A DNA stretch of 64,000 nt from an uncultured Chthonomonadaceae bacterium (GTDB lineage: Bacteria > Armatimonadota > Chthonomonadetes > Chthonomonadales > Chthonomonadaceae), in contig CAWIEK010000049.1 of assembly GCA_963835065.1 (NCBI GenBank), forward strand, positions 256,001-320,000. The letters run 5' to 3'. Under the pieces are notes generated by a model. It made no database searches. It had not been told where the DNA came from and saw nothing but the letters and a program-made list of their open reading frames with translations. How positions within the stretch are numbered: position 1 is the first letter of the stretch; each line of letters begins with the position of its first letter. The position numbers and the translations under genes are program-made. Positions 1 to 64,000 of the stretch are shown here, in pieces.

Positions 1-266
1 TGTTCCCGGCGGATGTGCTGGAACAGGCGCAGGTAGGTGTCCATTACGACGGCGACTTCCTGCTCGGTTGTGACGCTTTCGCCTAAGAAGTCAAGCGAAG
101 CGGTTAAGCCCAAACGGTTGAGGATGCGTACCGGGTCGGTTGTCTGCTCGATGGTTTCACCGGCAATAAAGCGTTTTGCCATCCCGGCGGCCTGCGAATT
201 GTGACGGGCAAAGGATTCGATAGATTTGTTGTTCGCCATTTGCAGCAGAACCGAACGGGCAAGCAT
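1..266 (-). CDS. Proline dehydrogenase family protein (5' part; runs off window edge)
   Basis: Own translation: MLARSVLLQMANNKSIESFARHNSQAAGMAKRFIAGETIEQ...LGLTASLDFLGESV; RFIAGE and LDxLGE are ProDH motifs; GGAGG SD upstream. Confidence 0.85.
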   Translation of the reverse strand, partial: MLARSVLLQMANNKSIESFARHNSQAAGMAKRFIAGETIEQTTDPVRILNRLGLTASLDFLGESVTTEQEVAVVMDTYLRLFQHIRRE

Positions 267-389
267 AAGTATCCTCCAACAATGCGTTACTGAACGCGCC
301 TGACAAGCAGGCTGTTTGCGCGGGCGAGTTTCAACGCGGCACTGATTATTGGTACGCAATTCGGGGTTCACAGGTTGCCGAGCGTAAGG

Positions 390-1491
390 ATGAAAACAGT
401 GAATTCAATTTATGATTTGGATACGCCGACCCTGCTGGTTGATCTGGATCGGCTGGAAGCGAACATCGGGGATATGGCGCGGGCGGCGCAAAGGGGCGGC
501 AAGAATTTGCGTCCGCATACGAAAACGCATAAGACGCCGGAAATTGCGCGGATGCAATTGAAAGCGGGGGCGCGGGGAATCACGACGGCGAAACTGGGCG
601 AGGCGGAAGTTTATGTGGCAGCGGGTTTTGAGGACATTTTTATTGCCAATGAGATTGTCGGCGCATTGAAATATGCGCGGTTGGCTGCGTTGCTGCGGCG
701 GGCGCGGATTGTGGCGGCAACGGATAGTTTGGACGTGGCGCGGCCTTTAGCGCCAGGCGATGCAGGCGGCGGGGGTAACGCTGCCCATGCGAATTGAAAT
801 AGATTCGGGACATGGCCGGGCGGGTGTGGCAGCGATGGAGGAAGCCTGCGAACTGGCGCGTTTCATTGCGGATGCGCCCGGACTGGAGTTACAGGGGATA
901 TTTACGCACGAGGGGCAGGTATACGGCGCAGTCAATGACGAGGAGCGGGGCAGGCTTGCGCAAAAGGCGGCGGCGCGGATGCGGGAAGTGGCGGAAGCGT
1001 TGCGGGCGCAGGGAACGCCGGTTGTGGACATAAGTATGGGGTCTACGCCGGGAGCCATTTTCCTGCCGGATGAAGCGGGTGTTACAGAGATGCGTCCGGG
1101 CGTATATGTCTTTAATGACCGGATGCAGGTAAGTTATGGGGCGCAAAAGGAGAAATGTGCGCTGACGGTGTTGGCAACGGTAGTCAGCGTTCGGGCGGGT
1201 GGGAGGCTGGTGCTTGACGCGGGCAGCAAATCGCTGGCGAGTGACCGCCCGTTTGCAGACGGCACGTTCGGGGAAGTGTTGGAACATCCTGAATTAACGT
1301 TTACGGGCGCAAGCGAGGAGCATGGGCAGGTGACGAGTACCGGCGAATGCAATTTGAAAGTAGGAGATAAGGTGCGGATTGTGCCGAACCATGCCTGTAC
1401 CTGCGTCAACATGCACGATACGCTGACCGCCTTTCGAGGAGAACAGGTGGAAGCGGTCTGGAATGTCGCGGCGCGGGGCAAAGTACGGTAA
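390..1491 (+). CDS. D-threonine aldolase / DSD1-family PLP enzyme (alanine-racemase fold), split by a +1 frameshift near 752
   Basis: TPTLLVD, RPHTKTHK (PLP Lys), RPGVYVFND, DAGSKSL, SEEHG, PNHAC motifs across ORFs 375-797 and 760-1491. Confidence 0.85.
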
Positions 1492-1500
1492 ATTGAAGTT

Positions 1501-1531
1501 AGCCGCAAATACACGCGAATGGACGCAAATA
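1501..1531. repeat. Degenerate 10-mer tandem repeat after the stop codon
   Basis: agccgcaaat acacgcgaat ggacgcaaat. Confidence 0.5.
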
Positions 1532-1683
1532 GTTTAACCGTGTGAATGTGAGTGGAACATTGTGCATAGCAATCTGCATAGAAGGCTAACACGCAACTTT
1601 TAGAAGCGCTGGACTGTCGTTGAACGATACAAGGCAGTTATGTTCATGTTGTTTTCCATTTTGATTGAGGAGAGATGTGGGTT

Positions 1684-3448
1684 ATGAAGGCGTCCCAATT
1701 GTTTATGCCGACCCTGCGCGACGTTCCCAAAGACGCGGAACTGAAAAGCCATCAGCTGTTGCTGCGGGGCGGGTTTGTGCGGAATGTGGCGGCAGGCGTG
1801 TACTCGTACCTGCCGCTTGGCTGGCGGGTGCATGAAAAGATCGCGCAAATCGTGCGAGAAGAGGTAAATGCGTTCGGCGGGCAGGAGATACACATGCCCG
1901 TGCTGGTTCCCAAAGAACTGCTGGATGAAACGGGGCGGTCTGCCGTGCCCGTTTTGTTTGCCTTGAAGGACAAGAACAAGCGCGACTTCTTTCTTGGGCT
2001 TCACGCATGAGGAAGTGGTCACGGACATTGCGCGGGGCACGGTCAGTTCGTGGAAACACATGCCGCTTTACCTGTACCAGATACAGACAAAGGAGCGGGA
2101 CGAACCCCGTCCACGCGGCGGGCTGATTCGTGGCCGCGAGTTCACGATGTTCGACGGCTATTCTTTCGACAGCAGCGACGAGAACCTGAGCGTGATTTAC
2201 CGCGCCAATTACCGCGCTTATGAGCGTATTTTTCAGCGCTGCGGGCTGGAGTATCTGGCGGTGGAAGCCGATCCCGGCGCGATTGGCGGCAGCGAAAACC
2301 ACGAGTTCATGGTGCTGACGGAAAGCGGCGAAGACACGGTTCTGCGCTGCGATACCTGCACGTATGCGGCCAACGCGGAACGGGCGGAAGTTCCCGCAAA
2401 TGATGAACGCGGAGTGATGAATGATGAGCAGGATGCTAATTCATCACTCATCACTCATCACTCATCACTAGTCTCAACGCCGGGAGCGCATACGGTGGAG
2501 CAGGTGGCGGCGTTTTTGAAGGTGGATGTGACGGAAATACTGAAGACCATTATTGCGCTTGCGGATGGGAAGCCGGTGGCGGCGCTGGTGCGGGGGGATC
2601 GAGAACTGAACCTGCCCAAGTTCGCGCGGTTTGTAGGCGCGAAAGAGGTGGTGCTGGCGGACGCGGCGACGGTGATGCGGGTGACGGGCGCTCCGGTCGG
2701 GTTTGCGGGGCCGGTGGGACTGGCGGAAGCGGTTCCGATTTACGCGGATAATGAGATCGCCGAGGGAACCGGCTACGTGGTGGGCGCGAATGAGGCGGAC
2801 GCGCACCGAACGGGAGTGGTGTTGGGACAGGATTTCACCCCTGCGGCGCGTGGGGATATTCGCACGGCGGTTGCGGGAGATCTGTGCCCGCGCTGCGACA
2901 CGGGCCATCTCACGGATGCGCGCGGAATCGAAGTCGGTCATATCTTCAAGTTGGGCACAAAGTACAGCAAGGATATGAACGCCCTTTACCAAAACGAAGC
3001 GGGAGAAAAGCATCCGATCATCATGGGCTGTTACGGTTTGGGCGTCAGCCGGACGATGGCGGCGGCAATCGAAGCGCACAATGATGAAAACGGCATGGTA
3101 TGGCCGATCAACATTGCCCCGTTTGAAGTAGCGATTGTGGTCGCCAACATCAAGGATGAACTGCAAATCAACGCGGCGCGGGAGTTGTATGGCAGCCTGA
3201 AAGCGCAGGGCGTGGATGCGTTGCTGGATGACCGCGAGGAACGGGTTGGCGTGAAGTTCAAGGACATGGACCTGATTGGCGTCCCGATTCAGGTTGTGGT
3301 AGGCAAGGGGTTGGCAGAGGGAAATGTCGAGGTCGGTTTGCGGCGAAGCAAGGAAGCGCGGGCCATCGTGCCGGCTGTAAGCGCGGCAACCTACATCGTG
3401 AATCTGGTCGGGGAAGAAAAGGCGCGACTGCGCCCTGCCGACGCCTGA
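1684..3448 (+). CDS. proS: Proline--tRNA ligase with INS editing domain; +1 frameshift near 1995
   Basis: [71 protein letters not shown]. Confidence 0.97.
2401..2468. repeat. In-frame heptamer fold-back element in proS: (TGATGAR)n ... (TCATCAC)4
   Basis: Read directly; encodes [24 protein letters not shown]. Confidence 0.85.
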
Positions 3449-3485
3449 GCCGGGTATTAAGAACCTATTCCAACAGGCGCGGCAG

Positions 3486-3572
3486 TTGCGTCCTGCGGAC
3501 GCAAATCTGTAAGAAGATTCTCGCGTCCGTAGGACGCTTGCACTTTCCTGCCGGGGATTTTCAATCCCCGGC
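3486..3572. repeat. REP-like palindrome cluster
   Basis: gcgtcc-tgc-ggacgc and near-inverted copy gcgtcc-gta-ggacgc, plus gccggggatt-ttc-aatccccggc. Confidence 0.6.
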
Positions 3573-3655
3573 CAGTATTTCACAGCAAGCGTTTTCATTA
3601 CCTGCCGGGTGCTGTGGGTAAGATTCATGCCCACGTATATTAATGTTAAGGAAGA

Positions 3656-3754
3656 GCGGGCCGCGTTGCGGCCCGCAATTTTTTCAGGGGCGTACGCCCC
3701 TGAAAAAATTGCGCTTTAGGAGCATCATTCTGTCAACTATACATTATCGGACGT
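3656..3754 (-). repeat. Composite palindrome / XerC-arm-like element, copy A
   Basis: Hairpin 3656-3676, perfect 40-bp palindrome 3674-3713, TTATCGGACGT 3744-3754. Confidence 0.85.
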
Positions 3755-4027
3755 ATCTCTGAGCGATTTTAGCGTTTACTTACTCAAGAAGGAAGGCTCA
3801 AGAAGGAAAGAAGGAAAGGAGGTGTAACAAAATGCCTGTCTATATCCGCCCGCCCTGACGCTGCTGAGGTCACGACGCCTCACCCCTACAATCTGACACA
3901 ACGAGACCTCGTGCTGGAAGCGCTGTATTGCCAAGATTTCGACGATCTCTCTACATACTTTTTCTCTACATACCCTTTCCCAACACTACCAGGACTTCCG
4001 CTTGGCACAGGTCAAGTTTCGATGCTG

Positions 4028-5944
4028 TTACTGAGCGAAATTCACTTTGTAGACGTCGGCGTCTTCATTCGAGTGTACCAATTCGAGATAGGGGGGAACG
4101 GAAATTGGATCACTCAGTACGGGATGAAAGGGAAAGTTGGTATCCTGTGTCAGATGCTTTTGCGAAAAAACCACGTATTGAACGCGCATTTCTTTAAGCA
4201 GTTGGGCGCGGATTTCATCGGGAACCGCGGGGTTTGTGATACGAATCAACTTTTGGAGTTTGTCCCCATAGTCGGGTGTTTCGCCCCAGTGCCCGCAATA
4301 CACGCTGCGATGGATCAGGCCGGGCGTGAAACAGGCGAGCGTCATGTCTGCCGGAGCCAAACGGTGTTCGCCGATGCGCAGTACCCAGGGCAGGGGCTGA
4401 ATGGCGGTTCCGGCAGGCGTGTTGGTTTCTATCCAGCGAAGCGCTTCCAGTTCGCCGGGATTTAGGTAGGGACGTTGCCCGGACTGCGCGCGATTGTTCT
4501 GGTAGTTGGTGAGTTCGCGGACGACGAAACGCGCGTTTGTCAGAGCCAGCACGAGGAGGATAATGCCTGCTACAAGATTGACGCTGCGAATTTGACGGCG
4601 GAAAGCGGGATGAGTCAGGAGGCAGGCCAGCCCACAGCCTGCAAGAATGGCGATAGGGAAATGCGCTCCTTGCAGCATTTTTCTTTGAAAGGGAAATTTG
4701 GATACGGGCAGGTAAGAAACTAGAATGTTGATTACAGCCCACACAGCCAGCAGGCGCAATGCGGCTTTGCTAAGGGCAGGGGGATTTTTCGCATCAGATG
4801 AGATTGTAGCAGGTGAGGGTGTGGCGGGCGTGGCTGTTTCTTCAATGGCGTGAATTTGATTGTGTATTTTGGCTTGCTTCAGGGCTTGATAAACTCCGTA
4901 AATAGCCAGTGCCAGCGTCAAACCGTAGCCCATGATAACCCACAGTGGCAATGCGGAAGCGGTAACGACATTGGCGCGTTTGAGGAAGGTGGCTTCGGTT
5001 TGCAGTTGGTAGTAGATATAGGCGACAGCCGGGGCGGTACAAACTCCGGCGACCAACGCTTGCAGCAAGGTTCGCATTGCAGGGTTCGTTCTGATGGCCG
5101 CTTCCCCGGCAACATTGTCGGCGCTAATTTTAGCGCTTTGAAGATTTGACAGTAATGAACAGCAAAGATAGACGATCCAGACGGCTCCGACGCTGAGAAC
5201 ATCGTAGGTATGAGTCAGCCCCAGGACAAAGCCGCACAAGCCCGCGCCAACGGCATAGCGCATCCGTCCGGTTTGTTCGCCTTTGAACAGCAACAGCAGC
5301 GCGCCAATCTGGAGGGCCAGGGAAAAACAAAACAGGGGACTGAGAAGCAGCGACAGAAAGGTAATCGCTTCCGGCTGCCAGAAGTCAATGGGACCGGCGG
5401 GAGTGCCGGAAGTGGGAAACGCTTCCCAGGGCAACGGCAGCCAGCCCAATCCAGATGCAAAGCAGACGCAAAGCAATGCCCAACGCCGAACGGAGGGCTG
5501 CGAGATCGTTGTTCGCAGAAATTCCCAAACTACCATAATCAAGATGACGCCAAAGCCCAAACGAGCAAGGTGATACACGGCAAGAAGCGGCAAATGGGTA
5601 AGACGCGCTATCCAGCCAAGCGCGAGAAAGAGGGGGTTGAGCAGCGTTCCTGATTGCGCATCGGTGGTGAAAAGGTTGAGCGCGCGGAAGGAACCGCCTG
5701 CCGCCTGCCGCATCCAGGACAGATACACGCAACTGTCATCAAGATTGTAGCCGAGCCACATGAACTGCCTGCCCTGCGCCCCCATCCAGCCGATGAGATA
5801 GGGAACCAGCGTCAGCAGCATGGTAAGCAACGCTACCCACAATGCCCAACGGCGTTCCCTGCTGTCGGTGTTCAGGTGTTTGGTGTTCGGGTATTCGGGG
5901 GGAGAGGAGTTGGGCGTTTCCCTGCTTTGCGTTGTATCGGTCAC
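4028..5944 (-). CDS. Polytopic membrane protein, probable GT-C-fold glycosyltransferase
   Basis: Many TM segments; DDSCVYLSW acidic motif after TM1; H-x-YD; soluble C-terminal domain. Confidence 0.6.
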   Translation of the reverse strand: MTDTTQSRETPNSSPPEYPNTKHLNTDSRERRWALWVALLTMLLTLVPYLIGWMGAQGRQFMWLGYNLDDSCVYLSWMRQAAGGSFRALNLFTTDAQSGTLLNPLFLALGWIARLTHLPLLAVYHLARLGFGVILIMVVWEFLRTTISQPSVRRWALLCVCFASGLGWLPLPWEAFPTSGTPAGPIDFWQPEAITFLSLLLSPLFCFSLALQIGALLLLFKGEQTGRMRYAVGAGLCGFVLGLTHTYDVLSVGAVWIVYLCCSLLSNLQSAKISADNVAGEAAIRTNPAMRTLLQALVAGVCTAPAVAYIYYQLQTEATFLKRANVVTASALPLWVIMGYGLTLALAIYGVYQALKQAKIHNQIHAIEETATPATPSPATISSDAKNPPALSKAALRLLAVWAVINILVSYLPVSKFPFQRKMLQGAHFPIAILAGCGLACLLTHPAFRRQIRSVNLVAGIILLVLALTNARFVVRELTNYQNNRAQSGQRPYLNPGELEALRWIETNTPAGTAIQPLPWVLRIGEHRLAPADMTLACFTPGLIHRSVYCGHWGETPDYGDKLQKLIRITNPAVPDEIRAQLLKEMRVQYVVFSQKHLTQDTNFPFHPVLSDPISVPPYLELVHSNEDADVYKVNFAQ

Positions 5945-7083
5945 GAAGGCTGTTTCTCCTGCGCATGTTTGGAAGCGGCAACCAGCGCTCTAGATAAGGA
6001 CGCAAGGCTTTCAATTTCGGATTTGCCGCTTAAGACACCGATTTCAAGGTCGTAATGACGCTGTTCGCCGGGTTCAAGGGACTGGAGCGTACCCGCTTCG
6101 CGTTCCGCCGCGCGGCCCATGACGAGGCAGTTGGCAGGCTCCATTCCCACCACGTAAGTTCCCGCATCCATCATTTTCCACTCAATAAAGCGAGGCAGTT
6201 GGGCAGGTTGGTAGGTGCAGTAAACGCCAAATCCCGGCCCATCACTGCCACCGCTGTCGGCTATGGCATCTGCGATGGCTGCCGTTACCTGGCCGTTGGA
6301 ATTGGCGGCGAACTCGTGGAAGTACACTTGTTCCCGAAAGCCTGCCTGGGGTGGTTGAAAGCCGGCAAAATGGTCTTTGCCTTCCTCCGCATCGGCGTCG
6401 CGCGGCGTGGCGGAAAGGGTAGGGGCAATCAGGCGGGCGGCATCGTTGACAGCGGGAAAGCCGATGTTGATGTGATACAGCATCATGTGTTCGGTTCGTT
6501 TTGCGCCCATGTTTTCTACCGTATCGCGCAGGAACAGGCGCTTTTCACCGAGTCGGGCCGTTATTGTGCGCGTAAGCTGCAAGTTTGCGCCGAACACAGT
6601 GGCTTCGCGCATTTTACCGGAAATGGTGAGCAGGTAATCGTCTCCTTCCCAATGGCCGTCCCAGGCGACATTGGTAGCGGGAATGTTGCTGATACGCCCG
6701 TGCAGGCCATACTGCTGCCCCTGATCTTCGCCGTTGGCTCCGGCGTATGTCAGGCCGCAAGTGACGACAAGGCCACCATAAAATCCGCGCAGCCAGCCGC
6801 GCCCACCTTCGCCTTCGTGATCGAAATACGCGGGGTGCGTGTCCGTTGTTGCCGACCTCCAGGCAAGGGAGCGTCCATTGTAGTGGGCGGAAGAAATATC
6901 CAGGCCGCGAGAAGCCAGAACCGTAAAGTCCAACCCGCCGCCCGTAGAAACATCCAGAGCGAAAACGCCGTCTTCCAGCCCTTCCACAAGCCGGTAGGGT
7001 TTGATGCGGGCGATCTGGCTGATGTCGCCCACTCTGGCGAGAAGTTCCGAACGCGAGAAAGAGCGCCCGTAAAGTAGTGCCAT
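5941..7083 (-). CDS. DUF4432 / aldose 1-epimerase-like protein
   Basis: RGLDI, GLVVTCGL, LHGRISN, LYHINIGFP, YVVGMEPAN. Confidence 0.85.
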   Translation of the reverse strand: MALLYGRSFSRSELLARVGDISQIARIKPYRLVEGLEDGVFALDVSTGGGLDFTVLASRGLDISSAHYNGRSLAWRSATTDTHPAYFDHEGEGGRGWLRGFYGGLVVTCGLTYAGANGEDQGQQYGLHGRISNIPATNVAWDGHWEGDDYLLTISGKMREATVFGANLQLTRTITARLGEKRLFLRDTVENMGAKRTEHMMLYHINIGFPAVNDAARLIAPTLSATPRDADAEEGKDHFAGFQPPQAGFREQVYFHEFAANSNGQVTAAIADAIADSGGSDGPGFGVYCTYQPAQLPRFIEWKMMDAGTYVVGMEPANCLVMGRAAEREAGTLQSLEPGEQRHYDLEIGVLSGKSEIESLASLSRALVAASKHAQEKQPS

Positions 7084-7102
7084 GAAAACTCCTGTTTAAG
7101 CA

Positions 7103-7132
7103 GTTGATAGTTGATAGTTCGTAGTTGATAGA
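7103..7132. repeat. (AGTTGAT)n heptamer array
   Basis: agttgatagttgatagttcgtagttgatag; the same string occurs near 62263. Confidence 0.8.
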
Positions 7133-7477
7133 GATTCGATTTCTGCAAACTATCAGCGCCTCGCTGCTTCGTAAAAATGGTTTGAGTATTATGGATGTTG
7201 GGCATACGCTGGTTATATTCCTTCCTGTGTTCTTGGAAGCAGCCTCCAATTGTGTCACATAAGCATGGGAAAAGCGTTGGGTGAGGAGGACGAAAGAATG
7301 TATTCACGCGGGAATGACCGTACAAGCAGTGATTAGGGAACCGGGCGGGGCGGTATTTCGTCCTATTGGCGATGTATTCCGCCAACGGTTAGCAGTTACA
7401 AAGCGGCAAGCACAGGACACAATGCCCTGTGAGAGTAGGTCTGCTTGTTGGACAGGCAGGTTTGCGGAGAGAGAACC

Positions 7478-8866
7478 ATGAAACACAATCGAATAAACAA
7501 GTATGCCATCGGATTAGCAGCGCTGTGTTCGCTGATGTCGTGGGGCAGTATCATGGGCGCGTCGGCACAGGTACGGGCGGCGGCACAAACGCGAACCATC
7601 GCGCTGGAAGCGGGTTCCGTTATTCCCGTCAAACTGGATGACGCGCTGAGTTCCAAGAATTCGCGCAAGGGCGATACGTTCACGGCGACCATTCGCAACG
7701 ATACCGATACGGATTATTATCGGCTGCCTGCGGGAACGCGGGTGGAAGGCGTTGTGCGGGACGTGCGTTCGCAGAAAGACAAAGATCCCGGTGTGCTGGA
7801 CCTGGACTTTCGGCGGCTGCGGTTCCCGGATGGCAAGTCGTATGCCATTGAAGGATCACTTATTGGATTGGACAACAAGAGCGTGGAAAAGCGCTCGGAT
7901 GGCCGCCTGGTTGCCAAGCCGGGACATTCGACGGATCGCCTGACCTACGTGGGCTACGGCGCGGGAGCCGGCTTGATTGTGGGATTACTGACGAAGCATG
8001 GCATAGAAGATACAGTGCTTGGCGGCGGGCTGGGGTATTTGTTCGGTTCGCTTCAAAAGGGCGGGTCGCAGCCTCGTGATGTATCGCTGAAGCAGGGAAC
8101 GGAACTTGGCGTTCGCATGGATAAGGCGGTCTCCCTGGCGAGCTACAGCAGTCAAGACGATTTCAACAATCGTAATCGCGCTGATGGCAGCCGTAACCCG
8201 AACATCAATAGCCAAAACCAGAATGACGATGTTCGTAATCATCGCGCAGACGGCAATGGCAGCGACAGCAATTCGCGTTATCGCCGGGACGATCAGGGCA
8301 ATACTACCGACACCCGGAACAATCGCCCGGATGATCGCGGCAATCGTGGCAATCAGGATGGCCGGGACATCGCTGCGGATCGGGATCGGGGCAACAGTTC
8401 GGACATCGGCATGATGATCGGGGATCGGAATGTGACTTTCGCGTCCACTGCGCGTCCGTTCCTTTCGAAGGGTGTGGTTATGCTTCCGGTGCGCCCCGTG
8501 CTGGATGCCGCGCATATCCCGTTCACCTATGACGCGCCAAGTCAGCAGGTGCGGGCGACGGGGGATGGCGGCAGAGTCCGCTTGGCGCTCAACAGTTCCA
8601 TTGCCGTTGTGGATGGAAACCGGCGCGTCAATCTGGGTGCGCCCGCGCAGCGATTGAACGGAACGCTGTACGTTCCCATGCGCTTCTTCGGCCTGGTAAC
8701 GGGCAACGAAGCCACTTACGATGCGGGCAGCCGTACGGTGGTGATGAACCCCCGCGACAGCGGCGATAACAACCGGCGCAGCCGCGACGACAATGGCCGC
8801 AACCGGGATGACAACCGCCCCAATCGGGACGATAATGGGCGCAGCCGCGATAATGGCGGAAACTAA
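7478..8866 (+). CDS. Secreted protein: beta-rich N-domain with glycine zipper, D/N/R-rich linker, copper-amine-oxidase N-terminal-like (stalk) domain
   Basis: Signal peptide; VKLDDALSSK..GDTFTA; GAGAGLIVG..LGGGLG; MLPVRP..NGTLYVPMRF; DDNGRNR repeats. Confidence 0.7.
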   Translation: MKHNRINKYAIGLAALCSLMSWGSIMGASAQVRAAAQTRTIALEAGSVIPVKLDDALSSKNSRKGDTFTATIRNDTDTDYYRLPAGTRVEGVVRDVRSQKDKDPGVLDLDFRRLRFPDGKSYAIEGSLIGLDNKSVEKRSDGRLVAKPGHSTDRLTYVGYGAGAGLIVGLLTKHGIEDTVLGGGLGYLFGSLQKGGSQPRDVSLKQGTELGVRMDKAVSLASYSSQDDFNNRNRADGSRNPNINSQNQNDDVRNHRADGNGSDSNSRYRRDDQGNTTDTRNNRPDDRGNRGNQDGRDIAADRDRGNSSDIGMMIGDRNVTFASTARPFLSKGVVMLPVRPVLDAAHIPFTYDAPSQQVRATGDGGRVRLALNSSIAVVDGNRRVNLGAPAQRLNGTLYVPMRFFGLVTGNEATYDAGSRTVVMNPRDSGDNNRRSRDDNGRNRDDNRPNRDDNGRSRDNGGN

Positions 8867-8867
8867 A

Positions 8868-8925
8868 TAGTTGATAGTTGATAGTTGATAGTTTGTAGTT
8901 GATAGGGAGGCAGGAACTTCGCGCT
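8868..8925. repeat. (AGTTGAT)n array plus GGGAGGCAGGAAC tail
   Basis: agttgatagggaggcaggaac is shared with the copy at 21662-21725. Confidence 0.8.
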
Positions 8926-8971
8926 TTCACCTCTTCCTTGCTTACTACACTGATGCCAAAGATGCAGGATG

Positions 8972-9005
8972 AGAAGCCCCAACGCAAATTGTGTTTGGGC
9001 TTCTT
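8972..9005 (+). terminator. Probable intrinsic terminator
   Basis: agaagccc...gggcttct stem after the 7478-8866 gene. Confidence 0.5.
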
Positions 9006-9017
9006 GTCGTTTGCCTC

Positions 9018-9046
9018 TTGCAATCCTGTTAAGTATGGTGTATAAT
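9018..9046 (+). promoter_or_regulatory. Sigma70-type promoter for tRNA-Ala
   Basis: TTGCAA-N17-TATAAT. Confidence 0.75.
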
Positions 9047-9097
9047 AGCAGGTGTCGTTCCCAAGACGATAACCATTCTTATGCGAAATAGTGATGC

Positions 9098-9170
9098 GGG
9101 GCTGTAGCTCAGTTGGGAGAGCGCTTCAATGGCATTGAAGAGGTCAGGAGTTCGAGCCTCCTCTGCTCCA
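9098..9170 (+). tRNA. tRNA-Ala(GGC); CCA not encoded
   Basis: Cloverleaf GGGGCTG..CTTCA-ATGGCAT-TGAAG..TTCGAGC..; G3:U70 and A73. Confidence 0.97.
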
Positions 9171-9173
9171 TCC

Positions 9174-9216
9174 GCGAAAGGCGCGACGCTCAGACGTCGC
9201 GCCTTTCGCTTTTTTC
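9174..9216 (+). terminator. Rho-independent terminator after tRNA
   Basis: gcgaaaggcgcgacg-ctcaga-cgtcgcgcctttcgc followed by a T run. Confidence 0.85.
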
Positions 9217-9329
9217 CGTGATAATTCCACAACCACAAGGAAACTATGCCCGCATTGGTGAATAGTGGGAAGGCAGTTGGTTCAACCCTGCTGACATCAG
9301 AGTGACGTGAGGAAAGGAATCGCATCCCG

Positions 9330-10469
9330 ATGGAACTCAATCTTGATAAAATGATTCTCGACGCATTTGTGGAATCTTCCTCCGACCTGTTTCTCAAATC
9401 GGACAGCCTGCCGTCCATCCGCAAGCACGGGCGGATTGCGCGGCTGGAGGGCTATGAGCAGCTTACGCTGGCGCAGGTGAAGGAACTGGTGTACAGTAAA
9501 ATGACGCCGCACCAGCAGGCGGTTTTCGAGCAGCACCATGAAATGGACCTTGCGTTCTCCGTAGGCAAAGAGCTGCGTATCCGCATGAACATTTACATGC
9601 AGCGCGGCGGCCCTGCGACAGTCTGCCGCTTGATACCCACCAACATCCGGTCCCTGGATGAACTCGGCGTCCCGCCCAAAGTGAAAGATTTTACCACGCA
9701 CCGCAACGGGCTTGTTCTCATAACGGGTCCGACGGGATCGGGCAAGACCACCACGCTTGCCGCCATGATTGACCTGATCAATCAGCATCGCAAAGTCAAC
9801 ATCATTACGCTGGAAGACCCCATCGAATTTGTGCATGTGGACAAGGAAGCGATTGTCAGCCAGCGCGAAGTCGGCATTGACACGGATAACTTCAATGTCG
9901 CCCTGCGCCATGTGCTGCGCCAAGCGCCGGACATTATTCTCATCGGAGAAATGCGCGACCTGGAAACCATGAACATCGCGCTGCAGGCGGCGGAAACCGG
10001 CCACCTTGTTTTTGCCACGGTTCACACGGCGAGCGCGGCGGAAACGCTGGATCGTATTTCCAATATGTACGCGCCGCATGAGCGTCCGATGCTATGGCTG
10101 CGCATGTCGGTCACGCTGCGCGGCGTTTTGTCACAGAAACTGCTGCCCCGAGCCGATGGCAAGGGCCGCGTGGCGGCTATCGAAGTGATGGACGTGACGC
10201 CTACCATTCAGAAGATGCTGGAAGATGGCAAATCCGATGAAATCTATTCGGCCATTCGGCAGGCGGGCACGGAAGCGTACTGGGGCATGCAGACCATGAA
10301 CCAATGCCTGCTGCGCTATTACAAAGCGGGCATCATTTCGGAACAGGACGCGCTTTCCAATGCGGGGCAGCCGACGGAATTGAAGCAGTTGATTCGTATG
10401 GCGTATCAACGCGGCGAAGTGGCCGCGCCGGTCGGTTCGGCACAGAGCAACGCCGCCGCACCACGATAG
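9330..10469 (+). CDS. PilT/PilU-family type IV pilus ATPase
   Basis: GPTGSGKTT, TLEDPIE, LRQAPDIILIGEMRD, AETGHLVFATVH, GMQT; lacks the AIRNLIRE motif. Confidence 0.92.
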   Translation: MELNLDKMILDAFVESSSDLFLKSDSLPSIRKHGRIARLEGYEQLTLAQVKELVYSKMTPHQQAVFEQHHEMDLAFSVGKELRIRMNIYMQRGGPATVCRLIPTNIRSLDELGVPPKVKDFTTHRNGLVLITGPTGSGKTTTLAAMIDLINQHRKVNIITLEDPIEFVHVDKEAIVSQREVGIDTDNFNVALRHVLRQAPDIILIGEMRDLETMNIALQAAETGHLVFATVHTASAAETLDRISNMYAPHERPMLWLRMSVTLRGVLSQKLLPRADGKGRVAAIEVMDVTPTIQKMLEDGKSDEIYSAIRQAGTEAYWGMQTMNQCLLRYYKAGIISEQDALSNAGQPTELKQLIRMAYQRGEVAAPVGSAQSNAAAPR

Positions 10470-10602
10470 TACACTGCGGATAACGAGCGGCCACATCAAA
10501 GGAGCAGCCGAGTCGTGAACCATTCGGCTGATAAGCCCCCGGCCAACCGGTCTGCGACCGGGATACCCGGACTCAGATAGCCTGTTTGCCTCCCTTTCAT
10601 GT

Positions 10603-10652
10603 AAGAAGACCTCTTGTATTGGCAATGTCCAATGTGAGAGGTCTTCTTGTTG
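10603..10652 (+). terminator. Long hairpin, probable terminator
   Basis: aagaagacctc..attgg..ccaat..gaggtcttctt. Confidence 0.6.
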
Positions 10653-10781
10653 GTTGTTACCGGGGTATTTTTGGCTTCTATCCGGCAGACTGAGTGAGAA
10701 GGAAGGCGAGACGGGGTACAATAACATCATTACATCAACACAATGTCACTCTCGAAACGTTGAGTATAGGATAATCAGAAC

Positions 10782-11567
10782 ATGGCGGGAATTATGGAGG
10801 GCCGGCGGGTGCTGGTCACGGGTGTACGGAACAAGTGGTCTATCGCCTGGCACACGGCGCTATCGCTGCACCGCGAAGGGGCGGAGTTGGCGTTTTCGGT
10901 GTTTGGGGAACGGGAAGCCGGCGGCGTGACGAAACTGCTGCGCGATGCCGGGTTTGAGTCGCCGATTATTTCCTGCGATGCGTCCGATGAGGCGCAGGTG
11001 GACGCGCTGTTTACGCAGTTGCATACGCCCTTTGAGGGAAAATTGGACGGCCTGCTGCACGGCATCGCGTTTTCCAATAAGGATGATTTGAGCGGGGAGT
11101 ATGTCGCCACTTCCAAAGCCGGGTTTACGCTGGCGCATGAAAACAGCGCGTATACGCTGGTGGCGCTGGCGCGTGGGGCGCGTCCGATGATGCAGGCGGC
11201 GGGCGGGGGCAGCGTGGTCACGCTTACGTACCTGGGGTCTGAGCGCGTGGTTCCGAACTACAACATTATGGGCGTTGCCAAAGCGTCACTGGAAGCGAGC
11301 GTTCGTTACCTGGCTTCGGATTTGGGGCCGGACAACATTCGCGTGAACGCTATCTCGGCGGGGCCAATCAAGACGCTGGCGGCAAGCGCGATTGCCAATT
11401 TTGACACGATGCTCAAACAGTTTGCGGAACGCGCCCCGCTGCGCCGGGCGGTGGACGCGGATGAAGTAGGGGATGCGGTGATGTTCCTGTTGAGTCGGCT
11501 GGCGCGCGGAATTACGGGCGAAGTGATTTACGTGGACGGCGGATACAACATCATGGGAATGCTTTAA
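10782..11567 (+). CDS. fabI: Enoyl-ACP reductase
   Basis: SIAW, YNIMGVAKASLE, NAISAGPIKT, ITGEVIYVDGG. Confidence 0.95.
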   Translation: MAGIMEGRRVLVTGVRNKWSIAWHTALSLHREGAELAFSVFGEREAGGVTKLLRDAGFESPIISCDASDEAQVDALFTQLHTPFEGKLDGLLHGIAFSNKDDLSGEYVATSKAGFTLAHENSAYTLVALARGARPMMQAAGGGSVVTLTYLGSERVVPNYNIMGVAKASLEASVRYLASDLGPDNIRVNAISAGPIKTLAASAIANFDTMLKQFAERAPLRRAVDADEVGDAVMFLLSRLARGITGEVIYVDGGYNIMGML

Positions 11568-11600
11568 ATTCGGTGTTCGGTATTCGGTAATCGGTAGTTG
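11568..11600. repeat. (TTCGGTR)n heptamer array
   Basis: attcggtgttcggtattcggtaatcggtag; related arrays at 5867-5900, 35022-35115 and 59168-59200. Confidence 0.7.
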
Positions 11601-11653
11601 GATTCACAGGTATTTTCTTCCAATTTGGGGAAGCCTGTAGATGGAGAACTCGA

Positions 11654-12769
11654 GTGACACAAACGGGGATGATTCCGTTTCCGCGTATTTTGCTGGGGCC
11701 GGGACCGAGCAGCGTGACGCCGCGTGTGCTGGAAGCGCTGGCTCGCGCTCCTATCGGGTATCTGGACCCGGAACTGTTTACATTACTGGAGGCTATGCGC
11801 GGAAATCTGCGGACGGTGTTTGGAACGAAAAACGATTTCACCATTCCTCTGACGGGCACGGGCATGGCAGGCATGGAGTGCTGCCTTGCCAATCTGCTGG
11901 AACCGGGAGATACGGTTGTCATCGGAATTGCAGGCTTCTTTGGCGGGCGCATGGCGGAAATCAGCCGACGATTGGGCGCTCAGGTGATTGAAGTTCAGGC
12001 GGAGTGGGGGCGTGTTCTGGAACCTGAGCAGTTTGCCGCCGCGCTTAAATCGCTGACGAACGTAAAATTGGTCGGCTGCGTACATGCGGAGACTTCGACG
12101 GGCGTACATCAGCCGCTGGAAGCGATTGTCGCTCTGGCGCATCAGCATAGCGCGTTGTTTTTGGCGGACGCGGTAACATCTTTGGGCGGACTTCCCGTAG
12201 ACATAGATAACGTGGGCATAGACGTTTGTTATTCCGGTACGCAGAAGTGCATGGGAGCGCCGCCCGGACTATCGCCACTGACGGTTTCGGAGCGCGCGCT
12301 GGAAACGGCGTGGAACCGGAAAACACCGCTTGCCGATTGGTTCTTCGATTGGAAGCTGTTGCGCGATTATTATGATGGCGCTCATGCGTATCATCATACG
12401 GTTCCCGTAAACTTGTACTATGCGCTTGATGCCGCGCTTGAAGAGATGATGGAAGAGGGTCTGGAAGCGCGGTTTGCGCGGCATCGGGCAGTCAGCGCGC
12501 AGTTGATGTCGGGCCTTTCCAATTTGGGGATTGAGCCGTTCGCGCAGGAAGGGCATCGGCTGCCGACGCTGAACGCCGTAGCAATTCCGAGTGGCGTGAG
12601 TGATGAAGCGGCGGTACGCAAGCGCCTGCTGATGGAATACGGACTGGAAATCGGCGGCGGGTTGGGGGCGTTGAAGGGCAAAATCTGGCGTATCGGCACT
12701 ATGGGCGCTTCGGCGACGCATCGCAATGTGACCCTGCTGCTGGCGGCATTGAAAGAAGTCCTGGATTGA
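11654..12769 (+). CDS. Alanine--glyoxylate / serine--pyruvate aminotransferase (class V)
   Basis: LLGPGPS, HAETSTG, DAVTSLGG, SGTQKC, YHHT, WRIGTMG. Confidence 0.92.
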   Translation: MTQTGMIPFPRILLGPGPSSVTPRVLEALARAPIGYLDPELFTLLEAMRGNLRTVFGTKNDFTIPLTGTGMAGMECCLANLLEPGDTVVIGIAGFFGGRMAEISRRLGAQVIEVQAEWGRVLEPEQFAAALKSLTNVKLVGCVHAETSTGVHQPLEAIVALAHQHSALFLADAVTSLGGLPVDIDNVGIDVCYSGTQKCMGAPPGLSPLTVSERALETAWNRKTPLADWFFDWKLLRDYYDGAHAYHHTVPVNLYYALDAALEEMMEEGLEARFARHRAVSAQLMSGLSNLGIEPFAQEGHRLPTLNAVAIPSGVSDEAAVRKRLLMEYGLEIGGGLGALKGKIWRIGTMGASATHRNVTLLLAALKEVLD

Positions 12770-12819
12770 ACGTGCTATTGTGATCAAGCGCATTTACGGA
12801 AGACGCGAGGATTTATCTG

Positions 12820-13812
12820 ATGGGGCTTTTTCCAAAAGAGATGGAAGTTGGCAATGTGAGTTTGGGATCGGCTCCCAAGCGGATGCAGTGGACTCGTGAG
12901 CGGGGAACGCGCCGTCTGCTGGCGGGGCTTGCTATAATCACTGCCGCCTGGTTTGCGTATTCGCAGGTACAGGATCATATCCTGCTGCAAGCGCATTGGG
13001 AACGGCTGGCTCCCAATACACAGGGATTGACGCTTGTCGGTACGCTGAATTCACGGGACAGTTATGATCGCAACCTGATTAAGATTATTACGGCCAACAA
13101 ATCTTCGCGGGTGGTGCTGACGGAATATGGATGGAAGACGATATTCGACGTTCGGAACGGACCGTTGTTTGATGACCAGGCTTCCGGCGCGATTCAGGCG
13201 GCCTTGAAGCAGGATGATGTGGTGGGCTATGCCATGCTGACGCCCTTCCTGCGCGGCGCGCTTGAAAAACAGATGGGGGACGCAAGCGCCTTTAAAGCCG
13301 TGCGCGAGGAACTTCCGATCACGATCCCCAAGCATACCAAAGACGGGCATGAGGAGCAAACTACGCTCGGAAATCTGCTGCGCCGCTATGAGGGGCAGGG
13401 AGCGCAGGAGGGGGCGGAGCCAAGCGATGTGCCGGAATCAGGCAGCGGCAGCGGCAGGGAAAAAGAAATCAATGTTACCATTCCGGCGGAGACTCTGGTG
13501 TTGGCCTGCCCGGTAGTGCTGACGGACAAACAGATTGCCGGCGCGTGGCTGGAAGAGGTACAGGGCAATCTGCTGACGCCAACCTCGTATACAATCCATC
13601 TGGATTTATCGCCGGAAGGCAGATCGCGCTTTTTCCAATGGTCGCATGAGCATGTGAATGAGAACATCGCTTTTGTGCTGAATGGACAAGTGGTTGCCGC
13701 GCCCCGCGTGACGCAAACCCTGAACGTAAGCGACTTTTCGGTCAACAACGTGCAGGATAAAAAGGCGGCTCAATCGGTGGTGGATTATCTTTCGCAGCAC
13801 AGCAGCAAGTAG
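12820..13812 (+). CDS. Membrane-anchored protein with a C-terminal SecD P1-head-like domain
   Basis: One N-terminal TM; LSPEGRSRF..IAFVLNGQVVAAPRV. Confidence 0.6.
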   Translation: MGLFPKEMEVGNVSLGSAPKRMQWTRERGTRRLLAGLAIITAAWFAYSQVQDHILLQAHWERLAPNTQGLTLVGTLNSRDSYDRNLIKIITANKSSRVVLTEYGWKTIFDVRNGPLFDDQASGAIQAALKQDDVVGYAMLTPFLRGALEKQMGDASAFKAVREELPITIPKHTKDGHEEQTTLGNLLRRYEGQGAQEGAEPSDVPESGSGSGREKEINVTIPAETLVLACPVVLTDKQIAGAWLEEVQGNLLTPTSYTIHLDLSPEGRSRFFQWSHEHVNENIAFVLNGQVVAAPRVTQTLNVSDFSVNNVQDKKAAQSVVDYLSQHSSK

Positions 13813-13903
13813 AAGGTGCATGTAGCCTATTGGGCATAGTCGCCTATAGGCAAGTTCCCCAATAGGTGAACTTGCATAGGAAGTCAGAATAGAGTGGAAA
13901 CAG

Positions 13904-14006
13904 CGGAGCCGCGTCGCGGCTCCGAATTTTTTGTGCGGGCGTACGCCCGCACAAAAAATTCGTTTGATGGTAAGTCACCTTCCTGTACCACTACATTATC
14001 GGACGT
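13904..14006 (-). repeat. Composite palindrome / XerC-arm-like element, copy B
   Basis: Hairpin 13904-13924, perfect 40-bp palindrome 13923-13962, TTATCGGACGT 13996-14006. Confidence 0.85.
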
Positions 14007-14009
14007 TTC

Positions 14010-14530
14010 AAAGAGTTTCAAAGGGTTCCATTAGTACATTAAGGGTTCCCCGCACGAAAGGGATAGGTTCACGAGAAGGGATAGGTTCACGATGTTGTAG
14101 AATTTCTTTGACCGCCCGAAAAGCCATCAGTTGCCGTCGCTGATTCCCCATTTAAACTCTCGATATTGTATCTGCGATACGATCTTTGAAGTTAGCAGTA
14201 CCTTGTCAGTGCGAGGAGTAGGCTTCCTGAAGCCACTCAACAACCGTTTCAATCGTCTAAATGTTCGCACCTCCGTTTTGCATCTCAACGTGTCTGGTAA
14301 AACACTCCAGTTTGAAGGATCAAACTCTATCTCCTTCAGTTTCAAATAGGTCATGTGTCCAGTTAAAGTAAACGCTATTTGGATGTCAGGCTGGTACCCT
14401 TAGAGCATCTGCTTGTTGGTATGATGGAATTGCGGTGGATACGCAGAAGCGATCTCCTGAGCAACAAATGTCAGTCGGGATATCTGATTTTCCGAGAAAG
14501 GTTGCATCAAGGGGCAATGTCTCCAATCTG
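14010..14530. other. AT-rich segment with only short ORF fragments
   Basis: Visibly lower GC; 75-aa ORF 14127-14354(-); AAGGGATAGGTTCACGA tandem duplicate near 14057-14091. Confidence 0.5.
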
Positions 14531-14531
14531 C

Positions 14532-15401
14532 TTACAAGGACTCGATTTGGTTTATCTGTAGTGATATTAACGTGCCCCCGGCGATCAATAACAGTTCCCG
14601 AATCTGTGGCAGCAGGGCTTGCATGTTTGCCGTCACGGCTTGATGATCTACGGGGTCGGATGTCAGGCCGGCTCCATAGTTCGTGACGATGCCGAGCGCG
14701 GCGTATTCCAGACCGGCTTCACGGGCAAATACCGCTTCCGGCAGGCCGGTCATACCTACCACGTCACCGCCCCATTGCGCGAACAAACGCACTTCGGCGG
14801 GACTCTCAAAGCGGGGGCCATCGCAGCACACATACGTGCCTTGTGGCCGGAGCGTAATACCGCTCTGATGGGCCACTTCCATGACGACCCTGCGCAGGAG
14901 GGGACTGTAGGGCGTGGAAAAATCAACGTGGGACCAGGCTTCATCGGGCGCGAAGTAGGTAAGTGGGCGTGTCCGGGTAAAATCTATAAAATCGTCGAGC
15001 AGCACGAGCGAACCGGGCGCAATATCCATACGCAGCGATCCGACCGCGTTTGTGGCAAATACATAGCGGACGCCCAGTTGCTTTAACGCGGCGATGTTGG
15101 CGCGATAATTGATCTGATGGGGAGCCAATCCATGTGTAACCCCGTGCCGCGCCAGAAAGTAGAGTTTGTACGGCTCGACGTAATTATTGGATACGCTTAA
15201 AACGCGCGCCGAACCATGCGGGGTTTGCAGTTCCATCGGTTCCGCATAAATTTCGGGCGGCATCTCCTCGAAACCCGTCCCGCCAATGATAGCAATATGT
15301 CCCTCCGCGGCATCCGGGTCAATGGCCTGCGCGGACTTTGCTGTTTCGGCTGGTTGATATGTATGATTTTGCATGGAAGTTGTACTGCTGTTATTGTTCA
15401 T
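14532..15401 (-). CDS. Methylthioadenosine/methylthioinosine phosphorylase (MTAP family)
   Basis: IIGGTG, RHG..H..APHQINYRANI, AVGSL, GPRFESPAE, VGMTGLPE. Confidence 0.92.
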   Translation of the reverse strand: MNNNSSTTSMQNHTYQPAETAKSAQAIDPDAAEGHIAIIGGTGFEEMPPEIYAEPMELQTPHGSARVLSVSNNYVEPYKLYFLARHGVTHGLAPHQINYRANIAALKQLGVRYVFATNAVGSLRMDIAPGSLVLLDDFIDFTRTRPLTYFAPDEAWSHVDFSTPYSPLLRRVVMEVAHQSGITLRPQGTYVCCDGPRFESPAEVRLFAQWGGDVVGMTGLPEAVFAREAGLEYAALGIVTNYGAGLTSDPVDHQAVTANMQALLPQIRELLLIAGGTLISLQINQIESL

Positions 15402-15527
15402 ATTCGTCTCACAATCAATGATGGAAAATAGTTTACCTTATTAGAAAAATCCGGTTGTTCGGCTTTCGGCCAATCGTCTTACGGACGAAAGAACTTCTGG
15501 CATATTTACGTCGCAGTGTAGTAGGTC

Positions 15528-15556
15528 TTGACACACAGGGATGGGTTCGGTATACT
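15528..15556 (+). promoter_or_regulatory. Sigma70 promoter
   Basis: TTGACA-N17-TATACT. Confidence 0.8.
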
Positions 15557-15606
15557 CCCCACTAACTATTCCTGTCAGGAAAATAATTCGCAAGAAAATA
15601 ATCGAA

Positions 15607-16452
15607 ATGACGCAAGCAAGTTCTACACCCGCATCAACAGCCAGACGTGACATCAAGCAGGCAGACGGACGCAGTTTTGATCGCATCGCCGTCCGCACCC
15701 ATAAGGTTCTGTTTGGCGAAGATTTGGGCGAAGTGATTGCGCGATATGCGCAGCCACACCTCACGCCCAATTCCATAATTTGCTTATCGGAAAAGTTCGT
15801 CACGATCTGCCAGAACAACGTGCGCCATATCAGCGACGTTCACGATACCTGGCTGGCGCGTTTGATTGTTAAGTATGTTACCAAACATCGCGATGATATT
15901 GGATACTCGCACCCAAAAAAAATGCAGGTCGCCATTGAACTTGCCGGCTATCCGCGCATAATCGCCGCGGTGATCTTAGGGGGAGCAAGCCGCCTGCTGC
16001 TGAAAAGGCGCGGGGATTTCTACCGCATTGCCGGCAACCGCATTTCTGAAATAGACGGCTTTAATCCGGCGGCTATGAAACCTTTCGATGAGTATGCGAT
16101 GCTTCCGCCCCGGCGTCCGAATGAAACGTGCGATGAACTGGCGGCTCGTTTCCAGTGCGGCTGCTACATCATTGACGGCAACAACATCAATGTGGAAGTG
16201 ATCGGCATGAGCCGCAACATGGCCGATTTGAATGTCAATCTCGCAACCGCCCGCCTTCTGATGCTCGACAACCCTATGGGGCAAAACGACGAACTGACAC
16301 CTATTTTCGTGCTGCGTGAAATAAAGATGGAGACGCCTGCTTCCGTAGCCATTAACTCTGCCGACAGCAAGCCGGAGGCCATTGACGCCCAAATCAACGC
16401 TAAAAGCGCTGATGCCACAGAAGCTAAGCGCACAAGCGGCGCTAAGTCGTAA
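15607..16452 (+). CDS. F420-0:gamma-glutamyl ligase (CofE)-like protein
   Basis: VRTH..GEDL, SEKFVTICQ, RGDFYRIAG, IDG, IIDGN, DNPMGQNDELTP. Confidence 0.7.
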   Translation: MTQASSTPASTARRDIKQADGRSFDRIAVRTHKVLFGEDLGEVIARYAQPHLTPNSIICLSEKFVTICQNNVRHISDVHDTWLARLIVKYVTKHRDDIGYSHPKKMQVAIELAGYPRIIAAVILGGASRLLLKRRGDFYRIAGNRISEIDGFNPAAMKPFDEYAMLPPRRPNETCDELAARFQCGCYIIDGNNINVEVIGMSRNMADLNVNLATARLLMLDNPMGQNDELTPIFVLREIKMETPASVAINSADSKPEAIDAQINAKSADATEAKRTSGAKS

Positions 16453-16453
16453 C

Positions 16454-19223
16454 ATGCCAATCCGCGCGGAGAATTACTCGCCTCCATCCATTCTATCTGT
16501 CCGACGCGCTCCGCGCCTTACCGCCTGCGCGTGGGAGTACCCGTTTCTCCTCGCTTTTGCCATGCTGCTGCTCTGGCCGTTGTGCCGGGGGCGTTCGCTG
16601 TACTGGGGCGACATCATGCTGTACTTTGCGCCGATGCTGCATTTTCAGCAGGCCGCGTTACAGCAGGGGCATATTCCGCTGTGGAATCCCACTATTTTGG
16701 GAGGCCAGCCGCTTGTCGGTAATCCACAGATGGGCGTGTTCTATCCGACAACGCCCTTGCTGCTCGTGATGCCCGTCTGGCTTTACATGAGCCTGACCAC
16801 AATTGGACACGTTTTCCTGTGCGGAATCTGCATGAACGCCTACTTACGGGAGTGGACGCAGGATCGCTGGGCGCGACTGGCCGGCAGCCTGACGTACATG
16901 GGCAGCGAGTGTCTGATCGGGCGTATCCAGTTCCCGCCGATGATCTTTTCCGCGCCGTATTTTCCTTTGCTGCTGTGGTGCATTGACCGCTGCCTGGTCG
17001 CCGAACACGCTCACTGCGGCTGCCGCAGAAAGGGAACAGAGAACAGGGAACAGGGAACAGAAGAAGGAAGAAAAGAAGACAGCAGGACAGGGAACAGGGA
17101 ACAGGGAACAGGGAACAGGAATTCGTCTGTTCCGATTGAACCTAAAACAAAACATGAACATGAAACGGAAAACGCGAACGTAATCGAAGCAGTATGTGTT
17201 GAGAATGGCGACTCTACAATTTCGTTGGGTCTACGCTGCGAGACATGCATGCGCGTTCAACGGCAGCGCGTTTGGACGCGCGTTCGATTGTCGCTTGTTG
17301 TCGGCCTGCTGATACTTGCCGCGCATCCACAAATGGCCTACCTGATACTGGCTGTCGGCAGCATTTACACAACGGCGCGTTTGTGGAAGCAAGCGTTACA
17401 TGGCGAACAGACGGCAGGCAAACCGGCGTTATCCGGCAAAACAATCTTTGAACTGCGCGACAGTTCCCATAAATACCCTCGCGCCTCTAATTTACGCGCT
17501 TTCATCCGAACATTGGCTTCGAGCGGCGCGGGACTTTTCGGGGCCGGCCTACTGGGACTGATGCTGTCCGCCGTACAAGCGCTGCCTGCCCTGCAGGTAC
17601 TGCTGGAAAGCCCGCGCGAAAAACTGACGCCGGCGCAGGCCAATCGCTTTTATCTGGAGCCGGCGCATCTGCTGCGGCTGATACTGCCGCGCTTTTGGGG
17701 ACATCCGGCCACTGCGGATTACTGGGGGAGCGGCAATGCCTGGGAACCGGCTTTCTTTGTCGGGTGGCTTCCTCTGCTATTGATTGGTCTTGCCTGCTTT
17801 CGGCTCAGAAAAATCGCGCAAAGTGATGTTCTGGCTGGCAGCCGCGCTGTCGGGAATATGGCTGGCGTTCGGTAATCAAGGCGGGCTTTACTGGCTGGCG
17901 TTCAAAATCGTGCCCGGCTTATCGAATTTTCACGACCCAGCTCGTTTCCTGCTGTTTACGACGCTGGCCTTCGCTGTGCTGACAACAATAGGATGGAACA
18001 TCGGCTGGCAATTCATTTCACGCCGGTTTAAGCGCGAACAATTGTGGGAGAAAATTGGTTTCCTGCGACGTTTTGCATCCTTACAAAGAGCCGGACGTTT
18101 CGTAACGCCAAAACAATCGCGTTTGCTTGTGTTTACCTTGCGGAGTGTCGGAATTGCAGGCATAGCTTTACCCTTGTGGTGGTACGGCAGGGATTGGAAT
18201 CCAACTGTGCCGCATGAGTTTATGGAACGGCAGTCTCACGCGCTTGCTCTTGCGCAGCCACGACCCATTAATGTTACGAAACCAAACGTAACAAATTCAT
18301 CCGATCTAACGAATGGTTCCTTAGACAATTCCCGGCAGCGCATCTATCTTCCCGCCCACGAACCGTTCTGGAAGCGCTATATTACGGATGGGTACAGCGA
18401 TTATGGCTCTGTTGATGCGCTCCATATACAAGCCATGCTGGATACGCTGCTGCCGAATCTAAATATGCAGTGGGGCGTGGACTCGGCCTCCGGTTACGAA
18501 CCGGTTCCGCTTTCCGCGCCGGCCAACGTGGATGTTCTGGGACGACTGGCGCTGCGCAGAAGTGAACCTAATCTGTCACGCCTGCTGTCGCTGATGGGCG
18601 TTGGAACGCTGCTGCTGCCCTCCGAGGACCACATTGCCGCTTCCAGCCTGTCGCCGGAAAATGATCGCCGCTTAGAAGTACGCGCGTGGCGCAATCTGAA
18701 TGTTCTGCCGCGCGCCTGGGTTGTACATTCCCTCCGCCGCGTGGAGGGCAAAACTCGTCTCAGCGCCGCGCTCGCCGCGCCCGACTTCCACCCGGCACAA
18801 CTGGCTTTGATTCAGGATGCGGTTGAAGGGGAGGGGAAGGAAGCCGAACTGGAATGGCCTGCGCCACAAGCGAATGACAAATCTGAGAATAGTTCGACTC
18901 CTACGCCTGTTCACCTCGTGTATTCGGATACACACAGTTTTCAATGGAATGTGGAGGGCGGGGGAGAACCGGGTTTTCTGGTAGCGCGCGCGACGGCGTT
19001 TCCCGGCTGGCAGGCGGAATTGGATGGGCATCCCACACCCCTGCATCGCGTGGACGGGGCGTTGATGGGCCTGTACTTGCCGCCCGGCAGCCATCGCGTT
19101 GCCCTGCGATATGCGCCTGCCTGTTACCGGTTTGGTGGGTACTTATCCCTGCTGGCCTGTGGAATGTTAAGCGCGGCTGCGGGCTGGCTGCTTACTTCCC
19201 GACCAAAAAGAGTCCAAACCTGA
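16454..19223 (+). CDS. YfhO-family membrane protein (GT-C-like); +1 frameshift near 17810
   Basis: GDIMLYFAP, IPLWNP..GGQPLVGNPQ..FYP, HPQ, F.DPARF, PRAW, FPGWQAELDG, GSHRVALRYAP. Confidence 0.85.
17031..17140. repeat. In-frame (GGGAACA)n element in the YfhO gene
   Basis: Encodes GTENREQGT..GNREQGTGNR; 17118-17136 is the exact reverse complement of 19833-19851. Confidence 0.85.
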
Positions 19224-19266
19224 CCTGAAAGAGTCCAAACGTAATCCGTCCGGGTCTAAAGCCATT

Positions 19267-21114
19267 TTGAACGTCTCTAACACCTTCAGAATCATAACTG
19301 CGCTGCTTTTATGGGGGGCGCTGATACTGCTTCGCGTAGTACATCTCGACTCGGACGCTTACGCGCGCCTTTCCTGGAGCAGCGCGCTCCTGACGGACGA
19401 AGGCTTTTATATCCACAACGCCCGCAACATCATTCTGTTCGGACAGATGCGTACCGACGAGTTCAATAACGCGCTGATCATGCCCTTGCTGCATCTGGTT
19501 CAAGTGGTCGTCTTTACTCTGTGCGGCGTCGGAGCGATTCAAGCGCGGCTGATTTCCGTTGCCTGCAGCCTGCTTACGCTTGCCGTGTTCTTTTGCGCCC
19601 TCCGCCGCGCCTTCGGCAGCCGCGCAGCATGGCTCGGCCTTGCCCTCCTCGGCCTTGATCCCGTCTTCGCGCTTTACAATCGCCTCGCCCTGATGGACAC
19701 GCCCGCCTGCCTGCCGTTGTGCGCCGCCTTTTATGCGTGGACGCGAACGAAGGGAAAAGGGAAAAGGGAAAAGGGAAAAGAAGAAATAGAAGACAGAAGA
19801 CAGAAGACAGAAGATACGCAACTCCAGCCTCTATCGGAACAGACGAATTCCTTTTCCCTTTTCCCTTTTCCCTTTTCCCTTCCCTGGCTGTTACTGTGCG
19901 GCGGCTGTCTCGGCCTGGCGTACACCGTCCGGGGATTGGCGGCGGTGATTGTGCCCGTGCCGTTTGTGCTGCTGTTGGTAAGAAGAGAGGGGAGCAGACG
20001 TTCGCGGGTGCGGGATGCGCTGCTGTTGTTCGTCGGGTTGCTGTGCGTCCTCGCGCCGTATGCGCTTTTATGGTATCTGCCGCATCGTCAGGAGATGGCC
20101 CATGCCAATGCGTATTACACGCGCCAGCAACTGCTTCCCCAAAATGGACACGTCCTGCTTGAAAACATAGAACGCGGTTTATTCAACGGTGGGCGTGGGA
20201 TGTTACCCTACTTGCTGAAACACTCTACGGCTTTGACATTGTTAGCGATTTCGTATGCCGCGACCTGTCTGTGTTCCTGGGCAGGGCAATGGCTTGGACG
20301 CTGGAAACAACGCGACACACAACAGAAAAGCAATTTACAACAAAATAATGGCCGACAAGAAGACAATGCAGGATTAAAAAAGACGATAAGCACTGAATTG
20401 TTTCTTGCCGGATGGCTGTTGCCCCTGCTCATTCTGACACTGTGCGTAAATTACGCGCCAAGCCGGTATTATGTTCTATTCTATCCGCCGCTTGCCGGTT
20501 TTGCGGCTATATATGCAGATCAACTACTGAGCCGTGTACAGAAATGTCTACGCGATGGAGCGCAAGGGAATAGACACAAGGCTTTGGCGCATTTGTTCGT
20601 AACGAATTTGTTCATAGTAGGCTGGATTGCGGGCGGCGTATACTGGTACGCGGATTGGCTGCTGCATCTCAGTTACCGGCAGCGGGACGCGGATCGCTGG
20701 CTGGCAGCAAATCTGCCGCCTGACAGCGTCCTGATTGGCGCTGTGTCGCCGGGATTAAGCATGAACAACAGGTTTCGGTGCGTCAACGTCATTGAGAACC
20801 TGTGCAATGATGAACACCCGGTCGAAGACGCCGCGCCCACGCCGCGCTACATCGTTTTGTTGGATCGTGAAGCGGGCTACGCGCCTGTTCCGGCCTCCTC
20901 GTCACCCGGCATCATCTCCTATAGAGATAAATGGGCGGATAGATGGAAGGAGCGCTACTGGCTGCGCCGTTATCCTGACCTTGTGCAGCCGCAGCGCCGT
21001 ATCAAGGCGTTTCCAAATATGCTGAGACCGTTCTTTACCATTGGCGTTTACCCGGTCCCGGAAGCGTATTCACAAAAAACGGGACGGAACGGCAAAGTAA
21101 CTGCGCAGCCCTGA
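19267..21114 (+). CDS. ArnT/PMT-like (GT39/GT83) glycosyltransferase
   Basis: TDEGFYIHNARN after TM1, ARLISV, RLALMD, RYY, many TMs. Confidence 0.8.
   Translation: MNVSNTFRIITALLLWGALILLRVVHLDSDAYARLSWSSALLTDEGFYIHNARNIILFGQMRTDEFNNALIMPLLHLVQVVVFTLCGVGAIQARLISVACSLLTLAVFFCALRRAFGSRAAWLGLALLGLDPVFALYNRLALMDTPACLPLCAAFYAWTRTKGKGKREKGKEEIEDRRQKTEDTQLQPLSEQTNSFSLFPFPFSLPWLLLCGGCLGLAYTVRGLAAVIVPVPFVLLLVRREGSRRSRVRDALLLFVGLLCVLAPYALLWYLPHRQEMAHANAYYTRQQLLPQNGHVLLENIERGLFNGGRGMLPYLLKHSTALTLLAISYAATCLCSWAGQWLGRWKQRDTQQKSNLQQNNGRQEDNAGLKKTISTELFLAGWLLPLLILTLCVNYAPSRYYVLFYPPLAGFAAIYADQLLSRVQKCLRDGAQGNRHKALAHLFVTNLFIVGWIAGGVYWYADWLLHLSYRQRDADRWLAANLPPDSVLIGAVSPGLSMNNRFRCVNVIENLCNDEHPVEDAAPTPRYIVLLDREAGYAPVPASSSPGIISYRDKWADRWKERYWLRRYPDLVQPQRRIKAFPNMLRPFFTIGVYPVPEAYSQKTGRNGKVTAQP
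19750..19883. repeat. In-frame fold-back element (GGGAAAA)4-(AGACAGA)3-core-(TTTTCCC)4
   Basis: Encodes KGKGKREKGKEEIEDRRQKTEDTQLQPLSEQTNSFSLFPFPFSLP. Confidence 0.9.
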
Positions 21115-21152
21115 TGGAATTTCGAGAGATTTGTGCTAGAATTGTTGTTGTG

Positions 21153-21662
21153 ATGAAAGTATTGGAGATGATGAAAACCCACGTCACGACCACGCGCCCG
21201 GAAGCCACGCTTGGCGAGGCGATTGATCTGATGGATTTGTATCAAGCGCCGAGCCTGCCCGTTGTAGACGCCGCGCGCTGTTTGTGCGGTATTCTTACGT
21301 CAGAAGATGTTCTGCGCGCCATGATGAGTCAGGCCAACCTTGCGTCTGATACAAATCAGCAACAAGAAACACAAGAATACGGTGAGCCACAAGCCAATGA
21401 ACCGGGTACGGATGCACCGAACACAAATAACTTGCTTGTGGAACGCGCGCTTCGGGCAAAACATGCGGCGCAATACACTGTTCGGGACTACATGACCCCT
21501 GTTGTCATTAGTGTTTCCGAACACGCCGATGTTGAGCAGGCGGCACGGCTGTTATTATCGCGCCAATTGACGCGCCTGCCGGTTACGGACGAATTGGGGC
21601 GCGTCGTAGGCACTGTAAGCCGCGTTGACGTGATACAGGCTGTTTTTGAAGCCTTACTGTGA
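21153..21662 (+). CDS. CBS domain pair protein
   Basis: LPVVD..GILTSED; VRDYMT; LPVTD..VVGTVSRVDV. Confidence 0.9.
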   Translation: MKVLEMMKTHVTTTRPEATLGEAIDLMDLYQAPSLPVVDAARCLCGILTSEDVLRAMMSQANLASDTNQQQETQEYGEPQANEPGTDAPNTNNLLVERALRAKHAAQYTVRDYMTPVVISVSEHADVEQAARLLLSRQLTRLPVTDELGRVVGTVSRVDVIQAVFEALL

Positions 21663-21725
21663 TTAGATAGTAGATAGTTTTTAGTTGATAGTTGATAGGG
21701 AGGCAGGAACCGCGAACTTTCAGCG
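21662..21725. repeat. (AGTTGAT)n array plus GGGAGGCAGGAAC tail
   Basis: Matches 8868-8925. Confidence 0.75.
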
Positions 21726-21818
21726 GCCTGCGGCCTTGACAATCTTTGAAGTTTAGCAAGCCTTGAAGTTTAGATTGAAGTTGAAGTTTCGTGTGAAGAT
21801 GAGAAGGGATGTGGAGAG

Positions 21819-23093
21819 ATGCGCGCGCGTTTTGGCAAGAATACCTATCGGCATATCGCGGCACAGGCGGCGTTGCTTCTGGCTGCCGGGCTATCCCTGG
21901 CGCTGGCCGGCTGTAAAGACAAAGACACTTCGGGTACGACAACCGGTGGCGGCGGTGGCAATACGACCACTGCAAGCACGTCCGGGGGCGGGAGTGGCGA
22001 TGAGATCGTCATTGGCGAATACGGCTCCTTCACGGGCAAGCAGTCCGACTTTGGAATCCAGACCGACAACGGTATTCAACTGGCAGTTGCGGAAGCCAAT
22101 GAAGCCGGAGGCGTGGACATTGGCGGCAAGAAGATGAAAATCCGCCTTGTCACGGAAGACGATCAGAGCGACTCCACCAAAGCGGATACCGCCGTCAAGC
22201 GCCTGATTGATGAAAAGAGCGTGACCGCCATACTTGGCGAAGTGGCAAGCGCATGCAGTCAGGCCGGGGGCAAAGTATGCCAGGAACGGGGCGTACCCAT
22301 GATTTCGCCGTCCTCCACCAACGAAACCGTTACGCAGAACCGTGATATGGTTTTCCGCGTTTGCTTTATTGACAGCTATCAGGCTGGAGTGGTTGCCCGC
22401 TTCATCAAGGACGGCCTGAAAAAAACCAATGTCGCCACGTTCACGAACAAATCGGAAAGCTACTCGGTCGGGTTTACCGACGAGTTTAAGAAAAAGTTTA
22501 CGCAGTACGGCGGCAAAATTCTGATGGAGCAGACGTATGGCTCCAACGATCAGGATTATCGCGGGCAGTTGACGGCCATCAAATCCGCCAACCCGGACGC
22601 TATCCTGGTTCCCGGCTACTATTCGGATGCCGCCAGCATCGCAAAGCAGGCGCGTGAATTGGGCATTACCGTTCCGCTACTCGGCGGGGACGGCTGGAGT
22701 TCCCCCGAATTGATCAAGATCGGCGGCAGCGCGCTGGAAGGCTGCTACTTCAGCGATCACATGTCCATTAAAAACCCCGATCCCATCGTGCAGAACTTCG
22801 TCAAGGGTTATTCCGGCAAGTTCAAAACGGAGCCGACCTCTATGTCGGCGTTGGGCTATGACGCGGCCAAAATCCTGTTCGATGCCATGACCCGCGCCAA
22901 GTCAACCGATAAAAAAGCCATTCGGGACGCGCTTGCGCAAACGAAGGATTATACGGGCGTAACCGGCAAAATCACCATTGATGAAAATCGTAATGCCAAA
23001 AAGCCCGCCGTTATCAATGTCGTGAAAAACGGCAGTTTCGATTTCGCCGCGACCATACCCGACCCGGATCAGCCGATGCCGGCAAAGCAGTGA
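21819..23093 (+). CDS. livK: Branched-chain amino acid ABC transporter substrate-binding lipoprotein
   Basis: Lipobox LAGC; EDDQS, ISPSST, FRVCFIDSYQ, GGDGW, LGYDA, GVTGKITID. Confidence 0.9.
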   Translation: MRARFGKNTYRHIAAQAALLLAAGLSLALAGCKDKDTSGTTTGGGGGNTTTASTSGGGSGDEIVIGEYGSFTGKQSDFGIQTDNGIQLAVAEANEAGGVDIGGKKMKIRLVTEDDQSDSTKADTAVKRLIDEKSVTAILGEVASACSQAGGKVCQERGVPMISPSSTNETVTQNRDMVFRVCFIDSYQAGVVARFIKDGLKKTNVATFTNKSESYSVGFTDEFKKKFTQYGGKILMEQTYGSNDQDYRGQLTAIKSANPDAILVPGYYSDAASIAKQARELGITVPLLGGDGWSSPELIKIGGSALEGCYFSDHMSIKNPDPIVQNFVKGYSGKFKTEPTSMSALGYDAAKILFDAMTRAKSTDKKAIRDALAQTKDYTGVTGKITIDENRNAKKPAVINVVKNGSFDFAATIPDPDQPMPAKQ

Positions 23094-23095
23094 TA

Positions 23096-23213
23096 AGGCA
23101 GGTTTCAGGTTTCAGGTTTCAGGAAAAACTCTTCATTTAACGTTGATCTAGTAAATTCATCGAGTGGAATGAACAGTGAGTTCTCCCTGACACCTGAAAC
23201 CTGAAACCTGCCT
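23096..23213. repeat. Fold-back element with (GTTTCAG)n arms; 28-bp inverted repeat with 1 mismatch
   Basis: Arms 23096-23123 and 23186-23213; internal TGAACAGT. Confidence 0.9.
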
Positions 23214-23227
23214 CTTGGAGCCTCTTC

Positions 23228-24349
23228 TTGTCTAAGGCAGTAGAGATATTTCTACAACAGTTCGTCAATGGCATCCAGACCGGCAGCGTGTATGCGCTGA
23301 TCGCGGTCGGGTACACGATGGTGTATGGTGTCCTGAAGTTCATCAACTTCGCGCATGGCGACGTGTACATGGTCGGGGCGTACATCGGCCTGTTCGCGGT
23401 TGCGGCTATTCTGCCGCACAATGGGCCGCTGACGCAGGATATTATCGTCCTGCTGCTGTGCATGATGGGGTGCGGGTTGTTGGGCGCGTTTATCGAGCGT
23501 CTCGCCTATCGTCCCCTGCGTAACGGCCTGAGCGGAACCGATGCCTGGCCCTGGGCGCTGTTCTGGGCGCTGTACATCGGCCTGTTTGCTGGCCCGGCTG
23601 TGGAAGCGCATAGTTCCTTTAATGGCGTGGGCGCGTTTTTGATTACGGTAGGGATCAGTTTTGTGGTTTTGACGCCCATCCTGCAGCGTCTGTTTGCCGG
23701 GGTAGGGAAGCGGCTGCGGCCTTCGCGCAATCGCCTGACCGCGCTGATTACCGCCATCGGATTGTCGCTGCTGCTGGAAAATCAGGGGCAAGCCTCGTTC
23801 GGGGCGACGCCGCGCCAGTACCCGGATCAGGGCTTCAAGCCGCAGATACTTTCGATTGGCGCAATTCATGTTGATATTAACGCGGGGCGGCTGATCGTAC
23901 TCGGAGCCGCCGTGATCCTGATGGCGGTTCTGGTCTACATCGTGCGCAAGACCCGGACGGGACGCGCCATACGCGCCGTTTCCTACGACATTGAAGCGGC
24001 GGCGCTGATGGGAATTCCCACGGATCGCATTGTCGCGCTGACTTTCGTAATCGGCTCTGCCTTAGCAGGCGCAGGCGGTTTCCTGAACCACAACCTGGGG
24101 CAGATCAAGTTCGACGCCAACATCGGCATCCAACTTGGCCTGAAAGCCTTTGTAGCCGCTGTGCTGGGCGGTATCGGCAGCATAGAGGGCGCGGTATTGG
24201 GAGCCATGCTGATGGGGCTTGCTGAAAGCTACACGGGTGGTTCCGCGCTCAATGCGTTCAAGGACGGAGTAGGCTTCGTGATTCTGATTGCCGTGCTGTT
24301 GTTTCGGCCTGCCGGTATCCTGGGCCGCAACACGGTTGAGAAAGTTTAG
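23228..24349 (+). CDS. livH: Branched-chain amino acid ABC permease with an internal insert
   Basis: GSVYALIAVGYTMVYGVL..INFAHG, TRTGRAIRAVS, KAFVAAVLGGIG. Confidence 0.92.
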   Translation: MSKAVEIFLQQFVNGIQTGSVYALIAVGYTMVYGVLKFINFAHGDVYMVGAYIGLFAVAAILPHNGPLTQDIIVLLLCMMGCGLLGAFIERLAYRPLRNGLSGTDAWPWALFWALYIGLFAGPAVEAHSSFNGVGAFLITVGISFVVLTPILQRLFAGVGKRLRPSRNRLTALITAIGLSLLLENQGQASFGATPRQYPDQGFKPQILSIGAIHVDINAGRLIVLGAAVILMAVLVYIVRKTRTGRAIRAVSYDIEAAALMGIPTDRIVALTFVIGSALAGAGGFLNHNLGQIKFDANIGIQLGLKAFVAAVLGGIGSIEGAVLGAMLMGLAESYTGGSALNAFKDGVGFVILIAVLLFRPAGILGRNTVEKV

Positions 24350-24506
24350 CAAAGTTCAGCTCGGTTACAACTTTTGCTTCGTATATTCCCATATTTCCCA
24401 TTTTTTAGTGTGTTCAAAACCATCGTCCTTACCGTAATACATGCAGTTAGCCATGCAATGATGCTTGCCATACCGCCGTGTGTTCATCCGTTTTCTGTCT
24501 AAGTTC

Positions 24507-26760
24507 ATGATACAAACCGATTCACGCGCTGTTTCCCTTTCTCCTATGGCTGCTTCTCCCGCGTTGCGCTGGCTCAAGCGTCTTGGCTGGCTGCTGGTTG
24601 CCGCCCTGCTTATCGCCATTGGCAGCAGGGTCAATAACAACCTCAAAGAATACTATCAGGATGTTATTTTGCAGTGCGGCTTTGCCATCATCCTGGCGGT
24701 CAGTCTCAACATCGTCAATGGGCTGACCGGGCAGTTTTCCATCGGCCATGCCGGGTTTATGGCTGTGGGCGCGTATACCGGCGCGAGTATTACGTATCAG
24801 GTGGCTCTTCAATCCCATGTTGCCAAACCCGGATTGCCCTGGATGCTGCTGGCAATGGGGGTGGGGGGGGTATGCGCGGCGCTTGCGGGCTATATCGTCG
24901 GCGTGCCGAGTTTACGACTGCGCGGCGATTACCTTGCCATTGTTACCCTGGGTTTCGGCGAAATCATCCGCGTAATTCTGGAAAATATCGGTGACATCAA
25001 CGCCTCCCTGTCCTTTACCGGGGGCGCTTCCGGTTTTCAGAACATCCCTACGCTGTCCACCTTTGGCATCGTGACCGCTACAGCCATCGTTGTGATCGTG
25101 CTGGCGCGGAATTTGAAGTTTTCCTCGCACGGCCTGGCTTTTATGTCCATACGCGAGGACGAAATTGCCGCAGATGCTATGGGCGTCAATACTACCCGCA
25201 TCAAAGTGACGGCTTTTGTCCTGAGCGCGTTTTTTGCCGGGGTGGGGGGCGTCCTGTTTGCGCACTATAAAGCCATCAAACCGGATACGTTTGGGTTCGT
25301 CCTGTCCATGAACTACGTCGTCATGATCGTATTGGGAGGAACCGGCAGTATCACGGGCGCGACAATGGCGGCAGTGGGCCTGACGATCCTGCCGGAACTG
25401 CTCAAACCCATTAAAGACAGAGTTCCCTTTTTCACGGACGAGTACCGGCAGGTCATTTACGCGCTGCTCCTTGTGCTGATGATGATCTTACGTCCGACGG
25501 GCGTGTTCGGCACAGGCGAGTTGAGTTTGGCGGGGCTACGGCGATGGTTCCGGCGTGGCAAAACGCCCGTGACCTCGCTTGCAGAAGGGCTGACGGCGGA
25601 AGGCAACCGCGCGCTGGAAGATGCCACCAGCGAGGCGCTGGAAGAGGGGAGTAAGCCGACAGGCGCGAACGCGGAAGTCACGCGCTCACATTCCTCAATG
25701 TCAGCAATGCAGTCTTCGTTCGCGTCTTCCACTTCTGCGCCCTCTATGCTTGACCGTAGCGATATTCTGCTCGACGTTGCCGATTTGACCCGGCGCTTCG
25801 GTGGGCTGACGGCAGTGGGGAATGTCAATTTACAGCTTCATAAAGGTGAATTGGTTGGCCTGATTGGTCCTAACGGCGCGGGCAAAACCACCGTTTTTAA
25901 TCTACTGACCGGCGTGTATGAGCCTAGCGAAGGCCGTTTGGATTTCGACGATCAACCGTTGGCCGGGCAGCGCCCGACGCTGCTAACAACACGAATAGCG
26001 GGATTGGCGTTGGATACGGTCATTGCGGCGTTCGCGGGCTGGATCATCAGTACCATTATGGCGACTGCGATTGTGCCTGCCGCGACCACGCCCCAAGCGG
26101 TTCATCTGCAAGCCGTCATTCGATGGCTTGGCCCGATCATCGGTATTGCGGCTTCGCTTGCCACGCTGCGCAATCGCCGCAAATTCGTGCCCGGCTACAA
26201 GCCGTATCGCTTTGCGCTACGCGGCATTTCGCGCACCTTCCAAAATATCCGCTTATTTGCCGATTTGACGGTACTGGAGAATGTTCGCATCGGAACCTAC
26301 CTCCGGCGGCAAACCAATGTTTTTGATGCCTTGTTCCGCACAACCCGCCTGGAACGCGAGGAAGCCGCTAACATCGAAAAGGCGCGGCGCTTGCTTGCCG
26401 AATTCAATCTGCTGCGCGTTCAGGATGAACAGGCGAAGAATCTGCCGTATGGCGATCAGCGCCGGCTGGAAATCGTGCGCGCGCTGGCAACCGATCCCGA
26501 AATTGCTCCTGCTTGATGAACCGGCAGCAGGCATGAACCCGCAGGAAAAGGGTCAACTTATGCACCTGATTCGCCGCGTCCGGGACGAATACGGCCTGAC
26601 CATCCTGCTGATTGAGCATGACATGAAGCTTGTCATGGGCATTTGCGAACGCATTTACGTATTGGATTACGGGCGCATCATCGCTGAAGGAACGCCGCAG
26701 GAAATACGCAGCAATCCCAAAGTCGTGGCCGCTTATCTGGGCGAGGAAAGTAATGAGTAG
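24507..26760 (+). CDS. Fused LivM permease - LivG ATPase; +1 frameshift near 26497
   Basis: [69 protein letters not shown]. Confidence 0.9.
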
Positions 26761-26862
26761 GAAGGTTTCAGGTTTCAGAAAAGCCTCTCCTTTCAGAGTT
26801 GAACAGTAAACATGAAATGTCATCCTGACACATGAAATGTCATCCTGACACCTGACACCTAA
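26757..26862. repeat. Fold-back element of the (GTTTCAG)/(CCTGACA) type with an internal 20-bp duplication
   Basis: acatgaaatgtcatcctgac twice; TTGAACAGTA core. Confidence 0.8.
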
Positions 26863-26873
26863 CGGAGTGTGCC

Positions 26874-27581
26874 TTGCTGACGATTACCGATTTGAACGTG
26901 TACTATGGGGCGATACGGGCGCTGGACGGCATCTCGCTGACGGTCAATCAGGGCGAGATTGTCTGCATGATCGGCGCAAATGGGGCGGGCAAAAGCACGA
27001 CTATACGGACGGTCTCCGGGCTTGTGCGGCCGCGTTCCGGCGAAGTTTCGTTTGAAGGCAAGGCTTTGCACCGTCTGCCGCCGCATGATATTGTTACGCT
27101 TGGGGTGGGGCAGTCACCCGAAGGCCGACGGGTCTTTGCCAACATGACGGTACGCGAGAATCTGGATTTAGGCGCGTTTACCCGAGACAAACACAAGGCG
27201 GAAAAGCGCGACGATCTGGAAAAAGCTTTTACGCTGTTTCCCCGCCTCAAAGAGCGGGAAGCGCAGCTTGCCGGGACGCTGTCCGGGGGAGAGCAGCAAA
27301 TGCTTGCCATCGGACGCGCGCTGATGTCCCGCCCGCGCCTGCTGCTGCTCGATGAACCCTCTTTGGGACTCGCGCCCTTCCTCGTCAAGAACATCTTTCA
27401 GATCATACAGGACATCAATCAGCAGGGCGTGACGATCCTGCTTGTCGAACAAAACGCCAATCAAGCGCTCCGCATCGCCCACCGGGGCTATGTCCTGGAA
27501 ACAGGCCGCGTCGTGCTTGCCGACACCGCCGCCGCGCTGCTGCAAAACGACAGTGTGCGGAAAGCGTATTTAGGAGAGTAG
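26874..27581 (+). CDS. livF: Branched-chain amino acid ABC ATPase
   Basis: GANGAGKST, PEGRRVF, LSGGEQQMLA, LDEPSLGLAP, VEQNA. Confidence 0.95.
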   Translation: MLTITDLNVYYGAIRALDGISLTVNQGEIVCMIGANGAGKSTTIRTVSGLVRPRSGEVSFEGKALHRLPPHDIVTLGVGQSPEGRRVFANMTVRENLDLGAFTRDKHKAEKRDDLEKAFTLFPRLKEREAQLAGTLSGGEQQMLAIGRALMSRPRLLLLDEPSLGLAPFLVKNIFQIIQDINQQGVTILLVEQNANQALRIAHRGYVLETGRVVLADTAAALLQNDSVRKAYLGE

Positions 27582-27704
27582 GTTTCAGGTTTCAGGTGTT
27601 AGGTGTCAGGAAAAAGCGCTACCTTGCCTATTACTTGAACAGTAGACTACCCAAGGCAAGTAGATACTCCCCTGACACCTAACACCTGAAACCTGAAACC
27701 TACT
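27577..27704. repeat. Fold-back element with a perfect 34-bp inverted repeat, filling the whole intergenic gap
   Basis: 27577-27610 is the reverse complement of 27671-27704; inner stems; TACT-TGAAC-AGTA. Confidence 0.95.
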
Positions 27705-28553
27705 ATGGACGACCTCACCCGTGCCCTTGCTTTCGGCCTGCTGACCTTGCTGACGATACATGGCAGCATCGAAGACCGCGCCAGACGGAGGGCGGAACTA
27801 CAGGTCAGCGAAAGTTTTCAGCATACCGGAAGGGTGCGCGCGGAAATTCAGGGGCGCGGATGGTTCGGCGTGGAAGCCAATGATTTCTGGTCGGTTGACA
27901 TTTACGGCATGGAATTGAAATCCGACAGGCTGCCGTTTTATGTATACCCGCGTCCGGGCTGGAAGGGGAGTATCCGCCATTTGCGGCTGCATTTGAAGCG
28001 GTTTACGCTCAAGGGACTGCCGATACGCGCTTTCGATGCCGATATACCTTTTGCGACTTATGACATTGGACACGCGCTGTATAAAGGCCGGCTTGTCCTG
28101 CGGGGAACCGGGGCAGGGCCGTCAACCGTTGAAGTGGATGGGGCAGGGCTGCGCGCGTTCATCAACAAAAAATTCAAGGATACCCTTTCGGATGTCAACG
28201 TAAGTTTCCCCGGACGACGTATTCTGATCGAAGGCAAGATACGCCTGTTTTCGGACTACGCGCCTTTCTCCGCAACGGGAACGCTCGTTCCCCGCGCCGG
28301 GCGCTTTCTTGACCTGGCCGAGCCTGAAATGCGCTTGAATGGCCTTCTAATGACTGCTTCGGGCACGCAGAACCTTTTACGGCAAATCAATCCTGTTCTG
28401 GATGCGGATGCGGATTTAGGGTTGGGCGGTTATTTCGAGATGGAGCGCGTGGAAGTCAAGGACGATGAAATCGTGATCACCGGGCGGGCTTCTATACCCG
28501 TTGCGCCCTCTCCCGTTTCTACTCCCATTTCTACAGGAAAGACAGGAAATTAG
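27705..28553 (+). CDS. DUF2993/LmeA-like exported protein
   Basis: N-terminal hydrophobic segment; beta-rich; C-terminal V.DDEIVITG. Confidence 0.55.
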   Translation: MDDLTRALAFGLLTLLTIHGSIEDRARRRAELQVSESFQHTGRVRAEIQGRGWFGVEANDFWSVDIYGMELKSDRLPFYVYPRPGWKGSIRHLRLHLKRFTLKGLPIRAFDADIPFATYDIGHALYKGRLVLRGTGAGPSTVEVDGAGLRAFINKKFKDTLSDVNVSFPGRRILIEGKIRLFSDYAPFSATGTLVPRAGRFLDLAEPEMRLNGLLMTASGTQNLLRQINPVLDADADLGLGGYFEMERVEVKDDEIVITGRASIPVAPSPVSTPISTGKTGN

Positions 28554-28569
28554 GTTAGGAAATCCGTTT

Positions 28570-29727
28570 ATGACAGATACAGATAGGACCGAATTGAAAC
28601 ATACGCCTCTTTATGACGCCCATGTTGCGCTTAAAGGCAGAATGGTGGAGTATGCGGGGTGGGCGATGCCCGTTCTGTATACGGGAATACTGGAAGAGGC
28701 GCGGGCGGTTCGCAGCGTTGCCGGGATATTCGACATCAGCCACATGGGGCGCGTCCACGTGTTTGGGGAGGAAGCGACGACCTTTTTGCAGAAATTGACC
28801 AGCAATGATGTGGGCGCGTTAAAACCCTCGTCTGCGCAGTATTCGCTGCTGATGAACGCGACGGGCGGCATCATAGACGATATTATCATTTATAGGGAAG
28901 ATCGGGACAGCTATCTGGTTGTCATCAATGCGGGAAACGCCGAGAAAGACCTGCAATGGATGCGCAAGCATGTGCCAGATGGGGTTACTATTCAAGATCA
29001 AAGCGAGCAGACGGCGATGATTGCCGTACAGGGACCGCAAACTCCTGAAATGGTAGCGCGGCTTGCCGGCAATCCCGCGTTGCTGGAACGCAAGCGCTTT
29101 CAGTACGCGACGGGGCTGCTATCCGGTATTCCTGCTACGTTTTGCCGTACCGGCTATACGGGCGAAGATGGCTTTGAGTTGATCGTGCCCGCCAAGCAGG
29201 GACAGGACGCCTGGAACGCGCTGATGGCTGCCGGAGCGGTGCCCTGCGGGTTGGGGGCACGCGACGCCCTGCGCATCGAAGCCGGGTATCCGCTGTATGG
29301 GCATGAAATTGATGAAACTACATCACCGGTTGAGGCTGGCTTGATGTGGGTCGTGAAATTGGATAAGGGAGATTTCTTTGGCAAGGAGCAGATAGCGCGG
29401 CAGAAGCAGGAGGGTCCGAAGCGCCGACTGATGGGACTGACTTCTCATGAGCGCATCATCCCGCGACAGGGCTTCCCCCTTTACGCGGCGCAGGAAACAG
29501 GCGGGGCAGGGGAGGGAGCGGAAAAATCCTCCATCGGCGTCATTACAAGCGGCGTTTTTTCTCCTACGCGCAACCACAGCGTGGCAATGGCGTATATTGA
29601 TGTAGAGCATGCCAAACCCGGCACTCGTGTTGAGGTCGCTATACGCGACAAGTTTGCGGGCATGACGGTCGTGCAGAAAAAATCTCTGCTGGAGGCGCAT
29701 GAAACTCCCGAAGAACATTCGCTATAA
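28570..29727 (+). CDS. gcvT: Glycine cleavage system T protein
   Basis: TPLYDAH, FDISHMG, RTGYTGEDGFE, GLGARDALRIEAG. Confidence 0.96.
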   Translation: MTDTDRTELKHTPLYDAHVALKGRMVEYAGWAMPVLYTGILEEARAVRSVAGIFDISHMGRVHVFGEEATTFLQKLTSNDVGALKPSSAQYSLLMNATGGIIDDIIIYREDRDSYLVVINAGNAEKDLQWMRKHVPDGVTIQDQSEQTAMIAVQGPQTPEMVARLAGNPALLERKRFQYATGLLSGIPATFCRTGYTGEDGFELIVPAKQGQDAWNALMAAGAVPCGLGARDALRIEAGYPLYGHEIDETTSPVEAGLMWVVKLDKGDFFGKEQIARQKQEGPKRRLMGLTSHERIIPRQGFPLYAAQETGGAGEGAEKSSIGVITSGVFSPTRNHSVAMAYIDVEHAKPGTRVEVAIRDKFAGMTVVQKKSLLEAHETPEEHSL

Positions 29728-29779
29728 TGCGCTATAGACTGAGAAGATACTGAGAAGAGTGAGTGAGGATAGAACAGAA

Positions 29780-30172
29780 ATGGCTACCGTTCCCGGCGAT
29801 TTGAAGTACAGCAGTACGCATGAGTGGGTACGCATTGACGGCGATGTGGCAACCGTTGGCATCACCGATCACGCGCAGGCAGAACTCGGAGATATCGTTT
29901 ATCTGGACTTAACGGAAGTCGGGCGCATGTTAAAGCCGGAAGAGCAATTCGGGGAGATCGAGTCGGTAAAAGCCGTCTCGGAACTTTTTTCTCCCATCTC
30001 CGGCGAAGTGATTGAAACCAACACAGCCATTGCCGACAAAACCGATGTCATCAACACTGATCCCTTCGGGCAGGGCTGGCTGATGAAAGTGCGCTTGAGC
30101 AACTCGGAACAATTGGCTGCCCTGATGACGGCGGCAGATTACGAGAAGTTCGCTGAAGAAAACGGCCACTAA
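29780..30172 (+). CDS. gcvH: Glycine cleavage system H protein
   Basis: HEWV, GITDHAQ, ESVKA (lipoyl Lys), GWL. Confidence 0.96.
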   Translation: MATVPGDLKYSSTHEWVRIDGDVATVGITDHAQAELGDIVYLDLTEVGRMLKPEEQFGEIESVKAVSELFSPISGEVIETNTAIADKTDVINTDPFGQGWLMKVRLSNSEQLAALMTAADYEKFAEENGH

Positions 30173-30184
30173 ACGCTTTGCGCA

Positions 30185-30213
30185 TTGACACTCTGCGGCA
30201 GTTGTGATATACT
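30185..30213 (+). promoter_or_regulatory. Sigma70 promoter
   Basis: TTGACA-N17-TATACT. Confidence 0.8.
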
Positions 30214-30309
30214 GCGTTCAGACACTGCGTTTACAAGACGTATCAAACCATCAATCCGGCGGCTGGTTCCTCATTCGATTAACCGGCCCTTTCAAAAGGA
30301 ACAATACCG

Positions 30310-30738
30310 ATGCCTAAAAAGATTTTAGCGGTGGATGATGAGCGGCACATCGTGCGCCTGGTTCAAGTGAACCTGGAACGCGCCGGCTATCAGGTAGTGA
30401 CAGCCTTTGACGGGCGCGAGGCGCTGGAAAAGGTGGAGTCTGAGAACCCGGATTTGGTTGTCCTGGACGTCATGATGCCGTACATGGATGGTTTCGAGGT
30501 GCTGCAAACGCTGCGCAAGAACCAGAGTACCCGCGATCTTCCCGTGATCATGCTTACCGCAAAGGCCCAGGATGCGGACGTTTTTCGCGGTTGGCAATCG
30601 GGCGTAGATTGCTATCTGACAAAGCCGTTCAACCCGATGGAACTGATTTCTTTTGTCAAGCGCATCTTCACTTCCATGCAGGAAAGCGATGGCGGCAACT
30701 ATATTGACCTCGGCAGTTCCAAGTCCTCCGGTTACTAA
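30310..30738 (+). CDS. Single-domain response regulator
   Basis: VDDE, LDVMMP, MLTAK, KPF. Confidence 0.93.
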   Translation: MPKKILAVDDERHIVRLVQVNLERAGYQVVTAFDGREALEKVESENPDLVVLDVMMPYMDGFEVLQTLRKNQSTRDLPVIMLTAKAQDADVFRGWQSGVDCYLTKPFNPMELISFVKRIFTSMQESDGGNYIDLGSSKSSGY

Positions 30739-30786
30739 ACGTACAATTATAAGTTTAGTAAGTATTCTGTTCGGAAAGGCAGCAAC

Positions 30787-31048
30787 GTGGCAGCAGGTAA
30801 GAAGTCCAGCGTGATATTATGGACGGGGTTGGCAGCGGCAGCGACCGGCATTGTGGTTGTGGCCGTGTTTGTCAACCTTAAAGAGCGTTCCAGAGCAGAA
30901 GGCAGCGTATCCAACCGGTTACGCGATGTTCAGGACGTTCTCACCGACTGTTACAAGAAGATCACCGAAATCGAGCAGCATCTTCCCGAACTGGTTCAAT
31001 CCAGCCCGAAAAACAACACGCATCCCTCTCAGCCGTTCCAATTCCTGA
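30787..31048 (+). CDS. Small single-TM hypothetical protein; 3' end uncertain (possible +1 slip near 31010; unshifted ORF runs to 31305)
   Basis: TM followed by a helical segment; the shifted frame stops just before the hairpin at 31084-31141. Confidence 0.55.
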
Positions 31049-31083
31049 TCCTGAATCCTGATAGTAACCATCAAACCGCTGAG

Positions 31084-31141
31084 AAAGAAATAGTCCAAGA
31101 ATTGAGGCCACTATCAACCTCAGTTCTTGGACTATTTCTTT
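31084..31141. terminator. 24-bp inverted repeat, probable bidirectional terminator
   Basis: aaagaaatagtccaagaattgagg-N10-cctcagttcttggactatttcttt. Confidence 0.7.
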
Positions 31142-31324
31142 TGCTATTAGCATTGTACGATTCCATGTGCCTACATTCTCGCGCAAATCGGATTGAACAC
31201 GGCATTAGGCAGACGCGATATACTTGCGCTTGTTTTCGTTACGCAGAAATAACGCAAAACAAAGAGACATTGGAGCCAACGGATAGAATATGGATTGATC
31301 AATAGAAGAATTCGGGAAACTAAA

Positions 31325-31506
31325 ACGTCCGATAATACAAGGTATGGAAGAAAACAACTTAAGATTTCCCAACTTCACCTCAATTTTGTCATTGCTACCT
31401 ATAGCCGTTTGGACATTGTATGGGCAGCAACAGTAATTCTTTTCATGCAAGTACAAAATTAGAACCTGGGCGCAGCATACAATATGCTGCGCCCAGGTTC
31501 TAATTT
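31325..31506 (+). repeat. Variant copy D of the XerC-arm-like / palindrome element
   Basis: ACGTCCGATAA 31325-31335; 24-bp-arm hairpin 31456-31506; longer spacer and no short hairpin. Confidence 0.55.
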
Positions 31507-31536
31507 CCGTTTTCCGTCTGAAAATCCTACAGATTA

Positions 31537-32137
31537 TCAGGGCTGTTTCTTTGTGTTCCGCGCCAGAAACTCATGCAGGGAATAAATGTGAGTTTGGCTC
31601 GAAACCATATCAGCATCCTTATCGAATTGGCCGTCTAAGTAAACGGTGCCTTCGCTTATGTTTAGCGCGTGAAGCCTCGGATGTCCCATTTTCCACTTTA
31701 GCAGCCTGGAGTCAGCAATGAATTTTCAAGTTTTGTTCTTCTATGCGTTTGTCGTTTGGCTTATCTGGGAGCCAGACACGGAAACGAAATTCACCCTCTA
31801 AGTTGGTCAGAGCTGCCAGGCGCGGATGGTGAAGCGTTGAGCCGAAGAAAACAGGCACGAACTCCTGTGCGCCTCCTGAATTGTTGCCGATAACCTTCCC
31901 GGCGAGAACGACAGACGGTGTGCTACTTTGATATCTGCGTAATGGAGAAATTGCAGATCACATTTCTAAAAACCGGTTCTTCTAACCTCGCAACCTCAAC
32001 GGTCTTCCCAATTTTGATGTTGGCGGTAGTGCTTGAGATATTCTGGCTGAGATTCTCTGGCGTGGCGGAGAGTGGCGTGACCGGAAGGATCAAGGCCAGC
32101 ACAGATACGATAATGGCTAAATGACTTTGCTCCATTG
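31537..32137 (-). pseudogene. Broken gene for a putative secreted protein
   Basis: MEQSHLAIIVSVLALILPVTPLSA signal-like start; continues through stops and frameshifts as ..VVLAGKVIGNNSGG..GEFRFRVWLP..GTVYLDGQFD..KKQP*. Confidence 0.5.
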
Positions 32138-32175
32138 AAATGTCCCCTATTCTCTCGCCGCGCTTTGTAAGGAAT

Positions 32176-32694
32176 TCATTCGTTTTGCGTAGATTCCAGT
32201 ACGGATTCTGCCACATAAATGGGCGCTCGATACCGCAGCGCCATTGCGATAGCGTCACTTGGCCGCGCGTCAATGTCAATCACTTCTTCGCCGCGAGCGA
32301 GCGTGATTTTCGCGTAGAATGTTTCCTGAAGCAGATCGTCTATGGTCACGCGCTCTACAGACGCTCCCAGGCGGTCCAGCATCGTTCGCATCAGATCGTG
32401 CGTAAAGGGTCTGTCCGGGCGGTCTCCCTCAATCGCCATCGATATAGCCACGGCAACATCCCGCATAACGAAAATCTTGAACTCACGCCCATGATTGTCG
32501 CGCATCAATACAAACGTCGTATTGTGCAGGGGATTGCCCGTATCCACCTCATATACATTGACGACCTTAACTTCTTTTTCGTTCAAAGCGCGTGAGGACC
32601 TTGTCTCAGGCTGCCCGCCGGGCCCTTCGGACGCGCTGAAACTCTCGTCTTCCGGTCGCCAATCCCCAAACAAATCCCTAAAATCGTTGCCCAC
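32176..32694 (-). CDS. Bifunctional nuclease family protein (DUF151)
   Basis: RPFTHDL, FYAKI, DARPSDAIAMALR..PIYV. Confidence 0.93.
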   Translation of the reverse strand: MGNDFRDLFGDWRPEDESFSASEGPGGQPETRSSRALNEKEVKVVNVYEVDTGNPLHNTTFVLMRDNHGREFKIFVMRDVAVAISMAIEGDRPDRPFTHDLMRTMLDRLGASVERVTIDDLLQETFYAKITLARGEEVIDIDARPSDAIAMALRYRAPIYVAESVLESTQNE

Positions 32695-32817
32695 CGCTTT
32701 CCTCCACTTTCAGATTGCAAAGTGAAAATCAACCGTGAAAACACATGAAGTCCAAGGATCCCTTCAGAAACAACCGTTTGCAATCAAAGGAAATCACTGG
32801 CAATCACGATATAAACT

Positions 32818-34098
32818 CTAATCATCGCCGCTTTTGATGGTTCTTTCCACGACGGCAAGGAATTCCTTGTTGGTTTTGGTATGCTGCAGGCGATCCTTGA
32901 GCAGTTCGGTGGCTTCCAGAGGATCAAGGCCGTGCAGCAGGCGGCGCAGTTTGACGATCTGCTTGTACGTTTCTTCATCGTACAGCAATTCGTCCTTGCG
33001 CGTACTGGATTTCAGCGCAATGGCGGGAAAGATGCGCTTGTCCGCAAGGCTGCGGTCAAGCTCCACTTCCATGTTTCCCGTGCCTTTGTATTCCTCAAAG
33101 ATGAGGTCGTCCATGCGGCTTCCGGTTTCAACCAGCGCGGTAGCCAGAATGGTCAGGCTGCCGCCTTCCTCTATGTTACGCGCTGCGCCAAAGAAACGTT
33201 TCGGACGGTACAGCGCGGCGGGGTCAAGCCCACCGGCAAGGGTACGTCCGCTCGGCGTCACGGTCAGGTTGGAGGCGCGGGTATAGCGCGTCAGGCTGTC
33301 CATCAGAACAACGACATCCCGCTTGCTTTCCGCCAGTCGCTTGGCCTGTTCCAGAACCATGTCCGCCACGCGCATGTGGTTTTCCGGCGTCTCATCGAAG
33401 GTGGAACTGATCACTTCCCCCTTCACCGAGCGGCGAATGTCCGTCACTTCTTCTGGCCGCTCGTCAATCAGCAGCACGATCAGAATACATTCGGGATGGT
33501 TGACCGTGATAGCGTTGGCGATTGTTTTCAAAATCGTTGTTTTACCGGCTTTGGGTTGCGCCACGATCATGCCGCGCTGCCCCTTGCCGATGGGACAGAT
33601 AATGTCCATGATGCGCCCAACCATTTCCTGCCGCGTGGTTTCCAGCGTCAGGCGGTCATTGGGATAAATGGGCGTCAAGTCGTCAAAATTGACGCGGTTA
33701 CGCGCTACTTCTGGGTCAACGCCATTAACGCCTTCCACGCGCAATAGACCATAGTATTTTTCCGAGTCTTTGGGCGGGCGCACCTGCCCGGATACTTCAT
33801 CGCCGGTTTTCAGGCCGAACCGCTTGATCTGTGTTTGCGACACGTAAATGTCTTCGGCATTGGGCGAGAAATTGCTGCGGCGCAAAAACCCCCACCCGTC
33901 CGGCAAAATCTCCAAAATCCCTTTGGCGTGAATGTAGCCGTTGCGATCCGTTTGTATTTGCAGAATGCGCCCGATCAGCTCATCTTTGCGCGTCGAAGTG
34001 GCGCCCGTTCCCACGCCCAGGTCTCTGGCGAGTTCCTGCAAATCATTCAGGCTCTTGTTTTCCAGATCGGACAAGTTAAAACTGAGGTTGTCTTCCAT
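32818..34098 (-). CDS. rho: Transcription termination factor Rho
   Basis: DGWGFLR, DIYVSQTQI, PIGKGQRG, PKAGKT, LIDERPEEVTD, KGTGNME. Confidence 0.98.
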   Translation of the reverse strand: MEDNLSFNLSDLENKSLNDLQELARDLGVGTGATSTRKDELIGRILQIQTDRNGYIHAKGILEILPDGWGFLRRSNFSPNAEDIYVSQTQIKRFGLKTGDEVSGQVRPPKDSEKYYGLLRVEGVNGVDPEVARNRVNFDDLTPIYPNDRLTLETTRQEMVGRIMDIICPIGKGQRGMIVAQPKAGKTTILKTIANAITVNHPECILIVLLIDERPEEVTDIRRSVKGEVISSTFDETPENHMRVADMVLEQAKRLAESKRDVVVLMDSLTRYTRASNLTVTPSGRTLAGGLDPAALYRPKRFFGAARNIEEGGSLTILATALVETGSRMDDLIFEEYKGTGNMEVELDRSLADKRIFPAIALKSSTRKDELLYDEETYKQIVKLRRLLHGLDPLEATELLKDRLQHTKTNKEFLAVVERTIKSGDD

Positions 34099-34423
34099 TA
34101 TGTTTTTCGTCACCTCACGAGGATGCCCGGAAGCGATGCTTGTCGAACGCAGCCCGCTTCCGGTACAGCGCTGCGCAACGAAGGAGTGATGGTCCATTCT
34201 TCCCCATTGCTAAAGCAAGAGGACGTCAGGACGAGATTGGTAAAAATGCGATACAGATGGCAAAATGGCAAAGATGGTAAAAGCGATAAAGCAGAAGGTA
34301 ATCAGAAGAAGAACTAACGCTCACGCTTCAAGAAGAAATACCGAAAGAAATACACGCGAATCAGCAACCAGAACAAAAACCAACAGCCGTCAGCACAAAG
34401 ATCAACAGCCATTTTCATCAACA

Positions 34424-34996
34424 TCAATCATTGGGGCTGTCAAAGTTTACAACGCCGATGTAGCGCAGATTGCGGTATTGTTCCGCATAGTCCATGCCAT
34501 AGCCCACAACAAACTTGTCTTCGATTTCAAAGCCGCGATAATCCACATCAATTTGTACTTGCCGACGGGCGGGCTTGTCCAGCAAAACGCACACTTTCAC
34601 GCTGCGGGCATGGCGGGCGCGAAGCGTTTCAATCAGATAGCTGAACCGCAAGGTCAGGCCGGTATCCAGTATGTCCTCGACAATCAAGACATGCTTGCCT
34701 GCGACAGCCGCTTCCAAATCCTTCAGGACGCGCACCTCGCCGGATGTTTTGGTGGCGGCTCCGTAAGACGACACAGCCACAAAATCGAATTCTACCGGGC
34801 GCTCAATGCACCGCACGAGATCGGATAGAAATAGCGTTGCGCCTTTAAGGACGCCGACGAGCAGCAGCGGCTCCGCGCGGTCAGGATAATCGCGGGTGAT
34901 GGCCTCACCAATTTCCCTCACCCGCTGCTGTATGACCTCTTCGGACATAAGTTCCGTCAGGAAGTGGTCAGGCAGCGCCCCGGTTTGTTCCTCCAT
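34424..34996 (-). CDS. hpt: Hypoxanthine phosphoribosyltransferase
   Basis: GVLKGA, VSSYG, LIVEDILDTGLT, FVVGYGMDY. Confidence 0.96.
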   Translation of the reverse strand: MEEQTGALPDHFLTELMSEEVIQQRVREIGEAITRDYPDRAEPLLLVGVLKGATLFLSDLVRCIERPVEFDFVAVSSYGAATKTSGEVRVLKDLEAAVAGKHVLIVEDILDTGLTLRFSYLIETLRARHARSVKVCVLLDKPARRQVQIDVDYRGFEIEDKFVVGYGMDYAEQYRNLRYIGVVNFDSPND

Positions 34997-35021
34997 CCCC
35001 TCTCCCATCTGTTCCTGACTA

Positions 35022-35115
35022 TCGGTGTTCGGTATTGGGTGTTGGGAAATGCGTACCTGCTTAACACAAGATAACATGCGAGTAAATCGAAAACCAACAC
35101 CCAATACCCAACATC
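35022..35115. repeat. Fold-back element with (TTGGGTR)/(ACCCAAY) heptamer arms
   Basis: tcggtgttcggtattgggtgttggg ... ccaacacccaatacccaacatcc. Confidence 0.75.
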
Positions 35116-35190
35116 CACCTACACTATATATTCACACTCCCACTGACTTTTAGAAGGTCGAGCCACCACTATTTTGAAAAATTATGAAAT

Positions 35191-36864
35191 TCATTCCCAT
35201 TCGATAGTGGCGGGAGGTTTGGAACTGATGTCGTAAACAACGCGGTTGATGCCGGGAACTTCATTGACGATGCGGGCGCTGATGCGTTCCAGCACATCGT
35301 AAGGGATACGCGCCCACTTCGCGGTCATAAAATCGTCGGTGGTCACGGCGCGTAAAATGATGGGATGGGCATACGTGCGCTGATCTCCCATGACGCCCAC
35401 GCTGCGGATCGTCGCCAGTACCGCCAGCGCCTGACTGTACTCCCGGTAAAGACTGGCCGCGTGAAGCTCGTTCAGGAAAATTTCATCCGCGCGCTGCAAG
35501 GTGTCCAGGCGTTCGGCGGTAACATCGCCCAGGATGCGGATCGCAAGGCCGGGTCCGGGAAAGGGGTGACGCCAGACAATGCTGTCCGGCAGGCCGAGTT
35601 CAGAGGCGGCGGCGCGGGCCTCGTCCTTGAACAGCAGCCGCAGGGGTTCGATTACCTTTAAAACCATGTCTTCGGGCAGGCCACCGACATTATGGTGTGT
35701 CTTGATGGTCTGCGCGTGCTTGCTGCCGCCCGATTCGATTACATCCGGGTACAGCGTTCCCTGTGCCAGAAACTCCACTCCCTGTAGATTATCGGCATGT
35801 TCTTCAAAAACGCGCACAAACTCATTGCCGATAATTTTACGCTTTTGTTCCGGGTCGGTAATTCCCGCCAATTTCGCCAGAAACCGCTCCCGCGCATCGG
35901 CGTAGATAAGGTTGATACCGAACGCGGCGGCGAAATCGTCTCGCACCTGTTCTGCTTCGCCGCGCCGCAGCAGGCCGTGATCTACAAAAATGCACGTCAA
36001 CTGATCGCCAATCGCCCTGTGCATCAGCGCTGCCACGCAGCAGCTGTCAATGCCGCCGGAAACGCCGCACACAACGCCTGCCGTACCCACTGTTGCGCGA
36101 ATTTGGGAGATAGCTTGTTCTACGAAATTGGCAGGCGTCCAGGTTCCCTGACAGCCGCACGGCCCCAGAACAAACGCCCGCAGCAGTTCGGCTCCAAAAG
36201 GTGTATGCGCCACTTCGGGATGGAATTGAACGCTGTACAAGCGCCGCGCTTCATCAAACATCGCGGCGACGGGCGTACTGGCCGTCGTAGCCGCGACAGT
36301 AAAGCCGGGTGGCGGAGCCAGTACCGTATCGCCGTGACTCATCCAGCAAGGCAGTTTTGCGCCTTCACTGGCGATGTTCTTAAAAAGAGGTTCGGCGCGA
36401 ACTACGGTTATCTCTGCATCCCCATATTCCCGTTCCTGCGCAGGCCGCACTTCCCCACCCAACTGATGCGCCATTAACTGCTGGCCGTAGCAGATACCCA
36501 AAATGGGAACGCCGAGATTATATATGTCCGCGTCGGAATGAGGAGCGCCGTCTTCATACACGCTGGACGGCCCGCCTGAAAATATAATGCCGCGCGGCTT
36601 TCGCGCCGCGAGTTCTGCCGCCGGCGTATTGAAGGGCAAAATTTCGCTGTAAACATGACATTCGCGGACGCGCCGAGCAATTAGCTGCGTATACTGAGCG
36701 CCAAAATCCAGTATCAGCACCAGTTCCTGAGCAGCCTTGACGCTTTCCTGTTCCTGAACCGTTGTCGCAGACGCGCCGGAACCATCATCAACCCTGCTAT
36801 CGAAACGGGAAACAGGGTCGGCATTGAGCGCGAGTTCGCTTATCGGCATGGGTTCTAATTGCAT
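35191..36864 (-). CDS. guaA: GMP synthase (glutamine-hydrolysing); start uncertain
   Basis: [56 protein letters not shown]. Confidence 0.98.
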
Positions 36865-37194
36865 AATGCGGGAGTTTCCTGAATTCGCGCCGGTGCAAAA
36901 AGGCACACAGACTGCGCGGGTTTGTTCGGAAATCAGTATTGGAATATCGGGGTCGAACAGGGATTGACAGCGAATGACAGATACTCAAGAATTCGCCTGA
37001 AGTCACCTTCGGCGGGTATCGGGTCACAAGCAAGAACAATGTAAAAAGAGTAACCGGGTTAAAAGGGAAAAGACGCAAATGCCACGTCAGTGCAGAACGA
37101 ACATGCCAGTGCAAAGCCAAAAACACAATTGGGGCAACAATGGCCTGTGGGCAAACGCGGAGGACCAAGCGCGGAAGGGCTTGATTTCTCTTCT

Positions 37195-37223
37195 AGTATA
37201 GCGCATATTCTGCTCTGCGTCAA
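37195..37223 (-). promoter_or_regulatory. Sigma70 promoter upstream of guaA
   Basis: TTGACG-N17-TATACT on the minus strand. Confidence 0.75.
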
Positions 37224-37327
37224 GGCATAGCGCGTAAAAACCGCTAAATAATCTCATTTTTCAGTAAAAAGACGTAACTTCAGCCTTTTCAGCGCCTCAT
37301 TCACGCCTATCATCCTACCAATCATCC

Positions 37328-38152
37328 TCAGTAATTCTCTTCCGGCGCGTCTTCCGCATCGTTTTCCTCATCGCCGCGCTCCAGACGTTCCGCCTGTATC
37401 ACTTCGCGCGGCGTTTCTTCTTCCAATCGGGCTTGGGGCGTATCCAGCCACGCCTCATAACTCTGAAACAGATGTTCGCGGACGGCTTCCACATCCAGGC
37501 CACTGTGAAGCAACTGCTCCCGCTCTCGTTGCCAGTTGTCGTTGGCCTCGCGGTGCAGCGTAGACTCGCGCCAGCCCATCACATCTCCCCACTCCAGGCC
37601 ATCCCCTATCTCGCGGGGCAGCCACAAACTGCGGGTATCCAGATCATCTTCCAGTTCGGCGCACCACTCGCGGAAGCCCATTTCCCAGGCGCGTTCATCT
37701 ACGCTGTTCAGCGCGGCGTACTCCCGGCGCCGTTTGGCATAAAAGGCCGTATCGTCCAGCACGGACTCAACCCATTCCGGGGCAAGTTCAGGATGTTCGC
37801 GGCGCAAGTATCCGAAAAAGCGGTGCAGCGAGTCGGGCAGGCGCTCCTCGATTTCTTCTTCCGCCTGCGCCTTGCGTATGTAATGGCTGAACATGAACCA
37901 GCGCAGTTCAAATTCGTTGATGTCGGCAATGCTTTTCTGATACTGATTGGCAAGGTAATCTACGAGGAACTCGGCATTGAAACTGTCCTGTTCCGCAATG
38001 CGCGACCCCAATTCCAGCCCGGTATCCACCCAGTTGGAAAAGGCGTCCAGTTGCTCATAGCCTAAATCCAGCAGTTCCTGAATATCCGCATTATTGTCTT
38101 CGCTGTCGCGGCTCCATCCCCCTTCGGGAATGTCATCATCAGCACCGTTCAT
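37328..38152 (-). CDS. Hypothetical acidic protein
   Basis: 274-aa ORF with SD; very E/D-rich; WLDTPQ..L...TPREVI..ER near the C-terminus. Confidence 0.7.
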   Translation of the reverse strand: MNGADDDIPEGGWSRDSEDNNADIQELLDLGYEQLDAFSNWVDTGLELGSRIAEQDSFNAEFLVDYLANQYQKSIADINEFELRWFMFSHYIRKAQAEEEIEERLPDSLHRFFGYLRREHPELAPEWVESVLDDTAFYAKRRREYAALNSVDERAWEMGFREWCAELEDDLDTRSLWLPREIGDGLEWGDVMGWRESTLHREANDNWQREREQLLHSGLDVEAVREHLFQSYEAWLDTPQARLEEETPREVIQAERLERGDEENDAEDAPEENY

Positions 38153-38331
38153 ACCCGCCCTCTATTTCCCACATCAAGATTATCACTCTTACGACTTCCA
38201 CATCTCGCCACGAAATCTTATACCCCGTTCAACGCAGAACTAAGCCAAACAGTTCCATCAGAAGTGGAGAGTGCTGAGTGAGTGTGAGAGTGAAATGGGC
38301 TTCTACTCCCCATTCCCTACTCCCTACTCCC

Positions 38332-39669
38332 TTATACCGTCGCCTGCACACTTGTCATAAACAGCAGCGCCAGAACGGCGAGAATGGCTAACAAGGCGGC
38401 TCCGGCATGGCCTTTGTACTTGGGAGGGAAGCAAGCCTGCCAGCCCATTGCCAGCAGCAGGCAGATCGGCAGCATCGCCGGGTACAGATACCGTCCTTGC
38501 GCCTGAAAATACTTGCTCAGAAAAAGCGCAAACGACGCGCCGACAAGAATTAACGTTGCCATCAGCAACTGAATGAACTTCTGCTGCGCTTCCGTGAATA
38601 CGGTTTTGCGGACGAAATGCAGGCGTATCAACCCACCCAACGCGCTGATGCAAACCAGCAGGGGCAAAATGTAAATCTGAATGGGCAGAAACAATTGATC
38701 GCCAATCCTGGCTGAATCCTTGTTGCCGTACACAGCCCAAAAACTGAGAAACGAGCGTAACGAAACGGCTTTAACATACTCGAACGTTCCAATATGCGCA
38801 ATAAACGCGCTTGCCTGCGCCGTGCCGCCAAATGCCTGATTAAAGGTTTTCAGCGGCAGCAGTTCCCCGTACAACTGCTGATTGCGAACCAGCCACCACC
38901 CGCTGATAACGAGCATCAGCGTCAGCGCCCACAGCAGATTGCGGGCAAGATTGGCCGCAGGTTCCCCACCCCGCCACAGCAGCGCAAGCGCCAGCAATGT
39001 CACCGGCAGGAGCAGCAGCGCGGTTACTTTCGTCAGCAGGGCAAGGCCGAGGAGGATGCCGAGCCATCCCGCCCGCCACAGGGAAAAACCGCGCAGCAGG
39101 GATTGCGCCAGCAGCCACAAACACGCGCTGAACCACGCTTCCAAAAGAACGTCATTGTTGATCGTCGAGGTAATGGCGATATGGGACGGCAATAAAGCGG
39201 CAACGCCTGCCGCCACAACAGCCAGAATCGGCTCATCGGGGAACATCAGGCGGGCAGTGGAATACACGAGCAGGATACAAACAAGGCCGAGCATAATGGA
39301 CGCGACCCGCATTCCCTGTCCGCCCAACGGCACAAACAGGCGCGTCCACACGTAATACAACGGCGGCTGATGCCATTCATACGCTTGCCCGCTTTTGTCC
39401 AGCGTAGCCGACGCCTGCGTGGGCAGATGCCCCGACACCAAACTTTGTACGTAACGAACATGCGCAGCCTCGTCCGGCGCGTTTTGATAGCCCGTTTGCC
39501 CAACCGGAACCCAACTCGCGTGAAGCCCTGCCAGAACCAGATAAACTAGCAGAAGAAGGGGCAGTACGGCCTTCCACGCTCCGGGCAGGGGTTGCGGCGC
39601 GGGCGGAAGCGGCGACAGGGGCGGGCCGGGATCGCTCAAAAGCGGCTTACGGCGCGGCGGACGGCTCAC
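38332..39669 (-). CDS. GT39/DUF2142-like membrane glycosyltransferase
   Basis: APDEAAHVRYV, YEWHQPPLYY, INND, QAQGRYLYP; GTG start overlaps the upstream TGA. Confidence 0.82.
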   Translation of the reverse strand: MSRPPRRKPLLSDPGPPLSPLPPAPQPLPGAWKAVLPLLLLVYLVLAGLHASWVPVGQTGYQNAPDEAAHVRYVQSLVSGHLPTQASATLDKSGQAYEWHQPPLYYVWTRLFVPLGGQGMRVASIMLGLVCILLVYSTARLMFPDEPILAVVAAGVAALLPSHIAITSTINNDVLLEAWFSACLWLLAQSLLRGFSLWRAGWLGILLGLALLTKVTALLLLPVTLLALALLWRGGEPAANLARNLLWALTLMLVISGWWLVRNQQLYGELLPLKTFNQAFGGTAQASAFIAHIGTFEYVKAVSLRSFLSFWAVYGNKDSARIGDQLFLPIQIYILPLLVCISALGGLIRLHFVRKTVFTEAQQKFIQLLMATLILVGASFALFLSKYFQAQGRYLYPAMLPICLLLAMGWQACFPPKYKGHAGAALLAILAVLALLFMTSVQATV

Positions 39670-41979
39670 GGCTTCCCTCCCTGTGGCGCAATGCTTGACG
39701 GCGCGACATTTTGCGGCGTAACATTCGGCGACATGCCTTGGGGCGCGGCGTTCGGCGCATCGCTCGTACTTTTCATTTGCATCACCACGCAGCCATGTTC
39801 GTTGAAAATCGGCGTCCACAAGCCCCGCTTGATGGCGTCGCCCATCAGTTGATGCCCCCGATCTCCCGCCGCGCCTGTGGTCAGGCCCTCCACATACCAC
39901 TTTTGCAGCGCATCAACTTCCACGCCGTTCGGCCCACCCGGAAAATCAGGGTCACGAGTTCGGCCCGTTGTTTTGCGCCGCCTGATTGAGATTTATCAAG
40001 GCGTATTCAATCCCGTGCCCGCGAAACCACACGGTCAGTTCCGCGCCGTTTTGCAGCGTTTCGTAAGGAATGTAGGACGAGTGCTGCTGATTAGCCCACA
40101 CATACAACCGATCCAGATAAAAGCCCCGCGTTTCATCCACAAGAGCGATACCGGCGCTTGGGGGAGTGTTCTGGTTAATCCATTGTTCGGCATCATAAGC
40201 GTCGAAGTGTCGGCGTAAATCCATGTCCCATGCCTGCGGCTGCGCCAGATTAGCGAACAGGGTCGGAACCGACACGCTGGAAGGCATTTGTCCCAATTGC
40301 GTCAACGCCCTGCGCTCATCCCCATTGGCGTTCATCGGCAGCGTACACACAGACAGCAGCACATAGCCAGCCTGCCCGAAAACAGCGACAATGCCCAATA
40401 CGCCCGGCACTTGGGCGAATGTCAGGCGTGGCAGGCGTTTCGCGCTACTACTGTCAGCATTACCGCTACTCTCCGTAAACACAAACCGACACGCGGCATA
40501 CGCGCCCACAATGGCAAACAAAGGCATTACCTGAATCAGATAACGCCCCACCTGCGACAATATAAACCACGCCAGAACCTGCCCCATGCCAAGCCACAGC
40601 AGACCGCGAACGGCAGGCGATATTCGACGGACAAACGCTAAGGGAAACACAAGCGCGGCGTACAATCCCCCAAACAACGCCGTAAAATTATATTCCCCCG
40701 GATTGCAGTACAGGACGCTCGATTTCACGTTCGGGCGCGTCAGCAAATGCCAGGGAACCTGTAGGATATTCAGCAGCTTGCTGCGAACATCCGGCGACAG
40801 AGGCTTAGTTCCGAACTTGTCCTGCTCCGATTGATAGGAAGCCGCGCGTTCCAGACTCCAATAACGGCTCTGCGGAAACGCTTTCGTCACAAACGGATAC
40901 ACGGGATTGCGCATCACAACGATGTTCTTCACGTACCAGGGCGACCCAATCGCCAGCGCAACACCGACAAACAACGCAGTCTTTCGGATTGGAACCCGCG
41001 TCAACAACAGCATGATCGTCATCAACCCGAACGGCACAAGCGCCAGATACTTCATCCCCAGCGCGAAGCCCATGAGCGCCCCGGAAAGGAGGAGAAGGGA
41101 ACAGGGAACAGGGAACAGGGAACAGGTATCTGCTTGTTTTGATAAAGGCGGTAATTGTACATCTTCTGTCTTCTGTCTTCTGTCTTCTGCGACCTCCCTG
41201 TTCCCTAACCCCGAAACAAGCGCAAAGGCGGCGAGCGTGGTGTACGTGGCGAGGCCGACATCTATGTACGCGACACTGCACTCCCACAGTACCATCGGGG
41301 TCGTGACGAACACGACGGACGCCAGCCAGCCGACAACAGGCCGCAATACCCGGCTGCAAAAGCCGATTATGCCCATCACAAGGAAGCCGGCTAACAGCAA
41401 ATGGAACAGATTGGAAAGCGCGTAGCCATTGTAAAGCAATCCTGCGGCGAAGAGCATTTCCAGGGTAAACGGAAAGTTGCTGTGATGCTCGGTAGGAAGG
41501 TTGGGAATACGATGCTGAAGCAGAAACAGCTTTGGATCGGCAAGATGATAGGAAAGCGCGTCCCATTCCAGCGGTCCCGGCGGACGAAAACAGGCGAGGA
41601 GCGCAATTAAGCCGAAAACAATCAGAAAAATTACGCAGGCGATAATCAGCCCCGTTTCCAAGCCCCACTTTGATGCCGATGCGACAGCAGCGTTACGCTT
41701 GCGCTGTCGCCAAGACTGAAAATCGCTGCCATAACCACGCCAACCACCCCACCCTGCCGCTGCCAGCGCCAGCCACCAACAAGTGACCGGCCAGAAAGAT
41801 AACAGTCCTGCCAGGCCGAGCGCGTACACGCCATAGGCGGCAATGCCCAGGCCAAGCGCCCCGCCATAAGCCAGGCGTTCCAAGGGCGCAAAGATGGGAA
41901 GATCAAGCCGATCCAGCAGCGCGCGTCCAACGGCAGCGGCAATGCAAGCAAATAGTATTATCAGCAACAGTGCAATCAT
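39666..41979 (-). CDS. GT39/ArnT-like membrane glycosyltransferase; +1 frameshift near 39960
   Basis: WDALSYHLADPK, PWYVKN...NPVYPF, RYL; continues in ORF 39666-39923. Confidence 0.8.
41096..41212. repeat. In-frame fold-back element homologous to 19750-19883
   Basis: Encodes GNREVAEDRRQKTEDVQLPPLSKQADTCSLFPVPCSL. Confidence 0.9.
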
Positions 41980-42016
41980 ATTGTAAGGTATGGAACCGTC
42001 GTCACGAAATGTCGGC

Positions 42017-42961
42017 TTATGTTTGGTCTATGATTTGGCGCAATTGCTGTATCTGCGCTTCCATTTCACTCTCTGAGGGCGATTTGGGCAGAGGCAGCAA
42101 TTCAGCGCTCAGTTGCGGCTTGGCATTGCCTGTGTCGGGCAAACCGGCAATAGAATTATTACGCGAAATAGCAATATACCCGACATGATGCCCGAAACAG
42201 CCGGTCTGTACGATAAGCGTATCCCCTACCCTCTCGCCATTTTCTAATCGCGTGTGCGAGTGTCCGCCAATTATCAAGTCAATGCCCGGAACCGCTTCCG
42301 CCAGTTTCCTGTCCTGCGCGTACCCGATATGGGTCAGCGCAATCATAACATCCGGCTGATACTCCGCCTGCAATTGCGGCACGAGACGCTTGGCAGTGAC
42401 AATGGGATTTTCAAACAGATATGCGGAAACATGGCGGGCGGACATACGCTCCGTTACCATCGGAACCGTCAGGCCGAAAACAACAACGCACAGCGTGGTT
42501 CCGTCTGTTGCCTGCAAGGTACGAACAATATAGGAACGCGCGGGAGGATCGGTTTGCTGTTTCTCCTGTGTTTGCCGCGCGTTTGCTGACGTTTGCCCTG
42601 TATCATCGCCGCTTCCAACACAGTCAAGATTCAAATTGTTACTATGTTCGGCTTGTCCAGATGGTCGCACATTCGCGCAAAGGATAGGAAACTGCGCCAG
42701 TCCTACTTTGCAGTGAAAACCGGTACGCGACACATGGAATTCGCGGTTGCCCACTGTCATGGCATCGTAGCAGATCTCATTCATGGTCTTGAGGATCGCT
42801 TCGCCCCAGGGCTTGAACGTGACATTGCCGGAAGCAACGGCATCCCCGGCATCCAGCAACAGCCCCTGTTTGCCGACAGCCTGCCGCAAGCGCCGCAAGC
42901 AATCCGCCTGCATGGAAGTCAGATGATTATGAAAATCGTTGGTATGTAGGAGGATGAACAC
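42017..42961 (-). CDS. Metallophosphoesterase (5'-nucleotidase N-terminal-like)
   Basis: LHTNDFH, DAGD, GNRE, LTHIG, GGHSH. Confidence 0.85.
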   Translation of the reverse strand: MFILLHTNDFHNHLTSMQADCLRRLRQAVGKQGLLLDAGDAVASGNVTFKPWGEAILKTMNEICYDAMTVGNREFHVSRTGFHCKVGLAQFPILCANVRPSGQAEHSNNLNLDCVGSGDDTGQTSANARQTQEKQQTDPPARSYIVRTLQATDGTTLCVVVFGLTVPMVTERMSARHVSAYLFENPIVTAKRLVPQLQAEYQPDVMIALTHIGYAQDRKLAEAVPGIDLIIGGHSHTRLENGERVGDTLIVQTGCFGHHVGYIAISRNNSIAGLPDTGNAKPQLSAELLPLPKSPSESEMEAQIQQLRQIIDQT

Positions 42962-43084
42962 AATAGTTCCCAGGCGACTGGCGTATGCGATTGGCAGAAG
43001 GGAGGACAAAGCCGCAACTATCAGTGTCCAGTATACCATACGCGCCAACATACAAATTCTGCGCAAGGCACAATTAGCGGATTG

Positions 43085-43651
43085 CTATTGGCCGCTGTGT
43101 TCCCGATTGGCAGGCTCTTTGAGGGATTGCAGATAGGTTCGCAGACACGACTCGCGTTCTCCCCGCGCTTCCAGCAGCTTGTCGCAGACTTCACGAACGG
43201 CTCCCTGCCCGCCCATGTGCAACGTTATTATGTCTGCCCGTTCCTTAACTTCCGGCGCGGCATTGGCAACGGCAATGCGAACTCCAGCCAGAGCAAACGC
43301 AGGAAGGTCGTTCCAATCATCTCCAATATAAGCGACCTCAGCCACCGCAACGCGCAGCGATTCACAACATTGCCGCAAAGCCACGCCTTTATCGCGGACA
43401 CCCTGAACTACCTGCGTTACGCCTAATTCCCGCGCCCGCCGCTCCACAAGCGTACTTGACCGCCCTGTAATCCATGCCACTTCAATGCCTTGCAGACGCA
43501 GCAGCACAAGTCCCAAGCCATCCGCCACATGAAACCGCTTCTGCTCCCCGCCCTGAGTATCGTAGACAATCGTGCCGTCCGTTAAAACGCCATCCACATC
43601 CATCGCCAGCAGGCGCGCATGCGCCAAACGTTCGTTCAACACCGTGTTCAT
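43085..43651 (-). CDS. kdsC: KDO-8-phosphate phosphatase (HAD family)
   Basis: MDVDGVLTDG, DGLG, ITGR, YIGDDWND, GGQGAVRE. Confidence 0.88.
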   Translation of the reverse strand: MNTVLNERLAHARLLAMDVDGVLTDGTIVYDTQGGEQKRFHVADGLGLVLLRLQGIEVAWITGRSSTLVERRARELGVTQVVQGVRDKGVALRQCCESLRVAVAEVAYIGDDWNDLPAFALAGVRIAVANAAPEVKERADIITLHMGGQGAVREVCDKLLEARGERESCLRTYLQSLKEPANREHSGQ

Positions 43652-43753
43652 ACTCTTTAACTCCTCTGCGCTGTGAATGGGATGCAGGAGAAACGCCGCA
43701 CGAAACGTAATTATCCCGGGAGCCAATACACACATCAATGAGGAATTTACGCC

Positions 43754-45827
43754 TTGCGGAACCATCAACGTTTCACGACAGCTGACTTTACCTTCAGAGG
43801 TAAGAACAATTTAACTTCAAAGCCCATCGGGTTTTGGACACGGCATGCTATCGTTTCCTTATGGCTGCTTGCCATTCTCTGCGTACCCGGTTCGGCTACG
43901 GTATCGCAAACCGTGCGTTCACAGCCCACTCCTGTCGAACAGCCGCTCCATTACGCCGTCAGTATCCACGCGCCCGACCCCAATACCGGCGCAGCAAATG
44001 GCAATCCGCAATTGCGCGTCACCATTACCGTCACGCGAAAAGCGCAAGCGCCCATAGATTTTGCCATTCCTGCGTGGACTCCGGGGTACTACCAGATTTT
44101 GCGCTATGAGAACGACATTCATAACGTAAGCGCACAGGAGTCAACAGGCCGTTTTTTAGCAGTTTCGCATCCTTCCGCACGAATCTGGCGCGTGGAGAAC
44201 ACTGCCCTGTCTTCTTCTCCCTCTTCACCACCAAATGCCGCCGCTCCTGCATTGCCAACCTCTATCACCCTGTCTTACGATGTGAACGCCCATGATGACG
44301 GGCTAGGCTTCTTTGGAACCAGTCTTGATATGCGCAATCAACGCGGGTACATCAACGGAGCTTCCGCGCTGATGTACCCGGTCGGACACACGCAAGCGCC
44401 GTGTACGCTGTCGCTCGACGTGCCGACCGGCTGGCAGATTGCAACACCAATGGAACCTGCCTCGCCAAAATCTATTCAGCCTGACAATACGGAGCGAACT
44501 CCATCGCGCTTTCAAGCCGCCACCTATGACGAAATGATTGACTGCCCCCTGCAATTGGGCAAATTCGACACCCTTGATTTTCAGGAAAGCGGCGTAGACT
44601 TTCAATGCGTCGTGGTCGGCAGGCAAACAGGCGTGAACGAAGGCGTCCGAAATTCGCTTCAGCGTATCACCCATGCCGCCATCGCCGTTTTTGGCAGCGC
44701 GCCGTTTACCCGCTACCGGTTTATCTACCATATCGGCGGCGGTGGCTTCTATGGCGGCCTGGAGCATCACAATTCCACCGTAATTCACCTGGGAACGGGA
44801 CTCGGAAGCGGCACAAATGAGGATTTTCTTTCCGTATCCGCGCATGAATTCTTTCACGCCTGGAACGTCAAGCGCCTGCATCCTGCCGGGCTTGGCCCCT
44901 TTGATTACGCGCAGCCGGTGCGAACATCCGCATTATGGTTTGCTGAGGGCGTGACCGACTACTACGCGCAGCTTTTACTCGTTCGCAGCGGCTTGAAAAC
45001 GCGCGACTGGTTCTGGCGGGACATGCTGCGCCGTATTGAACAACTGGATCACACTCCAGCCCGCGTTCGCGTTCCCCTGCGCGACGCCAGTACCCATGCG
45101 TGGGAAGGCGGCAGCGAAGGCTTTGATGGCCTGAGTTACTATCTTAAAGGCAGTCTCGTTGGCCTGTACGTCGACCTGCGGCTTCGCGCCCTCACCCACA
45201 ATCAAGCCGGATTGGACGATGTTATGCGCCGCTTGGATACCGCGTATGGTTCACGCAACCTCGCCTATCCCGAAGACGCGCTCTTAACGGCCATCAATGC
45301 CGTCGCGCATCAGGATTTGCAGCCGGAATACGCGCGTTTAATAAACAGCGTGGAAGAAATAGACTGGAATCCCGTTCTGCAATCTGTAGGGCTTCAATTG
45401 CAGCGCGATGTGGCTCCGTTTCTGGGCGTTCGGCTGGCTGAAGAGCAAGGCAACGGACAACCCGGAGCGCTCATCGAAACCGTAGAAGCCGGACATGCCG
45501 CCGCGCGCATGGGGCTTCGCGCCGGAGACCGCCTGTTGAGCGTGGAGGGCAAGTCTGTTTCCCTCGCCAACTTCAGCGCCGTCGTCCATTCGCTGACCCC
45601 GCTCGGACCCGTTTCTTTATTGGTTCAGCGCGGAAGCGAAACCTTTCCGCTTAGACGGCAAAGCCGGAACGGTGTATGAGCATCATCGCCTGATGCCGCT
45701 CCCCGTTGGGCAAATGTCACCCGCGCAGCAAGCCGAAGCCAGGGAATTGCAAAATACGTTATTTGCTCCCCCAGCTCCTATACGGCGTTCCGCGCAAGCC
45801 ACAGCCCCGGACCGGGGTGAAAAATGA
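43754..45827 (+). CDS. M61 glycyl aminopeptidase with PDZ domain; start uncertain; +1 frameshift near 45651
   Basis: PAWTPGYY, GGLEHHNS, HEFFHAWNVKR, WFAEGVTDYY, SYYLKG; the shifted tail ends in an ATGA overlap at 45824. Confidence 0.9.
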
Positions 45828-46363
45828 TAGACCTGAAAGACAGGGAAACGCTGCCACGCCATAATCATGTACTGAACCGCCTGCGCATTTTCTATTATGC
45901 GCCCGTTGCAGTTTGGATTGTCGTGATTTTTCTCGCGTCCACGCAGTTGGGAGCGGAACAGGTCACGCTTCATGCGCTCATCCGCCTGCTGAAACTGCTC
46001 ACTCCAGATCAGGCCAGCGCCTTGAACGCGGACGCCATCGGCAAAACCAACTTCTTAATTCGCAAATGCGCGCACCTCAGCGAGTACGCCATTCTCGCCC
46101 TGCTCACCGCCCGCGCCGTACAGTTCGGGCACGAACGCTTGAAGTGGCAGGCTGTCGCGGCAGGTTTCGCGTTCAGCGTCGCCTACGCCTGCACGGATGA
46201 ATGGCATCAAAGTTTCGTCGGCGGCAGAACGTCCAGCATCCACGACGTTTTCATAGACGCCTTCGGAGCCGCCTTCGCCCTGACGCTGATGCTGCTCTGG
46301 TTTCGTATCAAGGCGTATGAACGCAGTTTGAGGGAAAAGGAGACAGGAAAAAGGGAAAAGTAA
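45824..46363 (+). CDS. VanZ-family membrane protein
   Basis: RKCAHLSEY, YACTDEWHQSFVGGR..DVFID. Confidence 0.9.
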   Translation: MIDLKDRETLPRHNHVLNRLRIFYYAPVAVWIVVIFLASTQLGAEQVTLHALIRLLKLLTPDQASALNADAIGKTNFLIRKCAHLSEYAILALLTARAVQFGHERLKWQAVAAGFAFSVAYACTDEWHQSFVGGRTSSIHDVFIDAFGAAFALTLMLLWFRIKAYERSLREKETGKREK

Positions 46364-46420
46364 CAGCGTTGTTCAATGGGCGCATTGTCCTTTTTCCTTT
46401 TTCCTTTCTCCTTTTCCCTA
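46331..46420. repeat. Fold-back element (GGGAAAA)/(TTTTCCY) overlapping the VanZ C-terminus
   Basis: agggaaaaggagacaggaaaaagggaaaag ... ctttttccttttttcctttctccttttccct-like right arm; TGTTCAA core. Confidence 0.8.
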
Positions 46421-46434
46421 CACAGGAGATTTCC

Positions 46435-47187
46435 ATGACAATACCAGATCACGCTAAGTTTACCTATCTCGGTCACAGTACGGTTTTGATTGAAACGCCC
46501 GGCGACAAGCGCCTGCTCATAGATGCGTGGACGACCGGCAACCCGATGTGCCCGCCACAATACAAAACGCCGGAGTCGCTTGGCAAACTCGACGCTATCT
46601 TGATCACCCATATCCACAGCGATCATGTGGGCGATTTGGAAGCCCTTTGCACTGCCAATCCTGGCGCCGCCGTTGTCGGCATCTTTGAAGCCTGTAATTG
46701 GATTGCGGGCAAAAACATCCCCAACATCCAGCAGAACATCAGGCCGATGAGCAAGGGTGGCAGTCAGGAGGTTGCGGGCATTGAAGTGATCATGACACAC
46801 GCCGTTCACTCTTCCAGTTTCACCGAAGCGGACGGCACAGTAGTTTACGGCGGTGAACCGGCGGGTTATATCCTGCGATTGGAAGATGATTTGACGCTGT
46901 ATGCGGCGGGTGATACGGGTTTGTTTGGTGACATGGCCTTGCTGAATCTAATGTACAGTCCAACGCTCGCCCTGCTGCCCATTGGCGATCTGTTTACAAT
47001 GGGACCCAAGCAGGCGTCCCACGCCATTCGATTGCTTGGCGTCACGCATGTCCTGCCCATCCACTACGGCACGTTTCCCGCCCTGACCGGCACCCCCGAA
47101 GCCTTGCGGGAACATACACGGAATAACTCCGGCCTGACCATCCATGCCCTTGCGCCGGGCGAAAGTTTTCATCTTGCGCCTTCCTAA
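46435..47187 (+). CDS. Metal-dependent hydrolase, metallo-beta-lactamase fold (UPF0173-like)
   Basis: YLGHS, THIHSDH, HAVHSS, AGDTG, PIGDLFTMGP, PIHYGTFP. Confidence 0.92.
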   Translation: MTIPDHAKFTYLGHSTVLIETPGDKRLLIDAWTTGNPMCPPQYKTPESLGKLDAILITHIHSDHVGDLEALCTANPGAAVVGIFEACNWIAGKNIPNIQQNIRPMSKGGSQEVAGIEVIMTHAVHSSSFTEADGTVVYGGEPAGYILRLEDDLTLYAAGDTGLFGDMALLNLMYSPTLALLPIGDLFTMGPKQASHAIRLLGVTHVLPIHYGTFPALTGTPEALREHTRNNSGLTIHALAPGESFHLAPS

Positions 47188-47221
47188 TAGTTGTGCTATA
47201 CTGTTGTCGCATGATGCGACA
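47174..47221 (+). promoter_or_regulatory. Promoter with a downstream palindrome
   Basis: TTGCGC-N17-TATACT; TGTCGCAT-G-ATGCGACA at 47205-47221. Confidence 0.55.
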
Positions 47222-47301
47222 TTCAGGTTGGCAAATTTAGATGTGAAAGCCTTTCCTGTCCTGAAGAAAAGGTGCGACCAGGAGAGGGCAAGCCATCAAT
47301 A

Positions 47302-47349
47302 GCCCCTCTCCTAGCGAGGAACGAGCGGCCAGGAGAGGGGTGGGGTGAG
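47302..47349. repeat. CCCCTCTCC...GGAGAGGGG REP-like hairpin
   Basis: gcccctctcct..aggagaggggtggggtgag. Confidence 0.6.
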
Positions 47350-47352
47350 ACG

Positions 47353-48306
47353 TTGTGGACGCGGGAACGGCAGCCGATTGTCCTTGTCGGCCCGACGGCA
47401 ACCGGCAAAACAGATGCGGCCATAGCGCTTGCCGAGCGTATCGGCGGCGAAATCGTCAACGCCGACAGCGTACAGGTATATCGCGGGCTGGACATCGGCT
47501 CTGCCAAGCCCGATCTGGAAGCGCAGCGCCGGGTTCCCTTCCACCTGCTGGATGTGGTAAGCCCGGATCAGAATTACACGGTTTCGGATTGGAAAACCGG
47601 GGCGGAAGCCGCCATTCAGGATATTTTTGAGCGCGGCAAAATGCCGATTGTTTGCGGCGGAACCGGCTTGTATATCCGCGCCCTACTGGAAGATTGGAGC
47701 CTCGCTTCCACGCCCGCCGATGCCGATATACGCCGCGAATTGGAAGCGCAGCAGCGCGCGCAGGGGCTGGAAACGCTGTATGCCCGTTTGCAAGCCGTAG
47801 ATGCCGCCACTGCCGCGCGCCTGCACCCGAATGACGCTTACCGCATTATACGCGCGCTCGAAGTGTATCTTGTCACGCAAACGCCGCTGTCCGTCTATCA
47901 GGCGGAAGATCGTCGCGCCCGCCCGCCGCGCCCTGCCCATCGTTTCGGGCTGACGCTGCCGCGAGAAAATTTGTACGCGCGCATAGATAGGCGCGTAGAA
48001 GCCATGCAGGAAGCAGGATTTGTCGCCGAAGTTCGCCAATTACTGACACAGGGTTACGCGCCCGGCTTGAGCGCCCTGAAAAGCCTGGGATACAAAGAAA
48101 TGGTCGCTCACTTAACAGGCCAAATGGAGATTGAACCGGCCATCGAAGCCATCAAGCAAAACACGCGCCGGTTTGCCAAGCGCCAGCTAACATGGTTTCG
48201 CGCCGACAAACAATTGCAATGGATAGACGTAAACGAACAGTCGCCGATAGAGGTTGCAGCCTCTATTTTGTCGAAACGTCTCCTGTCGAAACTACATTCT
48301 AAATGA
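47353..48306 (+). CDS. miaA: tRNA dimethylallyltransferase (frame open from 47272)
   Basis: GPTATGKT, DSVQVYRGLDIGSAKP, GGTGLY, RIIRALEV, FAKRQLTWF. Confidence 0.97.
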   Translation: MWTRERQPIVLVGPTATGKTDAAIALAERIGGEIVNADSVQVYRGLDIGSAKPDLEAQRRVPFHLLDVVSPDQNYTVSDWKTGAEAAIQDIFERGKMPIVCGGTGLYIRALLEDWSLASTPADADIRRELEAQQRAQGLETLYARLQAVDAATAARLHPNDAYRIIRALEVYLVTQTPLSVYQAEDRRARPPRPAHRFGLTLPRENLYARIDRRVEAMQEAGFVAEVRQLLTQGYAPGLSALKSLGYKEMVAHLTGQMEIEPAIEAIKQNTRRFAKRQLTWFRADKQLQWIDVNEQSPIEVAASILSKRLLSKLHSK

Positions 48307-48437
48307 GAGGCGCACTAAATGATAGGCGCGATCACCTACGGCTATGAAGCCAAACCTTGACAGAGTTAAACTTTTTGCGCAAAACTCTGATTTGTTTTTG
48401 TTGTCCCGGAGGCTTTTTACCGGGAAGGAGATGCAGC

Positions 48438-48749
48438 ATGAATAAGCCACAGTTGAACCTACAAGACATATTTCTGAATCAGGTGCGCAAGGAAAACATC
48501 GGCGTCACCATTTATCTGATTGGCGGCGTCCAGTTGCGCGGCATGGTGCGCGGCTTCGATGCCTTTACCATTCTGCTCGACTCCGTTGGCAAGCCTACCC
48601 AACTTGTTTACAAACATGCCGTCACCTCCATTGTGCCCTCGCGCCCCGTCTCCAACTTCTATCAGGAGTCGCACCGCGACACCGTAGGCGAACGCACCGA
48701 ACGCGAACCCCGCGAAGCCCGTACCCCCGTCACTCCCACGCAGGAGTAG
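48438..48749 (+). CDS. hfq: RNA chaperone Hfq
   Basis: [34 protein letters not shown]. Confidence 0.95.
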
Positions 48750-48832
48750 CAGAAGTCCGTCTTCGTCGTGTGTATAGTCGGCTATCTGCATCACTCCCAC
48801 GCAGGAGCAACAGAAGCAGCAGGAGTTTCAAG

Positions 48833-49687
48833 GTGAAATTCACGAAAATGCACGGTATCGGCAACGACTTTGTTGTTGTGAATACCTTAGCCGAAGTTTT
48901 AGAAGAAGCGCAGTACGCAGACAGCAGCCGTCGCCTGTGTCACCGGAAGTTCGGCGTGGGCGGGGATGGACTGCTCCTGGTTCTGCCATCCAAAGTCGCC
49001 GATTACAAAATGCGGATGTTCAATCCCGACGGCAGCGAAGCGGAAATGTGCGGCAACGGCATCCGGTGCTTTGCCAAGTATATTTATGACCGCAAAATGG
49101 CTTCGGATACGCAAGTCAAGGTGGAAACGCTTGCCGGCGTCAAGGTGCTGCGCCTGCTGCTCCGCGCCGGCAAAGTGGAAGCCGTCCGCGTAGATATGGG
49201 GCAACCCCTGCTATTGCGCTCAGAAATCCCTATGCGTGGCGACGACAATGGCCGCGTCATCGGCGAAGGCTTGAAAGTGGAAGGGCGCAAGTTCGATATT
49301 ACCGCTGTTTCTATGGGCAATCCGCACGTTATTATTTTTGAGGATCATGTGGAAGAGTTTCCCCTTACCAAATGGGGGCCGCTCATCGAAACGCACAAAG
49401 CCTTTCCCGAACGCGCCAACGTCCATTTCGCGCAGATTTACAATCAGGGAGAGATTCGAATACGGACGTGGGAACGAGGCGCGGGCGAAACTCTTGCCTG
49501 CGGCACGGGAGCCTGCGCCAGCGTGGTAGCCTGCGCGCTCAACAACAAAACCGGGCGCAATGTCCTTGTGCATTTGCCGGGCGGCGACCTGCGTATCGAA
49601 TGGATGGGCGACAACCGCGTCGTCATGACCGGCCCTGCCGAACAAGTCTTCGAAGGCGAGATAAATCTGGATGACCTCCACTTTTAG
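48833..49687 (+). CDS. dapF: Diaminopimelate epimerase
   Basis: KMHGIGNDF, EMCGNGIRC, SMGNPH, ERGAGETLACGTG. Confidence 0.97.
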   Translation: MKFTKMHGIGNDFVVVNTLAEVLEEAQYADSSRRLCHRKFGVGGDGLLLVLPSKVADYKMRMFNPDGSEAEMCGNGIRCFAKYIYDRKMASDTQVKVETLAGVKVLRLLLRAGKVEAVRVDMGQPLLLRSEIPMRGDDNGRVIGEGLKVEGRKFDITAVSMGNPHVIIFEDHVEEFPLTKWGPLIETHKAFPERANVHFAQIYNQGEIRIRTWERGAGETLACGTGACASVVACALNNKTGRNVLVHLPGGDLRIEWMGDNRVVMTGPAEQVFEGEINLDDLHF

Positions 49688-49876
49688 ATTTTCGATTTTC
49701 GATTGCCGATTTCCGATTTCTGCTTATTCAAATGGCTATACTCCCTGCCTGAATAATGCAGCCAACCTGTTAGCGTGGAGCATCCAATGACAGAATCTAA
49801 CTCGCCTTCCGCCACGCATCCCCAATCGGCAATCGAAAATCAGCAATCGAAAATCGAAAATCGGCAATCGGCAATT
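49686..49876. repeat. Fold-back element (TTTTCGA)n...(TCGAAAA/TCGGCAA)n; right arm lies inside the next CDS
   Basis: gattttcgattttcgattgccgatttccgattt vs aatcggcaatcgaaaatcagcaatcgaaaatcgaaaatcggcaatcggcaat. Confidence 0.85.
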
Positions 49877-51586
49877 CTGATCGGCGTAGATGTCGGCACG
49901 GGCAGCGCGCGAGCGGGGCTGTTCACCGCTGCGGGCGTTCGCTTGGCGTCCGCTGTGGAACCCATACAAACCTGGAAGCCACGCCCTAACTTTGTGGAGC
50001 AGTCTTCGGAAGACATCTGGCGGGCTGTATGTAAAACGGTGCGCTCCTGTCTTGAAGCGGCAGGCATTACGCCCGAAGCCGTTGCCGGCATCAGCTTTGA
50101 CGCCACATGCAGCCTTGTGGTTCTGGATCAGGAGGATAAGCCACTTACCGTTGATTTGGAAGGCGACAACAACCGCAACATCATTGTCTGGATGGATCAC
50201 CGCGCCCTTGAAGAAACGGCTGCCATCAACGCGGGCGGCTATGACGTGCTGCGCTATGTGGGCGGCAAAGTCTCGCCCGAAATGGAAACGCCCAAGCTGA
50301 AGTGGCTCAAAGCGCATTTGCCGCAAACGTGGGCAAACGCGGGCAAGTTCCTTGATCTGGCGGATTACCTGACGTATCGCTCCACCGGCAGCAACGCGCG
50401 CAGCCTGTGTACGGTTGTCTGCAAATGGACGTATTTGGGGCATGAAGGCGGAAGCGGCAGGTGGGATACCGATTATTTCCAGTCTATAGGCATTGCGGAC
50501 GCTCTGGAAGGCGAGAAAATCGGCAACGATGTTCGCCCGATGGGATCGCCACTGGGAAAATTGACCGACAGCGCGGCAGCAGACCTGGGCTTGACGACGC
50601 AATGCAGCGTCGGCGTCGGCATCATTGACGCTCACGCGGGCGGGCTTGGCCTGTTAGGAGCCGTGTTTCAAAACGAAGATCAACAGGAGCCTCAAAACGA
50701 ATTTCAGGACACGCAGGAAAGGCATGTAAACGGAGAGCAGGCAAACAGCACAGCCGAAAGCGATACGTCCCGATTGGAAACCGCGCTTGCGCTCATCGGC
50801 GGAACCAGCAACTGCCACATGGCCGTATCCCCCACCCCGAAGTTTATCAGAGGCATTTGGGGGCCCTACTACGGTGCAATGGTTCCCGGCCTGTGGCTGA
50901 CGGAGGGAGGGCAAAGCGCGGCAGGCAGCGCCATTGACCACGTAATTGCCGACCATGCCAATGCGCCGACCCTGAACGCGCAGGCGCAGGAACAAAATGT
51001 CACCGTCTACCAATTGCTGAATTCCGAATTGGATCGGCTGCAGAAGAACAGTAGCCTGCCTTATCTCGCCCTGCTGACTCGAGATATGCACATTCTCCCC
51101 TACTTTCTCGGCAATCGCTCGCCCAATGCGGACCCGTATGCCCATGCCATTATAGACGGGCTGACACTCGACAAATCCTTATCCTCACAGGCGCTCCGCT
51201 ATTACGCCACCCTGCAGGCGGTTGCTTATGGAACGCGGGACATCGCGCGCGCCATGAACAAATCGGGCTACCGCATTGATACGCTGTATGTCACAGGCGG
51301 CGGAACCAAAAATCCTCTCTGGCTTCAGGAACATGCGGACGCAACGGGTTTAACATTAGTTTTACCGGAAGAACCCGAAGCGGTTCTGCTTGGCAGCGCC
51401 ATTCTCGCGGCAGTCGGAGCCGGCATTTACCCGGACGTGTTGACCGCCATGAAAAACATGAGCCGAACCGCGCAAGTTATCCATCCCAACCCGAAAACCG
51501 CCGCTTACCACTCCGCCAAATTCAACATCTTCCGCAGCCTGTATCACGAGCAGCAGCAAAGACGCGAAATCATGGCAAAATTCTAA
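49787..51586 (+). CDS. FGGY-family pentulose/ribulose kinase
   Basis: GVDVGTGSAR, FDATCSL, WMDHRA, SPEMETPK, IDAHAG, GTSNC, EGGQSA, GNRSP. Confidence 0.93.
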   Translation: MTESNSPSATHPQSAIENQQSKIENRQSAILIGVDVGTGSARAGLFTAAGVRLASAVEPIQTWKPRPNFVEQSSEDIWRAVCKTVRSCLEAAGITPEAVAGISFDATCSLVVLDQEDKPLTVDLEGDNNRNIIVWMDHRALEETAAINAGGYDVLRYVGGKVSPEMETPKLKWLKAHLPQTWANAGKFLDLADYLTYRSTGSNARSLCTVVCKWTYLGHEGGSGRWDTDYFQSIGIADALEGEKIGNDVRPMGSPLGKLTDSAAADLGLTTQCSVGVGIIDAHAGGLGLLGAVFQNEDQQEPQNEFQDTQERHVNGEQANSTAESDTSRLETALALIGGTSNCHMAVSPTPKFIRGIWGPYYGAMVPGLWLTEGGQSAAGSAIDHVIADHANAPTLNAQAQEQNVTVYQLLNSELDRLQKNSSLPYLALLTRDMHILPYFLGNRSPNADPYAHAIIDGLTLDKSLSSQALRYYATLQAVAYGTRDIARAMNKSGYRIDTLYVTGGGTKNPLWLQEHADATGLTLVLPEEPEAVLLGSAILAAVGAGIYPDVLTAMKNMSRTAQVIHPNPKTAAYHSAKFNIFRSLYHEQQQRREIMAKF

Positions 51587-51596
51587 ACTGGAGACA

Positions 51597-52628
51597 ATGA
51601 CCGGTATGAGTATTCAGCCTGTAATGGTAACAACCTGGAAGTTTGGAGTGGCAGCGGGGCGCGTGGGCTGGCAGAAATTGGCAAATGGGGCTTCCGCTCT
51701 TGACGCCATCGAAGCGGCAGCCAACGTTACGGAACTCGATCCTGCCGTGAACTCTGTGGGATACGGCGGGCGCCCCAATGCTGAGGGCGTTGTTGAACTG
51801 GATGCTGTCATTATGGACGGCATAAGCCATTCGGCGGGAGCCGTTGCCGGCTTAACAGGTATCCGAACGCCTATTTCCGTCGCGCGCCGGGTGATGGAAC
51901 AAACGCCCCATGTGATGCTCGTCGGCGAGAATGCAAAAAGATTTGCCGTTCAGCAGGGGTTCGTAGAGGAGGAACTCCTTACGCCTGACAGCCTGCAAAA
52001 ATGGCGCGAATGGCAGCGCAGCGCCAATCACGCCGATGTCGCTCATTTCGAGGTCGGCCCGAAAACAACGTCACCGTATGGAGAACCGCATGGCAGGCCC
52101 AACCCCAACGCAGCCGCAGCCGATCTGACGCCGGACAATCACGATACCATCGGCCTGTGCGCTCTGGACGCGCGTGGAAATCTGGCGGGCGGCTGCACAA
52201 CCAGCGGGATGGCGTGGAAAGTGCCCGGACGTGTCGGAGATTCCCCTATCATCGGCAGCGGGCTGTACGTGGATAACGAAGTAGGCTGCGCGGCAGGCAC
52301 GGGGCACGGCGACGAAATGATGAAAGCCTGCGTCACCTACCGCGTCGTGATGCTGATGGAACAGGGCCGCACCGCGCAGGAAGCTTGTGAGGAAACCCTG
52401 CGCTACCTCCTCCGCAAGCGCGATCCCGGCCAGTACGACAACTATGGCGCAGCCCTCATCGCCATCCGCAAGGACGGGCAAATCGGCAGCGCGGCTACGC
52501 GCTCCGGCTTCGCCGCCCCCGACAGATTATGGCAATGGGTCATAACCGACAGCCCCGAACCCACCTTAGAGGAAGGCCCCTACATCTCACGCAAAGCAAT
52601 AATTCCTACCCTGACCCCTGACTCCTGA
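51597..52628 (+). CDS. Glycosylasparaginase / asparaginase-2 (Ntn hydrolase)
   Basis: SVGYGG.P, HDTIG, TTSG..KVPGRVGDSPIIGSG, TGHGD. Confidence 0.92.
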   Translation: MTGMSIQPVMVTTWKFGVAAGRVGWQKLANGASALDAIEAAANVTELDPAVNSVGYGGRPNAEGVVELDAVIMDGISHSAGAVAGLTGIRTPISVARRVMEQTPHVMLVGENAKRFAVQQGFVEEELLTPDSLQKWREWQRSANHADVAHFEVGPKTTSPYGEPHGRPNPNAAAADLTPDNHDTIGLCALDARGNLAGGCTTSGMAWKVPGRVGDSPIIGSGLYVDNEVGCAAGTGHGDEMMKACVTYRVVMLMEQGRTAQEACEETLRYLLRKRDPGQYDNYGAALIAIRKDGQIGSAATRSGFAAPDRLWQWVITDSPEPTLEEGPYISRKAIIPTLTPDS

Positions 52629-52648
52629 CCACTGGCTCCTACTTAAAC

Positions 52649-54547
52649 ATGAAGCACGTCATTATTGGAACCGCCGGGCACGTAGATCACGGCAAAACCA
52701 CGCTGATTCAAGCGCTGACGGGAACCAATCCCGACCGGCTCAAAGAGGAGCAGGAGCGCGGCATGACCATTGACATTGGTTTCGCCTCGTTGCGCCTGCC
52801 GGACGGCACGATTGCGGGCATTGTGGACGTTCCCGGCCACGAACGGTTCCTCAAAAACATGCTGGCGGGCGCAAGCGGCGTGGACGTGGTACTGCTCGTG
52901 ATTGCCGCAGATGAAGGCGTAATGCCGCAGACTATCGAGCATCTGGACGTGCTGCGCCTGCTGGACGTGAAAAACGGCGTCGTCGCGCTGACTAAAATGG
53001 ACATGGCCGAAAAGGAATGGACGGATGTTGTCGAGGAAGATGTGCGCGAACATCTCAAAGACACCTTTCTGGCGCAGGCCCCGATCATTCGCGTTTCCGC
53101 CAAAACCGGCAAGGGACTGGAAGCCTTGAAAAAAGCGCTGATGGCCGCTGTCAGCCGCGCCGAAGCCCGCAATGCCGGCCTCCCCTTCCGCCTGCCCATT
53201 GACCGCGTGTTTACGCGCCCCGGTTTTGGAACGGTTGTTACCGGGACACTGGCCGCAGGTACAATTCGGACCGGGGATGCCGTTGAAATCGTGCCGCAGC
53301 GACTGAGCGCCCGTGTGCGTGGCCTGCAAGTGCATGGGCAAAAGGTCACGGAAGCGGAAGCGGGATCGCGGGTCGCCATCAATCTTGCGGGCGTGGACAA
53401 TGCCGACCTGGAACGAGGCGCGCAGGTCACGCCACCCCATGCCATTGCCCCTACCACCACATTCGACGCCACGCTGCGCCTGCTCCCCAATGTCGAAAAA
53501 CTGCTGGAGGATCGAGCGCGCGTCCGTCTGCACATGGGAACGGTGGAAGTGTTGGGACGTATCCGCATACTCGATACCAAATCCGAACTTGCGCCCGGAG
53601 AACGCGCTTTTGTGCAATTTCGGGGCGAAACGGAATTTGTCGCGGCGCGTGGAGATCGTTTCGTCGTTCGTTCCTACTCCCCGATGACGGTCATTGGCGG
53701 CGGCGTAGTGCTTGACGCGCACCCCACCCGGCATCGCAAGGCGGAAGCGGATACGTTGACCGCGCTGGAAGCCAAAGAGCGAGGTACGCCCGAAGACCTT
53801 ATAGACACATTACTGCTCAAATCCCCTACAGGCATTTTGCGCTCCGAAATCCCCCCGGCGACGGGACTGACGCCAGGAGAGACAGCCGCAGCTATAGAAG
53901 TTCTGTTAGCCGCAGACAAAGCCGTCCTGCTTCCGCATGAGCGTATCATCAACACCCTTGTACTTGTCGGCCTGACTCAGCGCGCGGAAGAAGCGGTTGA
54001 GCGGTTCCACAACCAGTTTCCGCTGCGTCCGGGAATGCCGCGCGAGGAATTACGCGCCGCTCTTGGACGAAACGTAGACAGCAAAGCCTTTGGTTCGCTG
54101 CTGTCGCGCTGGCACAAAGAGGATCGGTTTACTTCCGAAGGCGCATTTGTGCATCGGGCGGATTTTACCGTTCAGTTGACCGACAAACAGCAGCAGATGC
54201 TGAAGCGCATCGAAGAGGTTTATAAAGCCTGGGGTATTGCCGTTCCTGCCATTGAAGATGTTGCTAAAGAACTAAAAACGCCTGTGGACGCGATCACCTC
54301 CCTGCTGAAAGTCGGACAGGAACAAAAGCGCTTTGAAAAAATCGAAGATGGCATCTATTACCACGTAGATACCATTGCCGGTCTTCAGCAACTGTTACGC
54401 GCTTATCTCGCAGAACACGACAGCATCAGCGTAGGCGAATTCAGAGATTTAACAAGTTCCAACCGGCGCTACTCCCTGATGGCCCTGGAGTTTATGGACA
54501 CAATCCACTTCACCCGGCGGCAAGGCGATCAGCGAACCTTATACTGA
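52649..54547 (+). CDS. selB: Selenocysteine-specific elongation factor
   Basis: [30 protein letters not shown]-terminal winged-helix FRDL...RRY...LEFMD...TRR.GD.R. Confidence 0.93.
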
Positions 54548-54620
54548 TTACTACTGAACAAGTAAAGTATTGAAGTATTGACCTGTTGAATAGTTGACTG
54601 CTTGATTTTGCCTGCTTAAA

Positions 54621-54720
54621 ACGTCCGATAATATTAAGCCATCCAGACGGCTTAATATCAAACGATTTTTAGGCGCGACGTACGTCGCGCCTAAAAATCG
54701 GGGCCGCGTCGCGGCCCCGA
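54621..54720 (+). repeat. Composite palindrome / XerC-arm-like element, copy C
   Basis: ACGTCCGATAA 54621-54631, perfect 38-bp palindrome 54663-54700, hairpin 54698-54720. Confidence 0.85.
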
Positions 54721-54784
54721 ACCTTGTGCTTTCTTCTGCTTTCCTCTTCCAATCTGAGTTATCAATGCGCCGCTCATCAACCTA

Positions 54785-55117
54785 TTAACGGGTAACTGTC
54801 ACATCCTCTCCACTCACCGATACACTCGCGTTCAAGCCCACCTCGAAAAAATCAATGGGCACGTACAAATGGCTATCCGAGATCATGGGTGGCGCGCTCA
54901 ACACGCCAATCTGACCGTCGTACAGCAAGTTGGTATCTCCCGCTGTCATGCTCAATTTTTTGCCTTCCAACTCAACGATAGCTTCCTTGCTCTCGTTGTT
55001 CCAATACACATACCCGCCCAGCGTTTCCACAATCCCACTGAGCGGCACAAACGTCGTGCTGTCCTGTTCAACAGGAGGCGGAAGTTCCAGAAACGAGCCA
55101 TTGATGTTATAAGCCAT
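54785..55117 (-). CDS. Stand-alone copper-amine-oxidase N-terminal-like domain protein
   Basis: TFVPL..IVETLGGYVYW, APPMI...LYVPIDF. Confidence 0.75.
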   Translation of the reverse strand: MAYNINGSFLELPPPVEQDSTTFVPLSGIVETLGGYVYWNNESKEAIVELEGKKLSMTAGDTNLLYDGQIGVLSAPPMISDSHLYVPIDFFEVGLNASVSVSGEDVTVTR

Positions 55118-55321
55118 TGTAGATCCCCTTCTCCGATTTGAGATAATCAAGCTGCGCCCGATGGCAACAATATTCAAGATTATTTCACCAAAAAGAAGCG
55201 GCACATCCACAGTTGTGTTGGATGTGCCGCGTAACGATACTTGTTCTGTGCTGAACGACCAATCAGGGAATGTCGCAGTTCGTGTTTCCACATCAACTAC
55301 AAACTATCCATTATCAACGGC

Positions 55322-56011
55322 TTAGTGCTTGACAACCGTCAACTTGTTATCTATCTTGTAGGACCCACCGGGCGATGCGGCTTTGGCGATTTCCTCGGCA
55401 TGCTTCTTCATCTCGTTGGTCTGCACCGTTCCCTTGAGGATGATGGTTTGTCCGTCGCTGCCGGTATCCACGTTGATGGAGTTCAAACCGGGGTTGGAGT
55501 TGGGATACAGCATGTCATCCTTCAGCAACGCATTCTTCACGGTGGGCGTGACCGTCACCACTTTGCCCGCATGCGTAGCCACCTCGCCCGCCTTTCCGAC
55601 GGCTTTGGCTGTGGCATCGGTAGCGTCCTCCGCGCCTTTTTTGACGGCGGCGCCCGCATTCTCCACTGCCGCGCCCGCATTTGCTACGCCCTTTTCAACG
55701 GTAGCGCCTGCGTTCGCAACGCCTTTTTCAACGGTGGCTCCCGCTTCCGCAGCGCCTTTCTGCACAGCCGCGCCCGCTTCCGCAGCGCCTTTTTCGACAG
55801 TGGCGCCCGCGTTCGCTACGCCCTTCTCAACTGCCGCGCCCGCTGCCTCCGTTCCCTTGACTGTCTTTACGGCGGCAGTGTCCGCCGCGTTTTTCACAGC
55901 GGCGGTGTCGTTAGCAGCATCCGCTTTCATGCCGTCCGACGTATTGGAACAGCCGACAATGCCTGTCCCGAATAATACGGCAGCGCTTGCCAATAGGAAT
56001 AGTCGCTTCAT
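55322..56011 (-). CDS. BON-domain lipoprotein with 11-aa tandem repeats
   Basis: Lipobox IVGC; AGA(A/T)VEKG(V/A)A(N/E) repeats; INVDT..IILKGTV..IDNKL. Confidence 0.85.
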   Translation of the reverse strand: MKRLFLLASAAVLFGTGIVGCSNTSDGMKADAANDTAAVKNAADTAAVKTVKGTEAAGAAVEKGVANAGATVEKGAAEAGAAVQKGAAEAGATVEKGVANAGATVEKGVANAGAAVENAGAAVKKGAEDATDATAKAVGKAGEVATHAGKVVTVTPTVKNALLKDDMLYPNSNPGLNSINVDTGSDGQTIILKGTVQTNEMKKHAEEIAKAASPGGSYKIDNKLTVVKH

Positions 56012-56171
56012 AATCTTCTCCTCACTCGACGCTACATCTTGTGGTATGAACGGGCCGGTATTTGTACCGACCCGGTTTATTTCTGCTGGCAAGACGAGCA
56101 GGCAACGCGCATTGTTCCCTGACTTCCGCAGCCAGGCCGTATAGCCGGACTGGAACGGCTGTTTTGCAGGG

Positions 56172-58256
56172 CTATGGGGTTGGCAGCGCCAAGCGTTCGG
56201 GAGCCATTAGCCGTTTCAGCGTCACCGCATCCACACGATACGGGGTGACGACAGCCCGCGGCATCAGGGTAATTTTCACCCGGTTTTGCAGCCACAAGCG
56301 CGCGCCCGAAGCCATCTCAATTCGAAATTTATGGGTTCGCTTCCCCTGCCTGTGACCATACAGCAATAGCACATCTCGATTCGATTCCAGCAACGGGTCC
56401 AGCAGAAATCCCTGCGTCGTCATCTCAGGGATCACCCGGTAAGTCATTTCCCGGCCATCTTCCAGAGTAACAATAATGTTCAATTGTGGCGGGCGAACCA
56501 GGGCGCTCCTCACTTTCCCAAAAACCGTTGGCTCAACATCAACGCGCAGCAAATGCCCTGCGGCTTGATCCTTGATTTCAACATCGGTATTCAACGGAAC
56601 CACCGTGACCGCCTGACCGGAAGACGTCATACCCGCAGACTCGCCACCAGGCGCAGCATTGGGTGGTATATTGGCAGCCGGGAACGTCTTTGCAGAATTT
56701 CGCGCAAACAAAATGTACGATTTTTCCGTTTCAATCGGATGGTAACGCGACAAAATCTCAAGCAAAGATTGGTTATCGTCCAGCGTAGGGTAGCGATTAT
56801 CCGTTGTTTGCAGTCTGAACAGCACATACGCAGGCGCGTTCTCGCCGCGATAGAAGGCCGCGTTCAGAGCGATCAAGGCAGGAGAAAACGCCACATAGCC
56901 TTGATAAACCGGACGCGGCTGATAGTGGAAATCGTTGAGCAGCAGCGCATACTGATCGTAGGAAAACACATCAATCGGCTTATCCTTGACAATGGCTTTA
57001 ATAGCCGGTAAATCCCACAATTTTCTTTCTAAGGCTCGATCTTCATCCAGCCGCCGCTTGGTTTTCCAGGGCAGGAACGCATAAGATATTCCATGCCGGG
57101 GCCGAACAGCAAGTTCGCGCAATTGCCCGCGCCACCCATCGCTCTTCCAAATTAAGAGATACCCGATCACGCTGGCAATCACGCATACTCCCAAAACCGC
57201 GTGTCCCCATCGTGAGGGTCGCGGTTCCTCCTCTTGAAAACTGACGGGCAAAACCAGCGCGAAAAACAAAACGCTGCCAAAGCAAAAAATGCCGTGCGGA
57301 TCGTTGCGGACAAACCCATGTTTCCACAAAAACAACAGAAACATCCCCATTATGAGCAGGCTGCAAATGTTGGTATGGTTTCGGGGTGGTCGGAACTTAA
57401 GTAACCACGCCCCTATCAGACACAATTCCAGCAAGCCCAGGAATGCGGCGCGCGCATCGCCCTGCACGGCCATTGCCGCCGAGTAACCCGAACTGACAGC
57501 CATTGAGTTTTTGATATACGCGGGGAAATCACCCGGATGCTGCCCCAATGCCAGCCAGATCAACGCAAACGAGGCAAGGAACACAGCCAGGGGAGAAAAC
57601 AGCAACGGCCGCTTACTTGCAAAATACGGCCAGGACATGACAACCGCGATGATTCCGCCATATACGAACAGGGTAAATTTCAAACACGAAATCAGGGACA
57701 GAACCACAACGTTCAGCGCAAGGCGGCGCTGCGAAATGGCGAGCGGCCTGGACAACACTTCGCTGATCGTCAGCAGCAATGCAATATAAAAAACATCATC
57801 CGTTGTGGCAAGCACGAACCCGCAGGCCACAAAAATCAAGGCGCGAATGCGGTAATCAGGATAGCGGGCGCACAATCGCCATAGGTTATAAGCAAAAAAA
57901 CTGCGGGAAGCCATCTGCCATAGCCAATACCACCAGAACAGCGCCTTGATATAAATACCGCCCCAGAAGTAAGCGTAAAAATAGGCCAGCAGGCCGGTGG
58001 GAAACACATAGTCCACGCCTGCCCTCATTCCATGCTGAAGGAAATACCCGTTGCTGTACTGCCACGAGTAATCTAATTGCTCATTCCCGCTCAACGTCAA
58101 ATAAGTGGGACAAATGGGAGGCATCAGCAGCATCAGCCACATAATCGCAAGGCAAAGCAGCGGCAGCCAGCGGGCAGGGTGCTTCCAGTCCTCCCCTTGC
58201 TTCAGGTTCTGCGTTGTTACTGTGGAAGTTGTTACTATGGAATCGGGTTCGTTCAT
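56172..58256 (-). CDS. Polytopic membrane protein, probable GT-C-like
   Basis: LDYSW, GVDYVFPTG.L, SGYSAAM, KHGFVRND.H, PRPVYQGY, DNRYP. Confidence 0.6.
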   Translation of the reverse strand: MNEPDSIVTTSTVTTQNLKQGEDWKHPARWLPLLCLAIMWLMLLMPPICPTYLTLSGNEQLDYSWQYSNGYFLQHGMRAGVDYVFPTGLLAYFYAYFWGGIYIKALFWWYWLWQMASRSFFAYNLWRLCARYPDYRIRALIFVACGFVLATTDDVFYIALLLTISEVLSRPLAISQRRLALNVVVLSLISCLKFTLFVYGGIIAVVMSWPYFASKRPLLFSPLAVFLASFALIWLALGQHPGDFPAYIKNSMAVSSGYSAAMAVQGDARAAFLGLLELCLIGAWLLKFRPPRNHTNICSLLIMGMFLLFLWKHGFVRNDPHGIFCFGSVLFFALVLPVSFQEEEPRPSRWGHAVLGVCVIASVIGYLLIWKSDGWRGQLRELAVRPRHGISYAFLPWKTKRRLDEDRALERKLWDLPAIKAIVKDKPIDVFSYDQYALLLNDFHYQPRPVYQGYVAFSPALIALNAAFYRGENAPAYVLFRLQTTDNRYPTLDDNQSLLEILSRYHPIETEKSYILFARNSAKTFPAANIPPNAAPGGESAGMTSSGQAVTVVPLNTDVEIKDQAAGHLLRVDVEPTVFGKVRSALVRPPQLNIIVTLEDGREMTYRVIPEMTTQGFLLDPLLESNRDVLLLYGHRQGKRTHKFRIEMASGARLWLQNRVKITLMPRAVVTPYRVDAVTLKRLMAPERLALPTP

Positions 58257-58329
58257 ATAGATTGTTCGGAGTAGAGAATTCGGGATGATTCAGAAGGAGA
58301 TTCGAGGCTTCAAGCCGAATTCAAGACGC

Positions 58330-59163
58330 ATGTGGAAATATGCCATTTGCAATGAAACCTTCGGCAATTTGGGATGGGCGGAAACCTGTCACCAGATTGC
58401 CCAACTGGGCTATGAAGGCGTGGAAATCGCGCCATTCACGCTTGCGGAGGATGCGCGCGGCATTTCCTCTCATGCGCGCCATGTTTACGCCCAAACAGCG
58501 CAGCGCGCCGGATTAGAAATTGTCGGGCTGCACTGGCTGCTCGTTTCGCCGCCCGGACTTTCCCTGACGGCTCCCGACGAAATCCTGCGCGCCCGTACCG
58601 CCGCTTATCTGGCCGATCTCGCAGACTTTTGCGCGGATGTGGGAGGACGTGTCCTCGTGCTTGGTTCACCCAAACAGCGCCGTATTCCGTCCGGGGAAAC
58701 GGCGGCGCTCGCCCGCGAACGGCTGCAATCCGCTCTGGAACCCGCCCTGTCGCGCGCTGCCGTTCATAATCTCACGCTCTGCCTTGAGCCCCTGCCCCCG
58801 CCCGAAGCCGACCTTATTCTCACACTTCAGGAAGCGCAGAATGTGATGACGCGCCTACAGCATCCGAACTTAAAAACCATTCTGGACATAAAAAGCGCTT
58901 CCAGCGAGACGGCTTCCATACCGGAACTGATCCGCCTGCACCATACCTCCATTGCGCATGTCCATGCCAATGATGCCAACCGGCGCGGACCGGGCTTCGG
59001 CGAAACAGATTATGTTCCGATTTTCAATGCTCTCAAAGAAATGCAATATACCGGCTTCGTATCCGTAGAAGTATTTGATTATACGCCCGATGCCATCACC
59101 ATCGCCCGCGACAGCCTCGCCTATATGCGTCGTTGCCAACAGCAAACACTTACGGGTCTGTAA
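58330..59163 (+). CDS. Sugar phosphate isomerase/epimerase (xylose-isomerase-like TIM barrel)
   Basis: GYEGVEIAP, GLHWLL, GSPKQR, LEPL, HVHAND, SVEVFD. Confidence 0.88.
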   Translation: MWKYAICNETFGNLGWAETCHQIAQLGYEGVEIAPFTLAEDARGISSHARHVYAQTAQRAGLEIVGLHWLLVSPPGLSLTAPDEILRARTAAYLADLADFCADVGGRVLVLGSPKQRRIPSGETAALARERLQSALEPALSRAAVHNLTLCLEPLPPPEADLILTLQEAQNVMTRLQHPNLKTILDIKSASSETASIPELIRLHHTSIAHVHANDANRRGPGFGETDYVPIFNALKEMQYTGFVSVEVFDYTPDAITIARDSLAYMRRCQQQTLTGL

Positions 59164-59226
59164 TCTCAATGCCCGAACACCCGAATACCTGAACACCCGC
59201 AGACTGTGACATGAAGGAGAAAAAAC

Positions 59227-59505
59227 TTGAAAGCGCACGTTAAAGTAAACATGCAGAACGTCAACGTAGATGAGACATTCGAAGGCGCGACGGCAGACGA
59301 AATCGTCGGCAAGATGAAATCGCGCATTGCCAAGGAAGTGCCGTTTTTCATGCGTCCCGTCGTCAACGGCTTCAGCAATCTTGGATTCGCGCAGGAAGTC
59401 GTGAAGCGCTACAACGGCAACTCCAAGCAAAACCTGCCCATTCCCAATTCCTGCGACGAGTTTCTCACCCTCGCGCAGGCGCAAGGGTTTGCTACGTTAT
59501 CCTGA
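59227..59505 (+). CDS. Small hypothetical protein
   Basis: AAGGAG SD and TTG start; 92 aa. Confidence 0.7.
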   Translation: MKAHVKVNMQNVNVDETFEGATADEIVGKMKSRIAKEVPFFMRPVVNGFSNLGFAQEVVKRYNGNSKQNLPIPNSCDEFLTLAQAQGFATLS

Positions 59506-59531
59506 ACAAGCCCCTGCTTCCTGAACTGCCG

Positions 59532-61001
59532 TCACCCTGTTTTGGAAATGGCGCGGTTTGCTTTTTCCAGAGCCGTACTTAAAAATGTAAGCGCCTGCTG
59601 CAAAGCCGAAGAAGCAGGCTGCTTGCTTTGCGCGTCCCGCACATCTTTCATTCCCGCCTCAATATCGGTGGGAGTGGAGACGGCGACCGCCTGGCGGTAC
59701 TCTTTCAGCGCCTCGCTCCAATTGTTCTGAGTCGCATACGTCAGGCCGAGGTTCAGCCGCACATAAGCCAGCGACGCATCCAGTTCCAGCGCCTTGCGGC
59801 TGTTTTGTATGGCGGCGGCGTACTGGCCCGCCTCATACTGCGACCAGCCCAGATTGCCCCAAATCGTGGCATTGTCCGGCGTAAATTTCAGCGCGGCCTG
59901 ATACGCTTTGATCGCGTCATCCCGGCGCTGCGGCGTATCCAATATCTGCGCCAGCGTTGTTTGCACGCTTGCCTGCTGCGTCGGAATGAGCGCGATTTGC
60001 GCCTGCAATAGCGCCGTTGATCGCGCATCATTGCCTGGCGCGGCAAGTTTCGCGCGCAATTGCGTAGCCGCGATTTCCAATTCGCCGTTCATTTTGCCAA
60101 GCAGGTCTTCCGCTTCGCGCAGTTTCCCCGCGCCGGCCAGCGAAGTGGCGCGTCCAAGTTTGGCCGGCAGATAGTTCCCATTGCTGCGCAGCGCGGCCTC
60201 GTATTCTTCCAGCGCCTCCCGATGCCGGCCTTCCTGTTCGTAGGCGTCTCCCATGCTTGCGTGAGCGGAGGGGCTGTCTGGAGCGCTTCCCAATGCCTGC
60301 AAAAACGCGCCCCGCGCCCGCCGCGTTTCCTTCTGCTGCAAATACACCCCGCCCTGCTGGATATACAGTTCGGGAGAATCGGGTTTCAACTCAATGGCGC
60401 GATCCAACGCGTGCAGCGCCGCCTCGTCCTGATTGGCCTGCAAAAGCGCGTTGGCAAGGAACACATACGACTGCGCGTTTGTCGGCGTCAGGTTCGCCAG
60501 GGTTTGAAACGCCCGCGCTTCTTCGGGGTACTGCTTTTTGGCTTCATACGCGATCCCAAGCCCGTACCATGCCCCTGGACTGGCAGACTTCAACGCGACC
60601 GCTTCCTTAAACGCGGCAATGGCCTCATCGAACTTGCGCGCGGACAGCGCTTCCTGCCCCTTCTTTTCCCATGCTTCCGCCGTCATTTTCGGACCTGCGG
60701 GCACAGCCAACGGCCCAACGCCACCGGGTCGGGTTGCCCCGAACGGTTCCACGCCCGGTTTAAGCGGCATCGTAGGCGCGTCCGTTTTCGACGGCTTCTG
60801 TCCCGGCGACGATTTCCCTGTCGGCACAATTTTAGGGTCTGTCTTACCCGGTTCCGTCTTCGGCTTGGCGGGAGGAGGCTGCTGCGCCTGCGCCCCACAT
60901 AGCGCAGGCAAGCATCCGCCACTCAGCATTACGAGCAGCAAGGCATAACAAGGCGAAAACTGTTTGTCACGATGAATACGTTTGTCACGGTTAAAAAGCA
61001 T
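59532..61001 (-). CDS. Secreted TPR-repeat protein
   Basis: Signal-like N-terminus, P/K-rich linker, multiple TPR units. Confidence 0.88.
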   Translation of the reverse strand: MLFNRDKRIHRDKQFSPCYALLLVMLSGGCLPALCGAQAQQPPPAKPKTEPGKTDPKIVPTGKSSPGQKPSKTDAPTMPLKPGVEPFGATRPGGVGPLAVPAGPKMTAEAWEKKGQEALSARKFDEAIAAFKEAVALKSASPGAWYGLGIAYEAKKQYPEEARAFQTLANLTPTNAQSYVFLANALLQANQDEAALHALDRAIELKPDSPELYIQQGGVYLQQKETRRARGAFLQALGSAPDSPSAHASMGDAYEQEGRHREALEEYEAALRSNGNYLPAKLGRATSLAGAGKLREAEDLLGKMNGELEIAATQLRAKLAAPGNDARSTALLQAQIALIPTQQASVQTTLAQILDTPQRRDDAIKAYQAALKFTPDNATIWGNLGWSQYEAGQYAAAIQNSRKALELDASLAYVRLNLGLTYATQNNWSEALKEYRQAVAVSTPTDIEAGMKDVRDAQSKQPASSALQQALTFLSTALEKANRAISKTG

Positions 61002-61152
61002 GTGATTACCCTGATGCTGAAATGTGCCTGCGCCTGTATGATCCTAAATTAACGGCGCGGGAAAACGACGAAATTCCTACAGGAAAGCAGCCTGTCATTG
61101 TCGAATTGTTGTCACAACTACTCAGCCAACATAACTCCGTACAGGAACCATT

Positions 61153-62262
61153 ATGATACCCGAAACCAGCCGCGCCGCGATTCTCCCCGCGCCCGGCGCA
61201 GAACCCATTGTGCGCCGCTACCCCGTTCCCCCAATGGAACCGGGAGCCATTCTGCTAAAAACATTGGCTTCCGAAGTGTGCGGAACCGACGTGCATTTAT
61301 GGCATGGACGCTTGGCCGGCGTTCCCTACCCTCTTATCCCCGGCCACGTCAGTATCGGCATTGTCGAAACCATTATGGGCGAAGCGCTTGACGTCAACGA
61401 AACGCCCATTCGGGCCGGTGACGTGGTAACGTTTTTGGACGTGCATGGCACCTGCAATCGCTGCTGGTACTGCCTTGTCGCCAAAGCCACTACCCGCTGC
61501 CCCCACCGCCGCGTGTACGGTATCACGATGGGAGCCAATGACTTGCCCGGATTGGCAGGCGGCTGGAGCGAACGCATTTATTTACGTCCCGGAACCAAAA
61601 TCGCGCGCCTTGCCCCCGGCGTTTCGCCCGATGCGTGGATAGGCGGCGGCTGCGGCCTGCCCACCGCCGTTCACGCCATCGAACTCGCTAAAATTCGCCT
61701 GGGAGATCGCGTACTCATTCAAGGCAGCGGTCCGGTCGGTCTCAGCGCCTGCGCCCTCGCGCTGCTCAGTGGCGCAAGTTGGGTCGGCGTAATCGGCGCT
61801 CCCGCCGCCCGTTTGGAAGCCGCCCGTAAAATTGGCGCGGACTGGACGTGCGACATTGAACATGCAAACCGTGACGAACGCCTGCGCCTTGTTCGAGATG
61901 CCACGAGCGGACGCGGCCCCGACATCGTTATCGAAGCCAGCGGCAATCCTCACGCCGTACCCGAAGGCTGCGAACTCGTCCGCGATGCGGGCCGCTACAT
62001 CATTGTCGGCCAGTACACCAACAACGGCGACGTTCCTCTCAACCCACACCTGCACATCAACAAAAAACATCTGGACATACAGGGCTGTTGGGGTTCCGAC
62101 TTTTCCCATGTCTACAACGCAATGGAAATCATGGCCCGCTTCGACGCCCGCATTGGCTGGGCCAATTTAATCTCACATCGTTATACGCTGGAACAGGTTG
62201 GCACTGCCCTGCGCGACGTAGAACAGGGCCGCGTCATCAAAGCCGTCGTCGTGCCGGATTAA
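61153..62262 (+). CDS. Zinc-binding alcohol dehydrogenase (MDR family)
   Basis: CGTDVH, GH, CNRCWYC..C, GSGPVG, IEASG. Confidence 0.92.
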   Translation: MIPETSRAAILPAPGAEPIVRRYPVPPMEPGAILLKTLASEVCGTDVHLWHGRLAGVPYPLIPGHVSIGIVETIMGEALDVNETPIRAGDVVTFLDVHGTCNRCWYCLVAKATTRCPHRRVYGITMGANDLPGLAGGWSERIYLRPGTKIARLAPGVSPDAWIGGGCGLPTAVHAIELAKIRLGDRVLIQGSGPVGLSACALALLSGASWVGVIGAPAARLEAARKIGADWTCDIEHANRDERLRLVRDATSGRGPDIVIEASGNPHAVPEGCELVRDAGRYIIVGQYTNNGDVPLNPHLHINKKHLDIQGCWGSDFSHVYNAMEIMARFDARIGWANLISHRYTLEQVGTALRDVEQGRVIKAVVVPD

Positions 62263-62312
62263 AGTTGATAGTTGATAGTTCGTAGTTGATAGAAGATGCA
62301 GAAACTACGAAC
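62263..62312. repeat. (AGTTGAT)n array with a short inverted arm
   Basis: Same string as 7103-7132; the following actacgaac is the inverse of gttcgtagt. Confidence 0.8.
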
Positions 62313-62372
62313 ATTGGGCGCTCCGCCGTTTGAATTACGAACGGCAAGCAACAAGCGATAAGAAAGAGTAAT

Positions 62373-63077
62373 TTGGAACCTGAAAACAATTGCCCGCATC
62401 CCTGCAACTTTCGCCTGACCCGTGTTCTGGATCGGGGATGGGGAGAAATGGCCTTTGAATATCGCTGGAACTCCACGTCCGCTTTATCCCACAACTCTTC
62501 CGACGACGCTCTTGATCTGAACCACTGTTTTCTATACGAACTGACCACGTATGCCGGTAATGTGGGAACTTATCAAGGCGGCTATTTTGTCGCGCCAAAT
62601 CCTCCTTTTGCGGAGTGGTGGTTTCGTGACCCGACAGACGGGCGAACCGCTCCGGTTGCGCTCGGCTGCTTCGACGCATCGGCAGGATGGGCATGGGATC
62701 GGCACAAAATGGGCGGCAAGTTCGTCATGCCTGACCAATCTCCTGACGGCCCCGCCCTATCGCCCAAACCGCCCTATACCATCGTGGCAACGCAACAGTA
62801 CCGCTTTTATTGCGAGCGGTGCGGTATGGACGCGCTCGTTCCCGGCTCTCATTGCGGCCCACATGCCATCACGCGAACCTTTGCGCCCCTCAGCAACAAT
62901 CTTAACAGCAACAATCTTAACGATGTGCCGGCTACCTTTCAAAAAGATTTCCTGCTTCGCTCTTACTATACCCTTTGGCGGTACACGCTGCAAAAACATG
63001 GGCATCAGGCTTTTCTTGACCTCAATGCGCTAGGCAGTTATGTGGATGATAGTACGCATCTTGGCTACGGCCCCTAG
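62373..63077 (+). CDS. Hypothetical Cys/His/aromatic-rich protein
   Basis: 234-aa ORF; CPHPC, CERC, HCGPH. Confidence 0.6.
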   Translation: MEPENNCPHPCNFRLTRVLDRGWGEMAFEYRWNSTSALSHNSSDDALDLNHCFLYELTTYAGNVGTYQGGYFVAPNPPFAEWWFRDPTDGRTAPVALGCFDASAGWAWDRHKMGGKFVMPDQSPDGPALSPKPPYTIVATQQYRFYCERCGMDALVPGSHCGPHAITRTFAPLSNNLNSNNLNDVPATFQKDFLLRSYYTLWRYTLQKHGHQAFLDLNALGSYVDDSTHLGYGP

Positions 63078-63250
63078 TGACAAACTCTTCCACTGCGCAA
63101 TAATTTTCTACAAAAAATAAATTCCTGCCGGTAGCCTGCTTCTGAGTTGTCCGTCTTGAACACGTGAACCGCAAGCCCGGCCTTTGCGTCAGCCTCTTGT
63201 TTCTGTATTTTTATTTTTGTATTTTGGCTCCTTTTCAGGAGGTTCGTTCA

Positions 63251-64000
63251 TTGAGTGACAACCTGCAACGCAAATTTGTGGGCGGCGAGGCGCTGTCACA
63301 ATCGCTGGAACGCCTTGTCGAAAGCGTGTCTCCCGCCCTGCGCCGTCGCTTACAGCAAAAAGGTGTCGCGGAAGAAGAACTGGAAGACTTGCACATCGAA
63401 GCCCAGGTACGCCTGTTTGCAGCGCTGAAACGGCGGAGCCGACAGGATGAAAGCAGCCAGATCAACATTGAGGACCCAACGCGCTACGCCCATGCCGTCG
63501 CGGACACTGTTTTTGACGATTATCTGCGCCGAATGTATCCCAACCGCTGTCGGTTAAAGCGCCGCGTCCTCTATCTGCTGGACAATACGCAAACCGAAAA
63601 AAAAGTATTCGCGCGCTGGAAACATCGTACCGCCTGGATCGCCGGGTTTACCCGATGGCAGCAGCACGCTTTCCGGCCAAGCGCCCGCTACCATGCCTTT
63701 TGTAATCGCCCGGATGTGTTTTGCCAACAGGAATTAGACGATCAGGAGCCTGAAAAAATGCCCCTCCACATCCTTATGGCACATCTGTTCCGATGGCTCG
63801 GCACGCCCGTCGAATTGGAAGAACTCATTTCGCATCTTATCAAACTGCAAAAGATTACGGAAACGCGCGCCCTGCCCATTGAAGATATGGTAGAAAAAAC
63901 CGGCATGGACATGGACCATTGGCTTCCGCCCTCGCCCGAAGACGTGTCCGCCCGCGTCCTAGATTCTATAGAAGGGGAAACCTTTCGCGCCCATTTGTGG
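63251..64000 (+). CDS. ECF-sigma-like protein with a long insert (runs off window edge; not in the ORF track)
   Basis: AGGAGG SD and TTG; own translation MSDNLQRK..EELEDLHIEAQVRLF..YAHAVADTVFDDYLRR..; open to the end of the window. Confidence 0.6.
   Translation, partial: MSDNLQRKFVGGEALSQSLERLVESVSPALRRRLQQKGVAEEELEDLHIEAQVRLFAALKRRSRQDESSQINIEDPTRYAHAVADTVFDDYLRRMYPNRCRLKRRVLYLLDNTQTEKKVFARWKHRTAWIAGFTRWQQHAFRPSARYHAFCNRPDVFCQQELDDQEPEKMPLHILMAHLFRWLGTPVELEELISHLIKLQKITETRALPIEDMVEKTGMDMDHWLPPSPEDVSARVLDSIEGETFRAHLW

Follow-up and report, generated by a model that had tools for sequence, protein, structure and literature searches.

A stretch of 64,000 nt from an uncultured Chthonomonadaceae bacterium (positions 256,001–320,000 of contig CAWIEK010000049.1, assembly GCA_963835065.1; hereafter the window) carries short tandem arrays whose unit changes from locus to locus, which raises the question of whether these are independent repeats or parts of one mobile family. 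A preliminary description of the window had assigned heptamer units to 17 positions, and all 17 carry the units named. The fold-back layout proposed for them is seen in the two-arm elements, which span 71–194 nt in the window, but not at 17031, 7103, 8868, 21662 and 62263, where the G-rich arms are partnerless; the AGTTGAT array at 55292 is present in a decayed form. The loci are as follows, with reference to the congener G002, which is 79% identical to the genome under study (92% complete).

2399..2469, unstranded: two-arm TGATGAR cassette, in frame in the prolyl-tRNA synthetase linker
7102..7131, plus strand: solo AGTTGAT arm, G-rich, between divergent genes
8867..8905, plus strand: solo AGTTGAT arm immediately 3′ of the stop at 8866; G002 without array
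11568..11598, plus strand: solo CGGTRTT arm immediately 3′ of a fabI-like stop; G002 without array
17031..17119, plus strand: two stacked GGGAACA arms, in frame within ORF 16382–17875
19750..19881, unstranded: three stacked arms (GGGAAAA, AGAAGAC, CCTTTTC) that keep the frame of a PMT_2 glycosyltransferase gene; other unit in G002
21666..21698, plus strand: solo AGTTGAT arm 3′ of the stop at 21662
23096..23213, unstranded: two-arm AGGTTTC cassette, spacer with TGAACAG, 3′ of a livK-like stop; GAGAGTG cassette in G002
26760..26862, unstranded: AGGTTTC cassette, decayed, containing a 20-bp internal duplication (26810–26855)
27580..27701, unstranded: two-arm AGGTKTC cassette occupying the gap between the stop at 27581 and the ATG at 27705; other unit in G002
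35022..35117, unstranded: two-arm GGGTRTT cassette
38262..38332, unstranded: decayed GAGAGT/CTACTCC cassette; AAGGATG cassette at the G002 site
41096..41206, unstranded: stack of GGGAACA, TCTTCTG and partial CCCTGTT, in frame in the minus-strand ORF 39952–41979; other units in G002
46331..46419, unstranded: two-arm GGAAAAA cassette with a reversed TGAACA core, overlapping the end of a VanZ-like gene; G002 without array
49682..49875, unstranded: two-arm GATTTTC cassette providing the dapF stop; G002 without array
52609..52640, minus strand: solo C-rich CCCTGAC arm before selB
55292..55318, minus strand: degenerate AGTTGAT arm, C-rich on the plus strand, uncalled by TRF
59172..59199, minus strand: solo 8-mer GGTGTTCA arm, C-rich on the plus strand
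62263..62292, plus strand: solo AGTTGAT arm immediately 3′ of the stop at 62262; G002 without array

In the prolyl-tRNA synthetase gene (2399..2469), the variant unit takes away an in-frame TGA TGA; the same site harbors a GGGAACA/TCAATCG cassette in G002 and a plain linker in G001 and other relatives. The right arm of 49682..49875 reads into the N-terminus of an FGGY kinase. Contigs of runs X1–X3 mostly end at arms; one contig of X2 lacks 50 nt of the 17031..17119 stack, and one of X3 has an extra unit in the 26760..26862 cassette. One metagenome scan returned no relative, and a second yielded distant ones only (best matches, 62–75% amino-acid identity). An Rfam search of the window retrieved a single tRNA, and four arm-bearing repeat loci gave no match.

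The arrays are real and extend far beyond the window. The genome-wide census revealed 2,467 arms in 1,548 clusters, and the genome contains 1,330 period-7 runs of 14 or more matches, compared with 0 in a shuffled genome. The basic element, termed here a cassette, consists of inward-pointing G-rich arrays, each of about four units of 7 or 8 nt, around a gene-less spacer, and occurs in intergenic DNA as well as within protein and rRNA genes. More than 20 unit families coexist in the genome, and 506 same-family inverted pairs form terminal inverted repeats flanking a short non-coding core. Polarity is nearly absolute: of the 632 two-arm clusters with opposite-facing arms, 631 begin with the G-rich arm and one is reversed, the corresponding counts in G002 being 85 and 0, and none of the 45 listed left-arm units ever serves as a right arm. 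Arm length peaks at 30–31 nt for 7-mers and at 35 nt for 8-mers, both here and in G002. Four whole periods are present in 63% of 2,312 arms, with the start phase fixed in 84% and the end phase in 81%; the usual arm consists of four periods plus an anchor for 7-nt and 8-nt units alike.

Independent microsatellites arising by polymerase slippage would be compatible with the single-unit array changes seen between close relatives, and a slippage bias for 7-mers has been proposed in work cited by PMC4679880, as far as the accessible part of that report goes. However, the arms are paired with a fixed polarity and have a set count and phase, spacers are shared, and entire elements are copied; these features contradict this explanation, which is highly improbable. 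Local slippage, one of the two earlier suggestions for how arms are regenerated, is likewise unsupported, given the fixed arm number and phase and the joint movement of arms and spacers (see below).

The cassettes are positioned at the very borders of genes. Among two-arm elements in same-strand gaps, 320 of 373 start within 15 nt of the upstream stop or overlap it, in agreement with the preliminary description that most intergenic copies start at a stop codon, and an arm adjoins 645 of the 5,008 gene stops. In convergent gaps, 29 of 53 cassettes touch both stops; free convergent gaps longer than 100 nt amount to 311 of 468. Cassettes also fill tRNA spacers and abut tRNA ends, and five copies are located in rRNA genes (three in 23S and two in 16S), including a 23S site where a 125-nt insert stands in place of the 4-nt loop that G002 has there. 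Contact with both stops, the swap of the 23S loop and the filling of tRNA spacers suggest that cassettes replace DNA. Ribosome-specific targeting of stop codons was set aside, because tRNA spacers are filled likewise. Clusters inside reading frames number at least 243, and the predicted peptides show open frames and a hydropathy filter, with mostly hydrophilic readings kept. Stop-codon adjacency and hydrophilic readings may be leftovers of purifying selection.

Comparison with G002 revealed that 131 of its 154 alignable cassettes coincide with a cassette here (40 of 42 in coding regions), and that 100 of these sites bear another unit. Cassette sites persist between species while their units turn over, and no report of such turnover at conserved sites was found in the literature searched. 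The presence/absence differences expected of a mobile family are accompanied by different units at one site. The 2 × 2 table of gene ends would also fit if a permissive third of the sites had been filled independently. A C-terminal truncation test against G002 was noisy, probably owing to frameshift errors in the G002 assembly, and served for examples only.

Arms conserved at nearly all sites, their frequent location beside gene stops and the persistence of positions between species would all be expected of host regulatory sites, either protein-binding sites or anti-Rho insulators, kept by selection and only incidentally mobile, a role suggested for the arrays of Geobacter and Beggiatoa; with the G-first layout, the C-rich arm would be concealed from Rho on both strands. 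Yet the unit has changed at most shared sites, copies are found inside proteins, rRNA and tRNA spacers, 18 other sampled relatives have no arrays, and copying is left unexplained. As the origin of the arrays, regulation is thus quite unlikely, although it may be a secondary role of the arms.

The spacers demonstrate that copying takes place. Near-identical spacers (identity from 0.98 down) were found with unrelated flanks, and nearest-neighbour spacers at ≥70% identity share the arm family in 47 of 47 cases, against 14% expected, some of them being segmental duplicates; it follows that cassettes are copied whole. Copying is also short-range, as 4 of 17 such spacer-copy pairs lie less than 6 kb apart (0.1 expected). 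Target duplications, named earlier as a point to check, are absent: flanks share at least 4 nt in 208 of the 506 pairs, against 207.7 after shuffling. The TGAACAG core, which had been pointed out at several loci, is real and minor, occurring in 13 of 409 spacers (3.8 after shuffling), and belongs to a broader, decayed spacer consensus common to several unit families; this shared ancestry across units bears out the proposal of one family. Spacers of AGGTRTTC8 show an orientation lean of 23:10 (p = 0.035) and no match to the shared spacer profile.

Arms diverge by 1.9%, spacer halves are merely 58% like the consensus, and the two values are uncorrelated; plain copy-and-decay does not explain near-perfect arms around such spacers. 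They would suit rewriting in place, in which the site and the old spacer stay and new arms are made one by one from a template, either by adding four units to a 3′ end in the manner of telomerase or by conversion from other arms. This is the templated half of the earlier suggestion on arm regeneration, and it is a live rival. The 125 mixed and at least 99 stacked clusters suggest single-arm events and count against whole-cassette copying as the only process, and 101 of 118 stacked arms lie less than 15 nt apart (the comparison of inner with outer age in stacks, 62 against 35, is confounded by unit family). One spacer was found in combination with a 7-mer unit and also with an 8-mer unit; in 6 of 7 families the similarity between partner arms exceeds that after shuffling; similarity is slightly higher between orthologous spacers than between randomly paired ones (p = 0.045, n = 26); and the G strand invariably runs 5′ to 3′ inward. 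On the other hand, spacer and arm family travel jointly, entire cassettes are found copied next to new flanks, orthologous sites often have elements of different length, and neither of the two PF00078 reverse transcriptase genes is arm-enclosed. Rewriting in place is thus rather unlikely as the main process.

A candidate for the protein that recognizes the arms is encoded by the PF05635 four-helix-bundle genes. All three of these genes in the genome are flanked by inverted G-first tandem arms, and the two reverse transcriptase genes are on different contigs from them. Of 80 homologues elsewhere, 74 have a flanking array and 38 matched inverted pairs, with periods of 7–10 and a modal 4–4.5 copies, and arms next to these genes can reach far greater lengths, with more than 6.5 copies in 20 of 132. 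Five chains make up each of the solved homologues 2GSC and 2RLD, and the accessible part of PMC10053308 describes five-chain PF05635 homologues and a resemblance of PF05635 to Avd. Nine relatives with a four-helix-bundle gene have 0 arrays in 14–60 kb each, so the gene is not sufficient, and it was rejected as a predictor of array load. Most of the abundant units have no resident gene with the same arms in this 92% complete genome.

The larger, ORF-enclosing copies foreseen in the preliminary description do include four-helix-bundle and GxxExxY genes; no arm-enclosed reverse transcriptase was found. As a class, larger gene-carrying copies were rejected, given that matched arms 300–1,500 nt apart are no commoner than control layouts; this screen recovered just one of the three four-helix-bundle genes. 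Screening of ORFs enclosed by inverted repeats in the 92% complete genome revealed no transposase, integrase or reverse transcriptase tied to the arms. Three of four Y1 transposase loci were inspected, two having long non-tandem inverted repeats and one 18-mer tandem arms, and none of the three bore the cassette arms.

The Avd likeness, the five rRNA copies, one 23S copy that pairs with many G·U on the rRNA strand, and the presence of genes for RNase III and two reverse transcriptases are also consistent with an RNA-level element: a hairpin cut by RNase III as an rRNA intervening sequence, bound by an Avd-like ring and reverse-transcribed in trans. However, outside rRNA there is no G·U excess on the sense strand (arms, 235 vs. 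354 A·C; spacers, 833 vs. 840), spacer orientation relative to transcription is random in the best-defined family, AGTAGTC (27:27), strand switches do not alter neighbour sharing (0.21 vs. 0.22 under 1.5 kb), mixed pairs cannot form the stem, and adenine-specific change is absent. The strand counts and the AGTAGTC orientation favour copying at the DNA level, and the RNA route is unlikely. Spacers fold slightly better on the sense strand than shuffles do (p = 0.002). Selection for RNA stems on mRNA was rejected, none being found in arms or spacers, as was hypermutation of spacers similar to that of DGRs, A being the best-kept spacer base.

Taken together, the cassettes are best explained, with a probability of roughly 0.5, as a non-autonomous, replace-type mobile family that overwrites dispensable DNA and older cassettes, and whose arms are probably read by a protein ring. 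The arms would be read by a five-subunit four-helix-bundle ring, whose genes bear like arms; whole cassettes are copied to other places, without target duplication, and the copies would overwrite dispensable DNA, older cassettes included. Copying would proceed as a DNA-level break-and-replace from a sister copy, with resident cassettes as preferred targets; the pentamer may act as the arm reader, its five subunits matching five anchors. More tentatively, the cassettes could represent an undescribed class of transposase-free replace-type elements, whose ends (five anchors, any 7–10-nt unit) are counted by a pentameric Avd-like ring. Elements of this class would keep returning to sites they already occupy and would add short peptides to hundreds of host proteins. 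ORF-bearing rRNA intervening sequences and a large part of the unexplained heptamer excess in bacterial genomes would be attributable to them, and GxxExxY nuclease-fold genes, flanked by three-unit 8–9-mer arms, would be a parallel system.

In bacterial genomes, heptamer arrays are a long-noted, unexplained excess, usually regarded as slippage products or regulator sites in the accessible parts of the literature (PMC4692102, PMC4679880). The present comparison shows that they delimit a cassette that is copied and, at fixed sites, turns over, and gives the orphan PF05635 pentamer a concrete question, the counting of five anchors. The cassettes strongly shape this genome, making up 1.3% of its DNA and lying beside about 13% of its gene stops, in addition to the in-frame clusters and the rRNA inserts.

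MITEs, REP/REPIN elements with RAYT and Rickettsia palindromic elements (RPE) are likewise short, non-coding and multicopy, with inverted ends; REP sits close behind stop codons, and RPE in frame within proteins. The cassettes share the terminal inverted repeats of MITEs and the stop-codon proximity of REP, but differ from all three in their counted tandem arms and replacement of DNA, and neither target-site duplication, an autonomous transposase with the same ends, nor, at the inspected loci, a Y1 transposase flanked by cassette repeats was found. Contrary to DGRs and retroelements, no reverse transcriptase lies beside the Avd-like gene, and no adenine-specific change was seen. The consensus units of STRR1–3 were used for comparison with the cassette units. 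The cassettes are distinct from the cyanobacterial STRR mentioned in the preliminary description: the units differ, STRR and Beggiatoa units together account for 1 array in the genome, and the 92% complete genome gave no PF00124 match, that is, no photosystem reaction-centre gene. The Beggiatoa TAACTGA arrays are described, in the part of PMC4679880 available, as dispersed short heptamer arrays; the likeness, also to STRR, extends to a fixed orientation to neighbour genes, both kinds being described as single arrays of direct repeats.

Paired four-unit arrays are already known from Geobacter and Xanthomonas. In Geobacter metallireducens, families of 4–5 tandem 7–8-mers, paired on opposite strands at variable distance both between and within genes, were read as regulator binding sites; the accessible text of that report describes no shared spacer, four-helix-bundle link or turnover at orthologous sites (PMC2700814). 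The Xanthomonas GGGAATC and Nostoc GGGGA(C/T)T arrays, studied as G-quadruplexes, are also G-rich heptamers, mostly of four units, with 70–75 convergent pairs and 83% in the same context between two species; according to the available part of PMC4692102 each genome has one unit, whereas here many families coexist and units change at shared sites. A further parallel is the Coxiella S23p intervening sequence, a hairpin insert in an rRNA helix with heptamer repeats beside a PF05635 ORF, as described in the accessible part of PMC4990558. Stem-loop inserts in rRNA helices occur here as well, but gene-less copies dominate, and nearly all of the 1,548 clusters lie outside rRNA genes. The best reading is that the cassettes are kin to ORF-bearing rRNA intervening sequences.

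The genome (G000) comprises 8.0 Mb in 71 contigs, with a completeness of 92%; the window corresponds to G000:C49:256001-320000. Runs of period 7 with at least 14 matches occur 1,330 times in it and never in the shuffled genome, and 239 period-8 runs compare with none after shuffling. Arms were called with 24 unit patterns taken from the period census and a minimum of three units, a procedure that shorter arms and unlisted units escape; it yielded 2,467 arms in 1,548 clusters genome-wide, which make up 1.3% of the sequence (104,809 bp). All of the 17 window positions at which the preliminary description had reported heptamer arrays bear the stated units. The arrays are not an assembly artefact, since the separately assembled congener genome G002 has the same kind.

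The layout of the cassettes is strongly polar. Among two-arm clusters, 631 have the G-rich arm first and one is reversed in this genome (G000), compared with 85 and none in G002, and none of the 45 left-arm units listed for close inverted pairs is ever used as a right arm. The arms match in 506 of the 631 G-first pairs (chance expectation 7.7%) and are mixed in 125; 767 arms are solo, and the remaining clusters are stacks or same-direction arms. Heptamer arms have a modal length of 30–31 nt (847 of 2,170), flanked by secondary peaks at a distance of one unit, and 8-mer arms one of 35 nt in both genomes. Relative to the family mode, the start phase is off by at most one base in 84% of 2,312 arms, the end phase in 81%. 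Count, not length, sets arm size; from the length peaks and the fixed phases, an arm therefore consists of four periods closed by one further anchor, which gives it five anchors. The exception is the CACAGAG-type 8-mer, with three units in 95 of 95 arms, which are gene-less.

Spacer lengths have modes at about 10–20 nt and 48–64 nt, and spacers of different unit families are not unrelated. The AGTAGTC spacer profile scores 2.7–6.7 bits against AGGTKTC, ACGGTAG, AGGGAAC, AGTTGAT, AGGCATY and TGATGAR spacers (shuffled, 0.3–0.5); those of the 8-mer family AGGTRTTC8 gave no score against it. The shared TGAACAG core suggested earlier holds up as a minor feature, being present in 13 of 409 spacers versus 3.8 in shuffled ones. 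In the AGTAGTC family, arms are 1.9% off the unit and spacer halves 58% like the consensus, the two being uncorrelated, a gap for which simple decay fails to account. Orthologous spacers of G000 and G002 show marginal likeness only (p = 0.045, n = 26).

Among 294 spacers of 45–70 nt, those with an at least 70%-identical neighbour share its arm family in 47 of 47 cases (expected, 14%). About ten of these pairs are segmental duplicates; the remainder have unrelated flanks and identities from 0.98 downward. Four of 17 unrelated-flank pairs lie at most 6 kb apart (0.1 expected), two direct and two inverted. At less than 1.5 kb, family sharing is 0.21 across strand switches versus 0.22 in same-strand runs. 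The cassettes show no target duplication at their flanks.

The comparison between species covered 1.6 Mb of the 7.5-Mb G002, at about 79% nucleotide identity. Flanks were alignable for 154 of 232 G002 clusters, of which 131 match the position of a G000 cluster and 23 do not; the 131 coinciding sites carry another unit in 100 cases, a near one in 12 and the same in 19. In the reverse view, 227 of 2,011 G000 clusters were alignable, 138 being shared and 89 empty in G002, where some "empty" sites bear decayed arms on inspection. Of the window's sites, six have a different unit in G002 and seven are empty there; unit spectra differ by species. Orthologous gene ends carry arms in both species (63), in one only (85 and 36) or in neither (506), giving an odds ratio of 10.4, a table that a permissive third of ends filled independently would also fit. 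In-frame sites coincide for 40 of 42 in G002 and 47 of 56 in G000, which is hardly expected from independent insertion into the proteome's many tolerant linkers. The AGTTGAT arms of four loci (L281–L284) sit within copies of another dispersed repeat and overlie partly similar sequence visible in G002, hinting that writing may be microhomology-primed.

Gene positions come from a crude in-house caller, and window sites 17031 and 19750 were wrongly labelled intergenic. Single-base excesses relative to contigs of close relatives, at window 17809 (against metagenome runs X1–X3), 26495 and 45653 (against X2 and X3), look, by sequence comparison, like assembly insertions splitting genes 16382–19223 and 24465–26760. 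Clusters fall in same-strand gaps (955), convergent gaps (170), divergent gaps (166), reading frames (243) and at contig edges (14). An arm starts between −20 and +15 of 645 of the 5,008 strong stops; in gaps with at least 80 nt to spare, 48 of 91 cassettes still lie against the stop (14 expected). Both stops of convergent gaps are touched by 29 of 53 cassettes, whereas among convergent gaps free of elements 311 of 468 are longer than 100 nt. Cassettes also occupy tRNA–tRNA spacers to within 3–9 nt, filling tRNA-operon spacers almost exactly at these places:

G000:C49:430274-431073, tRNA-operon spacers filled by cassettes
G000:C15:52591-52827, tRNA-operon spacer filled by cassette
G000:C49:447479-447719, tRNA-operon spacer filled by cassette

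Some arms, in individual examples, provide the stop codon and replace the final codons. We infer from this placement that cassettes replace whatever DNA is dispensable, as far as the nearest boundary that is essential, and not that they are targeted by ribosomes. The rRNA genes contain five cassettes, three of them in 23S and two in 16S; one stands at a site where G002 has a 4-nt loop. The 23S-5S copy at G000:C49:338082-341304 has no adjoining 16S gene; the copy on contig C51 has one.

Within proteins, coding-strand use of the 21 stop-free readings declines as hydropathy rises (rho −0.83), for instance GGGAACA (133 vs 13) and GATTTTC (0 vs 56). A stop-removing TGATGAR variant occurs in 23 of 29 coding-strand G-arms versus 1 of 39 C-arms. 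Mixed pairs are enriched in reading frames (65 of 125, versus 24 of 506 matched), and some arms keep to a strongly fixed codon phase (39 of 39; 25 of 26). At window 19750 and 41096, a hydrophobic reading is retained immediately before a hydrophobic stretch. A short TCCTGA(A) run at window 31043-31062, within ORF 30787-31305, is perhaps a decayed arm; the 33-nt coding repeat (11 aa) of a BON-domain protein at 55670-55844 has no relation to the arms.

Sense-strand counts are 235 G.U vs 354 A.C in arms and 833 vs 840 in spacers, and AGTAGTC spacers are oriented 27:27 to transcription. Counted against a DNA-level reading are a small folding excess on the sense strand of spacers (p = 0.002) and the 23:10 lean of AGGTRTTC8 spacers.

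Heptamer arms flank all three four-helix-bundle (PF05635) genes of G000, one pair being the abundant AGTAGTC. Arrays flank 74 of 80 homologues taken from genome contigs that span several phyla, and 38 have matched inverted pairs. Upstream arrays are G-rich in 60 of 69 cases and downstream ones C-rich in 57 of 63; periods are 7–10, with 3.5–5 copies in 72 of 132 arrays. Solved PF05635 homologues have five chains. Ring proteins such as TRAP wrap repeats, and by this analogy the five anchors may correspond to five subunits. An assembly of five bundles and a resemblance to Avd are cited in PMC10053308. Array load per 100 kb is 36.6 in G000, 19.7 in G002 (two PF05635 genes) and 2.9 in another relative, G001, where a search for a PF05635 gene found none; it is 0 in 18 other relatives (5–60 kb sampled each), nine of which have the gene. 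Other genes lie between arms of different period:

G000:C19:8329-8673, GxxExxY (PF13366) gene between inverted 8-9-mer arms
G000:C39:76631-76981, GxxExxY gene, likewise
G000:C3:174084-174431, GxxExxY gene, likewise (three of three)
G000:C70:4941-5492, 184-aa gene, presumably nucleotidyltransferase-like, in 10-mer arms
C49:523718-523942, remnant of a Y1 transposase with tandem 18-mer arms

The GxxExxY genes and the three-unit CACAGAG arms likely form a parallel system with a different count. Neither of the two RT genes (L004, L005), nor any inspected Y1 transposase, is enclosed by cassette arms. Judged by eye, one RT appears CRISPR-associated or group II-like and the other retron-like; an arm begins directly after the stop of the second. 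A non-tandem REP-like palindrome at window 47298-47345 has many copies in the metagenome runs, and a similar inverted repeat adjoins a small gene at C49:487331, which we take to be endonuclease-like.

The cassettes are real, family-level and mobile. The best mechanism, to which we give slightly better than even odds (about 0.5), is whole-cassette copying, likely overwriting dispensable DNA or older cassettes, with arms probably read by a five-subunit ring. Prior work describes paired four-unit arrays in Geobacter, interpreted as regulator sites (PMC2700814); Xanthomonas and Nostoc heptamers (PMC4692102), an ORF-bearing rRNA intervening sequence (PMC4990558) and Beggiatoa arrays (PMC4679880) were also compared. 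The literature searches found no paper describing a count rule or a change of units at conserved sites, most subscription papers lying outside the coverage. The features of MITE, REP/RAYT, RPE and STRR elements served for comparison. The cassettes do not qualify as MITE, REP, STRR or retroelements, and they carry the layout of the rRNA intervening sequence genome-wide.

Follow-up and report, generated by a model that had tools for sequence, protein, structure and literature searches.

What are the composite repeats that recur at gene junctions in the genome of an uncultured Chthonomonadaceae bacterium (G000), which enzyme acts on them, and what do they do for the host? The stretch analysed here (the window) comprises 64,000 nucleotides of contig CAWIEK010000049.1 (C49), positions 256,001 to 320,000, and holds three copies.

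Anatomy of the elements

Each copy is made up of a half-site matching the XerC arm of a dif site, followed by a perfect palindrome and a terminator-like GC hairpin (Table 1). The three-copy layout described in the first-pass annotation was confirmed in full, including its coordinates, the spacers of 30, 33 and 31 nt and the perfect palindromes of 40, 40 and 38 bp in copies A, B and C, respectively. The exact half-site ACGTCCGATAA is present four times in the window; allowing up to one mismatch also gives four matches (0.71 expected), a number reached in 0 of 100 shuffles. Across elements the palindromes are perfect and 30-48 bp long, with 44 of 45 cores free of mismatches (one mismatch in 480 bp overall), a central TA or AT in 58 of 60 elements and a distance of 39 to 65 nt between the arm and the palindrome centre. 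TRTW is kept after the XerC arm and a weak RTWG is seen at the start of the XerD arm, the XerD-side sequence being mostly unconstrained.

The elements had also been proposed to be bidirectional terminators, but the long palindrome begins with its T-run and ends with its A-run, the reverse of terminator order. Only the small GC hairpin with T6 has terminator geometry, for the gene pointing at dif, and this hairpin scores as terminator-like. At the Rfam gathering score only a tRNA was matched in the window, and the element matched no known family. Elements were located by regular-expression and palindrome searches.

Table 1. Features of the window, with coordinates counted from its first nucleotide
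Feature	Position	Strand	Remarks
proS	1994..3448	+	Recurrent 'outer' flank gene
Copy A, GC hairpin	3656..3676	+	With T6 at 3679-3684; resembles an intrinsic terminator for proS, which reads toward dif
Copy A, perfect 40-bp palindrome	3674..3713	.	T-run first, A-run last; G-rich and then C-rich arm around CGTACG
Copy A, XerC-arm half-site ACGTCCGATAA	3744..3754	-	Faces away from dif
SecDF-head-domain gene	12820..13812	+	Recurrent 'outer' flank gene
Copy B, GC hairpin	13904..13924	+	Resembles a terminator for the SecDF-head-domain gene
Copy B, perfect 40-bp palindrome	13923..13962	.	
Copy B, XerC-arm half-site	13996..14006	-	Left breakpoint of dif-spanning inversion relative to G002
Nucleoside phosphorylase gene (pnp)	14532..15401	-	Recurrent 'inner' flank gene
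Chromosomal dif	31325..31352	+	XerC arm ACGTCCGATAA, centre TACAAG, family-type XerD arm GTATGGAAGAA
Separate 24-bp-stem hairpin near dif	31456..31506	.	Not of the element type
Bifunctional-nuclease-domain gene	32176..32694	-	Adjoins dif here and in G001, G002, G020 and G021
selB	52649..54547	+	Recurrent 'inner' flank gene
Copy C, XerC-arm half-site	54621..54631	+	After selB; right breakpoint of inversion relative to G002
Copy C, perfect 38-bp palindrome	54663..54700	.	
Copy C, GC hairpin	54698..54720	-	T5 after it on the minus strand; terminator geometry for a gene pointing toward dif
Cu_amine_oxidN1-domain gene	54785..55291	-	Recurrent 'outer' flank gene

Identification of the chromosomal dif

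The region 31325-31506 had been listed as a variant copy. Its first 28 nt are instead the true chromosomal dif, and the hairpin at its far end is a separate structure. The site consists of a 6-bp centre between arms of 11 bp each and fits the dif of the lineage, for which the analysis supplies a consensus: ACGTCCGATAA-N6-TTATGT in order-level genomes, with GTATG in members of the family. The assignment follows from the GC skew, which peaks near 287.5 kb of C49 (fitted centre 285.3 kb) and reverses at the site, from the convergence of KOPS on it (59:10, rank 1 of 56), from relatives with a single copy, where the identical 11-mer lies inside a canonical dif, and from its being the only exact XerC-arm plus GTATG site in the genome. 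The 11-mer of the elements is thus identical to the genome's own dif arm, which bears out its earlier description as a XerC-type arm with a degenerate XerD side. That reading had overlooked both the identity of the site at 31325 and the polarity of the copies about it. In the relative G001, the chromosome is divided 48/52 by a dif that sits across from dnaA and itself bears the palindrome; the dif of G005 has no such position relative to dnaA (25/75).

A polar array around dif

The 8.0-Mb genome contains seven exact 11-mers, five on C49 (one of which is dif) and two on contig C16. All six non-dif copies carry a perfect palindrome on the outer side, and all lie at skew switches. Five of six genomic matches to the T-run/stem/A-run pattern, and every match to the GC-hairpin pattern, fall at element sites. 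The chromosomal copies lie no more than about 50 kb from dif, mirror-arrayed on its two sides, and on eight dif-bearing contigs all 28 of 28 half-sites face outward. On G017:C139, a contig without dif, three half-sites have mixed orientation (-, +, -).

Palindrome-bearing copies were found in 17 of 68 genomes, in about 10 genera of a single family, titled Chthonomonadaceae, of which 25 further genomes lack the palindrome, and their presence is all-or-none by genus in a set with one genome per species. The matches listed from a loose scan of all genomes were mostly due to chance; 12 of the 120 11-mer matches listed were of the element type, and those with titles belonged to Chthonomonadales or Chthonomonadaceae. 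Half-sites without a palindrome follow pnp in G003 and G013 and selB in G005, so that three of ten gene ends had one inside the 420 nt examined, and G005 has a further site about 500 nt beyond pnp. All half-sites face outward in the palindrome-free genomes G013 (8/8) and G005 (3/3), too. These gene-end sites and their polarity show that the Xer array is older than the palindrome, and the palindrome-free polar arrays of other family members identify the array as ancestral host architecture rather than a mobile element; it has been inherited vertically.

A likely second replicon, which encodes parA/parB and a tyrosine recombinase of its own, carries one opposed pair of copies at a switch of both skew and KOPS. 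No dif was found near this skew switch.

Copies as breakpoints of terminus inversions

The copies bound blocks of housekeeping genes of 10-25 kb and are the inversion breakpoints of these terminus gene blocks. Both breakpoints of a dif-spanning inversion between G000 and G002 lie at copies, and fixed inner and outer flank genes combine in 20 pairings, in agreement with the rearrangement suggested earlier; the copies account for the sites where terminus inversions break in Chthonomonadaceae. The first claim, that copies are confined to convergent gene junctions, is true of the window but does not extend to all elements: a fifth copy on the chromosome, outside the window at C49:334038, lies upstream of mutL, and automatic ORF calls place 26 of 60 elements at convergent junctions, 19 at inward and 4 at outward co-directional ones, 5 at divergent ones and 6 at junctions of unknown type. 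The outer gene is aimed at the element in 45 of the 54 classified junctions. In a permutation test that is confounded by kinship, copies from one genome resemble each other more than they resemble those of other genomes, and such within-genome homogenisation hides the crossover position in genome comparisons. Contigs from four sequencing runs were inspected over 2000-16000, and none of them spans the palindromes.

Host proteins

The likeliest candidate for an enzyme acting on the copies is the host XerC, encoded on another contig. XerC and XerD of G000 have their best matches to TIGR02224 and TIGR02225, slightly below the equivalog cut-offs, and ftsK is present but frameshifted in the assembly. 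Comparison of genomes revealed a nearly invariant recognition helix in XerC and a variable one in XerD, a contrast that matches the invariant XerC arm and drifting XerD arm of the copies. Genomes with elements group in a quick XerC tree (3 changes versus 8.5 when shuffled), in which many branches are unresolved. A neighbourhood comparison found no element-specific gene near xerC or xerD; the gene upstream of xerC, which encodes 143 aa, occurs throughout the family, lacks Pfam matches and has only unnamed atlas clusters as relatives. Of six tyrosine recombinases, four were scanned and none passed the cut-off for an integron integrase. FtsK gamma was detected in 39 of 41 genomes and the SMC hinge in 38 of 41, while SMC was not found in G000, which is 92% complete. 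Split matches aside, each genome has one GyrA/ParC homologue, and a single type IIA topoisomerase is found order-wide, also in families without arrays.

Possible functions of the array

To our knowledge, neither a fork trap nor a terminus organiser is known from most bacteria, and Tus, RTP, MatP and XDS are each restricted to narrow lineages. The copies are extra XerC-arm half-sites; the reading we favour, tentatively and short of calling it probable, is that they act as XDS-like Xer-loading gates that insulate the terminus and so organise the segregation of the chromosome. Such gates would stop or unload SMC coming from the origin side, as XDS do in Bacillus, and would let FtsK through and on to dif. 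They would be bound by host XerC, perhaps together with an XerD of relaxed specificity, and the orientation of the half-sites would present the inner face of the recombinase to inbound FtsK. The A-tract-flanked palindrome, gained on the origin side in about 10 genera, may be a structure-forming stalling aid, the GC hairpin may shut out inbound transcription, and opposed copies could now and then recombine or convert one another, which would invert blocks across dif and homogenise the copies. The proposal builds on the identity with the XerC arm of dif, the location at skew switches, the strict polarity, the likely dif-free second replicon, the vertical inheritance and the breakpoints, and it suits the contrast between the XerC and XerD helices and the prevalence of the SMC hinge and FtsK gamma.

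In earlier work, SMC was reported to be unloaded by XerD at XDS, which resemble dif, and its stalling to go along with A-tracts (PMC11840125, PMC11894783). Half-sites block FtsK about 5-fold more at the outer than at the inner face, the latter being the permissive one in E. coli half-site assays (PMC2800217). The same source describes the E. coli XerC on its own as a weak binder that lets FtsK pass (PMC2800217), which tells against the gates, as does the reliance of XDS on XerD rather than XerC. The search that found no SMC in G000, the mixed orientation on G017:C139 and the 25/75 position of dif relative to dnaA in G005 also stand against them, and SMC unloading alone neither needs perfect palindromes nor explains breakpoint hot spots. 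XDS of Bacillus subtilis are, like the elements, Xer sites resembling dif that the terminus has in addition to dif itself, in a lineage that has SMC (PMC11840125, PMC11894783). Unlike XDS, the elements have kept the XerC arm and lost the XerD arm, have an added perfect palindrome and terminator, are breakpoint hot spots and occur on a likely second replicon; their strict outward polarity may be a further difference.

A more far-reaching proposal, possible but not one we would call likely, is a third, independently evolved kind of barrier at the terminus, assembled from host components alone. On every replicon, the XerC half-sites would lend polarity and a cruciform-prone perfect palindrome would serve as the block or fusion point for forks or SMC, and the terminus would be a polarity-preserving shufflon of housekeeping blocks. 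The array is a terminus architecture defined precisely by sequence, in a phylum that has hardly been studied, and its predicted use of XerC instead of XerD, its strict polarity and its natural versions with and without the palindrome make the roles of half-sites directly testable, including SMC unloading, FtsK passage, fork arrest and unlinking without topoisomerase IV.

The copies could alternatively be auxiliary recombination sites, each bound by XerC and a relaxed XerD and activated by FtsK, that provide further places for dimer resolution and unlinking in a lineage that has no topoisomerase IV. The inversions would then be XerCD products and the replicon-2 pair would stand in for dif, in line with the retained TRTW and weak RTWG, the breakpoints and 20 inner-outer pairings, the likeness of copies within genomes, the palindrome on the G001 dif, the convergence of KOPS on the replicon-2 pair and the one GyrA/ParC homologue per genome. 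We nevertheless judge this unlikely: same-side copies in G021 have the same central hexamer and efficient recombination would delete essential genes, the XerD side is mostly unconstrained, the distance from arm to palindrome centre varies, replicon 2 has its own recombinase, and the single type IIA topoisomerase extends to array-free families.

Distinctly unlikely is a fork trap in which bound XerC, its outer face toward dif, and hairpin-forming DNA would arrest forks leaving the terminus, with stalled forks causing the inversions. The nested, opposed polar sites around dif and the minimal pair on replicon 2 do match the geometry of Tus-Ter and RTP-Ter traps, which also exist in a form with just two sites on an extrachromosomal replicon (PMC10331603), and the four-fold GC skew of G000 is 0.05-0.18 inside the innermost pair versus about 0.2-0.4 in flanking bins. 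Unlike in those traps, each site is half a dif plus a palindrome. The lack of matches to Tus in G000, and to RTP and MatP in five genomes each, leaves room for a trap from host parts; a likeness to matS/MatP lies in the terminus-restricted sites (PMC11894783, as excerpted). A trap-at-copies skew model, however, outperformed a free-fusion model in only one of four genomes (dlnL +6.1 in G000, -5.3 in G001, -4.1 in G002 and 0.0 in G023), with 1 of 25 random pairs fitting G000 equally well. The palindrome also lies beyond the predicted blocking face, and block shuffling alone can make skew steps.

The first-pass annotation had inferred a non-autonomous element or recombination-site family acted on by a tyrosine recombinase or HUH nuclease; a non-autonomous mobile element or IMEX remnant using XerC or an HUH enzyme is now largely refuted and very improbable. 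It would fit the homogenisation of copies within genomes and the att sites of CTX, VGJ, TLC and GGI, which, in the excerpt, likewise resemble dif on the XerC side only, with a divergent XerD side, and in CTX consist of folded DNA (PMC5357621). The elements, in contrast, are associated with no phage or cargo, are arranged in mirror rather than tandem (attL/attR) orientation around housekeeping genes and are vertically inherited and all-or-none by genus, and their hairpin rebuilds no dif-like duplex. The palindrome was absent from all 125 viral 11-mer matches and a stricter pattern from all viral contigs, the 119 loci of the viral scan being chance matches or plain dif sites without palindromes, whereas palindrome-free relatives have half-sites at the same gene ends, after pnp or selB. 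Y1 transposases are present in 5/5 genomes checked, but none adjoins a known copy; a REP/RAYT origin was rejected, the six copies all lying at skew switches and the Y1 genes elsewhere.

Protelomerase targets are perfect palindromes, and the combination of perfect symmetry with variable sequence and a central TA or AT could recall hairpin-telomere sites that a protelomerase-like or junction-resolving enzyme cuts and reseals. This is hardly credible: no ResT/TelK catalytic domain (PF16684) was found in 41 genomes, a search that a divergent enzyme might escape, cutting at several sites would free origin-less pieces with rho and guaA, and assemblies continue through the palindromes into different genes. 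The palindromes are, moreover, variable in sequence and coupled to a XerC arm, unlike protelomerase targets, and other perfect loop-0 palindromes are common in G000 (21 in total, of which 6 are elements). Least credible of all is a role solely in ending transcripts at gene junctions, as terminators or as RNA 3'-end hairpins, which would suit the GC hairpin with its T-run and the outer genes aimed at it but leaves the XerC arm, terminus confinement and polarity unexplained, the T/A geometry of the long palindrome being reversed and no Rfam family matching.

A literature search, with subscription papers outside its scope, found no earlier description of the elements. Targeting of dif by IS1202-family elements was rejected, as those have TIRs and a transposase and take the outer XerC side as their insertion point (PMC10132070). 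The pdif or secondary dif modules of Acinetobacter are similar in that several dif-like sites bound shuffled blocks (PMC10132070; see also PMC13141974 and PMC12907356); pdif sites have both arms and enclose accessory cargo (PMC10132070), whereas the elements described here have one arm, enclose housekeeping blocks and all face away from dif.

Organization of the elements and identification of dif

The three full copies that the first-pass annotation had described were recovered exactly, each with the 11-mer ACGTCCGATAA, a spacer of 30, 33 or 31 nt, a perfect palindrome of 40, 40 or 38 bp and an overlapping GC hairpin. With at most one mismatch the 11-mer has four matches in the window versus 0.71 expected, and only seven exact copies exist in the whole source genome (G000; 8.0 Mb, 92% complete), of which the window covers C49:256001-320000. 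All six non-central copies carry a perfect palindrome on the side facing away from the centre, and this type of palindrome and the GC hairpin are both essentially confined to element sites within this genome. Elsewhere, the element-bearing loci among the matches listed are titled Chthonomonadaceae or Chthonomonadales.

Coordinates of the elements and associated features
Feature	Location	Strand
Copy A (11-mer; element)	C49:259754; window 3656-3754	-
Copy B (11-mer; element)	C49:270006; window 13904-14006	-
dif	C49:287325; window 31325-31352	+
Copy C (11-mer; element)	C49:310621; window 54621-54720	+
Further exact 11-mer	C49:334038	+
Exact 11-mer, probable second replicon	C16:130480	-
Exact 11-mer, probable second replicon	C16:132825	+
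dif of relative G001	G001:C2:1218386 (L042)	
xerC, G000	C24	
xerD, G000	C49:579 kb (L034:1459-2442)	
143-aa protein gene upstream of xerC	L405:2636-3067	
ftsK, G000	C71:36.7-38.3 kb	
ParA, ParB and recombinase genes	G001:C3:217-225 kb; G000:C16:77-83 kb	
Short inverted repeats	window 3523-3597; 3851-3940	
Housekeeping genes	window 1994-54547	

The site at 31325, earlier read as a variant copy, is the dif of the chromosome, as indicated by skew, KOPS and the form of dif in relatives, and the 11-mer compared with it proved to be its left (XerC) arm. Along C49, cumulative GC skew reaches its maximum near 287.5 kb (at about 31.3-31.5 kb in the window; fitted centre 285.3 kb), and KOPS are directed to dif by 59:10, ranking first among 56 octamer patterns of similar composition. 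A 12-mer was found in 36 of 41 relatives; outside Chthonomonadaceae it typically has one copy and is followed by N5-TTATGT, which is canonical dif. Within the family the right arm usually begins GTATG, and the tabulated site is the only exact one of this form in G000. In G001, dif and dnaA divide the 6.15-Mb chromosome 48/52; in G005, dif is not opposite dnaA (25/75).

The dif of G001 itself bears a palindrome and GC hairpin, suggesting a dif/element chimera, and a nuclease-domain gene lies there on the opposite side relative to G000. Several viral contigs (L128, L141, L133, L157 and other viral loci) contain a complete canonical dif whose XerC arm is the same, and are possibly Xer-exploiting phages or host fragments from other taxa. 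Around dif (C49:130-350 kb), four-fold GC skew ranges over 0.13-0.42 across most of the roughly 150 kb on its left and 65 kb on its right, but it is approximately zero on five other large G000 contigs and weak near dnaA. This pattern suggests either dispersed initiation or a scrambled chromosome whose terminus is polarity-locked.

Polarity and palindrome structure

Every extra half-site on eight dif-bearing contigs (from G000, G001, G002, G017, G019, G020, G021 and G023) reads away from dif (28/28), although these are related genomes and the counts are not independent. Two near-complete genomes lacking the palindrome also have outward half-sites near dif (8/8 in G013, 3/3 in G005). A scan of 420 nt past gene ends was positive at three of ten, after pnp in G003 and G013 and after selB in G005, with one further, chance-like two-mismatch match; G005 has another half-site about 500 nt beyond pnp. 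The polar XerC array is thus older than the palindrome. A contig of G017 without dif (C139, L072) carries three palindrome-free half-sites in mixed orientation.

The element pattern matches 18 of 68 genomes of the order, or 17 once a chance match in G005 is removed, representing 10 genera of one family (0/26 in other families), and palindrome presence is all-or-none per genus. The 60 distinct elements collected have 59 distinct palindrome arms. A metagenome pattern that did not require the palindrome nonetheless found it in 26 of 30 loci, and when cores were defined independently of structure, 44 of 45 were perfect (one mismatch in 480 bp); a second imperfect copy is on G017:C288. Since the centres vary (CTTAAG 18, GCTAGC 18, CTATAG 7, CGTACG 6, GCATGC 4, others 7), as does the distance to them from the half-site arm (39-65 nt), structure is kept rather than sequence or phasing. 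Only six of the 21 perfect loop-0 palindromes in G000 are elements, so the symmetry may owe partly to general palindrome correction. The proposed bidirectional terminator was not borne out: the palindrome has its T-run first and A-run last, the reverse of terminator order, and only the GC hairpin and T-run, serving genes pointing toward dif, are terminator-like.

Xer proteins and a probable second replicon

By best NCBIfam match, xerC and xerD of G000 lie on separate contigs. The recognition helix of XerC is nearly invariant and that of XerD variable with catalytic residues intact, which matches the invariant left and drifting right arms of dif. XerD of Chthonomonadaceae has a Lys/Arg-rich, AT-hook-like basic insertion, often with RGR or GRP. 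The 143-aa protein gene adjoins xerC in 20 of 30 loci, all Chthonomonadaceae; a Pfam search gave no match, its atlas clusters are unnamed and from Armatimonadota, and it is a candidate Xer accessory factor. SMC is present in 38 of 41 relatives. A search of the 92%-complete G000 assembly found no smc, and ftsK is frameshifted there, both possibly assembly errors or gaps.

G001:C3, a 326-kb contig whose ends overlap by 10 nt, shares homology with G000:C16 (42 of 107 best hits), and we infer a separate circular replicon. Both encode ParB, a ParA fused to an HTH domain and a tyrosine recombinase that is conserved between them at 75% identity. In each, a single pair of palindrome-bearing copies in opposed orientation sits at the skew and KOPS switch (KOPS 52:18 and 15:2, respectively), near which no dif-like site was found.

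Function of the elements

The elements are very probably host terminus sites derived from the XerC arm of dif, a conclusion much surer than any single function. We tentatively read them as Xer-loading gates resembling the XDS of Bacillus subtilis, where Xer sites in ter would act on SMC as XerD/XDS sites do. In the available text of PMC11894783 and PMC11840125, XerD/XDS unloading of SMC is the only parallel for Xer sites in ter beyond dif, and the latter paper associates A-tracts with the stalling of SMC close to dif in archaea. E. coli assays, as given in part of PMC2800217, showed that the outer face of a Xer half-site blocks FtsK about 5-fold more strongly, with no block by XerC alone. Inbound FtsK would meet the inner face, which would explain the outward polarity provided that the sites serve some other purpose. 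The parAB replicon, with one site per arm and the palindrome on the arrival side, also fits an SMC gate, and on these grounds we favour this reading.

A role as auxiliary recombination sites appears unlikely, even though copies coincide with inversion breakpoints. A single inversion of the dif-containing block, ending at copies B and C, separates G002 from G000, and four of the six gene adjacencies that are new in G001 have an element or dif, the remaining two breaking beside one in G000. Inner flank genes (pnp, selB, fabI and what we take to be mutL and a kdsC-like gene) and outer ones (proS, Cu_amine_oxidN1, SecDF-like, gene 69, pilT) keep their roles across elements (pnp, fabI and pilT being shorthand from Pfam matches). 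They occur in 20 pairings, with one gene in both roles, a pattern that would follow from inversions across dif between opposed copies. Within a genome, copies resemble each other more than they resemble those of other genomes (0/2000 permutations, confounded by kinship). The single GyrA/ParC homologue in each of the 41 relatives, from which topoisomerase IV is apparently absent, also favours recombination; however, same-side copies share hexamers, which argues against efficient recombination. In several genomes, including G000, the GyrA/ParC match is split inside a 1000-1340-aa frame, probably by inteins.

A replication fork trap is more doubtful still: the array geometry agrees with the traps in the parts of PMC10331603 and PMC3317982 consulted, but the skew test favours it in only one of four genomes. 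The mobile element originally suggested fails tests, as do protelomerase, REP, Rfam and terminator-only readings. Large terminus inverted repeats, as partly described in PMC5345009, differ in scale. We found no description of polar Xer half-site arrays in Armatimonadota in the literature, and on sequence grounds these are real, lineage-specific auxiliary Xer terminus sites, apparently not described before.

The short inverted repeats beside copy A, where contig depth was very high in each of four runs, probably belong to a multi-copy, REP-like class that has no relation to the element. Housekeeping genes at the terminus include proS, rho, guaA, miaA, dapF, gcvT/H and selB, several of which keep this position across genera.

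Follow-up and report, generated by a model that had tools for sequence, protein, structure and literature searches.

In the genome of an uncultured Chthonomonadaceae bacterium (GCA_963835065.1), three genes for membrane glycosyltransferase-like proteins contain in-frame arrays of tandem heptamers. An earlier note on this DNA had described them as one and the same element with swapped arm units, acting either as a source of new peptide loops or as an RNA element which is removed before translation. The locus raises the questions whether a single element was inserted three times and whether the inserted sequence reaches the protein. The analyzed window comprises 64,000 nucleotides (contig CAWIEK010000049.1, positions 256,001 to 320,000). 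The genome under study is referred to as G000, its sister genomes as G001 and G002.

Three glycosyltransferase genes and their inserts

All three host genes show a GT-C fold or family profile, namely the YfhO and PMT_2 profiles and, for the third gene, a fold match to ArnT. A sequence search of this third gene against solved structures gave no match, but comparison of its protein model with known folds (Foldseek) revealed GT-C enzymes, with ArnT as the best match (E 6.6e-6). The frame of the YfhO-like gene is broken by one extra base at 17809, which is absent in three independent metagenome runs (X1, X2 and X3) and is probably an assembly error. Its orthologue in G002 is a single frame of 846 aa. 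The split of this gene had been overlooked in the earlier note.

Table 1. Host genes, inserts and further members of the repeat family in the window.
Feature	Position	Strand	Description
YfhO-like GT-C gene	16382..19223	+	Split in the assembly: ORFs 16382-17875 and 17784-19223; Pfam YfhO on second ORF
PMT_2/ArnT-like GT-C gene	19267..21114	+	615 aa; Pfam PMT_2, E 1.7e-11
GT-C fold gene	39952..41979	-	675 aa; no Pfam hit; model mean pLDDT 80.8
Insert 1 (YfhO-like gene)	17031..17136	+	Two left-type heptamer arrays 17034-17060 and 17087-17119; 19-nt stretch 17118-17136; residues about 217-252
Insert 2 (PMT_2/ArnT-like gene)	19750..19883	+	Left arm 19750-19780; inner left-type module 19788-19814; 34-nt core 19816-19849; matched right arm 19850-19881; residues about 162-206
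Insert 3 (GT-C fold gene)	41096..41212	-	Left arm short and broken, near 41197-41212; inner module 41162-41189; core 41127-41160; right arm 41096-41126; residues about 256-295
Fourth in-frame insert	2399..2469	+	In ProRS-like gene 1994-3448
Intergenic member	23099..23210		Matched arms; spacer about 60 nt; z -10.3
Intergenic member	27580..27701		Matched arms
Member at gene junction	49682..49875		Matched arms

The inserts are 106-134 nt long and contain no ORF of their own. Insert 1 consists of a left arm and 19 nt and lacks a right arm. Insert 2 folds into a long, near-perfect stem (z -6.5), folding is less strong in insert 3 (z -3.2), and insert 1 shows none (z -0.9). The formation of a hairpin sets inserts 2 and 3 apart from most in-gene copies. 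A search of the 64-kb window with Rfam found only a tRNA and no match across the inserts. The peptides quoted earlier for inserts 2 and 3 are indeed encoded in the open frames of their host genes, and the proposed position in hydrophilic loops between transmembrane helices is borne out by hydropathy for all three, as each lies in a hydrophilic stretch flanked by hydrophobic segments. For insert 3 it is also seen in the protein model, where the insert is located between helices 238-271 and 292-308, with pLDDT < 50 at residues 276-288.

The cores of inserts 2 and 3 align without gaps over 34 nt, as the earlier note had stated, with 20/34 identical positions (59%; shuffle p 8e-5, same register). 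Of the 52 sites located after the same inner heptamer module, these two match each other best (next best 14/34), and both inserts occupy an equivalent loop. Judged from these alignments, the two cores are probably related. In an unanchored comparison, however, one core finds about 20 other elements with at least 20/34 and the second core about 13, so the kinship is only moderate. The 19 nt which insert 1 shares with insert 2 as a reverse complement, also reported earlier, occur at these two places only in the whole genome, 2.7 kb apart.

These similarities would fit the transposition of a single RPE-like MITE, conserved in its core, into the three glycosyltransferase genes, which might thereby have a functional loop in common. 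Yet no further copy of either core is present in the 8-Mb genome, the identity is only 59%, and insert 1 is reversed and lacks most of the core. In the sister genomes, the same loops contain unrelated inserts or none. Insert 1 is absent from the G002 orthologue, and in a strain of run X2 it is 39 nt (13 codons) shorter with the frame kept. This reading has very little probability. On the sequence evidence, the three inserts do not represent a single element present three times, and the earlier description of the same element in three genes cannot be kept as it was worded.

A genome-wide family of polar heptamer arms

The analysis of the whole genome revealed 2,334 heptamer arrays at 1,454 sites, counts that are somewhat inflated by near-identical duplicated contigs. 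Perfect arrays are concentrated at period 7 (1,330), compared to 239 at period 8 and 6 at period 6. The elements are polar, with a G-rich (left) arm first and a C-rich (right) arm last. In 334 matched non-coding pairs, comprising 32 units, no unit was seen in both orders, and the order right before left was found in 0/163 in-gene sites with several arrays. Spacer length peaks at 50-60 nt (184/532 pairs). The commonest spacers form a homologous family of 70 members dispersed across the genome. Its copies are all diverged instead of representing a burst of identical ones, and no member was found in a gene or in the window. Further members of the heptamer-arm family were identified in the window (Table 1). 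One of them, at 23099-23210, is one unit (7 nt) shorter in a strain of run X2.

At least 254 of the 1,454 sites are in frame, located in 224 ORFs of which many are housekeeping genes, including MetRS and ProRS. Of these sites, 32/254 belong to ORFs with at least four predicted transmembrane segments (275/4,874 among all called proteins; the gene calls are home-made and missed insert 1). The inserts are not peculiar to glycosyltransferases. A paralogue spanning both flanks is available for 60/254 in-frame sites. Among paralogue-bridged sites outside this class, 7/9 are out of frame (6 shifted by one base in or near the repeat, 1 intergenic); the shifts at these 6 sites may reflect errors of the assembly or genuine damage.

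Units are replaced at fixed sites. In one paralogue family with 12 members, one and the same spot is empty in 2 and filled with differing left and right blocks in 10, and the length is a multiple of three in 9/10. The loop of the PMT_2/ArnT-like gene contains different units in G000, G001 and G002, and the same was observed for one intergenic site. At orthologous sites both arms switch their unit together. The inserts of MetRS are different or absent in 4 relatives. Distant orthologues, the comparison proposed in the earlier note, have short loops without inserts, and the inserts are lineage-specific. The swapping of arm units is real, but it is not peculiar to the three genes and takes place genome-wide and across species in this family. 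Metagenome contigs end at inserts 2 and 3. One contig of run X2, among many contigs from other loci, has an additional base at 17080 inside the repeat.

Signs of selection on the encoded peptide

Inside genes, the repeats show signs of a filter acting on the peptide. For units that are stop-free on both strands, the more hydrophilic reading is preferred (131:14, 35:0, 32:0, 28:0, 16:0, 15:1 and 13:2). Where the TGA of a unit would fall in frame, the codon is GGA in 10/10 and 31/33 cases; TGA is kept in 7/7 cases out of frame in genes, and outside genes it is found in 114/118 and 190/232. Since the ORF-based class excludes in-frame stops by definition, the weight of these numbers lies in the uniform use of GGA and in the out-of-frame contrast. 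The same GGA-type unit is also present in a cassette arm of genome G021, and the GGA variant may be a standing variant that was picked by selection and did not arise in genes. The assumption that a hydrophobic right arm is kept where it runs into a transmembrane helix was unsupported (2/43 vs 8/211, p 0.68), in a weak test whose strict hydropathy cut-off scored inserts 2 and 3 negative too.

The outer arms are matched in only 20/163 in-gene sites with several arrays, in contrast to 430/589 elsewhere. This bears on the question whether the inserts act as RNA. The intervening sequence (IVS) of the Coxiella 23S rRNA, which carries the S23p gene, is described as having heptameric repeats at its 5' end, the first of which is cut by RNase III (PMC4990558). 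Matched hairpins might be cut in the same way without rejoining, so that insert 2 would set the mRNA level of its own gene and the peptide would be incidental. The long stem of insert 2 is consistent with this, as is the gene context of the matched non-coding elements, which mostly lie between co-directional genes (322/367 classified) and rarely between divergent ones (10/367 vs 553/3,330 background gaps). However, the outer arms are mismatched in the remaining 143/163 in-gene sites, insert 1 is unfolded and the YfhO orthologue of G002 has no such insert. As an explanation of the three inserts, RNA cleavage is distinctly unlikely; for the intergenic copies it can be combined with the explanation preferred below.

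It is extremely unlikely that the inserts behave like introns, being excised from the mRNA with rejoining of the ends to give proteins without these loops. Inserts 2 and 3 do fold back on themselves, and the arms are similar to those of an element cut from rRNA, but that element is described as excised without rejoining (PMC4990558). The commonest hairpin families carry stops, but no stop-bearing matched hairpin interrupting a gene was found in the genome. The sole candidate (G000:C2:180626) was rejected, because relatives carry its Ppx-like and HD-like parts as two distinct genes. The in-gene copies are hydrophilic, keep the frame and lack in-frame stops. Taken together, the mismatched arms, the hydrophilic reading, the filled stop slot and the lack of stop-bearing interrupting hairpins point to translation and not to excision. 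The inserts are likely translated as floppy loops. The removal of an RNA element, suggested earlier, is unsupported, and the alternative suggestion of a source of new peptide loops gains support from the lineage-specific inserts and the peptide-level signs of selection.

Relation to known repeats and possible origin

To our knowledge, there is no accepted mechanism for the spread of dispersed heptamer repeats in bacteria. Cyanobacterial repeats of this sort are named STRR, and the small dispersed repeats of cyanobacteria, reportedly treated by Elhai and colleagues in 2008, may overlap with the pattern found here. Parts of this pattern are already published, namely for STRR and the P6b loop, the Coxiella IVS and the RPEs. 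A literature search in a collection with few subscription journals, directed at a link between four-helix-bundle proteins and heptamers, at repeats of Armatimonadota and at in-frame STRR/SDR, yielded no description of the in-gene pattern.

In the Nostoc trnL intron, P6b is described as a stem-loop of complementary 7-nt repeats whose class was repeatedly replaced at a fixed site and whose length changes in steps of one unit (PMC4476775). The over-represented tandem heptamers and the replacement of complementary arrays at a fixed site are similar here. However, P6b is described with two repeat classes and is located in non-coding intron sequence, whereas G000 has at least 32 units, hundreds of sites in protein frames and chimeric arms. 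For Beggiatoaceae (PMC4679880) and for Xanthomonas and Nostoc (PMC4692102), dispersed arrays of about four heptamers are reported, with one stop-bearing orientation that is excluded from genes, and convergent inverted pairs in Xanthomonas. According to these accounts, each genome uses a single unit, and genes contain few copies, mostly close to their ends (24 sets), whereas the in-gene copies found here are internal, frequent and composed of several blocks. RPEs are palindromic families of ~150 bp with a conserved peptide, for which a review quotes 44 insertions (PMC10969869). The analogy to RPEs drawn in the earlier note applies to the outcome, the in-frame insertion of peptide segments into unrelated genes, but not to the anatomy: the inserts are mosaics built from blocks of tandem heptamers, with no conserved core and no ~150-bp family in which one peptide is conserved.

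A similar layout is that of ORF-bearing 23S rRNA IVS of Coxiella and Leptospira (S23p/PF05635), described as inverted arms of tandem heptamers with a purine-rich 5' side and variable copy number around a four-helix-bundle ORF (PMC4990558). The three PF05635 genes of G000, all on other contigs than that of the window, have the same layout and are flanked by the same type of arms. Inverted flanks scoring at least 20 were found at 19/21 full-length PF05635 loci (controls at most 13). PF05635 genes were the only ones found inside such arms, apart from GxxExxY genes in arms of other periods. Two reverse transcriptase genes are present in the genome, and nothing ties them to the repeats. In contrast to the 23S rRNA IVS, the three inserts have no ORF, are located in protein genes and are seemingly translated, and the in-gene arms of the family are mostly mismatched. 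The long terminal stem typical for these IVS is present in insert 2, in part in insert 3 and not in insert 1. In the array-bearing genomes G001 and G015 (97% and 94% complete) PF05635 was not found, which makes the link between repeat and protein a loose one.

The arrays of these two genomes also fit a replication by-product, in which slippage would build the arrays and template switching would copy one arm onto the other, with no moving element or protein partner and the same filtering in genes. The joint switch of both arms and the diverged copies of the commonest spacer family are in line with this, as is the comparison of filled and empty paralogues, in which no target-site duplication was obvious by eye (the paralogues are too diverged for a clean test). 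It leaves unexplained the absolute left-right polarity, the restriction to period 7-8, the peak of spacer length, the dispersal of the 70-member spacer family and the arms around 19/21 four-helix-bundle genes, and we consider it rather unlikely.

We therefore prefer, with a probability of roughly 0.7, the explanation that the three inserts are members of the genome-wide family of polar heptamer arms, likely gene-less relatives of four-helix-bundle (23S-IVS-type) cassettes, which became established in a tolerant loop of GT-C paralogues and whose sequence likely appears in the protein as a floppy loop. Repeat blocks would be exchanged between sites through recombination or gene conversion, and slippage would alter their copy number. 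Such an exchange would account for the kinship between the cores of inserts 2 and 3 as well as for the 19 nt common to inserts 1 and 2. In genes, selection would then retain stop-free, mostly hydrophilic combinations, resulting in chimeric left and right pairs. For the placing of elements at new sites, the four-helix-bundle protein is no more than a candidate. It is a tentative idea that this S23p/Avd-like protein serves a non-transposase mobile system with the heptamer arms as its ends. The gene-less derivatives of this system would form a combinatorial loop library in this lineage, from which copies of stop-free, hydrophilic left and right blocks pass between genes in fixed order, and would have rewritten loops in more than 200 proteins, including MetRS and ProRS.

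The three glycosyltransferase inserts are thus ordinary members of their family. The genome offers an unusually large sample of in-gene copies with built-in controls, given by empty and filled paralogues, by intergenic and in-gene copies and by single sites at which sister species have different units. As a candidate partner, the four-helix-bundle protein can be tested. The filter on inserted repeats is measurable at the peptide level and bears on the question how new loop sequence enters old proteins.

Inserts in three membrane protein genes

The feature described in the earlier note is real and the first reading was partly right, but it is not one element in three genes. Both peptides quoted there are contained in the open frames of genes 2 and 3, and insert 1 lies in the 5' half of the YfhO-like gene 1. 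The hosts were taken to be membrane glycosyltransferase-like, and a YfhO profile, a PMT_2 profile and the fold match of gene 3 identify them as GT-C proteins; the predicted structure of gene 3 (mean pLDDT 80.8) has ArnT as its top fold match (E 6.6e-6). In agreement with the claimed hydrophilic loops, hydrophobic segments bracket a hydrophilic stretch at all three inserts. The loop that holds insert 2 is equivalent to the one that holds insert 3.

The 34-nt cores of inserts 2 and 3 align without gaps, as had been reported, at 20/34 positions (shuffle p 8e-5). Within the set of 52 sites that share their anchor, each core has the other as its top match, and the runner-up reaches 14/34. Without the anchor, at least 20/34 is reached by about 20 other elements for one core and about 13 for the other. 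The two cores probably have a common ancestor, for which the sequence evidence is moderate. Inserts 1 and 2 do share the 19 nt noted before, which are found nowhere else in the genome. A genome search found no further copies of either 34-nt core, and insert 1 is missing the right arm and is without a fold (folding z -0.9; insert 2, -6.5; insert 3, -3.2). The same element in three genes was therefore an overstatement.

The YfhO-like gene is split by one extra base, which is missing in all three metagenome runs (X1, X2, X3), and its orthologue in the related genome G002 is a single frame of 846 aa; from these sequences, the split is likely an assembly error. The window also contains a further in-frame heptamer insert in a ProRS-like gene, and tandem repeats within ORFs that have no relation to the heptamer family.

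Features in the window (plain positions) and on contigs (C) of the genome G000
Feature	Position	Strand	Remark
Gene 1	16382-19223	+	YfhO-like
Insert 1	17031-17136		in gene 1
Frame split	~17809		in gene 1
Gene 2	19267-21114	+
Insert 2	19750-19883		in gene 2
Gene 3	39952-41979	-
Insert 3	41096-41212	-	in gene 3
ProRS-like gene	1994-3448
ProRS-like insert	2399-2469
Tandem repeat	55670-55844		33-nt
Tandem repeat	8758-8853		21-nt
Junction stretch	24374-24435		intergenic; runs X2, X3; 60 to 66 nt
Junction stretch	41981-42035		53 to 135 nt
Spacer family, example	C1:33484
Multi-copy region	C2:97758		dozens alike
L112	C33:57207-57524		four-helix-bundle gene
GxxExxY (PF13366) genes	C19:8329; C39:76631; C3:174084
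Reverse transcriptase genes	C49:681456-682613; C50:52482-53912

A heptamer family across the genome

Perfect arrays with a period of 7 occur 1,330 times in the genome, compared to 239 for period 8 and 6 for period 6. With mismatches allowed, 2,334 arrays were found at 1,454 sites, which by our own gene calls are intergenic (741), across gene ends (328), in frame (254) or uncertain (131); the in-frame count overlooked insert 1, and some duplicated contigs are included. The in-frame sites are spread over 224 ORFs, and multi-TM proteins host 32 of the 254 (background 275/4,874 proteins). Near-identical duplicate genes, some with single-base shifts in repeats, are present on contigs C43/C69, C27/C29, C25/C37 and C13/C14/C63, possibly due to strain mixture or assembly error.

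The arms keep a fixed order: the 334 non-coding pairs with exactly matching arms contain 32 units, each in one order only, and the units on the left are rich in G. The right arm precedes the left at 0/163 multi-array in-gene sites and at 8/589 other sites. Spacer length has its maximum at 50-60 nt (184/532 pairs). A family of 70 diverged spacers (~55 nt) lies between matched arms of several units; the proposed arm swapping is genuine in this family, but the family is absent from genes and from the window. Its orientation to flanking genes is random (25 vs 28) and it is mostly located between co-directional genes. Matched non-coding elements shun divergent gene pairs (10/367 vs 553/3,330 background), which fits a place within transcripts. 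One left unit, in 3 copies, occurs 340 times in G000; five relatives have it 7-51 times, and a search of 41 genomes did not find it in 35. Another region is present in many copies and seems to be the 5' leader shared by a large family of paralogous genes; a single right-type array precedes the ribosome-binding site in part of these copies and is missing from the rest.

Probable translation, and turnover, of the in-gene copies

The earlier note had also considered an RNA element removed before translation. Four results, all from sequence comparison, point instead to inserts that are translated and not excised. Outer arms are matched at 20/163 in-gene sites vs 430/589 elsewhere, so most in-gene copies would be unable to form a long stem. 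Units that are stop-free on both strands favour the more hydrophilic over the other reading (131:14, 35:0, 32:0, 28:0, 16:0, 15:1, 13:2). Two of the left units contain a stop; where its slot falls in frame it reads GGA (10/10 and 31/33), out of frame it remains TGA in 7/7, and outside genes it is TGA in 114/118 and 190/232. Since an ORF by definition has no in-frame stop, the weight lies on the uniform choice of GGA and the out-of-frame contrast. The GGA type was also seen in the arm of a four-helix-bundle cassette in the related genome G021 and may thus be a standing variant. Finally, a paralogue spans both flanks at 60/254 in-gene sites and 9/1,200 others, where a site without a paralogue or without complete flanks is unable to score. 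The nine comprise six base-shifted sites, two in frame and one matched stop-bearing hairpin; the hairpin was rejected as a gene interruption because the adjoining genes are separate in relatives.

For gene 3, 30 orthologous loci were compared, 29 of which cover the loop. It is short in orthologues of other families and variable in length inside the family, so the same loops in distant taxa, which would have spoken against inserts, were not encountered. Repeat-derived peptides occur in the window's copy, G002 and the related genome G019, with the G002 blocks built of other units. In the same loop of gene 2, G001 (another relative) and G002 have their own inserts, purine first and pyrimidine last, of different units. 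The gene 1 orthologue in G002 is without a repeat insert, and in a strain of run X2 insert 1 is 39 nt shorter with the frame kept. The strain indels listed within genes 1 and 2 are multiples of three, except the extra base of gene 1 and one unassigned repeat base. Two gene-junction stretches are wholly replaced in close strains.

A paralogue family identified by shared-motif search has 12 members, two empty and ten whose inserts, all in one position, are made of differing left and right blocks; insert length is divisible by three in 9/10, one of these nine having in-frame stops. MetRS carries two inserts that are different or missing in four relatives, and one intergenic site has matched arms in G000, G001 and G002 with a different unit in each. 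Blocks are probably exchanged through recombination or conversion, with additional slippage. The kinship between the cores in inserts 2 and 3 fits local copying, as do the 19 nt common to the neighbouring inserts 1 and 2.

Known systems and four-helix-bundle cassettes

Published reports describe a terminal stem of 28 bp, heptameric repeats that vary and cleavage by RNase III without rejoining for the Coxiella S23p IVS (PMC4990558), repeated swapping of one heptamer class for another at a single site for Nostoc P6b (PMC4476775), filtering of orientation by stops for Beggiatoaceae repeats (PMC4679880), inverted heptamer pairs in Xanthomonas (PMC4692102) and in-frame insertion of RPEs (PMC10969869). 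The inserts are RPE-like in outcome, being in frame, whereas their anatomy resembles IVS/STRR arms. They do not belong to the IVS family, as they have no ORF and lie outside rRNA, nor to the RPEs, as the conserved core is absent. In the part of the literature covered, chimeric, hydrophilicity-filtered heptamer inserts on this scale were not found described.

All three PF05635 (four-helix-bundle) genes in G000 lie between heptamer-type arms. From 30 fetched loci, 21 full-length ones (two from G000) were scored and 9 partial or weak hits excluded; inverted flanks score at least 20 at 19/21, control flanks at most 13. PF05635 is present in 21/41 genomes and was not found in G001 and G015, both of which bear arrays and count against a strict dependence of arrays on PF05635. 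At L112, a four-helix-bundle gene inside inverted arms, a 207-aa open frame starts well upstream, and a fusion with the last part of the neighbouring gene is possible. Three GxxExxY genes have, by eye, inverted purine-first arms with periods other than 7. Two reverse transcriptase genes are present; the one on C49 presumably adjoins a Cas1-like ORF, and the one on C50 has what we take to be a retron-like look.

We give a chance of about one in four to the reading that the arms are the ends of a non-transposase mobile system served by the four-helix-bundle protein, whose gene-less derivatives would form a combinatorial loop library.
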